Assembly: GCF_033153115.1 (NCBI RefSeq)
Contig: NW_026889751.1
Coordinates: 1,488,001-1,552,000 of the forward strand
Origin: Saccostrea echinata
Lineage: Eukaryota
DNA: 64,000 nucleotides
Reading direction: 5' to 3'
The position numbers were made by a program, and so were the translations under genes. A model generated the notes under the pieces. That model saw nothing but the letters and a program-made list of their open reading frames with translations, was not told the origin of the DNA and did no database searches. This document shows positions 1 to 64,000 of this stretch, in pieces. Position 1 is the first letter of the stretch; every line of letters starts with the position of its first letter.

Positions 1-667
1 TTTTATTGAAGTCAGGCAAAAACTGTAGGAGGGAAAGCGATTTGTAAATTACTGAATATAGTATACCCGTGTCTATTAGGAAGCCCCATTCTCAAAATTA
101 CTATTTTTGTTACCATAGCAACACTGTTCATTGAAATAAAAATACTAAAATAAAGAGTTTTGTGTTTTAGTATACTCTACATGTGTACCAAATTTTATTG
201 AAGTCAGGCAAAAACTGTAGGAGGGAAAGCGATTTGAAAATTGCTTATAATTACGACAATCAGACAGCTGTAAAGCCAAAGTCTTTAAGGATGACAGACA
301 TTGTGTGATTGTATAAACTCTTCCTATATCAAATAAAGTTGACCAGTATAACTAAAAACTAATTGACTGCATGCTTTGTTTTAATAGTATCACTAAATCC
401 TCTGTTATGGAAACATTATATGTAAATTTGTTTGTATTTCTGGGATGAAAAAGGGGAAAAACACATATTTTGGCAATTATGGGCCTCATTCGTTGCCATG
501 GCAACCACGACGTCATTTAATCTGCATAATTAAAGACTTTAAGATTTTATTTTTCAGAAAATGTATAGGTTGCTTTTTGCAAAAGTGACTAGAAAATGTT
601 AAAATTTCAATTTGAAATTTTTATGCAGTTTTGCAGAAAAAATGCGAAATCTCTGGTAGTTAAAGGG
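1..667. mobile_element. One end of a piggyBac-like non-autonomous element with internal ~192-bp repeat
   Basis: Ends ...TCTGGTAGTTAAAGGG followed by TTAA (668-671), i.e. a CCC terminus plus TTAA target. Internal repeat at 1-45 and 193-237. The other end is outside the window. Confidence 0.5.
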
Positions 668-831
668 TTAAGGATAAATGCCAAAGTCAAGAATATTGCT
701 GAATTTGTATTTGTCCTTGGACTAATTACAAGTCCCCATTAAAATTTTCATATACAGTTTGAAACCATTGCATGTGTCACAAAAAAAATTCCTACTAGAA
801 CTTGTTTTCATCATATGATACATAATCTTAC

Positions 832-965
832 TAATTCACAGATGAGTGGTTCACACATGGCCTTATGACAGTGGACTTGACCATTCTCACACAAACAGAA
901 TTCACAAGCAGAAATGTTCCACACATCACCGTGGTATCGAATAGGTATTTCAGACTTGCACGAAT
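832..965 (-). CDS. FRAS1: FRAS1-like coding exon 10 (134 nt, DSCKSEIPIRYHGDVWNISACEFCLCENGQVHCHKAMCEPLICEL); gene continues beyond base 1
   Basis: TTACATAG acceptor, TTA|GTAAGA donor. RY..D.W..SACEFC.C..GQV.C is characteristic of FRAS1 VWC5 (from recall). Confidence 0.93.
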
Positions 966-1058
966 CTATGTAAAATAATAAATAAAAGTACATTTCCTTG
1001 CTTTTCAAACACCATTCTTCAAAAATGCTGCAGAATGCACTGTCACAAATAAACTTAC

Positions 1059-1116
1059 CCTGTCGACTGACACACTCAATGCAACATTCTCCAGGTCTTC
1101 TCACTTTTCTCTCACT
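1059..1116 (-). CDS. FRAS1: FRAS1-like coding exon 9 (58 nt, SERKVRRPGECCIECVSRQ+G)
   Basis: TTTTCAAAAG acceptor, G|GTAAGT donor (phase 1), RRxGxCCxECVS motif. Confidence 0.9.
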
Positions 1117-1290
1117 CTTTTGAAAAAAAAATTTAAAAGAAAAATTCAAATCAAGAGTATTGTAATTTGATAATAAAACAATATGAAAATCTAAGACTAA
1201 ATTTGAAATTAATTGCCAATTCTATAATTTTTGTCAAGTGATTTATTTTTGCAAAAAATGTTAAATGTTCAATGTATTCTGGGGACGTAC

Positions 1291-1401
1291 TTTGCCACAT
1301 TCCAGCTCTTTTGGATCCACACATTCTTCTTTCCTGCAAACGGTCTCCCCTTGTAGACAGGTGCAAAATGTGCATTCATCCTTCTGCCAGCTTTCATTAT
1401 T
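1291..1401 (-). CDS. FRAS1: FRAS1-like coding exon 8 (111 nt, NNESWQKDECTFCTCLQGETVCRKEECVDPKELECGK)
   Basis: GTTAAG acceptor (AAG type), AAA|GTACGT donor, VWC Cys pattern. Confidence 0.9.
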
Positions 1402-3252
1402 CTTAACATAGATAACAAGTTATTTCAGGAAATGTGTACATTACACAAAAATACATCATATTTTCCATATATCTATAAAATCTCTGATCAAAATTTTTTT
1501 TTTTAATCAATTAAATTATTTTTCCCACACAGAATGTATGGATTTTTTTCTGTTTCTGGCACTTTGTCATCTTAATTAACTTTTTCAATAAGACAATTAA
1601 ATGTCTTACTCATTGGATATATTAACCAGGGAAATTTTTTTGAATGCCTGAAACATATGTTTCGGGGAAAAACTGATTTTATAGACAAATTATTTTTGAA
1701 ATACATTCCAAATTTGTACTAGGACTCAACATTTAATTATGATACTGAAAGTTATATGTTGTGGAATTGTGTTGGGGGCTATATATATTCTGGCTATAAA
1801 AGAAAGATTTAATTCCCAGTTTTTTTTCTCATCTCTATCAATCATAAACTTGACAGAAACAAACCTACAGCTGATTAATTTAAAACAAAATCCCATGTAA
1901 CATTTTAGGTGGAAAATTAGGTGAGGTCACATTCCTTTATAGTCCTAACTTGTGTGATAGATACACATTCTTTCTTTAGGTGTGCATTCTTTCATGTACA
2001 CCATTCTTATATTTATGTAGGTACACATTTCATGTGATAATAATAGAAAAAAAATGGTTATTTTTGGTATCGTTCATAAAGATTTTCCCTCATAAAAATT
2101 ACCCATTTTACTCCCAGTTCCTATTGAGCTATCATTAGGAGCAGACCAGACGTCATTTGACACCAGTGATCTGACTCTGCATGATCAAACACAGAATTTA
2201 ACACTCAATTGAAAGCAAAATGCATTTCATTCTTTGTAAATTCAATGAACAATCTTCTTTTAAAAATCTTGTCAAAAGCAAACATGTTTCTCAGATGTGA
2301 AAACGCCCAAATATTATTGCATAAAAAATTGATTCAAAAGATCAACCCCATCCTAGTTGTACATGTAGTATGATAACATTCATAGGCATCATCGTGACAT
2401 TACATGTATGCCTGCAGTGTGAATTTAAATAACTCAGAATTTTTTTTTGAATCAAATATAATAACATAGGTTCATTCAATAAATCACTTTTGTATCAGAT
2501 TTCTTATCAACAGCCCTTCAAACTGAACAGTATTCTCACGGAAAATACTCAAGCACTTCTGCCCTCTGCAAAAAATAAGCACATTCTCAGAAAATCACTT
2601 TTGTCTTTATCAATTAATTCTTGTTGGATCATATCAAATTCAACACATCAAAATTACTATGCACCCAGATAGTAATAAAGGTATTTTAGTAAACTTCTGA
2701 TTTGTCGTTTTGTATACAGTTTATGTTTTATCCTTGATTAAACAGAGAAAATATGAGAACTTTCAGAAGCTAATTTTCATAGGTATTCTTGATGTTTATC
2801 AAAAATTACCTGTCAATTCTATACTTAAAAACAGGGGCAGGTTACTTTTCAACAATCAAGATAAGAAATCAGTAGCCTGAATGTATTAAACAGAGCTATC
2901 AAAATTATCAGCATGGAGATTTTCTTAAAGCTTAAACAACACAGAAAAAACATATACTCTGTGACTCTTATTGTCAAAAGTCACACTCGTCACTCAAATC
3001 AGGTCAAAAGGTCTGAGAATGCTAGCTATGTAAAAACAAAGTAGCCTTTGACTGAAAGGTCATTAAAAAGGAAACTGGATGAAATTAACACAGACTGTGT
3101 TTCAAGAACACTTTGATGTAAAATATTGCATTTCACACAGAAATCATCACCATAAAATACCAATTTTTTTAATGTTTGCCATTAACTCAAATAAAATATG
3201 ATCTAGAGGTGCCAAAAACTTCATTTGGATTATAATTGGATACACAAGGTAC

Positions 3253-3336
3253 CTGGTATTGCTTGATTCTATCCGAACACATCTTAGATTTGCATACAGG
3301 ACAGCAAGAATGAGGACCTCTTTCAATATACTGGCC
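3253..3336 (-). CDS. FRAS1: FRAS1-like coding exon 7 (84 nt, GQYIERGPHSCCPVCKSKMCSDRIKQYQ)
   Basis: TTAACTAG acceptor, CAG|GTACCT donor, CCPxC motif, in frame with both neighbours. Confidence 0.92.
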
Positions 3337-3819
3337 CTAGTTAAGAAAATTGAGCATTGGTACTTCTTTACATTTAATAACTGATACATTTTATGACATA
3401 AGTGATACAAAGGCATGATGTTTTTAATAGCAATTTTTTCACAATATACATGTTATCACTTTATTATGGCTTCAGTGATCTCACAAAAATTTAATGAATA
3501 ACATACAATGTATGTCCGAACCTCTTCCAAATGATGTACGTCAATCAAATTCAAATTTATGGCCAAAAACAACATTTAAAATCAAAACCATGACATATCA
3601 AAACTAGAGGTATTCATTTGTGATTAAAATTTATTCCCACATAGAAACAAACAAATTAAATTAACAGTTTATCGGCTTTTACCTTTGTTATTTAAAAAAC
3701 ATAATATTCACATCTTCTTTTCTATAAGGAATTTCATACTGGCATTTGAGCAAAACAAAGAAAACAAAATGTGATCCAGGTACTGGTAATAAGAATGCTT
3801 TAAATCTTGTGTCACCTAC

Positions 3820-3953
3820 CGGTGGACAAACAAGAGGGGGGCACTGTATCGGGAAACACGAGGCTGTTCCGTCTTGACACACACATTTTGTACAGGGAAG
3901 GGGAGACCACTCATGTCCATCATCATAAGTTACACCATCGACTAAGCACGAAC
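3820..3953 (-). CDS. FRAS1: FRAS1-like coding exon 6 (134 nt, SSCLVDGVTYDDGHEWSPLPCTKCVCQDGTASCFPIQCPPLVCPP)
   Basis: TTCTCAG acceptor, CCG|GTAGGT donor, phase 1 to 0. Lies inside ORF 3688..4026. Confidence 0.95.
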
Positions 3954-5229
3954 CTGAGAAATCAAATGAGATGAGCTTTACAAATATTAAAATTGGCAAA
4001 TAAAATGCATTGCATGTTAATATCATATCAAACTCTGAACTTTCATTGCTAGCTTTAGCATATATAGAATTAAAAATTGCAAAAAAAAGGTGTGTATACT
4101 GTATTTATAACGTCAGTCATTTTAAATGAAGAGAATGTATGTATAAATGGTGTCAAACTGCCTCATACTTGTTAAATTTCCACTTTCTGAGCAATTTCAC
4201 ACAGTTTAACACATAACTTATCACACTGTGTCAAAGGTATTTAGGTGGAAGTTTGACAATAGATTTAACTAGAAGGAAAAATTTAATTATTACAGTGTTT
4301 ACTGTGTAAAGTTATCTACAGATTTGAGTCATTTCTCAGTTTCTTTCTGTAAAAGTAATACTCAAGCCAATACATATTTTCAACAACAACAAAAAATTCA
4401 TGCGGTAAGCAAATATTTTAATTTTGCAAGTGATGAAAACTTCAGTTTCAAAAGGTACATTTACATGATCAACATGTCTTGATTACCAATAATAAAAATA
4501 TTCACAGTAAAGTGTAACCCCCCCCCTTTTTGAAGTTTATTATCACTTCTCTTACTCATGATTATACAATGATATTCTATGTATACATCACCATCACAAG
4601 AATTCAATTACTCAGTGCAGCATATGGATTGAAAAGGAAGTAAGAAAAGAACAGACTCCATGATTATGCACATGTATGGAAGCCAATCCAATCAATAATT
4701 AGTCACATCTTGATACATCTAACAAATTATTCCAAAATTATTCCAATTCATCCCTTCCTAATGACACATTAATGAAAAATCTGTCACTAATGTTGAAAGA
4801 TAACCTCTCTCTTCACAATATCAAGATGTCTAAAAGATAAAAGTATGAAAAGGGGGATTTCAGAATTGATTTGTAAGCCATATTGCATTAATACTTTATT
4901 CCTTAAACTTCATGTACTTGATATGAAATAGATGAATAATAAACATTAGGTAATCAAAGATTATGAAGCTCATCTCGATGAATGTTATCTATAATGCAAA
5001 GTCTTTTCCCAAATGATCTACTAATTACATGAACATTAAAGGCCCTTCTCTAGCCAACTAAAAATACAAGTCACTTGCTGCATCTTCAAAGCAAGAAAAA
5101 ATTAGTCAAGGCAAGGACAGAAGTGTGTATCTCTACATGAATTATCTATACAAGTTTAGTCAAGTTAGGACACAATTACTTTGGGTATCAATCTGCTCAA
5201 AAGAATTAAATCTGACCACTTAAAAAAAA

Positions 5230-6040
5230 AATAATGTAGATCAGTTGCAACAATGTCAAAAGATGCATCATACAATCAAGTTTGGTCCAGGTAAGGCTTA
5301 AAGTTACTTAGGGACCTGCTGCTCCAAAACCTTTAATCTGGTCACTCAGTGAAACATACAGGTCCAATGTAGCATCCAAAGCATGTCTGGTAGTGCGCAA
5401 CCCTAGTTACTTACAGCTTACTTGGGAATGGACCTGTTCTGAAAACTGTTCAATCACCTGGAAATAAATGTCAGATGCAGCATTCACAGTAGGTGAGTGT
5501 GCATCCCTAAATACAATATCCATGCAAGTTTGGATTAGGTAAGCCTTATATAGTTACTTGAGAATAAACCTAAACCTGTTCAATCATTTGGAAAATATCA
5601 GTCAGATGTGGCATCAGAAGTCAGGTAACGGTTGGCTTTATAGTGACTTCAGAATGAACCTGCCTCTATCCCCCAGAGAATGTAATTCAGATGCAGCACC
5701 TGAAGCTCCCAGGGTAGTGTGCACCCTTAGATGATCATCTGTGAAAGTTGGCTCCAGGTAGGCTTGGACCTGTTCCATAAACTTTTACCTGACCAATCAT
5801 CCAGAAAATAAAGGTCAGATCCAGCATCTGAAGCAAGTCTGGTGGTGTACATCCCTATATGCATCATTCCATGCAAGTTTGGTTCAAATATGATTACATT
5901 ACCTGGAAATGAACCTGATTCATAACATTTTACCTGGTTATTCACCAAAAAAAAAATAGATCAGATGCAGCACCAAAAGCAAGCAAGACTGAGTGCATCT
6001 CTAGATGCAGCATCCACTCAACTTTGGTAAAGGAGGGCTA
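5230..6040. repeat. Old degenerate tandem array (irregular ~90-145-bp units)
   Basis: Motifs TCAGATGCAGCA, GTGCATCCCTA and CATGCAAGTTTGG recur six or seven times with heavy divergence. Confidence 0.6.
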
Positions 6041-6871
6041 CAAGGCTTTGAATAAATATCTTGATTATGAACAACCACAGTATTATACTGCGTTAATAAT
6101 TTCAATAATTTCCCCATACCTATGTAAATAAACAATTAAAAATAAATAATGCTTAATATTAAATAAAGATTTAATAAAATAATATTCGATTTTGCAAGTG
6201 TTTTATGAGACATAAATCATCAAAATTTTGGCATGTATACAGCAATTATTTCGAAGGACATGAAGATTACTGAAGATTTTTTTTTTAAAAAAAAAAGAAC
6301 AATCTTCTCATAAATATCACACAACTAATACGATCACTCTTTTTTTTTTCATGCTTGTTGTGATATGATTGATTATGATAAATCTTCAAGTTTTATAAGG
6401 AATCTTTTCACTGTGAAAGACATGAAGAATTTGACAATTTGTTCCACCCTTGTCTGTGATAGAATGAAACAGAGGCACTTCTAGACAAGAGTGACCTAGT
6501 TACACATGTAAAAAGTTAAAAAATCAAATGGATCACACATCTTTCTGAACTATGCATGTCTACTGTGTCTGATGAAGGTAGAGCATGCAGAGTCATCTGC
6601 ATAAAGATTTTTTTAAAGTTTCAGTTTTGTTTGTTTGCTTGTTGTTTTGTCTTTTTTATTTAATTTTTTTTATGCTGATAGTAAATGTGGAAACCAAAGT
6701 ATGAAATTACAAGTAACATAAGATCTCAATTATAAGCCTAAACACTTCTGTACCAACATTTCCTTTAGTCCTAACTGCAAATTATTTTCAACAAATGGAT
6801 ACATTACATATCAATGTACACCAGTGACCTGTACGAAAATTGGATACACTGTATATAATTATATAACTTAC

Positions 6872-7031
6872 TTCCAGAGGCTATACACTGGGGGCAGCAT
6901 TGCCCGGGGAGGGTCTGGGCTACTGTCCCAGGTTTACAGTTCTGTCGGGGACAGGCTACGGCAGAACAAGTAACATCTCCATCCCAACACGTACAGTGAG
7001 AACAAGGATCGGGGTACCAGTCAGTGTTGTG
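6872..7031 (-). CDS. FRAS1: FRAS1-like coding exon 5 (160 nt, HNTDWYPDPCSHCTCWDGDVTCSAVACPRQNCKPGTVAQTLPGQCCPQCIASG)
   Basis: CTACAG acceptor, A|GTAAGT donor (phase 1). GC-rich island in AT-rich intron with a full VWC Cys pattern. Confidence 0.95.
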
Positions 7032-9181
7032 CTGTAGTCAGAACAATACACAATCATTAGCAAAACTTATAGGTTTTATTTTCAATATTATAACGAGATT
7101 GACTCGTAATCAAGGCCACTTGAACCCAATACTCTAGCAAACTTTAAATCACTTAACAGGCACATTGCTTTTCAAAAGGTGTAAGCCTAAAAAAGTAATG
7201 GACAAGGTACCTGAAAAAAAAATACAGGAAAAAAAGTAAAAAGAAAACTGTCCAATTTGAAAAATCTATTTTGTGTGTAGGTTGGGGAAAAAGAGGTTCC
7301 AACTGAATTCTACTGGTGTTACAGGAGGATGTAACATTATATACCAACATTTGACAAAACAACAAATTATGCAAATTCATTTCATATAATATTATGAATT
7401 AATCTTTTATGTAAAATTCAGAATTTTCCAAGGAGCATTTATTTGAAAATTTCAAAACTGAACATTTAAGGTTCATCTTCATGATTCAAGATCAAAACAG
7501 CACACCAATAGAGTTTGTATGGCTTACAAAAGGTTCCCTACTTCATATTAAAACATATTTAACAGTTGTGATATTTTTAATAAAGCATTTTAGTAGTTCT
7601 CTTGTACTTCTTCACGTAAGTGTTACACAGATACATTCTATATAAATACACTCATCTTGCATTAATGTTTTTTTAATGCCTTATAGCTCTTTAAATGGTC
7701 GATAAATGGTACATATTTAAGGATCAATTTACATTATTGTATAAATGACCCATGAATACAAATTCAAATTTCCTAGCCCATTATAATTTGATATCATTCA
7801 TAATAAATAGAAGTATTTAATAAAATCAATAAATCTTTTCTTAATATTCAAATTGTTCAGGAGCAGTGCCAAAAAGTTTCATATTTACTTGTGTCATTTT
7901 TCTACACTGACAAGTGATTTTGATATTTACAGAGAATATTGCAAACAATTCAGGAAAATATTTATTACACACTTCAAATTGTATTTGTATTTAAATTTTT
8001 GTACATTTCATAATAAAGTACATGTATAAAAATATCTGGAGATATTTACTGAAATAAAGCCTGTGTGTTATTGATTACTAATCAAGATTAAAAAAAAAAT
8101 AACAGTTCAGTTAAAAAATTAAACAGAAAACAAAAAAATATTTAGATACTTAAAAAAAAACTATAAAAATCTGTGACAATATCAGACAATTCAAACAAGA
8201 TTTCAAGAGCATGAAATTCCTTAGAATGACACTTCAATCTTGAAGAGCGATCATAGACAAACATTCAATAACAAATCGTGACATTTAAAATGACCCACAA
8301 AAGACTAAGTAAAGTGTCGGTACATACTTTAATATATCGTTATGTATTGCTGATTGCAAAGATTATATGCCTGGTATTTCAGAGTAAGTGCAGTTCTAGG
8401 TCCTGTATTTAGTTAGTACTCAGTGACAACACCTGTCACGTTTTATCTTTGATGTACGTTAAATCAGTTCAAACAAATTCACAATCATGAACCTGCCCTG
8501 TATGCACAAAATTTTTGACAAAAGTGTGGGTGGACAGGAATTTCTCTGCTATATTTACCATCAGATTGGAGATGTACTTGATTTTTCTGCACATTCGCTC
8601 ACATTATGTAATCATGAATTCAATAGAGGCATACTAAGTCCCATATCCAGGCTTTGGTTAAATAATTTATTGGTGTCAAAGGGTGGTGCCATTTTCACAA
8701 ATGTAATTTGCACATGTATAAAAAGATGGTCAGGGGATTTCACACATACGATATAAAATGTTTACTCAATCAAAGTGTATATTTATAGAAAATATAGGTG
8801 TACAGTGTATTCACACAATATTATTTGGGCTTTACATAAGAAAAATCACTTCTTTCTACAGGAAAATGCCATTTATAACATATTTAGTCCATTACATAGG
8901 ATACCCTTCCTATTTTAGGTGAAAAGTATATGAATTTACTTTGTAACTGCTAAATGAATATATATATATCCTTCATGCTTTCTATGCCTTTGAGAAAACT
9001 CATTGCAAAACTTGTGTTCTTGAAAAATTTAAATATTTTTCAATCATAATGGAAAAGTATAAAACATTATTATTAAATAACACAAAAACAAATTGCAAAA
9101 TTGTTTTTAAAAAATGCTTAAATCTGAAATCTACATTTTATCTACAATATAAAAAATATTTGGGGGAAAAAAGATACTTAC

Positions 9182-9271
9182 TGCGAAAGTTTTAGAGTCC
9201 TGACGGCAAGGGGCTAAAGTTCCCACACACTCAGGACAACATCCATCATGTGGAATCTGTAGATATTCCCC
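9182..9271 (-). CDS. FRAS1: FRAS1-like coding exon 4 (90 nt, GEYLQIPHDGCCPECVGTLAPCRQDSKTFA)
   Basis: TTTTCAG acceptor, GCA|GTAAGT donor. GExLQI...CCPECV matches the end of FRAS1 VWC1. Confidence 0.93.
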
Positions 9272-9857
9272 CTGAAAAAGATAAAATCATCCAAATGTTA
9301 ATAAGTACTCTAGGGTATCTACTGTGTAACTGATTCTAATGTAAATGTTCAAGACTCTCAATTGTCTATATTTGGGGCCGTTCAAAGGCCCCATTCCCAA
9401 TTCAAAAAAGGTACCTTTTTCCCCAGCTGAATGTGTTAATTTTCCCAATACATGTAGTCATTTTCCACTAATATTAAAGAATGCATAATTGGATATATAA
9501 TAACAACACCTGCTTCTCACTATATAGGTGTAATTATATGGCTAAAGTGCATCTATCATGATACACTGGGGATGTATCATGATATAAATCATGAAATTTT
9601 ACCTTTCATACTTTTAATGTGATTTGTAGGTCTCTGTAACTTCCTTTAACAATGTGAAAGGATAAAACTTGTAGATTATTTCATCAAGTTCACAAATACA
9701 TTTATGTAACATTTAATAAGCTCTGAAAACAATAAAAACATCATAAGTAAGTAAGGAAAATCACTTTTATCAGGTATATTTAAAAAGAAATAACAAAAAT
9801 TATATGGATTTTGTACCACAATGCAGTAAAATTTTTGGGTGTATTGCAGTACATGTA

Positions 9858-10051
9858 CTGTAAACCAACTTTTAATTGCATGCAAGAAATATCTGTGAGT
9901 TTCACGACCTACTTTACTCATGAATATTAATCGCCGCAAACTTCTTTTGCTTTGCATTTGAAGAGAATGTTTCCTCAGTCATGAAAATTAATCGTGATTT
10001 CAAACTGATGAATCCGAATAAAAGATGATGCAAATAATAGTTGGTTTACAG
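9858..10051. mobile_element. MITE with TA target duplication (Tc1/mariner-like)
   Basis: Perfect 13-bp TIR CTGTAAACCAACT/AGTTGGTTTACAG, flanked by TA on both sides. Confidence 0.85.
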
Positions 10052-11799
10052 TATACCTATACATGTATATTGTATATCATTGCATCCCTATACTTTTGAA
10101 TCTCACATTCTTCTGCATTGCATATCAGAAATTTAGCTGATAAAAAACACCAAAAGCCCAATATACAATGATTTTAATGTAAAAATGATTTCCAAAAAAT
10201 TCCCACAAAAGTCACCAATTTTCCAAACTTTTATGGCCCTTCCCCCTTCCCAAATAGTGGTGTGAGAGCCCTAACCTCTTGTCTGAGTACGTATATACCA
10301 AATGAGGACAGTGAGAAAACTGCGAAAGAAATATTAAGAGATATATTTTTGATAAACATACATGTATCTTGAGATACACAAAAATAGAAAACAATATTCC
10401 CTATGATTCTTTGGCCTTGATGTAGGTAGATTACCTAAAAAGTACATGACTTTCACAAATCTCTGAGGAGAACATCTGCTTACTTCATGACCTCTGATTT
10501 CTAAATATGATAAGTTATGAAGTAAATCATTTGTAACACCCCAAATTTATGTGACTCACAGGCCACCAACCTAGAATCATTCAATGCCCCAATCATATCA
10601 GTAACAGATGAATTGCATCCTTTATTGAAATATCATTTCCTATATGATTTGTCATCTGTCAAATCTAAACTGTAATGGAATCATAAATGCACACTAATCT
10701 CACATCAGATTGATACACACCCGGTATAAATTACTAAATATATAGTAAGCCAACAAATATTTACTAAAAGCTATCAAAATGATACTTTTAACAATTTTGG
10801 GATAAACAGTAGTTTACAAGCTTTAGGGAATTCTGAGATTATAATCACAGAGTGTATACGCATACAGCATCATTAATCACTAGCAAGATTTTTAACTGCC
10901 AGCATTGTGACATGATTGCTTTAATTTTATGTGAGCCATAAATCTTAAATATGATCTCTTCTGCCTGAGGTGAAATGGCAACATTTGACTCGAACTGTGA
11001 GGCTCCCTTGCATCAGAGGAACAATAGAAAAGGTGCAACATGATTTTGAATCTGCTGGAATCATGTCATAGCAATACATCACACAGAGAAGGTAATACAC
11101 AGTGGTCAGGCAGCCATGGGGATTACTTTACACCTGTATTTAATCGTTACCTGACACAGGTGTGAGAGTGTAAATGATCAAAGGAATTCTAGGCTGTTCC
11201 GAAACATCTTACCTATGACTTCACTGATGAACTTACATGACATTTGTCTGTGGGGAGTTAAGTTTAAAAGAGGTTTTTTTTAATACATGTATAAAGAAAT
11301 GAAGTAACCCCCTGAACACTTTTACATATATACTTTTTAGCCACAGGCCTGACAGAATAAAAATTTCAAATTCTACCTTAGACTAATGAGACAGGAAAGC
11401 TTTGACACATTGTCATGATAGATCATTTACCATCCAAAAGAATTTACAAAATTTAATTATTAAATGGAAATGTCGTAAAAAAAATCATGTACATGTAGCC
11501 ATGTATGTGGTATTTTTAATACATTTATTAATAAATACAATTCCACAAAACTGAGAAATATACATGCATATTTTCTCCAAGGTAATGAATGCATAATTAG
11601 TGTACACTAGCCAAAAAGAAACCATGAACTTGTGTAAATCATTTAAATTTGAATTTATTTCCATAAACATCTGAATAATTTTAAATTAACAACACAGTCT
11701 GCTACTTCTTCATTGAGTATCATTATTATACAGTAAATACTAAATGTAGCATAAAATACATTACACAAAGTGGCTTAAATTGGTGCCTGTATAGCTCAC

Positions 11800-11907
11800 C
11801 TTTGCATAGAAACAGTTTGGATTCAGGCAGCGGACGTTTTCACAAACAGACACAGGGTCCAGACAGGTACAGATAGTACAGAGGTCCGGCAACCAGAGTG
11901 TGTGATT
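11800..11907 (-). CDS. FRAS1: FRAS1-like coding exon 3 (108 nt, NHTLWLPDLCTICTCLDPVSVCENVRCLNPNCFYAK)
   Basis: CCTTCAG acceptor, AAG|GTGAGC donor. W-x-P-D-x-C-x2-C-x-C VWC motif closely resembling vertebrate FRAS1 VWC1 (from recall). Confidence 0.92.
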
Positions 11908-12809
11908 CTGAAGGATAAAAACATTGGTTAGCACTAGTACAGAGGTCTGACAACCAGAGTGTGTGATTCTGAAGGATAAAAACAAGATTTATTGCAATCA
12001 GAATAAAACTGTAGGAGGAGTAGCCTTTTAAAATAATTTTACAGAAATTTCTATTTAAGTAACCATGGCAACATCATTCAACAAAATCAAAAAGCAATAA
12101 TGACAATTATGTATATCATTGTAGTCTACTTGTATGCCAAGTTATACTGAAATCAGACAAATCATGTAGGAGGAGTAGCGTTTTGAAAGTATTTCAAGAA
12201 AATTTCTATTTTTAGTAACCATGGCAACACTTTTCATCGAAATCCAAAACTGGTAGAGAGAATTATGTATCTTAGTGTAGTCTACTTGTGTGCCAAGTTA
12301 TAATGAAATAAGATCAAAACTGTAGGAGGAGTAGCATTTTGAAAGTTTTTTTACAGAAATTTCTACTCTTAGTAACCATGGCAACACTGTTCATTGAAAT
12401 CAAAAACCGATATATAGAATTATGTATCTTTGTATAGTCTACTTGTGTGCCAAGTTATACTGATATCAGACCAAAACTGTAGGAGGAGTAGCATTTTGAA
12501 AGTTTTTCACAGAAATTTCTATTTTTAGTAACCATGGCAACACCGTTCATTGAAATCAAAAACCGATATACAGAATTATGTATCTTAGTGTAGTCTACTT
12601 GTGTGCCAAGTTATATTGAAATCAGACCAAAACTGTAGGAGGAGTAGTGTTTTGAAAAATTGTTTACAGACGGACGGACAGACAGATGGACGGATGATGG
12701 ACACCTTACTATCGCATAAGCTCTTCTGGTCTCTGACCAGTAGAGCTAAAAACATTGGTTAGCACTAGTACAGAGGTCCGGCAACCAGTGTGTGATTCTA
12801 AAGATAAAA
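11875..12809. repeat. Three copies of a 61-bp unit spanning the exon 3 acceptor, split by a Helentron insertion
   Basis: TAGTACAGAGGTC..CAACCAGAGTGTGTGATTCTGAAGGATAAAA at ~11875, ~11936 and (with a 2-nt deletion) ~12766. Confidence 0.9.
11981..12750 (-). mobile_element. Non-autonomous Helentron/CvA-pearl-like element with ~156-bp tandem array
   Basis: GTAGGAGGAGTAG recurs at 12011, 12166, 12322, 12479 and 12635. (GACG/GACA) microsatellite and terminal hairpin AGCTC..CTGGTC-TCT-GACCAG..GAGCT. Inserted in an A/T run with no TSD. Strand is relative only. Confidence 0.8.
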
Positions 12810-12964
12810 TTATCAGTTAGCATGTACTCTTTCTTTTATAAGTTTTTCATTCTATACAATATGATATACAATGTACAAGTATATAATATATATTATAATG
12901 AATAAGATGTAAGCTGCATTTAGAACTACATGTACTTTTTATTGGTTTTATATATTTACAACTA

Positions 12965-13138
12965 CAGTTGAACTTCGGTATCTCGAACACTGATATCTCG
13001 AATACCATGGATATGTCGCAGTGATTTGGAAGTCCCAACTACTTATTCTGTAAGTATTTTACCCTCGATATCTTGAATCCTCTGATATCTTGATGTTTTC
13101 CTCGGTCCCATCGAGTTCCAGATAATGAGGTTTGACTG
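12965..13138. mobile_element. Tc1/mariner (pogo/Tigger-like) MITE
   Basis: TA-CAGT...ACTG-TA termini with imperfect ~24-bp TIR (CAGTTGAACTTCGGTATCTCGAAC vs CAGTCAAACCTCATTATCTGGAAC). Confidence 0.85.
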
Positions 13139-16100
13139 TACTCTTTACTGGTTTTATATGTCATTTTAAAATTGTCTGTATTACCAATTCTATTTGTTGG
13201 ATAAAATTTGAGAAGTCTTGCTATTGATGATCAAAAGCAAACTAAAAAGGTCAACTCAAAAATCGCAGAGTATTGCTATACAGGTCATCGTTTGCATTTT
13301 AAAACTTTCCATCTCCTTAGAATTTTAAGAAGTAAAATTAGGAAAAGGGTGAAAAGTATAACTTTCTGCACTTGAAATGTTTATGCTCTTATCTTTGATC
13401 ACATATTCAGTTAATAATGCTGTTGGTATTTTCATTGAAGTCTCACATTATGCTCAGGATAATAGATTTGAAGCAGATGTAATTTTCTCTCATTAATTAT
13501 ACCTTAGACTTTTATTAGATTAAAGTTAAGTATTAGTCCTCTGACACTGCCTTCACTTGCCCTCCCTGGTATAGCATACAATGTAAGAACTCTTTGTTCA
13601 AAGTACTATGTAGATATTCTTTTAAAATATTAAATATGTACATCTTACACAAATACACTACAATCTATTTCTGTAACTTTGTAAAAAAAAAAAAAGTATA
13701 CATGTATTAATTTAACCAATCAAAATATCAGGAAATATCCAGGAGGATTTTATTTATAATTTATTGCCTTCAGATCTTAATTTCAATACACTTGTAAAAT
13801 GATGAATTTAGGCAAGCCAGTTATTATTTGTTCTCCACCCTTTAGTGATACTTGACAGTGCATGATTTTGAAAATCCACAGAGCACTGTGTTAAAGGTCC
13901 TTCAGTTTACAGCTTCTTAGTTCTGTCTGTGGGGTAGCCAAATTTTCGTCATTATAGTCTGACAACAAACTGCAATATTTGTCTAGTATTCTGACACAAC
14001 CCTGAAAAGAGATCCCAGGGTAGATGCAGATTGTGAGTCTATTTTGTTACTGTCAGTCTGCTTAGATAAAGGCCACTCTGTGTGAGACCCGGGCTTTGTT
14101 GAACACAGTTAAGACCGTCAATGTTGACTTTAAATCATATCTTTGCAGTCACATCACTTCTCTTTACAACAGAACAGGTATTTAAATAAGACCTTTGTCA
14201 ACAGTCTCTAACAATTGTTATTATTGGATAAATGTGAAATACAAATTCAGACACAAAATTCTAGAAGGCTTTAAGTGTTTTGTGTTTTCTCTAAAAACAC
14301 AACCTCTGCCTCATAAAGGAATATAACTCCTTACCACTCACTAGATCAGTAGCTTGAAATATCTAAGTCAAATAAAACTGCTCTAAGAATGTAAAGGCAA
14401 TGAAACAAGGACCTTCAATTCATATATGACATGGGTGAAATAGAACAATAAATTACCTAAAGGTCTATTTGCATTGTTGTTTAATTAAAGAAATGACCTG
14501 GTACAGCCATGTCAAGTGGAGCATTAGTCGTCTACCCAGTCTGTTCAACATCCTGTGTCCACTACTATCTGAACACAGACATTGACCGAACAATGACCAT
14601 GATGGATTCGTTAAACAATGTCAATCAAACCAACATTTAAATTTCATTATTCGTTTACATAGACAGTTCTTCTTATATATGTTTATATTGTATTCATAAT
14701 AATTTATTTCAATTTTTGTGCAAATCAAAAAATTGTCTCAGGACACATAAATCCTCTCCAGATGAGTGGATTCTTCAGTTATCAACCATCTCAAAGTGGT
14801 AAAAAATTATAAAAAGAAATTCCACAGTTCCAAAAAGATTATAATATTGAGTTGTCTGGTTAAAGTGGAAATCTTGGCTCAGATGTGAGATAATCACTGC
14901 ATCAAATCTAAATAACTGAGTCAGAGCATGACTCAATTAGTTACTTTCATTAGTTTCATATGTCTAGTCCATTTAATGATAAACTGGTGTACCGCAACAC
15001 ACAAAAAATGTACTGTATCATGGTACAAAAGCCTATACCTGCATATCATGATATATAACATTTAAGCAATTTATTGTAATTCCTTTTAATTTAAAATTAT
15101 AAATATAAAATTGACTTTCTTTATTTACTTATAATGCTGTTTTTATTCTTTTTAATGTGTTCAGAGCTTATGAAGACAAGTGTTGCATAATGTATTTGTA
15201 AACTTAATCAGTTAATGTAATAATCTACAGGTTTTACCCTATCACATTATATATAAATGAAAGGTGAAATATTGCAATAGTTTGAGTGTATCATGATGTA
15301 TCATGATACTCTCTAGCTGTATCGTTACATTCTTGATTTACAATATAACGAACACTAACCAGTTTCAGTAAGGCCCAATTTCTTCATTTACTGAGGCAAT
15401 CAGCAAGAATTAAGTGTAGGTTACATGAGAAATGACCACTTTCAAGTTTTTTGGTTTGAAATTTTACACGTTCAAGATAATTTCTTAAAACAATACCTTG
15501 ATGCATAAAAACTAAATGAGGGTATTAAGTGGTAATTAATCTTTATCTAACAAGCAAAATGTGTAGGAAAAGTGTGGTAAACTGGTAAAATTATCAACTT
15601 ATCAAGTGTCCAGAAAAAAAGCACATTCAAAAGGGGGTTTCTCTAAAATAAACCCCATCTGTTAGTTTCCATCTGCCATTACTATCATACATAAGGCCGT
15701 GGTAAATAACAACTTTCTTTTACATCCCTTCTTCATTCTTTGAAAAGATATCCTCCAGTCCGACCAAAAAAAAACCAACACACATTTCAAAAAACATTAC
15801 CACCAGTTGTTGTCAAACACATGCTTGAAATCCATGTAAACATCAGTACAAAAAAAAAACATTTGTATACTGAAATGATAAAATAAAATTACTGAACCTT
15901 AAAAATCTCACGGCTATGATTACATTGCTGCTTGCAGCAGCCCGCCACAGGAAGTCGCATACGATATGAAAAATTAAAATATAAGTTTTAGTGGTCTCAT
16001 GTTTCCGGATATTGAACTTTTAACAACTGTTTAAAAAATGGCAATGTAATTCAAGATTTCTGACTTGTAAAAACAGAGGGCGCATAGCAAATGACAGTAT

Positions 16101-16590
16101 ACTGTACCAACAAGAATCAATTTCCCACAGCTGTTGTTGAAAAGTCGATCGGTTCAATTTAATTATAAAAATATATATCCTCAAGAGGTACACACATATC
16201 TGTTAGTGATATCATTTCTTTTCTTTAATAATATTAAACTCCTTTGTTGTAGAGAAAAGTTTATAGCCCATTTTCATACGGCATTATTTTGTGGTATATT
16301 AAACATATAAATCGTGCAGTAATACCTACCGTATCAATATAAAATAACACAACATATGCATTATATAGTTCTTATAAGTCAGTGGTGTCCCCAAAAGCCC
16401 GACTTTATCTTTTTGTATCCTTGATCCCTTGTTAAAGCCTACTCCATGTTGTTTTCAAAATAAGTTAAGGCTTAAATTTTAGTCAATATTTTTTAAATAA
16501 ATATTTGAAACATGTATTAAATCTGAAATTAAAACACATTTTTATTGATTTTTAAAAGGCAGTAAAGTTTGTGACGAGTGGTTAAAGTTG

Positions 16591-16757
16591 CATAGGCGTC
16601 GGAACCGGGGGGGGGGGGTGTTAGCCCCCACCACACTTTTTTTGCAAAGATAGACATAATATAGCATTGGAGATTGGGGCTTACCTTTTTCTGTTCGCTT
16701 AGCCCCCCCCCACTTTCAATTAGCTCCCCCTCTTTCAATTTGCTTCCGACGCCTATG
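16591..16757. mobile_element. MITE with 14-bp TIR and poly-G/poly-C subterminal tracts
   Basis: CATAGGCGTCGGAA ... TTCCGACGCCTATG is a perfect inverted repeat. TSD not clear. Confidence 0.8.
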
Positions 16758-18696
16758 AGTTTTTTTTTATGTACATGACGTGAATGTATACATTGACCAT
16801 CAGGAACTTTTAAATGTTGGAAAAAGATAAATGCAGTTTGGGAATGAATTTCTATTTTTCATTTGAAACATAGCCTCGGTTTAATAACTTGAACTTGCAT
16901 GAAAATTCCTGATACCCAATGGCACTGGAATTCTTCATAACCTTTCATCACCCCTGTGTTTGTAAACATTGGCACAAGCTCTGTGTTGATTACCGAGTGT
17001 GTTCGATTTGCTGACACTGCTCACAAACTGACAACACTGGCGTGTTTGTTTTGCTTTCTTACTATTTTTCTTGATATAGCTTTAATTTATTTTCTTAATA
17101 TGGTTACACCTCGGATTTCCCACTTTCCTTGAGTATTAAGGATAAATTTCAGCGCCAAAATGTATGACAACGAAACGCGACCAAAATTCGCAGTTTTTAT
17201 CATTTTCAGATGAAAAGACTTTAAACATGTTTTTATAATAGATCGGTCTGCGCTCTTGTAAGTCATGAAATTCTACCCAAGTTTATGAACACTAATAAAC
17301 TCCAAATCTGTGCCCTACCCCTTTCCACCTTCAGTTTTTTTCCCCTGATTAAATTGTAATTGACTTTGTTGATCGTTAAACACTCTTGTGATTGAAGTCG
17401 ACCAAGTCGCATAAACTAATTTGCAAATGAGATATGCAACTTTCAATAATACCACTTATGCAAGAAATATTAGATCAAACTTTAAATTCTAATACTTAAA
17501 GCTAGCTTACACTTAAGTACAACATCTACCTGTAGGTAAGATAGGGCCTCGCGTAATGTGATTGATTATACAGCAGAAACATGAGCTCAAAAACGACACA
17601 CCCCGTATTAATATTGATACAGAGCACCGAAATAATGCTGTGTGAAACTCAAAACATGTAACAGAATAAAAAAAAATGATGAACCCATATTAAACAAACA
17701 GTAAAAGATAGAAGTATGTATGTAACAGTTGTATATAAAAAATAAAGCAACAACGAGAAAATGCCCCTCCCCCCAACACAAAGTAGAACACAAATAAACA
17801 AGAAAAACAAAACAAACAAACAAACAAAAACAAAGAAAACAGGACAAAATTAAACAAAAACAAACAAATGGTAATATTTGTAACATATGGCGCATCTATG
17901 CAAATCGAATTCACTAAAAGACTAGATCCCGAAAAAGTGACTAATTTAAGAAGATTGGGATCTGTTTGACAGGCTGGAGTGTGAAATACAATTGAACACA
18001 GGGCACTGGTCATCCGTGAATGGCGCTCTCACGAGAGCTCTTGACTGTTGATGGAAAATAACATATTATATTAAGCACAACAACTTCCGTCACACAACGT
18101 ATAGTATCGTTTTTTGAAAGGGGGCAGCCAGAAAAAAAAACTCACCTTAAAAAAAATTAAAGACAAGCTAAAAAAATGTCGAAATCGAAACTCCAAAGTC
18201 CTATTTCGTGTGCGTCTCTGAGTGTGGGGTGGGGTGGGGGTGGGGTGTAGGTTCCATTTATCCCATTACCGTGATTTAACTATACCGCAAGAAAAAGAGT
18301 GTTGGGGGAGGGGTGGTAACCAGCTTTTCAATGATCATTTTCAACAGTAAAAAGTTATGTTTGGAAAAGAGGGGAACAGTCGCCCCCTCTCCTGATACTG
18401 CGTGCCTGAGTATAACTCTTGTAAATTGAATCCGGAAAATGCATATACATGTACTACCAATGTTTTCTTGACTCTGTTTTAAATACTATAGGAAAAGATG
18501 TTTTCTTTAGAAAAAAAGACTTTAAACAACAATGGGCATCTCATGTATCAGATGTAACCAAATCTATAGACACCATTATGTCATCCGGAAGTCTCCGAGA
18601 CCATAGGCCAGATCTGGCAGACACCGCTCACAGGTTTCCGCCAGTAAGGAAACGTCGCGTGATTTATGGCAACAAAAACCTCATCATCAGCTATTT

Positions 18697-19138
18697 TAGG
18701 TTGTGTAAAGTTTGTCAAAACCTTGATATTGAGGATGAAAAACATTTCATTTTGCTCTGTCCGAAATATGAAGCACAGAGAAAAATATTCAAAACAAAAT
18801 TATCTACTTTCCCTAATTTCAACCAAACAGTCCATAATAATGACAATTTGTTAAAATCATTGATGAAAACCAGGTGTAAAAGGGTTCTTAAAATATTATC
18901 TTCATTTTTATGTCAAATATATATCTGACATTAGAAAAAATGTTTTAGCTGTAAATGAGTAACTACATTGTTATGAATTATTTAGTATCGGATGAGTACA
19001 CTACATTATTTGCTACACCAATTGTTTGTATTCTAGTTGTGTTCTACTGTATTATTATGCTTATTAATATGTTCTGTATGGGCCTTTACCAATTACTGTA
19101 ATTGTGTTTGTGCCAATAAAATATTTGTATTTGTATTT
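18697..19138 (+). mobile_element. 3' fragment of a CR1/L2-group LINE (ORF2 C-terminal CCHC knuckle plus 3' UTR)
   Basis: RLCKVCQNLDIEDEKHFILLCPKY is the C-x2-C..EDE.HF...C..Y motif. Ends with AATAAA then a (TTTGTA)n tail. Confidence 0.8.
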
Positions 19139-20218
19139 TATCCTGTCAGCCACACAGGTATGTTTCTTTTCATGCAAAAACGTGAATGAAATTATGCTTT
19201 TCCCCATAAAGCCCAAGACCAGTGTAATATCGAAGACGGGTAATTCCCTAATACAGCATAATAAAACTCCTAAATTTATAATATCTCTCGTAATTTGAAT
19301 TTAAAAATATCTGGCTTCTATTTCCCCCGAATTCGGCATATAGACATCTTTGCATTTACTAGAACACATAGACTTGAGACAGGTGGAGGTGGGCTAATCT
19401 TCTAATTTAATTTAGATGTTCAATGGAATATTGAACAATAGAGTACATCTAAGGGACTGGAGGAATTAAAGTTCATTGAGTCTCATGCTCTCTGTTCCCC
19501 GTGAATAGCTTGTAAGGAGGGTTTGAAAATGACTCGATTTGAATGCAGTGTAACAGCTCTTATTCAGCATTGATTTACTGGGTGGTACAAAGGTTACCTG
19601 TGATAGATGCTCAAGAGTAACCGAGATAACCGAATTTCCCTAGTCAGTTTATATCACATGTACATGTATTGGCCTCTAAAGGCAAGCGCAGTATTTCACA
19701 AAAATATATTTATTTTTTTTTTGGTCTTTTTATTTTTATATACATATAAGTATTTGATGGACATCAGCATCCGTTCATATTTGTATCACCAAGAAACTCA
19801 AGAAAAAAAATCAACGGCACCCGTTATATAAGATGTCATGGTTTGAAGACCCACTTAAGTACCAGTGACATGGAATTTAATCTGATAATTAATCGGTTCA
19901 TTTAATTAAACTATTATCAACCAGAGTTAAATAACCTAGACGGGAGTGTATTGTTTAGATATGCACTGTGTTCCATTATTTCATACACATCTTCGTGCAT
20001 CTGTATGGCACAAAATGCACGTCAACTTGTCAATATTTAACCCACAATAGGAACTAACTTAAAACAATTTTTTCCCAAAGTTTATCGTCAACCGTGTTTA
20101 TGCGTAATGATTAAAAGTTGCAAATCTGCATTGTAGATTAACAACTGCATTTTATTTCCGACAGAACAGAATGCGAACACCTTGGTACATTAATTTGAAT
20201 ATATTGATCTGTACGTAC

Positions 20219-20250
20219 CATATAAAACTTGTCCATATGTTGACAGTCGG
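20219..20250 (-). CDS. FRAS1: FRAS1-like coding exon 2 (32 nt, ADCQHMDKFYM)
   Basis: Long T tract plus TTTCAG acceptor, donor ATG|GTACGT, phase 1 to 0. Supplies the first Cys of VWC1. Not in the ORF track. Confidence 0.85.
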
Positions 20251-21018
20251 CTGAAATAATAAAAAAAAAAAGTTATTAAAATCAGTGTATACTACAGGTT
20301 TAGGTATGATAAAAAGGACAACTGACAATATTTAGAAACCTGCTATTGACACCCTTACGTTATAGTGAAAGTGACAGCGACTTCATTCTATAATTTACTT
20401 CTGACAACATAATTCCGCATTGAATCCTTGATAAAAATCTTTCATATTTCCTCTGATATCTCCAAACATATCTGATGCCAGACAAAATATATCGTGTAAA
20501 ATAAAAAAAACAATGTAAATAAATACGACTAAAATGAACACAATTAATGAGATTTCTCTAAATAATTGAATTTTACTTTCCCCCCAACATCTGCATGGCA
20601 GTCAAAAAAAAAATGAAAATAAGCAGAGGTACTTTTTGTTAAACGAAAATATTATGCATACACACGCTTCAGCTAGATGGACAACATCATAACGGTAACT
20701 TGAGACTAACAATTACAAATAACGTGCACGTGGGAATTGTCTAGCCAAATTTAGCCCTCACAGCAATATTATAAATTCTAAACCCCAGAAAATCCTAAAA
20801 AGCTGACACTGCTAAATTATTGTACACTATTAAATGACGTCTCGATCTTTGCTCGATTAACCTTACTATTATGTTTATTGTTTTTATTTGACGAAGAATA
20901 TGATGGATGTTTGTATTCTTATGTTCACAATAATGGTCCAATTTACAGGTAGCCTTTTAATTATATATTCCAGAGTCGAGGACTCTATTACAGAGAGCAG
21001 ATCGGCGGGAAAACTCAC

Positions 21019-21079
21019 CTGCTAGTTTCTGCACTAATAGACTCATGACAGTGCAGATTGATATCAAGAAGCCCCGCAT
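21019..21079 (-). CDS. FRAS1: FRAS1-like, first coding exon (signal peptide MRGFLISICTVMSLLVQKLA+G)
   Basis: ATG at 21079-21077, 20 mostly hydrophobic codons, then a phase-1 donor G|GTGAGT. Joins in frame to the exon at 20250. Confidence 0.85.
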
Positions 21080-21520
21080 ATCTTCCAATTAAAATCAAAA
21101 ATTTGAATTTTCAGGTAAAATGATTAAATTCACACTCCATCACTCCACTACATGTCAACTCACGTGTTACCGATAATACACATCTTAAAATATTTCACAC
21201 GTCAATTTTTAAAACTGTCGACATCCTCTTTCATTTCACTTAAATAAAAATTTAGGATGAAAAGGTCCTTATTTCACAAGATTATCTCTGCGGTGAGCTT
21301 CTCTCTAAAACTTCAAAAATTCACCTGCAAACAGAAATAAGGTACTAAGTCAAAGTAAACAGTGCAACACATATCCCCATGTGGCGCACTTGAGTTCTAA
21401 ACTATGACAAGCGAAGCGCGTTACGGGAGACCGACCCAACACAGGGCCCAATAACAACACGAGGAACCGGGTGCATTTTAAAATCTCTTTGCTAGGGTTG
21501 TGACGATTTGCAGTATATAT
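21080..21520 (-). promoter_or_regulatory. Probable 5' UTR and proximal promoter, or spliced leader, of the FRAS1-like gene
   Basis: Directly upstream of the ATG. Locally CpG-rich patch at ~21380-21475. Acceptor-like TTATTTCTGTTTGCAG| ending at 21325. The TSS cannot be determined from sequence. Confidence 0.45.
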
Positions 21521-23352
21521 TATCAAATTAACATTTAACAATTTAGAAAAACTTTAATGTAATTATTGATAGTCACATTTAAAGTTTCAGAGTGAAAATT
21601 TTATATATAGATAAATGACCAATCAATTGCCACAAAAAGGCGAGAGAAATGTGCATTTATTCGATTTGTACGAGCAATGAATGGCATTTTGCTGGTCATG
21701 CAACCTCTTTTTTTATTTATTTCTTTTGACATGTGTACAACTTGCTATAACATTATGTGATTTTTTTCTCTCGATGTTTCAAAGAGAACTTTAAACATTT
21801 TTGAATCTAAATTTTGGATGTATATTTATTGAAAAAAAAGTAGATATATGTTTTCATGACCCTTTCCCCTTTTTTAACATTCCCTCACCAATTTTTCACC
21901 TTAGACAGAAATTTCGTTAATTACGTTTTTAATTGACTTTGAAAAGCACGTTGAACTCTGAAATGTGTATCGTATGTATTGTGTATCATGACATTTTAAA
22001 ACTGATTCCAGCACATGTGAAGAGCAACTTAAAAGTATTCATGGACTTATAAAAGTTCTTTGAAGATGCCACCGATTGACTTTAGTAAGTTTGCCACTCA
22101 TGCAAAAATATGTTAAAAATTACTTCGTACTACTGCAAAACGGATTAGCCGGATTTCTTTACATAGTGAAAAAAAATATCTGCCAATAGGCAGCTGATAG
22201 AGTTGATGGAGTTGTCTCTCTTTTATCATATGTCGTTAATTTTTTGCAAAGTAGAGTTCTACGAAAGCCTATTAGGATCAATCTATGAAGAGAAAAAATT
22301 ATAACGCAGGCCCGCAGAACGCCGGGTGGGTGGGTGGGTGGGTACTTTTTTCTACAGTAAATTTTCCTTTAGATGCTGGTTGCCCCCCCCCCCCCTTTTT
22401 GATGTTGTAAGGTCGAGCACCGGGAAATTCCAGGATTTGGACAGTAAGTAGCTTTTATTTATTCATTTTTAATTCTTTTATGAATTATTTATTTATTATT
22501 TATTATTGCGTTGTTTTTTTTTTTTTTTTTTTTTTTTTTTGCTTGTCAAATAATTTTGGGAAGTTGCCCTCCCCCCCCCCCCCCCACACACACACTTTTG
22601 AGTTATTACACCTTTTAAAAAGGCTTTATAATTTCTCTAAAAAATAATTTAAACAGACTGTAGTTAGCTATCATTCAGGAAGAAAGATTTTTTAAATGTG
22701 TAGTATATTTTCAATGCTAAACCAACTTAGTCCTTCTCTGATGCCAGACAAAAGTACACCTGGACCAATCAAAATGGTTTTACCATTTTGATTGAAGGCT
22801 AATTGCTCATTATACCCATGCAAATAGTTTGCCTGCTTTTTTCGAAGGGGGGGGGGGGAAATAAATGTTCAAAGTGAAATAAAAGAAATGTCCAGCAAAG
22901 CCCCACGCTGCATCTGCCTAAATCCTGGATTTTCACAAGAAGGGTGTTGACTTCTTTTATTACTCATGGAAACAGTTTTCTGCGAGATGTGCAGTAGTAA
23001 AGAAGATATTTTTAAATATTACATGAATAAGGACGACTTTGATTCCACATTCATATAATTATTAACATATAATAACACCTTTCCATTTTCCGCTATAACC
23101 CCTTTTCAAACAGCCCGTAGAACATGGTGGGGGATAGTCTTGCTGTAGTTTTAGTATAAAAAATCATTTATAGCCTGCTTGGCCCTTGCACATTTTGTTG
23201 CAGCATGGTCTAAATCTCGCAAATTAATGTATTTTTAAAGAAGTTTTACCAAAAATTAAGAGAAAGATCCCCCACACCCCTACTCCAATAATGTGATATT
23301 CTGAATTAAAAAGTAACACTTCATTATTCAATAGGCATGTCAGTAAATATTA

Positions 23353-24825
23353 TTAGGTCACCTGGGTCACTCAGGTGACCTATTGCTATCCGTTTTCGTC
23401 CGTCGCTGAACCAATTTCAAACTATTTGGCATATAGCATCTTTGGGTGAAGGGGAACAAAAATTGTGAATTTCATGGCCCCAGGGTCAGGGGTTCTGGTG
23501 TTAGGGCAGGGCTCTATTGATTATATAGTGAAAATGCATTAATTCATTGAAAATCTTCTTCTCTGCTCCTGGGTATTAAATAAAATAACTAAGAATATAG
23601 TTATGATGAGCATGACTGCCTTTTCAGAAATTGAGAATTTTATGGCCCCTAGGTCAGGGTTCAGGTGTTAGGGCGGGGCTCTATTGATTGTATAGTAAAA
23701 TTGCATGACTTTCTTTGAAAATCTTCTTTTCTGCTCCTGGATATTAAATAAACTAAGTTCATAGTTATGATGAGCATGGTTGCCTCTTCCAAAATTGTGA
23801 ATTTCATGGCCTCTGGGTCAAGGGTTCTGGTGTTAGGGCAGGGCTCTATTGATTATATAGGGAAAATGTATAAATTCTTTCAAAATCTTCTTCTCTGCTC
23901 CTGGGTATTATTCAAACAAAGGAAGTGCATGGTTATGATAAGGAAGAATGCCTCTTCCAAAATTGTGAAATTCATGGCCACGGGTCAGGGGTTCTGGTGA
24001 AGAGGGGGGGGGGGGGGGCTTTATTGATCATATAGTGAAAATGCATAATTTCTTTCAAAATATTTTTTTCTACCACTGGCTATAAAGCAAAGAAACAAGT
24101 GTATAGTTATGATGAGCAAGGGTGCTTCTTCCAGAATTGTGAGTTCATGGCCCCTGGGTCAGATGTTCTGGTGTAAGGGTGGGGCTTTATTTATTTAATG
24201 ATATAGTGAAAATGCTTTTCCTTGAAAATCTTCTATGCTTCTGGGCATATTCGAGGCAAACAGAGTAAAAGTTTTAATTTGCAAAGGTATTTTTAACAGA
24301 ATTTTGAACACCTGGACCATTTAGTCAGGTGTTCTGGTCCTGGCCAGGGCTCTATTAACTTGTATTCTGCTGAGCAAAGTTATTCCCCTTTGCCATTCAC
24401 CTTTGATAATTAATCACTGTAAACAATGTATTTGAAAGGTTAATAGAATAAGAGAATTATGCAAGAATATTTATTGTATAATACAAAAAGTACTTTCGTA
24501 GTTTTAATGAGCAGATAGACTTGGAAGTAATAGATGAATAAAAACAAGACAAATATAACTTATCTTTTAAAATGTTCTTCAAAGGCCAAGAGAGGCCAAT
24601 GTGAGAAGTAATACTATGGGGTTAAAAATAGACATTTTGTTAATAGTCTGCATGGTAATAGTGATAAATGGGGGACAGATAGATACTAAACCAATTATTT
24701 TGTTGATGCTAATCATACTATTTTTCTTGCTTTTGGGCAACAAAGCTTCATTTATCAGTTTATGGATCCTCAAAATGGTTGTATTGTACTCAGGTGACCG
24801 TTAAGGCGCCCTTGGGCCTCTTGTT
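23353..24825 (+). mobile_element. Non-autonomous Helentron carrying ~166-bp (Cg170-like) satellite monomers, copy 1 (~5 monomers)
   Basis: Starts with hairpin TAGGTCACCTG..CAGGTGACCTA. Ends CTCAGGTGACC.TTAAGGC..CTTGGGCCTCTTGTT. ~500-bp non-satellite segment shared with the other copies. Strand is relative. Confidence 0.9.
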
Positions 24826-25789
24826 TTCATACATACTTCATAATTTTAATTTTCTGTTGAGATAAAAAATTATTGATCTTTCTTTTCACTGTCTCAAATT
24901 TTCATAGCATGATTAGACATAATATTCATTTCTGAAAAAGCAAGCAACGCTTCATACTTCAAACTATTTTCAATTTGAATATAATGCTATAAAATTGATG
25001 TTGATGAAAATCAGTGTTGGGAATTTAAACAAAAAAATCGGTGAAATTTAGAGTAGAGGGATATTTCACCTAAAATTTGTTTTGTTTTGTGTTTGCTTGT
25101 TAATTTTGTTGGAGCCCCCCCCCCCCCTTTAAAACTTTTGATACGCCTTTTCAAAAGGTAATAACGCTTTTTCAAAAAGAGTAATAGAGCCTTTTTCGCG
25201 TTGTTATGTCTTCATTGGCGTTAAAACGCCTCTTCATTTCGTTATTACGCTTTTTAATTTAATATTTTTCACCTACACTGATCTTAATAAGCTTTCGTAT
25301 AAAACATGTGATTTGGGCAAGATTTCTGTTATATTAATTAAGCGGGAAGTTTCATATGGAACTTATCAAAGATTACCACCAGATTTATAACAGAAGTGGC
25401 GGATCCAGAACATTCAGAACGGGGGGGGGGGGGTCAAGGATGGTTTGCTTAACAAGCAAATTTAAGAAAATAAACGCAAAAATCGTAATTGGGGAGGGGG
25501 TTAGTAAATACTTTTTTTCAAATCAGCCCTTATATTTAGTGCCTGAACGTTACGTATGCATAAACTGAGAGTATATACTCAAGTAGATCTACAAGTTAAG
25601 AAAACGAAAGGTACAAAAGAAAAATTAAAGATATAAGTAATTCATTCAAACCAATCATAACAGAATATTGAAAGGACATTCCTCCGAACTTTAAAGCTAA
25701 GAATTCGGTTATTCAAAATAAAACATTTTTTAAAGATTTTGGATTATTTTCTCTTTATTCTATCCCTACGATGGAGTAAGTTATGCTAA

Positions 25790-26170
25790 CCAAAATTTAT
25801 ACATTGAACACATTGATGAGAGCTATTCAACTGTGGAATAATTTTTTGACCTTAACGTTCCTTGTGACCTTGAACTCACTATTCCCTATTAAGTATCTAG
25901 TTTTGTTTCAAAGCAACTATGGAAGATATTTTTATTAAAAAAAAAATTAGGTCGACAATATCAGTGGGAGCTATTTTTACAATGTCACAATTTTCTGAAC
26001 TTGACATTTCCTATGACCTTGACCCCATTATTCCTTTTTTTTTTAAATTTTAATTTAGTTTAAAAAAAAAACAGTTCATGATATCTTCATCAAAGATACA
26101 AATTAAAAAGAGCTATTCAACTGTTCCCTGTTTTCTGATCTTGACTTTCCATATAACCTTGACTTCACTA
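25790..26170. repeat. Degenerate tandem relic rich in TGACCTTGA motifs
   Basis: Three diverged units with GAGCTATT...TTTTCTGA(C/A/T)CTTGAC..TCC..TGACCTTGA. Confidence 0.5.
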
Positions 26171-27289
26171 TTAATTGTGTTGCATTTGGAAAGTACATTT
26201 TCTGACCATACATTTTCAGGCAATTAGGTGGCATACCAGCAAATTGACTTATTAATTCATTTGAATCTCGTCACCATTTTACAATAGTATATAGAGATTA
26301 AAAGAACATATATACATGTAGACGATTAATACAGGGAGAGAGAGAGGGGGGGGGGCATGCTTGAAAAAGAGAATGCAAAATTAGTACGTTACTACAAGTG
26401 TGAAGTATGGGAATTCTAGGCCGGGGAGCACATTTTATTTATTTTCTGTATAAATGAACATATTTTTCTCATAAAGCAGTGCTTATAAATATCCATGATG
26501 TGTTTAAAACCATTTATATTTTAAATTTTATGTGTTTTTCTGTGAAACATAGCCTTCTTTCTTTTTGTACTTGCACTTTAGTATACATGAATGAAATTTA
26601 TCTCCGATTTCTCTTGGATTGCAATGGGGGGAAAATTCTGTCTTGTACTGGTGTATTAACCCAGCGTCCGCTTTCAGTTGATTACAAGTTCAAAATCTAC
26701 GAAATGTGATTACGTCCTTTTTGATAAAATATTTATAATATTTAAGGTAGTACAAAACACCCATTAAATCTATTTTAACTAATTTCTTAAAAATTACATG
26801 AGAAAAAAGAATAATATCCTTATATTTTTAATAATCAATGATCTTTGTAAGAAAAATAATAAGCTATGACATTTTTTCATCATATTTTCTTTAAGAATTA
26901 GAGACATCTTATATATTGGTCACTTGGGAGCTTACATTTTAGAATGTGTTTATGCTGTCTAAATGCGATATATCAGTCTGTTATTAAATGCGGTATAAAC
27001 TTTTGATCCACAAATAGCAGAGGGCTGATATTTGGAAAGATATATAAGGAGTCTCCATTCTTGTCAAGGCATATTAAGATGTCAAAGGTCAAATATTGTG
27101 ATGTCATCTACTGAATCTCACTTTTTTGCCATTGAATTTTTTTTTTAAATCGCAAAAATATCTGAAACCATCGGTTCAATCATTTGTATTTTGACACATT
27201 TTAATCTGTGATCCAATTCAATCAATCTGTTGATTTTTTGGAAAAATTGAATTATACATTTTCTCTTAAGAGAACTTAAAGTGTAGCAT

Positions 27290-39180: not shown

Positions 39181-40761
39181 CATCTTTTTTTCTGGACTTC
39201 TCTGAGACAAGCTGCATGAGACCTCCCCAAACAGTTAAACCTTTGTTACAAGAGTCCAGAGTTCCATTTCTGTGTGGAGACCAAAGTGGCAATGGGAGAA
39301 GGCAAAACTTATGAAAAAGGTCTCTCACTTTAAGACATGTTGTAAGATGAAATATCGTTACCAAGTAAACCAGAACCCATTGTAAGAAATGAGAGTTATG
39401 ATACTCCACTCTAGCTTGAAGTCGTACTACTTAAATGGCAGTATGAAATACGAGTTCGGAAAGTAGATAAATTTTCAAGCAGGATATAGTACGGTTTTAA
39501 TTACACTTGGATTTGTGGTATGAATGTCCGTGTAAAAATCAAAGTTAAATCTATTTTAGTTTTGAAAGAACAAAGCATATTTTGTTGACGGAAACAATAT
39601 CATTATAATACATAACATGTATATCTATTTATTACTTGAACCTGAAAATGATCTTACATGCAATATACTCTTACACTTTAAACGGCATTTGGTTTTATCG
39701 AAGGACAATTGTTCCCTGCAGAATTAACACAGAAATTACGCCTTTATGTAAAACAGCTCACTATGGACATACTCTTAACCTTCTACAGGAAGTCAAAGCA
39801 TAATTATCGTAATGAATTGTCCGTACTCTACACACTAATTTGTAACTATCTGCGCCCTCCGTTTAATTGTTTAGATAATACAGTTCTCGCCCTTTAACAA
39901 TTATAAAGGTATTCCTAACTGATTACCTGAATCATTCTTTTTATTTGAAAAAAGAAGATAACTTGAAGTAAATTAAGTTCATAATAAAACCCCTCTTTGT
40001 TTCGTCCGAGCTTAAACGAGAAACAATTAGAATTTGTATCAGGAGACGTGAAATTACATTTGTACTTAATATGACAAACGACCAACCAAATTGTCATGGT
40101 TGAATTTATAATTCGCACTTTTTTGTGTTAAAAACATATTTTGCATGCACAATTAATGAATTTTCTCAACAATAAGATATACGCATTTTTATACGACTGG
40201 CTATACGAATTACAAGTGCACAGACATCCAGAAATCCATGTATCATGTGCATACATGTATAACAAAAACCAACATATGCTGTGTCGACTGGGGCAAAAGT
40301 ATATAATTGTAAGTATATTTAGTATTTTGATACCAAATAAGCTAATCATTCATGAAATGTCCTCTATAGGGTAATATTGTAAAAGCTGGCTAATGCTTGT
40401 AGTATATAATTTGTTTGCAGCAAAACATATTTAATAGAGAAGTTAATGTTAATATATAAATGAACAGGTAAACTTCTATTATAAATTTTGAATTCAAAGT
40501 TTACAGTAACATACGTCTTTGTTGCGACTTGCAAATGGGATGAGCACATGTCAAAATACAAAAGCAGGGGCAAGAGTGAGAGGAATCTCGAATCGAGATT
40601 TTGTACTCTTAAAATGTAGGCACATTGTACATCCTACATAAAAATGACTGCTCTTCCTGACACTAGTAAATATAGATTTATAAACTTCCTCTTAATGGTA
40701 TTCACAATGTTGTAAAACCCATAAATGATTTCCTTCAAAAACGCTTTCCCTTTGTCGTCTG

Positions 40762-40876
40762 GAATGAAATATGAAGATAACGAACAGTATTCAATCTCGA
40801 AAGTCCAATGAAACGATACAAATTTGGAGCAAAGAAAACACGGACCTCGAAATTTAGAGGTAGAATCAGGTGCCAG
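40762..40876 (-). mobile_element. Penelope-like 3' terminal module, inverted relative to the adjacent RT fragment
   Basis: Reverse complement matches 53173-53286 (GGCACCTGAT..ACCTCTAAATTT.GAGGTCCGTGTTT..TTATCTTCATATTTCATT). Confidence 0.8.
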
Positions 40877-40899
40877 GAACCTTTTCATTAGGAAGCTTA

Positions 40900-41966
40900 G
40901 GTTATAGAAAATCTGAAGTCACCAAATTTTTCAGAAGTCTACAACATCAAAACATAAGACTTTCCTACACTTTATGCAACCATTCCTCACTATAAATTAA
41001 AAACTAGGCCCTTTGATATCATAGTCAACTGCTTCTTCAATAAAAACGGAACTCGGAAGATACTTGAGTTCCTCATCGACAACATTTATGTGGCTTCGGA
41101 GACCAAGTCTTCCAGCAAACTGTTGGAATTTCGATGGACAGTAATTGTGCTCCTTTATTAGCCGACCTGTTTTTATATTCGCGTGAAGAAGAATTTATTC
41201 AAAAACTTCCACATGAGAAGAAGAAAACACTTGTCGTGACCTTCAACTCGACATTCAGATATATCGACGTCGTTTTATTAACTAACAATAGTTATTTCCA
41301 TTTATTTGTCGACTCAATTTATCCCAATGAACTTGAAATAAAAGACACCACACTGCACAGAATCTGCCAAATCTGCTTTATATTTGAATGTTTTACTGAC
41401 TATAGATGACAAAAGGCCAACTAATAACTAAATTGTGTGACAAACAAGATGACTTCAGCTTTTCCATCGTCAACTTTCCTTATTTAAGTAGAAATATTCC
41501 GATATCACCTTCATATACGTCTCCCAACTTATTCGCTACTCAAGAGCATGCTTTTGACTACGATCAGTTTTTAACCCGAGGAAGGCTTCTCACACATAAG
41601 TTGATGTTAAAGGGATTTCAACAATCTCGTTTAAAGTTATCATTCCGTAAATTCTATAGTCGTTATAATGACCTTGTAAGCAAATATAACTTATCACTGG
41701 GTCGCATTTTGACTGACTTGTTTCCTACGAATTGTAAGACCTTTGTTTTTATAATAAATTTGACTACGGAATGTTCCGTCGACTTAATCAATACATAGGG
41801 CTCACGGCGGGTGTCACCTGTCAACAGGGGATGCTTACTCCTTCTAGGCACCTGATCCCACCTCTGGAATTTCCAGGGATCCGTGTTTTATGTCCTGTTT
41901 ACATATTTGTATCGATTGAAGGTTTTATGAGATCGATCACTGTTCGTTATCTTCACCCCTTTTCAT
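40900..41966 (+). mobile_element. Penelope-like retroelement, 5'-truncated RT pseudo-ORF plus 3' module (probably Naiad/Chlamys-type)
   Basis: DFPTLYATIPH, SNCAPLLADLFLYS, FRYIDV (decayed YIDD), DKQDDFSFSIVNFPYLSRNIP, FRKFYSRYNDLV. No endonuclease follows the RT. Multiple frameshifts and an internal deletion. Confidence 0.88.
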
Positions 41967-43105
41967 TTTTCTTTAATGTTCACAAAAATTATTAGGCACC
42001 AAAAGTCGTTTTGATACGTACAAGGAGAGTTATGACTTAAATTGTGATGTTTTTCTACAGTATCACACATTATTGACTGAATTTGAAGGCAACATATTTT
42101 TGGGTCTGATGTCAAAAAGTATTGTCCAAATCAAACCTTTGCCTATAACTGTTTTGTGAATTCCTCTATTTGCTGACATGTTTCTTGACAAGACAACTCC
42201 TGTACGTGCTTTCACTTTCTTAGTTCTGTCACGTTGGAACTTAAACGGTAAACGAGTTCTAATAAGATGTTAAGTAAGCGCGGGTTAATAAATTTCATGT
42301 TGGACAGATATTGGCGTCATATTCGGTCCAATACCAAATTTGTTGGATCGCTTCCGTCGATATCGGATTTTTTGGTCTAAACTATTTATCAGTACTGTTT
42401 GCATAGTGAAATATCTATAAACGTACGGTTATTACAATTGCTTATTAATAATTTGTGGAGGTCAGATGTCTATCATACAACCATAGTATTTTAAGACTTC
42501 GGGAACTAAATGCCAGTAAGATACATGTATATGAATGATTATATGAAAGGGTTAGAGGTTTGAATGCTTCAGAGATCAGACCGTGCCCCGGGATCATGAA
42601 ACGGTTTAATCATCTGTAAGATATTCATTAATTGCGAACCGAAACTCTTAATTTACAAACAACAGGATTATTAGTTTTATGATGCAACGTTGAAAAGGAT
42701 TTTTGTTCAGGTCTGTTTAATGTGACATTAGCACAATATATAAAGCCCCATTCGAAAAGAACTTACGTTTAAGTCCAAAACTTTAGCTTAATGTAAAAGT
42801 AGAAAGATCTTCTGTAAAACGGGGTCCAGATTTTGACCTGAGTTTAAGATGTTTCATAATGCCTTGCCGTGCCTTTTAATGCTGAGCGTTTGGAAAAAGA
42901 ACAGTCACTAACTGACAAACCACAGATCTGATCAGATCTGGGGTATTTTGAGACAAATAAATTGTCGAATAATTTAAGTAATTAGTATATGCTGATTCCC
43001 TTGTGCACTGTACGGAATTTTTTTTATTGTTATACTTTAGAAAGTTACCTCGCTTCTCACTGTAAAACGATTCATACATTGTAAGGCATCAATGAACAAC
43101 AGAGT

Positions 43106-43733
43106 TGAGGGTTGTCACAACTGTCATAAAGTATTTAATAATCGAAAGTTTTCAACGTAAATATATATAGTATTACCTCTATCTATTTTGACTTTTGCTG
43201 TAAAATTTCATTCAGACATAAACAATACTTTATAAAATATTAAAATAAACACAACGTTGGGTCTCGCCTATCGCCGCACATCAAGAATGTACTGACGTCA
43301 TTATGACGTTTCTCTTCGACATTCATTTTGAATACATAAGATTAACGCAAAAAGAAAAGAATTAAGAAATATCATTTGAATGAACACATTTCAAATAATT
43401 TCAATGCTACAACCCAAAACAAGACGATTTATAGCAAAATGGAAGTAAAAATTAATAAAAAGAAGCAACGTGAGAGGTTAAAAAAGGTAGGCGAATGAAC
43501 TGAAAATGAGTGCCGAAAAGTAACGTCTTACATGTACATGTAACGACGCCGGTAACATTCCTGCCGTACGGCGATAGACAAAACTTAACAACTAACTGTG
43601 TTTAGTGTAATATTTTAAAAAGTATTTTAAATAATCAGCAAATTCAAAATAGATAGGGGTCAAATTTTGTTGATAACATTGGATTATTAAAGTTTTTATA
43701 GCAGTTGTGACAATACTATGGGATCAACCCTCG
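43106..43733. mobile_element. Tc1/mariner-like long-TIR MITE
   Basis: Right end ATCAACCCTCG-TA, left TGAGGGTTG. Imperfect inverted arms of ~220 bp (TTGTCACAACTG, CTATCTATTTTGA, ATCGCCG, CATTTT). Sister copy at 59027. Confidence 0.8.
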
Positions 43734-45650
43734 TACAAGTAGGTCGCTGTTATTAGAACACGATCAATGAAACAATGAGTATTCCTCTAAAATGAATGCT
43801 CCGTTCCTGGTGGAAGGGGAATTTTTTTTTTCCATAGTTGTTCGATTTACCCACAAAGAAAAAGGGGTTTTTTTATTGCTAAACGTTTATTTAACATGAT
43901 CACAAAAACTTCCATACGAATTGGGAATAGGACCAAATTTGATTAAGGATAATGAAAACCCTGACTTCGTATAATAAATTGTGTATCCTTGCACGTATAC
44001 ACGTAAATCCTTAAGACAGAATGTTTGCATGCAAGAATTGTTTCTTTCTGCTGATTCCAAACTTTTCTTAAAATTCACCTTTTTTATGTTCACTAAACGA
44101 AATACTGTATACAACTATACCATTGTTATTTTTTGATAAAATACATGTACTTTGGAAAATAGTGTGCTGATTTATAATACAAAAGTATTGCATTATTAAA
44201 TGAAGCTTGTAAGGAAATGGAAACCGTATGGGAGGGGGGGGGCTGTTTGGGGAACATCTGTTACGGTTCCCGTTAAAAATAACAAAAAATTTATGTTAAT
44301 ATGGGTCTGCCTTTAGAACCTCCAGTAGAATTTAGGAAAAAGCTCGAGGTCCTTGGTTTGAAAATTTTATCCAGTTCTATTTTACCACTACTACAACTAC
44401 TCTCTCTCTCTCTCTCTCTTGGCAATTGAAAGTTGGGTTCTAGAGCTGTACATATTTTAAGATATAAAATAAAATTCCAGTCTAACATTTGAAACATTAT
44501 AAACATGACTAAAAGCAATGATGAACATTTTCAAATTGTTCTTGCTATGCAGTTCTTTTTTTTTTCTTCTTTTTTTTTAAAGAAAGTGCAAGAGTTTTCC
44601 TTTGAGAAGATTGTTCAGTTATTGAATGTTTTGAATCCATACTCTCACCACTCAACGCTTTGAATGACAGTGATGTAGACAAGCAAAGAACGACCCTGAA
44701 TTAGAAACATTTCTCCGAAGAATCGAGGCAATTAGTGCCGTTATTTGAAAAGGCTATTTCACAATAGCACCAGGAATCCACTGCAATCCCATGTTTTACG
44801 GGAAAAGTGAGAGATCTGAAACGTGTCATAAACCTGAATACTCCATGGAATAGGAAGTATTTAATTCTGCGCAACACTTTGGTGATGTGAATATAGTCAG
44901 TCATTTACACTGCCAAGAATACTGGTAGTTTTCAATGATAGACCTCTATGGCATATGATATTCTGTCATTCCTGATTTATAACCAAATGAATGCATTAAC
45001 AGTTTACAATAGAGATACTGGGAGAAGTAGAGACGAGACAATCTCTTCAGTTACAGTGCAGTATCTTGGGATGATGAATGAATGTGTTAGAAAAATTCAA
45101 TATTTATGTCATAAAAGGTATATTTGCCGTAAGAATCATGCATTTATGGTTTTAAATGAAGGCGTCTTGATTTCCTACGTTATGGTAGACATTACAATAC
45201 ACGTATTTAATGACTCGTATCTGCCTCATTTTCCATTTCCCCAAAGACTGCATGTTGCTTTTACAACTTTTCATTTCTGGGACTTTGCGATTTACTGTCC
45301 TATTCCGGATATTTGACAGGACATCAAATAAATCCAAGGAAATGAAAGTCCCTTAACCTTCGTGCACTACCTACAGGTTCAACGCACTCCCAAATTCGGC
45401 GTATATTCCTATAAATATGTGTTGACGCTTGGATTATTTCTCCCTAAAGTGTCAATTACGTCCCCCTTTTGATGAAGAGGAATACTTGTTTTGTATTGAA
45501 TCTTTGCTGCTAATGCTTGTTTCTATCTGGTACGATCCAAAACAAGTTTCATGTATATATTTCTTTTCCTTACATATACTCATGATATATGGCGCCTGAT
45601 TATTCAATTTTTAACTCATGTGCGGTGTACCATAGAAACTCACATGTTAA

Positions 45651-46110
45651 AGCTGAACACGACTCGTAAATAGGCATACGCCATATTCGATTATGCTATC
45701 TACGACATCAGCACTGGGATATACCTTTCGCATTCGTTACGCCTGGCTGCACTTTATTCTCACGGGTATCGGCGTGGAATGGCGACACGTGTTCGTGCTG
45801 GTTATCTTGAATTGCCTTTGTGTATTTATTTTATTGCAGTTACGTGTATTTGTGTTTGTTTGTGTACTGCACTGACCTGTGCAACTGTTGTAAGTTTCTT
45901 TGGTATCTTACTATCCTGCTGTAGAAGTACACAGTTATTTATTTATTTATTGTCACTACCGAGTGCTGTGAAGCAAGCGTCCATCTACACCGGTGATAAC
46001 TGATTAAACTGAACAGTAACTAAGTGAACGACTTATATAGCGGCCCTCAGATATAGCGAGTGAATAATCGAATATGGCAGACAAATTTCTTTTACGAATC
46101 GTGTTCAACT
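45651..46110. mobile_element. Kolobok-like MITE, copy A
   Basis: TTAA-AGCTGAACACGACTCGTAAA ... TTTACGAATCGTGTTCAACT-TTAA, with subterminal GCCATATTCGATTAT inverted repeat. Confidence 0.85.
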
Positions 46111-46249
46111 TTAAACTGAAGATATGATTCAATGTCGTTTAGGGGAGACAGAGAAGTGGATATAACCAGAAATGTTACTTTCTAAATCTCATTATGTGAC
46201 AATTGAGTTCTGACATGTTGATGTAAGACGATGTGTCTTCCAACATTGA

Positions 46250-46669
46250 AGCTGAACACGACTCGTAAATAGGCATACGCCATATTCGATTATAATATCT
46301 ACGATATTAGCCTTCGCATTCGTTACACCTGACTGCTTTATTGTCACGGGTATCGGCGTGGAATGTCGATACGTATTCGTGCTGGTTATCTTGCATCGTC
46401 TTTGTTATTTATTATATTGCAGTTACGTGTATTTGTGTTTGTTTGTATGCTGCACTGACCTGTGCAACTGTTTTTTTGGAATCTTACTAATCTGCCGTAG
46501 AAGAAGTACACAGTTATTTTATGTATGTGTAGCATGCGTCCGTCTACACCGGTGACAATTGATTACACTGAACAGTGACTAAGTGAGCGGCTTATATAGA
46601 GGCCCTCAGATATAGCAAGTGAATAATCGAATATGTTGGACAAACTCCTTTTACGAATCGTGTTCAGCT
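46250..46669. mobile_element. Kolobok-like MITE, copy B (same family, same orientation)
   Basis: TTGA-AGCTGAACACGACTCGTAAA ... TTTACGAATCGTGTTCAGCT-TTAA; collinear with copy A apart from indels. Confidence 0.85.
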
Positions 46670-47781
46670 TTAAAATCTACATGTGAACTTGACATGAGAC
46701 TTCAATGTACTGTAGATTGTTTAGAGTTTCATTCAAATGAGCATGGAGGGCCATGGAAGTCTTGTTTAATCTTTTAGCCTGTCCGAGATTTCATCATTAC
46801 AGAACGACGCACTTTGTTTCTGCAACAGTCTGTTTCCGTATGCGAAAGAATTCAAGTTTGTTTTATATTTTAAATATTATATTGAAAGAAAAAAAATCGT
46901 TATACGCGTCTTATTATTGTTTTATTAATCCATTTTGGATCCGGGGTCGATTTCAAATTCCTTTTTTTAAACAACACACAATACAAATACTATTATACAT
47001 CAAACACTGACAAAGTAATAGAAAAGTAATTCAAACCGTCCAGATAGAATGGTTAAATGGTACCTGATGTTACAGTTTATTATGTACGTAGTTCGGTAAT
47101 GGCAGTAAAGTAAAAATCAAGGAGAGAGAGATAAAAAAAAACATTATGATGAAATACGTAATTCGGGATCAAGTTCCCACTTTCACTAAGCTTCTCCGAA
47201 TAATGAAAGTACACTGCAAGGAAGTGGAAATGGCAGACCATATCGGATAATTAGGAATAAAGGGAGATAAGCATTTACCTGTCACGAGACTTAATATTCA
47301 AGCCTTCACCGACAGGAACCACCAAGACAACCATCCCATTGAACCCTCTAATCAGCTAATCGAAACCGTCAATATCTCGTAAAAAGAGAATATCAGGATA
47401 TTACGAACTCTGTTTTCATGGCGTCTTATCTTTTCTATTGTCATTGTTTAGCGATATCGCTGAATAATTTTTACCTGTACCGTCAATTATAGGTGCATTC
47501 AGCTGATAGCCAGTCCATTCTTTATACGTACTCCCAGGAAACCATTAATGGAATCATTACTTAAATTTATTTCTATCACGTACATCTCCATTTACGTTTG
47601 ATAAGTGCATATTATTAAGGACAGCTTTCTAAAGTCACTGCTTTTGAGTGATTATTGTTTTTGTTCACTCAAGGACACCGGTTTTTTTTCATGCAAGAAT
47701 TAAACTGTAAGAAAGAATGAAGAAATAACGGGTACACAAAATGTCATTGCAGTGCACCTTATTTTTAACAGTTCCATTTCC

Positions 47782-48745
47782 CTTTTAGCTCTTCTGGTCA
47801 GAGACGGTTTTGGTCTTATTTCAGTATTACTTGGCACACAAGTAGACCACGCTTAGATACAAAATCGGTTTTGATTGATTGATTGTATGTTGTTTAATGT
47901 CCCATTCGAGAATTTTTCACTCATATAGAGACGTTACCATATACCGATGAGGGGCTTCAAATTTTGACCTTTACTCTGCACTCAGGACCATTGAGCAGTA
48001 AGGGATCTTTATCGTGTCAACGCATGCCGTGACACGGGTCCTCAGTTTTTAAGGTCTCATCCGAAGGACCAGCAACTTTCACTTCAAAGTGCCGAGCGCC
48101 TGGCGAAGGAACAGTTGCTACCCATTTTTTATCGACTTAGGTCAGTCGCGGCCGAGATTCGAACTAACGACCTCCCGATCACGGAGCGAGCGCTCTCAAT
48201 TTGAATTCGATGATTGGTGTTGCCATAGTTACTAAAAAAAAAGAATTTCTGTGAAATACTTTCAATTGCTACTCCTCTACAGTTTGGTCTAATTTTAATT
48301 TTACTTGGTACACAAGTAGAATGTACTAAGCTACATTATTCTGTATATTGGTTTTTGATTTCGAGTTGCCATGGTTACTAAAAATAGAAATTTCTGAGAA
48401 ACACTTTCAAAATGTTACTCATCCTACATTTTTGGTCTGATTTCAATATAACTTGGCACACAAGTAGATTACACTGAGAAACATAATTCTGTGCATCAGT
48501 TTTTGATTTTGGTGAAGTGTGTTGCCATGGTTACTAAAAATAGAAATTCCTGTGAAATACTTTCAAAACACTACTCCTCCTACAGTTTGGTCCGATTTGA
48601 ATAAAATTTGTTTACAAGTAGATTACACTGAGATACATAATTGTTTTTATAGTTTTTTTTTTTATTTTGATGAATGATGTTGCCTTGGTTTTTAAAATTA
48701 TTAAAGGCTATCCCTCCAACAGTTTTTGTCTGATTGCAACAAATC
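47782..48745 (+). mobile_element. 156-bp-satellite Helentron-like element, opposite orientation to 11981-12750, interrupted by a SINE
   Basis: TTTTAGCTCTTCTGGTCAGAGAC start; units with GTTGCCATGGTTACTAAAAATAGAAAT and CTACTCCTCCTACAGTTT. Confidence 0.8.
47871..48196 (-). mobile_element. tRNA-derived SINE (bivalve Meta/Deu-like), slightly 5'-truncated
   Basis: Minus strand: AGAGCGCTCGC..GTTCGAATC B box, GACCTAAGTCG..GGTAG core, ATATGAGTGAAAAATTCTCGA and a (CAAT)n tail. Confidence 0.85.
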
Positions 48746-49189
48746 TTTCCCCAAAAAGAGATTCTATTTATTGCCGTTGCAAAGTTTCAAGTCCAAGTAC
48801 TACTTTTCTCTCCCCTTGTTTTGAGCACAAACCAGTAGAGCTACAGTCTCATCAGAGACTTCTGGTTTGATCTGAAAATTCCTTAGAGTTGTTCTTTAAA
48901 TTATTTTTACGAAGCACATTTTTACTGAATGACAGGAAACATACTACCGGGGGTATATTTTAAGGAATATGGTCCGCGTTCGAATTATGCTTTAAAAATG
49001 TAATAGCTTGTTTATCACATAAAAAGGGCAAACAATCTCCACAGTGCAAAGCTACGGGGAAAGAAGTTTATTTTAAAAGTCAGTGGTTTTACAGATGTGT
49101 ATTCAGTTAAGCATTTTTTGCAAGGAAGGGAAGGGGGCACAATTTCTTTTTACGTGGATCCTTTATGAAGGGTCAAGTTAATGTTCAAA

Positions 49190-49735
49190 CAAGCCCCTTT
49201 CCTTACTCCTTACCAAAATTTTAACTGTTGCGAAAAACCTTCCGACGTACTTTGCTACAACATATTCAAGAACTGTTGTAAATCCAATGTGGATTCTCAA
49301 ACACTCCAAAGAACTCTTAGAAAATTTAAAATTCTAAAACTTTTCAAAAATCAATAGCATCAAAATATATGACTTTTCAACACTTTATACAACCATTATT
49401 TACGATATATTAAAGACCGGGCATTTTGATATCCAAGTCAATTGCTTCTCCATTAAGAACGGAACTCGTAAATTTCATATCTTGTGATTGATCATCTACA
49501 AAATCTACAAAATCACTTTGTTAAAAATGATTCTGATTCTACAAACAAGCACTCTGAAAATGATATGAAAAAATGCAGGAATTCCTCGTTAACAATATTT
49601 ATGTAGTCTTGGAGACCAGGTTCTTCCAAGAATTTGTTAGAATTTCGATGGGCGCTAATTCTTCTCCGTTATTAGTTGACATATTTTATACTCTCATGAA
49701 GCAGAATTTATTCAATTAAAATCTTCTACGTGAGT
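49190..49735 (+). mobile_element. Penelope-like RT fragment (N-terminal half of RT)
   Basis: Decayed frames give MWILKHSKELLENLK, SIKIYDFSTLYTTI and ISMGANSSPLLVD; overlaps 40900-41220 in homology. Confidence 0.8.
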
Positions 49736-50415
49736 AGCTGCAGAGTTGTAGCTCGAATTCGAACAGACAAACCAAAGAACTACAGATCCAAGCATTGTAA
49801 AAAAAAACTCCAATATACGGCGCTGCTTTTTTGTCGTTAGCTTCGGATTATAAGTGTTCCCCGTTAAAAACACGGTATCCACATAAATAAATCATATATT
49901 TTATTCCTAATCCTAATACTTTATTTACCACCTTTCGACGGTTCCGAACAGCCCTATGTTGCCTTGGAATATCAGTCTAAAAAAAAAAAAATCGCATTCC
50001 GACTTCCATGTTGAGGTCGTGCTTAAATACATCTGTTGAAGAACATACACATGCCAAGAAAATGTAAATATTTTTTTTTGGGGGGGGGGGGGGGAGGGTT
50101 CAAATATCATCTATATCGTCTATGAAATATAACCTATCGTTGGGTCGTATATGACTTACTTTTCCTAACAATTTTTATACCATTTCATCGTCGGATACCC
50201 ACTGATGATCTCATCTTTTACTCATCATGATGAGTAAAAGACAAGATCACCCGTATATATATATGACGTATATATATGACGTATATATATGACGAATGAC
50301 AATTTGTTAGATAAAAAACCTTCTGAACTCGCTCATCAAAAATGAAACAAATAAACTATAATGTGTATACATATTTCAAAAACAGGAAGGACATGCTAAA
50401 TGGAATATTCTGTTT

Positions 50416-50715
50416 CTGTAGATAAGAAATTTGATGCAACTTTTCGAATATGCAGAAAAGTTTGAAAAAAGAATTTTTAAGTTGATGGAAATAGTAATAT
50501 TCCTTATTTTACGCCAGTATTTATAAGATATTATTTAAAGGTTCTTAGATGTCAAATAGACGACAGAACAATAATTCGCGAGTGGACCTTTGATCAAGAG
50601 ATTTTACATGATTTTAGCACTATGTAAATAAATGCGAGTAATTTTATTTCGCGAGTGATGCTTCTTGCAAAATTAAGCGACAATTGATTCCTCGCGTACA
50701 TTTAGTTATCTACAG
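50416..50715. mobile_element. Degenerate MITE related in design to 9858-10051
   Basis: CTGTAGATAA ... TTATCTACAG-TA termini and internal TTCGCGAG repeats. Confidence 0.55.
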
Positions 50716-52986
50716 TAGTGAAAAATTTCAGAATGTCTGTAGAAACAATCTACCCAAAATGCAACCTGCCAGCATTTCAATGGCTTTGACAGACATCCGA
50801 ATGAGTTCTCAGACTATGATTACTTTGTTCCCCACCGGAACTAGAATTCTAGAGTCAGTTGCAAAAATTTTACAGTTTGGCGAGGACATTATAACCATAC
50901 TCATAAGCTTGTCTCAAAGAAGGTTAGGAACGAAGAAGATAAGATACACTGTATTAGAATTTTTAATGTATGACTAACTTGGCTCCAGATAGGTCTTACA
51001 ATCTCTGCAAGCAGCTCAATAGATACATGCAAACAATTGCCTTGCTAGATGTCCATGAGTAAATAAAGACAAATTTCAAAGATACGTAACCAACGTCCCA
51101 TCCTGTTGCTTGATTAAATGTTGCTGTTTTTGTGTCTTGCAATAAATCTTGATTTTCTAATTGTTGTTTTTATGAATGGCCCACGTATTTTGGTTCCGTT
51201 ACAATATTAAGGTCACTACGACGACTCTATGTTTCTGTAGAGGAGTATCTCTATAGTACAAAATGATAGAGTACTAATTTTCAAACAATTTGTGTGGAAG
51301 ATAATGTTTTTGCAAAGTTCATTTTTCAAGCCATCATTTTTTTTATACAATTTACGAAATTATGGCTTGATAAGACCGCAGGTTTCCAGCTATTATAAAG
51401 CTTTTCTACATTTTTGTCTAAACCCCCCCCCCCCCCCCCCCCCGCCATATAATTTCTTTTTTAAATAACTTTGCAAAAATTTATAAATTAGCCACACCTT
51501 CTGACGCCCTGGCAACTTAAGTTTACATAACTAGAACAATTAATATTGGTTTCTATAATGTCCGAAATGATATTAAATTTTAAAGGTAATAGTTAAAATT
51601 AAATTACTGTTGAAATATAATGACCTTGAAAAAAGAGTTATGAATGTTTATTAACTTCAAACTTTCAGAACAGTTAGATGTGGCATTATTCTAAAAGAAA
51701 AAGATAATAAACAACTGTCCTACAAAAATCCCTTGTTTATTTACCACAAAATACTTGTGATTGTTTTCAGACGGATGTGATTGAATACACGTGTCTGGTC
51801 TCTAAATAGAAGTGAATTGATCTTGGCGTTATGTTACTGAAAGGATTAGGTCATCAATATTCTGTATCTATGAAATATGGAAATGACGTTGTCACGTGAG
51901 AATTACCATTTAAGATCCCAAATCATGAATATCTATGGATCAGTTTCATTTAGAAAGCTAGTGATTAATGTAGTATTATTCCAAAACAGGTAAGTTCTGT
52001 ATAATGTATTAGTATTCAATAATTTTTATTGATTATGGAAACAGTTTTTATTGTTGTTGTGACAAAGTTAAGCTTTGATTTCAAAAGAGCCGTAGCCATT
52101 CTTTTACCAGGTAAATTTAAAGGTTAAAAGCACATGAAAGGCTTTCTTAGGGCCATAGTTGGAATTATCTACAAACGCTTGGCCAAAATTCCGTTTTAAA
52201 CATTTTGTAAGAAAAAGTAGTTAAAAATATATGCAAGATGTCATATTTATTCCAAGTTCTATCTAATCATTATCTTGTATTTAATGTTTACTAATCCAGC
52301 ATACTTTTCTCTTGAGAACATGAAAAAGACTAAGCCCCTAAAGATCTCGAATATCATACATGTATTTACTCCCTAAACAAAATGAATTTTTAAAAAAGTT
52401 ACAAAAGTTTTATGATTTACTTTCTGGCTAGTTAATACTTTTTAGCATTAACTACATCATGCAAAAATGTTAATAATGAAGAAACTTTTTTGAAAGAAGC
52501 GTAATTATACTTGATTTACAGCACTAAAAATTTTTACTTAAACCACAGACAATCTGAAATCCATTTACTTACAATATACAGCCAGTGATGCGCAAGAAAA
52601 GCTTTAATGTACAAAGAATGGCTTTGCGCTGATGAAGTAAGAAAATGGAACGTGCAAGACCATATGCTACGATGCAAATAATGAATCTAACTTGTGAAAA
52701 TAAACATCTTTAATAAAAACAAATTACCATCATACCATGATAAAAAAAAAAATTAACATAAAGTCATAAAAGTGAACAAAATAAAAAATAATAAATTAGA
52801 GATAGGAATAATGGATTACATATTAACATCTTGTTGTTAGATATTGGCTTTCTGTATAGAATTTCCTTCAATGGATTAGCCTGTATAGGATTATGTTGGT
52901 GGATTATGTATATTGTTTAGTGCATACTAGAAGAAGTGAATATTCCTGGATGAAATTAGTTTAATTTCGTAAGTTTTACGGTGGAT

Positions 52987-53286
52987 ACAATGACCTTGTC
53001 AGCACATACAACCTATCATTAAGTCAAATGCTGACCGATGTTTTTCATACTAATTGTTAGGACATTACTTATGCACTGAACTGTCTACGGATTTTTCCGG
53101 GGTTTTTTTCCCGATCATGACAAGGAGCACACGGCGGGTGTGGCCGGTTGGCAGGGGATGCTCACTCATCCATGGCACCTGATCCTACCTCTAAATTTTG
53201 AGGTCCGTGTTTGCTCTGCTCCAAATTTGCATCGTTTCATTGGACTTTCGAGATTGAATACTGTTTGTTATCTTCATATTTCATTT
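52987..53286 (+). mobile_element. Penelope-like 3' end (last RT codons plus terminal module)
   Basis: NDLVSTYNLSLSQMLTDVFHTNC* followed by CACGGCGGGTGT...CCGTGTTTGCTC...TTATCTTCATATTTCAT. Confidence 0.85.
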
Positions 53287-53409
53287 TGTACTGTTCGTAA
53301 AAAATGATAGTTTTTATCAATTATATTACAAGAGAGTTTTTTTTATCATTGCATCCTCTGTATTGCATTTAATTGTATTGCTCTTACGTACTGTGTTCGA
53401 AATAACATT

Positions 53410-54790
53410 TAATTGCTCTGAGAAAGACTCCAACCTTTAAGAAGATATCCAAGTTGAAGCAGGCAGAAATAACACTGGGTTAAGAAGTAACTCCTCTCGT
53501 TCAAAATTGTATGAGGAATGGGGTAGGGATCTTCTACGACCAAGGAGTAAGGTTCATACGTTGATATAATTTTATAGAATAATAAACCATGGCTATTCAC
53601 CTCAATATTTGCATGATTTGATTTAACCTTTTCGCCCATCAAATCATTCCTATAACCTCAGAGCCAATGATGCACAATTCAAAATTCCTCACATTAGAAC
53701 TATATCAGAAGTACATCTTTTATGGAAAGTTTTCTTCCATCAACAATTAACTGAAATATCTTCATTCAAGAGTCTTTTGAATTCTTATTTTTGTTAGGAA
53801 AAAAAAGCCAATGAACTTTTTCATTTTGGAATAAGAAAATACAACATAATACATTGTCGGTTAAGGAATAATGAAAGTAATTTGATGGCAGACTTGTATG
53901 ACCAATGTTTATCAGAAACGCCAATGTGTGAACACTGTACTGATGCTTATACTCTATTTTTTTGCTTGTCCAAATATACAATTTCTAGATATGTACGTTT
54001 TCAAACAATACAAAATATTATTGATTGTGATCATATCTCTGAACTTTATACATTTATTGACTGAGTTCGAGGGCAATATGCGTTTTGTCAGACCCCAATA
54101 ACCAAACTATTTGCCTAAAGCCGTTAGGCCGAAGGCAAACAGTTTGGTTCGAGGGGTCGACAAAACGCATTTTGCCCTAGAACACAGTCAATAAATGTTT
54201 TGTTATACCTTTTATTTAATTTTATGTTTTGACATAATTGTATCTTGTATCTGTCACTTTCGAACACCAACGAATGCAAATGAGATTTAGCTGATCCCGC
54301 CCACATTGTGACGTAAGCGGTCGACAAGTCCAATATCTCACTCTGCGGTCAAACATCGATGATGACCGCTCAGCAATTGCAAAATATTGGAAGTGTTTGG
54401 CTTTTTTTTTTAGTATAGATTTATATAGGAACTAATTTTTAAAGGTATAACAAGAATTATTATTTTATGGTAGTCCGGATCATGGACTCAAAATTAATAT
54501 TCAAATATTTGAAGCAGTACATGCATATATAGCAGCAACAAAACATTCTATTTAAAAAATATGTAACTTTTGTCAGTATTTCAAAACTGGTACTTCTCTA
54601 TTTTTTCCTTCTCTTTTGTTGTCACCCTTTTCACAATGTTTGTTTAATAAATTAATGTTATACTTACAGTGTATATTCATATTGACCTTTTTGTGGGTAG
54701 AGCTCTAAAATAGATAAAAATCATTATGTCTGCTTCTCAATCTCATTCACTTTTTATGAATAAAATTACGTATGTAAATAAAAAAAAATA
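53410..54790 (+). mobile_element. 3' part of a CR1-group LINE, interrupted at ~54050-54453
   Basis: Decayed YNLRAND..KIPHIRT and IIHCRLRNNESNLMADLY..CEHC..KY, resuming after the insert with ELLFYGSPDH..NIQIFEAVHAYI. AATAAA and A-rich tail near 54760-54790. Confidence 0.8.
54050..54453. mobile_element. Fold-back element with two consecutive inverted-repeat pairs (possibly non-autonomous Crypton-like)
   Basis: ~66-bp imperfect arms 54050-54116/54133-54198, then TTGTTATACCTTT (54200)/AAAGGTATAACAA (54441). Its position inside a LINE reading frame shows it is an insertion. Confidence 0.7.
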
Positions 54791-57700
54791 ACTATATGTT
54801 ATCATGAGCAATGTTGCAATTGCTGGCATTTTCTATATGTCGGCATATTGTGCCCCTTTTTGTTTAGGTTGTTTTCCGTTCATTCACTTCCGAGTCACTA
54901 ATGTGTAGCTACAATACACCTCCCGTGCAAGAATATGTATAAACAAAAAAAGTCAGGAACTTTCATAAAATACACCAGAATAGTCAAGTTCTTTTATGAT
55001 GTAGATTCAGAGACGGAATATTTTTCATGCTTTACATACATCTGTTTTATAGGGGACAAAAGTCAATTCTAGTGAATTTTAAAGATTTTATCAAATGTTG
55101 ATGAATTCCTTTTCTTTAGTGAAGATAAGTATGTAACAGCAAGCTAAGAAGTTTTATTCTGTCTGAAGAAGAACAAACTAGTTCAGAAGAAAGAATAAAA
55201 CTCCAAGTTTTAGCAAAAGTTTAGATGTTTCATTTTATTGCCCTATCATTGTAATAGGGAGGTATCCGTTCGAGGTGCTTACTTTCTCAAAATCGTAAAA
55301 GATTCATTTTATGCCCCATATCTGTACAATTACAAATTCAATCCAAATAATACATCTATCCAGAATTTAGTAAAGGTACGAAGCAGACAAGTAAGCGTCT
55401 CGTGTAAAACATTACATCAAATTGATAAAATGTATCGCTTGAATTTCCTCTGCTTTTATTTATGTTTCAATATCAAGAAAAGGTCTGTGAATAGTGGATC
55501 AGTAATATCTGGATAGCAAAGAAATGCCTCTTTCATTAATAAACAAGCTCTGCGTTACCATTTACCATGTTTAAGCCACAAAAAATTGTTACTTCCATAT
55601 TAGTGTAATAAAATGCTTTAAAGCATCTCTAATTTGATTTGATTTTAACACATTTTATTTTGTAATTTAAAAAAATGGATTGGGCAGCAGGCTTTGCTCA
55701 GATAAGCCCTGTCCATAAATCTCTAAATGTTTCATTTCGCCAAATCAATTAGCATTTAACTAAGTTGACAATAATAATTATCTTATTTGAAGGGCATATT
55801 TTTCCAAATACTCATGTGGTATTTCTATGCATTGATTTTAATTTTAAATCAATATGATTTTTTCTGGAAAAATTATCTATTAAATCATCCTCAAGGGCGA
55901 TCATCAAGTGATCAATTGGATTTCAAAATATGAAGTTGATGTCTGTCTATTGTATGAAATTGCTAGTTATTTTGATTCACTTAGAAAACACGGATTGTCT
56001 ATTAAACTGATCAAATTTAAATTGTAAATAATTTTTGTCGATTAATCAATCTTGGTCACTATATAATCAGACTTTACTACATAAACGAAGACAACTTGTA
56101 TGAAATGACACGTGTAAAAAAGAGAACACCCGATCACATTAATATTTACACGTTCTAATAAATGAACAAAGTCTCCATTATAACTTTTAATTTCGAAAAT
56201 GTTTAGACATATCTGGATGGTATAATGCCTTATTTCTTAAAGGGTTACTGGCCTCTTTTTCTCTTGCTAAGATTATGTCAGCATTTAAGAAATGCTGGCA
56301 AAGAAAACAAAAATCATGCATACTTGGTCGCAGCAAATCGTGAGTATGGTCGTTGAAGAATTGGACGACAATGCTTGTAGACAGCTATTAGATAAGCTTC
56401 ATGATCAGCAAACTTGACCATATTCAAATCTTCATGCACAATAAGCAAAATAGCGAGTTATATTTCTTTAGAGAAGTTTATAATTAAATCAGATTCATAG
56501 CTACTTGTAATCGATTGTTGTAATAGTATCATTAATTTCGGACCATATAGAAGAAGGGGGAAAAGGATTTCTGAGCAGCTCTTCATTATTCCATGTGGTT
56601 TTGAAGTTCTATCAAGTGAAGATTAATATATCTAATTAACGTTTACATACAATCACTCGGGAATCGATTTCCTTTGCTGGCCCTTAAATGACCTCAAAAT
56701 ATGAAATAGCCCCTATGTGTATCTGTATCTCCATTTTATTTTATAGTTATGCAGATATGAAATCCATCGTTAATGTAGTATAAAAGGTGCTGATTCCCAT
56801 GGCCCAGTATTTTCAGTTTCAGAGATTGCCTTTTTTAAAAATAGTAATACAGATATGCAATACATCGTAAATGTACTGCAAAAAATAGTTAATTTTCAAG
56901 GCCCAACATTTCATATTAAGAGTTGGCTACATTTACTTTCTTTTAATGCTCCATCACTTTCATGTAACACGTCATTGCTAAAGGTCACAAATAAACCAAC
57001 CAGCTGTTTGCAATTTTTACCAACAGTAATATTAATAGACGATCAAAGTAATTCAGGGAGTAATAAATGTGTAATTAACTCATTTTTTTTTTATTTTTGT
57101 TAAAAAAAATATCTCCAATGTTGTAGAAAATACTTAAATCTCCAGCTTAAATTTGACGTATCTTATTTTATTATTGTCGCAGCAATTTGTTTTATAATAT
57201 TTGAATTTAAAAGAACGAATCTGTTGTGTTTTGTCAGTAGTAAGCCCCACAAGAGTAGCCGGCACTGATAGACATGTTAGAACAATTATTAGGAAAAAGA
57301 CAGTACAATCTGTCAGCCTCCCAAACCGCTTATAAAATGATCACAGAGGCACTCATCAAAAGGCACGTGTAGTTATCATGAAAAACCCCGTGCTTATCGC
57401 CAGCTTTGATAATGGCTACTTATTCATATAAGTATCTCCTACGACGGACACGATGAATGAAGAGGACTTCGGCTGTCAGTCCCGGCGACGTAAAAGATAA
57501 CACTAAATGACAAAAGCTCCGCGTTAGAAGCTTATTGTTGTTCAAACTCTGGACATTTTGGGTTGCTTTTATGTAGAACTGATAAAAAAGCGAGCTGTTA
57601 TGTTGTGATTCGAAAGATAAATCTGAGCATCATTTGAATGAATTGACAATGAACGTGATTGGATGATAGTATCGGTAGTAACAAACTGTTGGGGCAAACG

Positions 57701-59026
57701 TTATTGAACTTATTAACAGTGATAGGCTGTTCAAAGAATTTTATATCTGATCATTTGTTTTCATTTTGACTTACTTTCATTTCTACCGCCCATTTGGTAT
57801 AAATCTCAATCAATACCTAACTCATATCCGTGCATTTCTCAAAAGGCGCTGCCATGTCACAGGGAATCGGTAATCACAACGAATGTGCTGGGGTATATGG
57901 AATTTTCGACGGTGGAAACAATAGATGCTGCAAATAATTTTTTTACTTTTTTAATATACTTGTGTTTTCCCCCCAATTTTTCACTTCGAAAATTTTTTTT
58001 TCTAGCTAAGGTCAACAGATTTTGGAACTAATTACAGAAACAGCATGAGGAAAGAACTTTATAGCTTAGAAATTGTTGCAATCTTAATCTATAAACACTG
58101 AATCAATAACGCCCTCCACAGGTAATTTTCTTGACTAACATAGCAAAAGTAATCTTAAACGAACTCAGTTATAATCCACAATCGACGCGAAGCAAATTTG
58201 GATGGAAAATAAGATGAATTTAGAAGAGTATCTGAAGTTTTCCTTACTAAATATCTCCGCATTTCAAGTCAAGTCGCTGTGCGCTACATGCTAAGTAAAC
58301 GTTTCTTCTGAACAACTATAAATAAAACTTTATCATGAAATGATAATTAAGTTATGTAAACTAAAGATGAAATGTAAAAATTTATCATGTTTGAATATTT
58401 TATTTCTTAGGATATTTTAATTAGGTGAAAATCTAATAACATATTGGAGATGCCGATACAAATTATTTCATATGAATATACTAAGTACTTCATTTACATA
58501 GAAGCCTTATCCAGATTGTCAGAAGAACGTATAATGCTTAAAAATATTGAGTTTCCAGCGAATTGCCAAGTAATGATATATAATTGTTGTTAAGTTTTGA
58601 AACTTAAGTATAGAACATATTGATTTATCAGATGAATTCTTCTTGCAGGCAGGATCTCTCATGCAATCTTAAACATTTCTTATTCAAACATATATATCAA
58701 TATGAAGAACACACCCTGTACGACACGTTATATCTCGTAAAGTATGCACTGTATAAACATTCCTTCAAACTGGTTATTATCATAATGCTCTGGAACTATA
58801 ACTATTTACCAAAGTTTGTTATCCGTCTACACCAAGCTTTACATAAATAAATAATTCTATACAAAATTACATTGTCAGTTTTTGATGAAAGAAATATAGC
58901 ATTGTGCGTTCTATTCCAAGAAATGTCACTTAAAATATATTTATTGATGTCAATATTTATTCTGATATTAAAATGTTAATAAATATATATACGATACTGT
59001 TAAACCCATTTGCTTGAGGATATATA

Positions 59027-60640
59027 CGAGGGTTGATTCTAAAGTAATGTCATAACTGATAAAGAATTTTTGATAATGGAATTTTTCATTATAATACCCG
59101 TACATTAGTGTTAAATCCAGACCCTAAAAAGGGCATGGTAATCCAGTAATCAAAAGGGCACTTTACGCCGCGACAAGTTTTCATGAGGGCACTTTTTTAA
59201 CGTCTTTGAAATTATAAATATTTTCTTATCATGTTTATGTACTTAAATTATTATTTAATACTGAAATCTTTAGTTATACAAGTATCTAAAAGAAAAATTT
59301 ATAAATCTGTCAGCTTAATTCATTTAATACACACTGAGAGGGCAATTATTGCCAAAACTGAAATTCAAATTTTTTAATCAAGAAATTAGTATGGTTATCA
59401 AGGTTATGCTTAAAAAGTAATAGGTGTGAATATTTTTGTCACTTGCTCAAGAATTATTTTAGTCTGGGGTATGATTTTTTCCCCTTGCTTTAATATTGTT
59501 ATTTGTGTATGAGGTAAATAACAGAACAAAATTGCAAAGGGGGGGGGGGCTTCTTGGATAATAAATGTAGAGGGCATTCTCTTTATTTTGAAAATAATCT
59601 ATCAACAAAATCAAGTGAAAACTGATTATACCAAAAAATTAAACTTGAAATAATATATAAATTGGTTAAAACTTTTTTTCTGGCTTAGAAACATTGAGCC
59701 TCTGGGTGTCAAATCAAAAAGTAGAACACAGAATCATTGAACATGTTGAAAGAAACTAACTTCATACTTTGTTGTTTCCTAGCCCATTTCACACATAATA
59801 TTCAGGGTTTTTTGGTACTGTACATTGTAAGTTGACTTAATTCATCAGCAGTTTTATTTTTCACATTTCTTCATCAACTCTGTTTTTCTACTTTCAATTT
59901 AAAAAGAAACGATCCTGATTTAAAATGTGTAACATTTTAATTTACAAATTAATCTATCTTTGACACTGGGCTAATTCTTGCATAATCAATGCAATCAAAT
60001 GATATTTTCTCGTGTTATCTCTTGTACCCTAACAGCCTGAGGCATGTTACCTGGCCAGGTGGCTGTGTGCGTTCAAGCGAGAAGTGATTTCCTGTCCTGA
60101 ATTCACACCTTTGCGTGCATTAAATAAACAAAGGGGCAAATCAGCATGCACTGAATAAACAAAGCCGCTAGTCCATCTTGCCTCTGCTAGGCATATTTAT
60201 ATATTTTTGCAAGGAAAAAAGGGCATGGCGCTGGAAAAAAGGGCATGGCGCCGAGAGAAAAGGGCATGGCGCCGCGCCATGCTAGTTTGCTTTAGATTTA
60301 ACACTACGTACATGTATCTATTTTGATTTTTGCCTTAAAATTTCATACAGTTAAATCGAACACTTTTAGAAATATCAAGATAAACACAGCGTTACTTTTG
60401 TCGGCAAGAACGGTAGAATGAAAACGACGTCATTATGATGTTGCTTTTAGACACTCATTTTCAGTTCATCCGCAACACTTTTATACTCCCACTTGCTTCT
60501 TTTTAATAATCTTTATTGCCATATTGCTATGAAGCGTCTTGTTTTGAGTTGAAATTATTCGAACTCTGAGCAAGTGTTTGTTTCCTAATTCATTCCTATT
60601 GCATAGATCTTATGTATCGTCAGATTCAGGAGTAAGTGAC
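59027..60640. mobile_element. Second copy of the 43106 mariner-like MITE, interrupted by an hAT-like element and truncated
   Basis: TA-CGAGGGTTGAT start; 60314-60620 aligns to 43180-43330 and to the reverse complement of 43340-43520. Confidence 0.75.
59106..60306. mobile_element. hAT-like non-autonomous element, 1.2 kb
   Basis: TIR TAGTGTTAAATC/GATTTAACACTA, flanking direct repeat CGTACAT, and AAAAGGGCA(TGG) subterminal repeats at both ends. Confidence 0.85.
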
Positions 60641-61499
60641 GTTAAAGGTTGACCGATCGTCCACTCACTTCCTCCTTCCTCAGATGAAAAGTTTGTTAAC
60701 CTGACTTAACACAAGTCTTGAAGTATTAATACTAATAAGGAAAATAGTAAACACAATACATGTATTAAAGATACAAAAGTTGCATATATAAGATACGAAT
60801 GTAAATGGAAGTCATAAGATAAACAGATGCTAGGAAGAAGAAAGTGCGTGGAGGATGAGCATTTCAGTCACTTTCTATTAAATTCGACGCTACACTAGAT
60901 CTAAATGTGCACACAGCGAATTGAATATTCAAATAGAATATGGAGTTAAAATATTTTTTTTATGAAATAGTTCAAAACTAGACGCTCCAGCATAATTGAG
61001 AGTGTAAACGTATGTGTGAGAGATTTAATAGATATATTAGTATGGATGAATGACTAGAGTGTTGAAGGAACGCATGCGTCGCCTGCTTTGTAGCTTCATT
61101 AAAGGTGTAAATAAATCTAAGAGTGGTCAACTTTTTATTTACTATTAGCATGATAGTTCATGCATTTGCCTGCAAAGAAAAAATGGCATCCATGGATAGA
61201 ATAAGACCGTGATAGAAACTGACAATCAAAGAAAATATGGTTCACTAACCCACAAATAAATAATTGAATTGAAATTCTTAGAAATAACTATCATTTTATT
61301 AATACGTGTTTCCAACAATCCTCCAAAAGAGATTTGAGTTTGTCTTTACTGAAATTGTAAGTCTACACGATCCATTGTGGAATACCGATTCCGATGTATT
61401 TTCATGGTATTTAAATATCAGATTTTGTTGTAACTGAATATACACTTTCAAAGTACAGAATCATGAGCTCATAAACATGTAAAAATGCTAATTATCAAA

Positions 61500-61913
61500 A
61501 TCTTACCCCTCAAAATTCTCAAGTCATAAGTTAAATTAAACTGCCCAGGGTATTTTTTGCAAAGTAAGTCAAAGGTCAAGGTCAAGTGGATTGTTATGCT
61601 GGTATTTTTCATATTGCCTTATGACAAACAGTGCACATGCTAAATAGCACTGACTTACCTCTTAAATGTCAAAGATATGCTGTATATCGGAACTATGAAC
61701 TTTTTTGAAAAGTAGATACAAGGTCAAGGGTCACGAGGTCGGTTACCATGGTAATTTACAAAAGCATTTGTGCCAAGCAATATATTTGCAAAATAGCAAA
61801 TTCATACCTCTTACTGTTCTCGAGATATAGGGGTGACAGACGAACAGACAGTCAGGCAGACGCCGTTTAGAGTGATCCCTTTGTGCAGCTCTGCTCTGCT
61901 GGCGACACAAAAA
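61500..61913. mobile_element. Decayed Helentron/pearl-like relic (AAGGTCAAGGTCA units, GACA microsatellite, terminal A run)
   Basis: AAAGGTCAAGG at ~61571 and ~61719; GACAGACGAACAGACAG at 61835; ends GCGACACAAAAA. Confidence 0.55.
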
Positions 61914-61964
61914 CTGAGTGCCGAAGAGACGTCTGTGCGGCGATAGATGTTTAATGTTTATTTT

Positions 61965-62604
61965 AACAAGAGGCCCAATGGCCTTAACGGTCACCTGAGT
62001 ATAATACAACAATTTAGAGGATCCATACAGTATAAAATGAACTGAAAGGTGAAGCTTTGTTGCCCAAAAGCAAGAAAAATAGGATGATCAGGATCAACAA
62101 AATAATTAGTCTAGCGTTCAGTAAGTTCATAAATTAGGTTCTAATCTGTTCCCCGTTTGTCATCATCACCATATAGTATATTAACAAACTATCAGTGCTT
62201 CTATACTATTTTAATTCCTTGTTGAAAACTCTTATATTGGCCTCTCTTGGTCTTTGATGAAAATTTAATAAGACAAGTTATTTTTGTCTCATTTTTATTT
62301 ATCTATTACTTAAAAGTCTAACTGATCATTAAAACTACGAAAGTACTTTTTGTATTGTACAATAAAAATTCTTGCATAATTATCTTATTCTATTAACCTT
62401 TCAAGTACATTATTTACAGTGATTAATTATATCAAAAGTAAACGGCAAAGGGGAATAACTCCTCTCAGAAGAATGCAAATTAATAGAGCCCTTGCCAGGA
62501 CCAGATCATTTGACCAAATGGTCCAGATGTTCAAAAATCTGGTAAAAAATACCCTTCCTTATTAAAACATTTATTCTTTTTGCCTCTGATATGTCCAGAT
62601 GCAG

Positions 62605-62637
<33 letters not shown>

Positions 62638-63256
62638 ACAGATTCACTATATTATCAATAGAGCCCCCCTCCCCACCGAGAAACACCAGAGCCTCTGACC
62701 CTGGGACCAGAAGTTTGCTCATTATAAGTTTACAATCACTTTGTTTATCTGCTTAACACTAAAGAGCAGACAAGATTATTGAATAGAATTAATGCATTTT
62801 CACTATATTATCAAGAGCCCCACCCTTACGCCAGCACACCTGACCCAGGGCTCATGCAATTCACTACTCTGGAAGAAGCACTCTTGCTCATCATAACTAT
62901 ACACATAGCTTCTTTGCTTTTTAACCAGAAGCAGAAAGGAATATTTTCAAAGAAATTTCGCTTTTTCACTATATAATCAATAGAGCCCCCCTTCACCAGA
63001 GCCCTTGACCCTGGGGCCATGAAATTCACAATTTGGGAAGAAGCATCCTTGCATATCATAACAATGTACTTAGTTTGTTTAAATAATACCCAGGGGCAGA
63101 GAAGAAGATTTTCAAATAAATCACCTTCCCTATAGGATCTATATAGCCCCGCCCTAGCACCAGAACCCCTGTCCCTGGGGCCATGAATTTCACAATTTTG
63201 GAAGAGGCATCCTTGCGTATCATAACAATGTACTTAATTTGTTTAAATAATACCCA

Positions 63257-63295
<39 letters not shown>

Positions 63296-63429
63296 CACTA
63301 TATGATCTATATAGCCCCGCCCTAACACCAGAACCGCTGACCCTGGGGCCATGAAATTCACAAATTTGGAAAAGGAAGTCTTGCTCATGATAACTATGTA
63401 CTTAGTTAGTCTATTTAATACCTAGGAGC

Positions 63430-63463
<34 letters not shown>

Positions 63464-64000
63464 CACTATCTAATCAATAGAGCCCCTCCCTAGAAGCCAG
63501 AACCCCTGACCCTGGGGCCATGACATTCACCATTTTGGATAAGGCACTCTTGCTCTTCATAACTATGTACTTAGTTAGTTTATTTAATACCCAGGAGCAG
63601 AGAAGAAGATTTTCAAAGAAATAATGCACTTTCACTATATAATCAATAGAGCCCCACCCTAACACCAGAACCGCTGACCCTGGGGCCATGACATTCAAAA
63701 TTTTGGATAAGGCACTCTTGCTCTTCAAAACTATGTACTTAGTTAGTTTATTTGATTCCAAGGAGCAGAGAAGGAGATTTTCAAAGAAATAATGCACTTT
63801 CACTATGTGATCTATATAGCCCCACCCTAGCACCAAAACCCCTGACCCTGGGGCCATGAATTTCACAATTTTGGTAGAGGGCTCAATGCTTATTACAATC
63901 ATGCCAACAGTTTGACTGGTTGATGTCCAGGAGTGAAGAAGAAGATTTTTGAAGATTGCATTAATTTTGGTGGTTTTAGCCCCACCCCTCAGGCCCCGGG
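61965..64000 (-). mobile_element. Helentron/Cg170-like copy 4 (~8 monomers), runs off the window end
   Basis: AACAAGAGGCCCAATGGCCTTAACGGTCACCTGAG start; closely collinear with copy 2 over the non-satellite segment and first monomers. Confidence 0.92.

Follow-up and report, generated by a model that had tools for sequence, protein, structure and literature searches.

The abundant word TACATGTA in oyster DNA as a probable excision footprint of TA-targeting transposable elements

Excision of the TA-targeting transposon Tc1 of Caenorhabditis elegans generates non-complementary 2-nt 3′ overhangs, and one of the repair products given in the passages on this reaction is TACATGTA (PMC4490562). This product, footprint L of unc-22(st192) and one of 26 footprints, accounted for 24/103 wild-type revertants, for 10/36 in lig-4 and for 3/39 in polq-1, all counts from revertants selected in frame, which favours +6 (PMC4490562 Suppl. 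Data 3). It is called rare in the Tc1 passage of PMC3520976, which cites Eide and Anderson 1988. The footprints of the TA-targeting Tc1/mariner elements Sleeping Beauty, Frog Prince and ZB, which prefer AT-palindromic targets, retain 0–3 bases of the element end between two TAs, and 2–4 bases are quoted for the superfamily in the relevant section of PMC7913693. In Phytophthora the same word is described as promoter motif-1 (PMC3520976; see also PMC11134190). The Pacific oyster harbors diverse IS630/Tc1/mariner (ITm) elements including pogo/Fot1-like ones; the passages concerned cover elements rather than scars, and these elements are possible donors, with no family tied to the scar (PMC7325037). 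The scar type is already known from C. elegans Tc1, and the responsible oyster element was not caught. In the literature searched we found no report of a genome-wide dominance of TACATGTA scars in oysters.

The abundance of TACATGTA was determined in a 64-kb stretch of Saccostrea echinata DNA (the window, 33.4% GC). All 23 coordinates listed in the initial annotation carry the word (23/23) and an additional copy at 28271 had been overlooked. These 24 copies represent 23 events, as those at 43529 and 43535 belong to a single TACATGTACATGTA run (Table 1). The roughly tenfold excess claimed before was reproduced: the word is ~9 times too common, and the order-0 expectation of 2.4 copies lies within the 2–3 estimated by eye. 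Markov models of orders 1–4 predicted 1.9–4.4 copies, and orders 5–6 predicted 13–19 if the motif trains its own model. With the motif core masked in training the expectation was 1.9–3.1 at each order from 1 to 6. The enrichment does not vanish under a higher-order background, as the annotation had considered it might. With tandem arrays masked, TACATGTA ranks first among the 256 8-mer palindromes of the window and tops all TA-N4-TA words (24 vs 2.56 expected, p 8e-16). In 79 other independent oyster-like contigs (274 kb) 94 copies were counted vs 10.2 expected, and 112 vs 11.8 in 290 kb from which multi-copy sequence had been masked. This corresponds to ~0.35 excess copies per kb of oyster DNA, i.e. 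~1 per 3 kb.

Table 1: Coordinates of TACATGTA copies, related words and associated elements in the window.
Feature	Position	Strand	Remarks
FRAS1-like gene, 5′ part	832..21079	-	ten exon blocks, close match to Saccostrea echinata P0001 residues 1-324
TACATGTA	2360..2367		FRAS1-like intron 1405-3252; without paralogue
TACATGTA	2401..2408		FRAS1-like intron 1405-3252; without paralogue
TACA-N-TGTA 7-filler sister words	3504, 6845, 8801, 12867, 13577, 43075, 50945, 54665, 59821 (within 3504..59829)		nine seen, 2.2 expected
TACATGTA	8019..8026		FRAS1-like intron 7038-9179; without paralogue
TACATGTA	9449..9456		FRAS1-like intron 9274-11799, holding 6 copies in 2.5 kb
TACATGTA	9850..9857		last TA is left target TA of CT..AG-ended MITE
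TA-flanked MITE	9856..10053		26-bp inverted ends, 92% complementary, CTG..CAG
TACATGTA	10060..10067		6 bp past right TA of MITE 9856-10053
TACATGTA	10359..10366		intron
TACATGTA	11284..11291		intron
TACATGTA	11490..11497		CATG immediately before motif
TACAATGTACAAGTA	12867..12881		two variant scar words with common TA; putative compound scar
TACATGTA	12927..12934		FRAS1-like intron 11908-20217
TA-flanked MITE, CAG..CTG ends	12963..13140		18/24 terminal bases complementary; excision would leave TACATGTA
TACATGTA	13699..13706		intron
TACATGTA	18446..18453		intron
TACATGTA	19661..19668		intron; CATG immediately before motif
TACATGTA	26313..26320		beyond FRAS1-like gene
Helentron-like element	27497..30770	+	168-bp internal tandem array; hosts scar at 28271
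TACATGTA	28271..28278		+6 at TA vs Helentron copy at ~62.7 kb
TACATGTA	37597..37604		beyond FRAS1-like gene
TACATGTA	40252..40259		beyond FRAS1-like gene
TACATGTA	42522..42529		beyond FRAS1-like gene
Foldback element A	43112..43735		long imperfect inverted arms
TACATGTACATGTA	43529..43542		two CATGTA units (+12) inserted at a single TA; right arm of foldback A
TACATGTA	44142..44149		beyond FRAS1-like gene
TACATGTA	52357..52364		beyond FRAS1-like gene
Putative hAT-like element	59106..60306		12-bp perfect inverted ends; splits foldback copy B, CGTACAT duplicated
TACATGTA	60309..60316		foldback copy B (pieces 59025-59105, 60307-60617); +6
TACATGTA	60757..60764		beyond FRAS1-like gene

The direction of change was deduced from paralogues. 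An alignable paralogue, 66–86% identical and not an allele, was available for 9 of 115 motif events. Eight of these nine are insertions of CATGTA (+6, once +12), and the ninth (L047:3019) is uninformative with the motif common to a recent duplicate. Five are clean insertions from TA to scar (window 28271, 43529 and 60309; L019:1686; L068:3944), and three have the +6 length with 1–2 neighbouring substitutions (L015:532, L015:3830, L039:7058). The 8 informative events thus comprise 5 clean and 3 length-consistent cases of insertion into a TA that is duplicated, as in Tc1/mariner/pogo footprints. The 6-bp insertion signature postulated in the initial annotation stands, and the gap-free alignment of orthologous sites which it had named as the contrary outcome did not occur in any of the 8 informative comparisons. 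The +12 run is missing from the left arm of foldback A and from copy B. In copy A a single TA corresponds to both pieces of copy B, which makes 60309 a +6 event that predates the inserted hAT-like element. The sequence duplicated by this element shows that it landed in a pre-existing scar. Among 64 six-base gap events TACATGTA was the sole recurrent TA-N4-TA product (3/64).

These alignments bear on the proposal that TACATGTA is a selected transcription factor site or a product of substitution or CpG decay. The word is reported as an Irx homeodomain site, as cited in the motif discussion of PMC3520976, and the BEN domain of NACC1 was crystallised on TTTACATGTAA (PMC11472053). Its abundance as a Phytophthora promoter motif and the clustering of copies in the 5′ introns of the FRAS1-like gene (9 events within 6 kb, permutation p 0.014) would agree with such a function. 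A selected or substituted site should align without gaps, in conflict with the insertions described above, several of which lie within satellite or foldback repeats where a function is unlikely. Moreover, the densities in introns and intergenic DNA did not differ significantly (13 vs 9, p 0.13). CpG decay of TACGCGTA is excluded as source: it predicts equal numbers of TATGCATA and TACACATA, which were found at 15 vs 10.0 (1.5-fold) and 19 vs 20.2 expected (0.94-fold), compared to 9.5-fold for TACATGTA; the annotation had listed this decay as a possible refutation. Consequently, we regard selection or substitution as an extremely improbable origin, although some scars may later have been co-opted as transcription factor sites.

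For none of the five clean cases does the flank of the homologue contain CATG, so the filler does not derive from local sequence. This argues against a transposon-independent mutation, in which the word would be generated by a repair polymerase that adds CA on either side of a break at TA, or by slippage within alternating purine-pyrimidine tracts. Slippage could yield the additional CATGTA unit in +12 runs, and TATATATA and palindromic TA-N4-TA words are somewhat enriched too (81 vs 36; non-C palindromes 1.3-fold). On the other hand, the TA is duplicated in every case, and only the C..G class is enriched (111 vs 57; others 1.07–1.16-fold), matching element ends. No enzyme with a specific CA-adding activity is known to us. 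Such a mutational origin is very unlikely.

Single extra bases were found at the central CA|TG in 38 cases vs 12.3 expected (p 3e-9), and at the other three positions in 21 vs 17.1, 26 vs 20.9 and 7 vs 8.9 cases. A pile-up confined to the centre is what would be expected if two CA overhangs were joined there, and it places the joint of an ITm footprint at CA|TG on statistical grounds, not by direct observation. Among the sister words TACCGGTA (6 vs 1.7), TACTAGTA (9 vs 3.2) and TACCGGGTA (5 vs 0.5) were enriched, and CC- and CT-type words mildly so. TACGCGTA was not enriched in the 290 kb with multi-copy sequence masked (1 vs 1.0 expected), and palindromic CC/CT words had 0 copies in the masked window (1.0 expected). 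TACCGGTA at L008:4042 and TACTAGTA at window 31773 aligned to their homologues without a gap, and TACCCGGTA at L048:796 is a +7 insertion relative to 5/5 best homologues, allowing one adjacent substitution. The polarity of TACA-N-TGTA words was mixed: L047:2480 showed no gap, window 54665 has no insertion compared with its only homologue, and L005:2715 was +7 in one alignment, which was not recovered with wider flanks.

Shorter scars are expected from related elements, namely +4 TACATA from Tc1 and +5 TACAGTA from Sleeping Beauty. In the window neither TACATA (70 vs 73) nor TACAGTA (18 vs 13) was clearly enriched; a further count gave 75 vs 61.4 for TACAGTA (p 0.05), at most a weak enrichment. 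A single dominant product and the missing +4/+5 scars would be accounted for by a palindromic CATG-ended element whose 4-nt staggered cut produces sticky ends that are complementary and always religate to TACATGTA. Cuts of the Minos type do leave 4-nt staggered ends. Yet the motif centre would then not be the joint, in disagreement with the extra bases observed there. Furthermore, TACATG outside the motif was not in excess (46 vs 49 expected), and the element scans detected no TA-CATG-ended element. Sticky-end religation is highly improbable.

We consider it likely from the sequence that TACATGTA is a germline excision footprint of TA-targeting Tc1/mariner/pogo elements with CA..TG ends, formed when the broken ends are filled in and joined blunt. 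What we observed in this analysis is the enrichment of the word, its +6/+12 polarity, the surplus of single bases at the central CA|TG and TA-flanked CAG..CTG elements. According to this proposal, an element would insert at a TA, which is duplicated, and the transposase would cut two bases inside each element end, leaving TA-CA on both broken ends. Oyster germ cells would retain both overhangs, fill them in and join them head to head to TA-CA|TG-TA. A form carrying a single additional base at the joint (TACA-N-TGTA) would arise roughly one-quarter as frequently, and TACAGTGTA would fit the third templated base of a CAG end. The scar would offer two new TAs which can be hit again, and such repeat hits may explain the +12 runs, the compound words, and the MITE and the hAT-like element on scars. 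Of 236 motif flanks, 9 have CATG immediately adjoining (1.1 expected).

The oyster scar resembles that of C. elegans Tc1, a CA-ended element with 2-nt 3′ overhangs, in its TA target and its structure TA-CA-TG-TA. Tc1 germline footprints are often deletions or templated inserts according to the footprint passages of PMC4490562. TACATGTA dominates the visible oyster spectrum, word counts being blind to deletion-type and precise repairs, so that the true spectrum may be wider. In contrast to the footprints of Sleeping Beauty, Frog Prince and ZB as outlined in PMC7913693, bases of both ends are kept. Across 115 events the flanks had a purine at −1 (p 0.002) and A at −3 (p 0.007), and TTAA was avoided (4 vs 13.5). 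The purine bias was strong in the window (p 0.003) but did not reach significance in the contigs by themselves (p 0.10), and the −3 bias was significant only in the contigs. A palindromic target preference (A at −1 and −3) is therefore in the right direction but weak, the two positions coming from different sets. The flanks deviate in the same direction as the target consensuses of Tc1, SB and Minos (PMC2577343 Table 1).

TA-flanked inverted-repeat elements were scanned for, with detection limited to fairly intact ones under 2.5–3.5 kb. Elements with CA, CC, CT and CG starts were found. The MITE at scar 9850, highlighted in the initial annotation, does share the last TA of the motif and may have reused the scar as landing site, but with its CT..AG ends it cannot have supplied CATG. 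An appropriate CAG-ended MITE is present at 12963–13140, with no second copy in 338 kb, and another CAG-ended TA element is located at L005:988 in the control contigs. Filler matching the terminal bases of a TA element of the same genome was therefore found, which speaks for the existence of such donors and not for their abundance. CA-ended TA elements are scarce (~2 in 338 kb vs ~100 excess scars). Elements ending in CT, CC and CG (3, 1 and 2, respectively) are equally common, yet their predicted scars are ~15-fold rarer. Apparently, scar abundance does not track the resident MITEs. A remnant of a pogo/Tigger-type DDE_1 domain was detected in L019 (Pfam E 3.6e-5), with no element ends located in the 1,300 bases read, and the window had no transposase among its listed long ORFs, five of which were scanned for domains.

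These numbers could also reflect a hit-and-run process: a transposase of the Tc1/mariner type, or a domesticated one, would attach CA-ended donor ends to a TA, and the insertion would disappear immediately or in the course of a few generations. The chemistry would be the same with different population dynamics, and scars would vastly outnumber elements, as they do in the roughly 290–340 kb surveyed. The lack of correlation between scars and MITEs by end type would fit as well. Neither a flank-pair search nor the paralogues of the 9 testable events revealed an element-carrying paralogue at a scar site. However, ordinary cut-and-paste at constant copy number would also accumulate permanent scars as elements turn over, and the element scan was small and strict. 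We judge hit-and-run dynamics unlikely. Ordinary cut-and-paste turnover, as the annotation had proposed, remains the best cause of the 6-bp signature, a deduction made with no site seen both with full element and with scar and no filled-vs-excised allele pair.

Thirteen of the 24 copies lie in introns of the minus-strand FRAS1-like gene, as noted before, and none in its 999 bp of mapped exons. The long ORFs of the control contigs (12,978 bp) likewise contained none (3.3 expected), which lends no support to the suggestion that the insertions add dipeptides to proteins. In non-coding DNA such scars are probably nearly neutral, and those in coding DNA probably purged. The statement that the four young Helentrons and the hAT element are free of the motif was wrong, since 28271 lies within the element at 27497–30770, which we take to be a Helentron. 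The shortfall was not significant in the four Helentrons (1 vs 2.8 expected by TA share), in these together with the hAT-like element (1 vs 3.2, p 0.15) or in repeats overall (3/23 events, p 0.11). Variants decayed in the TA flanks amounted to only 0.18 ± 0.12 of the exact-motif excess, which fits young or steadily renewed scars. Hence the notion of a fossil mark accumulating with age was not substantiated.

Oyster genomes comprise several hundred Mb. If the observed density holds across such a genome, roughly 10^5 or more scars would be present. As a tentative generalization, oysters might carry a genome-wide sequence-specific signature of order 10^5 near-identical exit scars, made by germline fill-in end-joining, outnumbering their donors tens-fold and still being made, with a spelling that records the cut ends. 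Each would be a ready-made Irx/BEN-type candidate word, so that possible regulatory sites would be mass-produced by excision. The effector-promoter motif TACATGTA of Phytophthora may share this origin. That motif is likewise highly abundant in non-coding DNA, and one tabulated tandem form, acatgTACATGTA, also occurs in the oyster; in the passages of PMC3520976 it is read as a transcription factor site, a Tc1 footprint having been considered and dismissed, whereas insertion in the oyster is evident from paralogue alignment. Excision is a testable alternative for this published element. Anyone searching molluscan non-coding DNA for motifs should expect TACATGTA to turn up through mutation rather than regulation. 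Excision footprints have usually been studied at single loci and were thought too varied to count. With one dominant scar, past cut-and-paste activity could be read directly from any assembly, whether or not elements survive in it, and the end-joining route of oyster germ cells would be revealed.

The 8-letter palindrome TACATGTA (TA-CA-TG-TA) was found at all 23 coordinates listed in the initial annotation, and a scan of the window revealed a 24th copy at 28271 which had been missed. Two overlapping copies form one TACATGTACATGTA run, so that the 24 copies represent 23 events. The estimated zero-order expectation of 2-3 copies was reproduced by calculation (2.4). Markov models of orders 1-4 predicted 1.9-4.4 copies in the window, and models of orders 5-6 predicted 13-19 copies when the motif was included in training, because it then trains its own model. 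With the motif core masked in training, orders 1-6 gave an expectation of just 1.9-3.1. Thus, the excess remains against a higher-order background, and a Markov artefact was rejected as its cause. After masking of tandem arrays TACATGTA ranked first among the 256 8-mer palindromes of the window and first among all TA-N4-TA words (24 versus 2.56 expected). Clustering of the events was modest: a single stretch of 6 kb holds 9 of them (permutation p 0.014).

The same excess was observed in a control set of metagenome contigs matched by a Helentron end, comprising 79 loci and 274 kb from two assemblies (Lxxx:n denotes a position in one of these loci). The contigs probably derive from another oyster, judging by the one contig placed by named matches, whose nearest named oyster proteins were those of Crassostrea virginica (76%) and Saccostrea (65-66%). 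A search of viral contigs for the Helentron pattern gave 0 matches. The control contigs contained 94 copies of TACATGTA versus 10.2 expected, and the excess was present in each assembly (70 versus 8.0 and 24 versus 2.2). Window and loci together were reduced to 290 kb by removing sequence under at least 3 alignments and by leaving out L035, which nearly duplicates L022; they yielded 112 copies versus 11.8 expected, an excess of about 0.35 copies per kb. L022 and L035, the only near-allelic pair of contigs, are 93% identical over 1,375 bp and both lack the motif. Within this otherwise near-identical pair identity drops strongly over 130 bp (L022:350-480 versus L035:190-310), which resembles a conversion tract or an old haplotype block.

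The motif had been interpreted as a 6-bp insertion signature; the six added letters are CATGTA. Alignable paralogues exist for 9 of the 115 motif events, and the following result covers these 9. All eight informative events were insertions, five of them clean, in agreement with this interpretation. The copy at 28271 is +6 at a TA relative to the Helentron copy at 62.7 kb, and the stretch 43529-43542 is +12 at a TA relative to both the opposite arm of its own foldback element (element A) and the second copy (copy B). At 60309 the flanking pieces of copy B both align to one single TA of element A, and the hAT-like element which splits copy B is flanked by a duplication of CGTACAT. Therefore, this scar is also +6 and predates the hAT-like insertion. 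An apparent gap-free match at 60309 was traced to the insertion adjacent to the scar and rejected as artefactual. L019:1686 and L068:3944 are clean +6 events at different TAs of one satellite monomer; at L015:532, L015:3830 and L039:7058 the length difference is likewise +6, accompanied by one or two adjacent substitutions. L047:3019 cannot be polarised because it is common to a recent duplicate.

When gap events were taken irrespective of sequence, TACATGTA was the sole recurrent TA-N4-TA product (3 of 64 six-base events), and neither TACATA nor TACAGTA occurred among 145 four-base and 56 five-base events. The unpolarised gap-length spectrum showed no 6-bp peak (56 events at 5 bp, 64 at 6 bp and 67 at 7 bp). 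Satellite slippage dominates this spectrum, and its use was limited to the sequence tally given above. An origin by CpG decay was rejected, the sister words TATGCATA and TACACATA occurring 15 times versus 10.0 expected and 19 times versus 20.2 expected, respectively. The motif is also not part of one repeat family, since the flanks of the sites are unrelated. The excess of TACATGTA is real and produced by insertion.

The clean cases, with a duplicated TA and no CATG in the homologue flank, point to a transposon that targets TA as the donor. Such a transposon with CA ends would excise, and head-to-head joining of the two CA ends would generate TACATGTA. Three tests favour this joining, namely the excess at the centre, the words matching element ends and the reuse of scars. 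Single extra bases were in excess at the motif centre alone (38 versus 12.3, p 3e-9), with 21 versus 17.1, 26 versus 20.9 and 7 versus 8.9 at the other positions; in the window alone 9 words with an extra central base were found versus 2.2 expected. The TA-flanked inverted-repeat elements found here begin with CA, CT, CC or CG; reversed or complemented sequence retains inverted repeats and was set aside as a control for them. The TA-C..G-TA class without the motif amounted to 111 words versus 57 expected, including TACCGGTA (6 versus 1.7) and TACTAGTA (9 versus 3.2), whereas other classes were 1.07-1.16-fold enriched. TACCGGGTA occurred 5 times versus 0.5 expected, and one TACCCGGTA site is a +7 insertion. 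Concerning reuse, 9 of the 236 motif flanks carry CATG directly next to the motif (1.1 expected), and seven chained scar words were found. The MITE previously noticed on the last TA of the motif at 9850 is indeed located there and reads as scar reuse, as does the hAT-like element inserted into scar 60309. The MITE itself (at 9856) was rejected as the scar donor, its ends being CT..AG.

A decayed pogo/Tigger-type transposase (DDE_1, E 3.6e-5), broken by a Helentron-like satellite array, is located at L019:330-1230; the termini of its element were not found in the bases examined. The flank base bias at motif sites is weak and differs between the data sets, and its direction is that of the Tc1, SB and Minos target consensuses tabulated in PMC2577343 (Table 1). 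Among the features of the footprint class of IS630/Tc1/mariner elements including pogo, TA duplication and end-matching filler were observed, and a central joint is indicated statistically. We consider it quite probable that TACATGTA is a Tc1/mariner/pogo excision footprint; assigning it to one particular family and one repair pathway is inference.

Other observations speak against this reading. CA-ended elements are scarce (about 2 versus about 100 excess scars), and CT-, CC- and CG-ended elements are as common as CA-ended ones, yet the corresponding words show far less or no excess. TACGCGTA was not enriched (1 versus 1.0 expected), two sister-word sites align gap-free to homologues, and the 7-base class TACA-N-TGTA showed mixed insertion polarity in paralogue alignments. 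Palindromic words of the non-C type were 1.2-1.3-fold enriched; the excess of minor words may therefore be partly generic. Among the motif events with alignable paralogues no site with both full element and scar was seen. Word counting is blind to precise repairs and deletion repairs.

Coordinates of features in the window
Feature	Position	Strand	Description
FRAS1-like gene, ten exon blocks	21079 down to 832	minus	Close match to residues 1-324 of Saccostrea echinata FRAS1-like protein, which marks the window as DNA of a rock oyster
Motif hotspot	9850-10067		Order: motif, MITE, TACCTA, second motif within 6 bp; without its MITE a chain of TA-bounded words
FRAS1 exon duplication	11874-11984 and 12747-12822		First part of exon at 11907 plus flank, either side of 156-bp satellite element (11984-12730); partial exon copy left at about 12767-12814
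TA MITE	12963-13140		CAG..CTG-ended
Likely CG-ended TA-targeting family with nested Helentron	22260-25299		Inverted, TA-flanked ends that begin with CGAAAG, separated by about 3 kb, surround the 23.3-24.8 kb Helentron; similar ends at control locus L009:1739-3045
Hairpin	27290-27392		Perfect, 49 bp, 5-nt loop; immediately upstream of the 27.5-kb Helentron
Minisatellite	31307-32253		Homogeneous; 49 bp unit, 19 copies, 91%
Minisatellite	38974-39185		Homogeneous; 24 bp unit, 9 copies, 95%
Decayed copies of one repeat family	41068-41795; related pieces 35159-37139, 49318-49737, 52964-53303		Two ORF remnants without match in a Pfam search, which we take to resemble Penelope-type reverse transcriptase
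Foldback element A	43112-43735		
Foldback copy B	59025-60617 (59025-59105 and 60307-60617)		Split by hAT-like element
hAT-like element	59106-60306		12-bp perfect inverted ends; nested in copy B; matching 7-bp target duplication, one short of the usual 8 bp of hAT elements

Thirteen motif copies lie in FRAS1 introns, as originally annotated, six of them within a single 2.5-kb intron. In unique sequence of the window the motif density was 0.68/kb in introns versus 0.33/kb in intergenic DNA, which is not a significant difference (p 0.13). Each of the four Helentron-like elements in the window, presumably Helentrons by family, contains 168-bp arrays, and their shared non-array part is 66-86% identical. 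They had been described as free of the motif; the copy at 28271 sits within one of them, and this single copy versus 2.8 expected is a shortfall within chance.

The proposal of an old archive that accumulates with age was not supported. Flank-decayed variants numbered 136 versus 118 expected, corresponding to 0.18 ± 0.12 of the exact excess, and core variants 201 versus about 129 expected (0.72 of the exact excess). These counts fit young or steadily renewed scars together with variant primary scars. A supply of dipeptides to proteins, also proposed, was rejected as an observed effect. There were 0 copies in the 999 bp of FRAS1 exon in the window and 0 versus 3.3 expected in contig ORFs of at least 180 codons (12,978 bp), which suggests that scars are removed from coding DNA and do not supply dipeptides.

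The oyster scar is like the C. elegans Tc1 footprint in working and in spelling. After Tc1 excision the broken ends carry 2-nt 3' overhangs that are non-complementary (PMC4490562, legend of Fig. 1), and footprint L, which is TACATGTA, was present in 24 of 103 wild-type, 10 of 36 lig-4 and 3 of 39 polq-1 revertants (PMC4490562, Supplementary Data 3), all of the revertants having been selected in frame. The two differ in how dominant and how dense the scar is; repair in the worm germline is described as varied and mostly Pol theta-mediated. NHEJ in the soma is contrasted with HR/TMEJ in the germline in PMC13148408. In PMC3520976 the taCATGta footprint is called rare, and the same word is read as a transcription-factor site in Phytophthora; that paper also cites TACATGTA as an Irx site. 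The word also appears as the DNA used to crystallise the NACC1 BEN-domain, according to PMC11472053. Neither the motif nor the scar was found reported for molluscs in the literature searched, which was mostly without subscription papers, so that an earlier mention is possible. The scar itself is already known; what is unusual here is its genome-wide density and uniformity.

Follow-up and report, generated by a model that had tools for sequence, protein, structure and literature searches.

The excision footprint of Tc1 in Caenorhabditis elegans is among the closest described counterparts of the sequences reported here, with identical letters and the same TA target. In alleles of unc-22(st192), TA-CA-TG-TA is a real product of Tc1 excision, accounting for 24 of 103 wild-type frame-restoring alleles when the entries of PMC4490562 Supplementary Data 3 are summed. 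The assay of that paper sees frame-restoring products only, and its figure legend gives 2-nt 3′ overhangs. Footprints in general are treated in the available sections of PMC6943129 and PMC2874221. Sleeping Beauty footprints (TACAGTA and TACTGTA) also combine a TA duplication with terminal bases kept by end joining, but the available sections of PMC6943129 describe three bases retained from one end (+5), whereas TA-CA-TG-TA retains two from each end (+6). For the pogo/Tigger MITEs (DDE_1, PF03184), of which Emigrant/Lemi1 is an example, empty Emigrant sites with extra TIR bases have been interpreted as footprints (accessible text of PMC1636448). A hexanucleotide microsatellite born by slippage can arrive at the same final sequence as a run of such footprints. 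A literature search of partial coverage, with the classic Tc1 and Tc3 papers outside it, found no paper naming TACATGTA as a pogo footprint, and for molluscs and other marine animals it found none that treats fields of TACATGTA or the stacking of TACATG scars; neither footprints nor TIR sequences are given in the available text of PMC5521727, PMC2872659 and PMC7325037. Footprints of this kind are known products, and the site at 43529 of the Saccostrea echinata sequence is a natural instance in which the footprint is doubled.

The window, which is the whole 64-kb stretch of S. echinata DNA that was analysed, has a GC content of 33% and contains a single perfect double of TACATG, which reads TACATGTACATGTA. 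This double is located in the right arm of an old element whose inverted arms are long (Table 1). The right end of this host element is CAACCCTCG followed by TA, while its left end is damaged and its start is approximate. A three-way alignment places a 12-nt gap opposite the insertion in both outgroups, namely the left arm in reverse complement and a sister copy of the host repeat. The absence of the extra bases from these two marks them as an insertion in this copy, and the initial annotation was correct that precisely (TACATG)x2 has been inserted at a TA of which the left arm and the sister copy each have only one. The bases flanking the insertion are unlike both outgroups, with T for A at -1 and C for T at +2. 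The T at -1 completes the palindrome listed in Table 1, and the empty site is itself a quasi-palindrome. The sister copy also matches the host interior adjoining the right arm (43332-43530 with 60617-60434, 74%); the two are 74-81% alike in the interior beside that arm, and host copies overall are 69-81% alike. One neighbouring scar lies within 1 kb of the doubled site, which is without sign of function and is a neutral mark in an element that is dead. The host family is also represented by a terminal fragment at 59025-59085, oriented like the sister copy and 1.2 kb upstream of it, and the similarity of the sister copy resumes at the TACATGTA at 60309, perhaps a scar at a rearrangement point. 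When metagenomes were scanned with a 17-nt motif of the host, none of the 117 loci obtained aligned to the host past the motif.

Table 1. Coordinates of the doubled insertion, the filled and scarred sites and their host repeats in the 64-kb window.
Feature	Coordinates	Strand	Basis or remarks
Old host element with long inverted arms	43106..43733		Arms ~69% alike over 43112-43303 / 43541-43713
TA(CATGTA)x2, 12 extra bases at TA	43529..43542		Letters, three-way alignment, sister comparison
Perfect 16-nt palindrome, insertion plus T at -1	43528..43543		T differs from both outgroups
Single TA of host left arm (empty site)	43302..43303		Alignment
Sister copy of host family	60309..60617		Single TA 60434-60435; similarity stops at TACATGTA (60309-60316)
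Unit 1 of tandemly duplicated site, containing TACATGTA at 12927-12934	12918..12953	+	
Unit 2 of duplicated site, with element at same TA as TACATGTA of unit 1	12954..13159	+	
Non-coding TIR element, CAGT..ACTG between TAs, 174 bp	12965..13138		18/24 terminal bases complementary
Second polarised footprint, +CATGTA after TA	28271..28278		Compared with paralogous repeat unit near 62745, 86.5% alike
TACATGTA whose first TA ends one repeat and whose second TA starts a 194-bp TIR element	9850..10053		Element 9858-10051, ends CTGT..ACAG

The word TACATGTA occurs 24 times in the window, at 23 sites (~0.36 sites per kb, or about one per 3 kb), compared with 2.8 occurrences expected from an order-2 Markov model and 3.5 from an order-3 model (P 6e-13). 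No other TA-N4-TA word of the window is comparably enriched (the best others reach 2.9-fold, not significant), and TACAGTA is not enriched, with 19 occurrences for 14.5 expected. One-mismatch variants of TACATGTA are not enriched in the window (63 observed, 55 expected), indicating that the words are young relative to the diverged host copies. A purine occupies position -1 of the TA in 36 of 46 half-sites, compared with fractions of 0.50-0.52 in four backgrounds (P ~2e-4), and there is no clear bias at positions -4 to -2. This preference for purine-TA-pyrimidine sites resembles the Tc1 target consensus CAYATATRTG given in the available text of PMC9635669. In the unc-22(st192) assay the scar is one of 26 products recovered under selection, whereas in the window it is a fixed natural word, dispersed at the density given above and once doubled.

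A search within the window for paralogues spanning each of the 24 occurrences yielded one clean case, the polarised footprint at 28271. The proposal that the six-letter unit is an insertion at TA is thus borne out at two sites, by +12 at 43529 and +6 at 28271, and a footprint origin of the TACATG unit is well supported. The indel table obtained by self-BLAST of the window is an unfair test for an excess of such insertions, being composed mostly of satellite and homopolymer gaps and having missed the gap at 43529; one of its six 6-nt entries is CATGTA. The scars are patchily spread, 9 of the 23 sites falling in the 5.7 kb between 8019 and 13699. Near-doubles at 19655-19668 (one mismatch) and 11484-11497 (two mismatches) may be decayed stacks or native CATG-TA targets. 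At 35612, a 5-nt gap relative to a paralogue can be read as TA-CTCG-TA, possibly another type of footprint, in an ambiguous alignment.

The best evidence in the window, stronger than the double itself, comes from 12918-13159, where a filled site and its scarred twin lie side by side, a pairing seen there and not at 43529. The two tandem units have three mismatches in 28 flanking bases, compared with ten at the best unrelated site among 24,171 candidate TA sites tested, and the CA and TG inserted in unit 1 are the terminal bases of the element resident in unit 2. The twin is a direct link between TACATGTA and an element family. The element with TA-CAGT..ACTG-TA ends that had been reported from the letters is present, and the suggested tie between the six-letter unit and a CA..TG-ended element is supported by the twin and by the second +6 at 28271. 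The filled site may have been copied, one copy then losing its element by excision, or the element may have made a local hop of 30 bp.

The ends of the resident element align ungapped to those of three elements found in contigs of other organisms (L416, L390 and L396) that were searched for transposases of the pogo family (PF03184), and the first of these contains a pogo-type DDE_1 fragment, a short match of 52 amino acids (E 9e-5). The element is also TA-flanked, short and non-coding and possesses TIRs, like the pogo/Tigger MITEs in the accessible text of PMC1636448. From these resemblances it is probably a pogo-like member of the Tc1/mariner superfamily. The earlier label Tc1/Tc3-type is better replaced by this broader one. 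Unlike pogo systems, the window has no Pfam transposase match in the orfs scanned (8 of 31), and no autonomous partner of the element was found within it. A search with its TIR pattern gave no hits in genome contigs and none in viral contigs. No Pfam match was obtained for three orfs of another outside contig (L283).

The doubled site at 43529 is best explained, with moderate confidence, as two stacked excision footprints. Their makers would have been elements that target TA and end in CA..TG, probably pogo-like ones within the Tc1/mariner superfamily. In S. echinata, an element would have inserted at a TA of the host repeat, duplicating it; staggered cuts at excision would have left the two flanks with CA and TG, respectively; and end joining would have retained both, giving TA-CA-TG-TA. 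A later element could then have entered either of the two TAs of the scar, both being favourable on one side (purine-TA or TA-pyrimidine), and its excision would have left the same scar again, yielding (TACATG)x2. That the TAs of a scar are reused is shown at 9850, where they are common to two other TA-bounded repeats, in either order of arrival; the CT..AG-type element at 9858 is the only element in the window that occupies a scar TA. The surrounding interval (9650-10067), which comprises a repeat end, TACATGTA, the 194-bp CTGT..ACAG element and a second TACATGTA eight bases on, has the appearance of an insertion hot spot.

The initial annotation took the double as direct evidence of two cycles, which is overstated, since slippage or a templated insert gives the same letters. 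With one double observed among the 23 sites, the expected number is 0.07-0.14 if sites are re-hit independently (0.13-0.27 with flank preference), and background duplication predicts between 0.03 (from 4 of 3181 complex octamers, 0.13%) and 0.15 (from 3 of 469 other TA-N4-TA octamers, which extend to perfect 14-mers). The probability of at least one double is accordingly 0.065-0.13 under independent re-hit and 0.03-0.14 under background duplication. The double is therefore unremarkable given the singles, and one double fits the re-hit and slippage models alike. Matches to the double with up to two mismatches number 7 in the window, compared with 0.47 in shuffled sequence, an excess driven by the singles.

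Statistics on contigs of other organisms indirectly favour stacking at 43529. A scan of genome contigs for three consecutive units found 151 loci, most of them in a few records with eukaryote-like contigs, the eukaryotic nature of which rests on composition and transposase matches. Three of these records (G001, G002 and G003) were sampled as 120 evenly spaced 20-kb stretches (2.4 Mb); the contigs were picked for their triples, the stretches were not. Multiples make up 226 of 1029 arrays in G001, 35 of 464 in G002 and 10 of 168 in G003 (6-22%). In the first 60 stretches, doubling affects 36 of 25,227, 43 of 25,630 and 20 of 25,130 other complex hexamers, respectively (0.08-0.17%). For other hexamer cycles of palindromic type, the counts in the three samples are 4 of 881, 7 of 692 and 0 of 350 (0-1%). 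With arrays closer than 1.1 kb to the end of a stretch dropped, multiples are 6 of 259 arrays without a neighbouring scar and 42 of 440 with one or two, all outside samples taken together (Fisher P 1.5e-4). In G001 the share of multiples climbs as more scars lie within 1 kb, from 2 of 97 through 26 of 222 and 60 of 295 to 106 of 276 where there are six or more; in G002 it goes from 3 of 117 to 6 of 41 with local scar count, and in G003 the trend is not significant (P 0.26). Low-complexity tracts could also be what this density trend reflects.

The alternative that survives best, though it appears unlikely, is that a single excision footprint was doubled later, its 6-nt unit being copied through replication slippage or gained through unequal exchange. 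It predicts identical letters, some other TA-N4-TA octamers of the window extend to perfect 14-mers, and about 2% of isolated scars are multiple across the three outside samples. Slippage also acts once arrays exist: they reach 17 units (L131), and among the matches listed, tandem copies in L366 hold two units in one case and three in another. Uninterrupted (TACATG)n runs of 17, 14 and 8 units were noted (L131, 3001-3104; L123, 413-564). A microsatellite that begins by slippage, however, copies neighbouring sequence, whereas the first unit at a scar consists of foreign letters at a TA, and the multiples stand far above the doubling rates of complex and palindromic hexamers and track scar density, a rise that slippage does not predict. 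Nor does it predict that a nearby TA, not contiguous with the first scar, should carry another, as seen when L276 is compared with L335. Counting against the stacking reading, multiples exceed the number expected from independent re-hit 3.4- to 7.6-fold, an excess that requires either a preference for scars or slippage.

It is doubtful, more so than slippage, that a single excision was followed by a templated or fold-back repair insert that recopied the junction, by polymerase-theta-type end joining or a local template switch. Such an event could account also for the T at -1, which makes the 16-nt palindrome and differs from both outgroups at a site already quasi-palindromic when empty, and the accessible text of PMC4490562 reports that single Tc1 excisions often leave the footprint together with templated inserts of 3-36 nt. 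The double is nevertheless absent from all rows of Supplementary Data 3 of that paper, a single adjoining substitution is unremarkable at 20-30% divergence, and the hairpin is not unusual when compared with shuffled sequences (z -1.6). Fold-back repair should also tend to leave symmetric flanks, and at -1/+1 the outside multiples show no excess of symmetry (85 of 271, with 98 expected). The T..A flank of the 43529 site is shared by 1 of these 271 multiples, and the site may therefore be atypical among them.

An origin of TACATGTA unrelated to transposons (CpG decay, purine-pyrimidine alternating tracts, a selected binding motif or assembly error) is very improbable and largely refuted by the filled and scarred twin, which it leaves unexplained along with the exact +6 differences at TA, even though the word alternates purines and pyrimidines, is often placed in such tracts in the outside contigs, and is reported as a promoter motif of Phytophthora. 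Those differences include the one at 28271 and, among outside arrays with a spanning paralogue, +6 as the commonest non-zero length difference in all three samples (32 of 324, 22 of 99 and 13 of 72), sharply so only in the last two. CpG decay was rejected separately as a source of the word; it would equally yield TATGCATA, of which there are 2 in the window and 72 arrays in G001, compared with 1029 arrays of TACATGTA.

The site at 43529 by itself is ordinary and matters little; its value is as one example of a mutational process by which a fixed six-letter insertion is written into genomes. We tentatively propose, as a possibility short of an even chance, that the scars are preferred landing sites of the elements that make them and thereby give rise to (TACATG)n microsatellites throughout the genomes of marine animals. 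The flanks of outside scars read YAYR-TA, which the CATG of the scar itself fits, so that TA-CATG-TA would supply a favoured half-site and cycles of insertion and excision would feed themselves. CATG is the commonest flank in G001 (176, compared with 21) and in G003 and the second commonest in G002, in part from decayed arrays. In the window, CATG adjoins a scar at two further sites, with 0.18 expected (P 0.015), which is a weak hint of stacking. In the outside samples the flank bias of doubles is not significantly stronger than that of singles (odds ratio 1.24, P 0.17).

In other organisms, elements were seen inside scars: in L413 and L415 a complete CAGT element occupies a TACATGTA at its second TA, and in L414 one end of such an element lies in a scar. 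Among 371 element ends, some of them internal tandem copies, 3 adjoin a scar, which is about the background of 0.5-1.4%, and a preference for scars as targets is not shown for the CAGT family by this count. If scars do attract insertions, they would provide a route to the birth of microsatellites that is not begun by slippage, and a tally of excisions, of which the element copies that survive keep no record. Past cut-and-paste activity would then be readable, as from a clock, in how many scars there are and what share of them is stacked, and a pogo-like MITE would be one maker of the scar, named by the twin at 12918-13159.

The density of scars reaches one per kb in the outside contigs. G001:C64, G002:C17, G003:C59 and the loci L118-L197 come from several records filed as bacterial metagenome-assembled genomes, yet the megabase contigs of these records look eukaryotic, with CpG ratios of 0.25-0.6 at many loci, pogo-type transposases and telomere-like hexamer runs. 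These TACATGTA-dense contigs in bacterial records are probably host contamination.

Several other features of the window were recorded. Two exon-sized matches to the von Willebrand factor type C domain on the minus strand (811-1221 and 3688-4104, Pfam E 7e-6 and 1e-10) indicate an animal gene at the left end of the window. Arrays of 168-bp and 148-156-bp units occupy 23457-24195, 28316-30444, 62772-63880, 11983-12670 and 48200-48697; these arrays, which have GACG microsatellites and palindromes nearby, fit oyster Helentron satellites by description only, as given in the accessible text of PMC7492417. A fully palindromic element of 135 bp (54057-54191) and a two-copy TIR element (45647-46674) have ends that are not of the CA..TG type.
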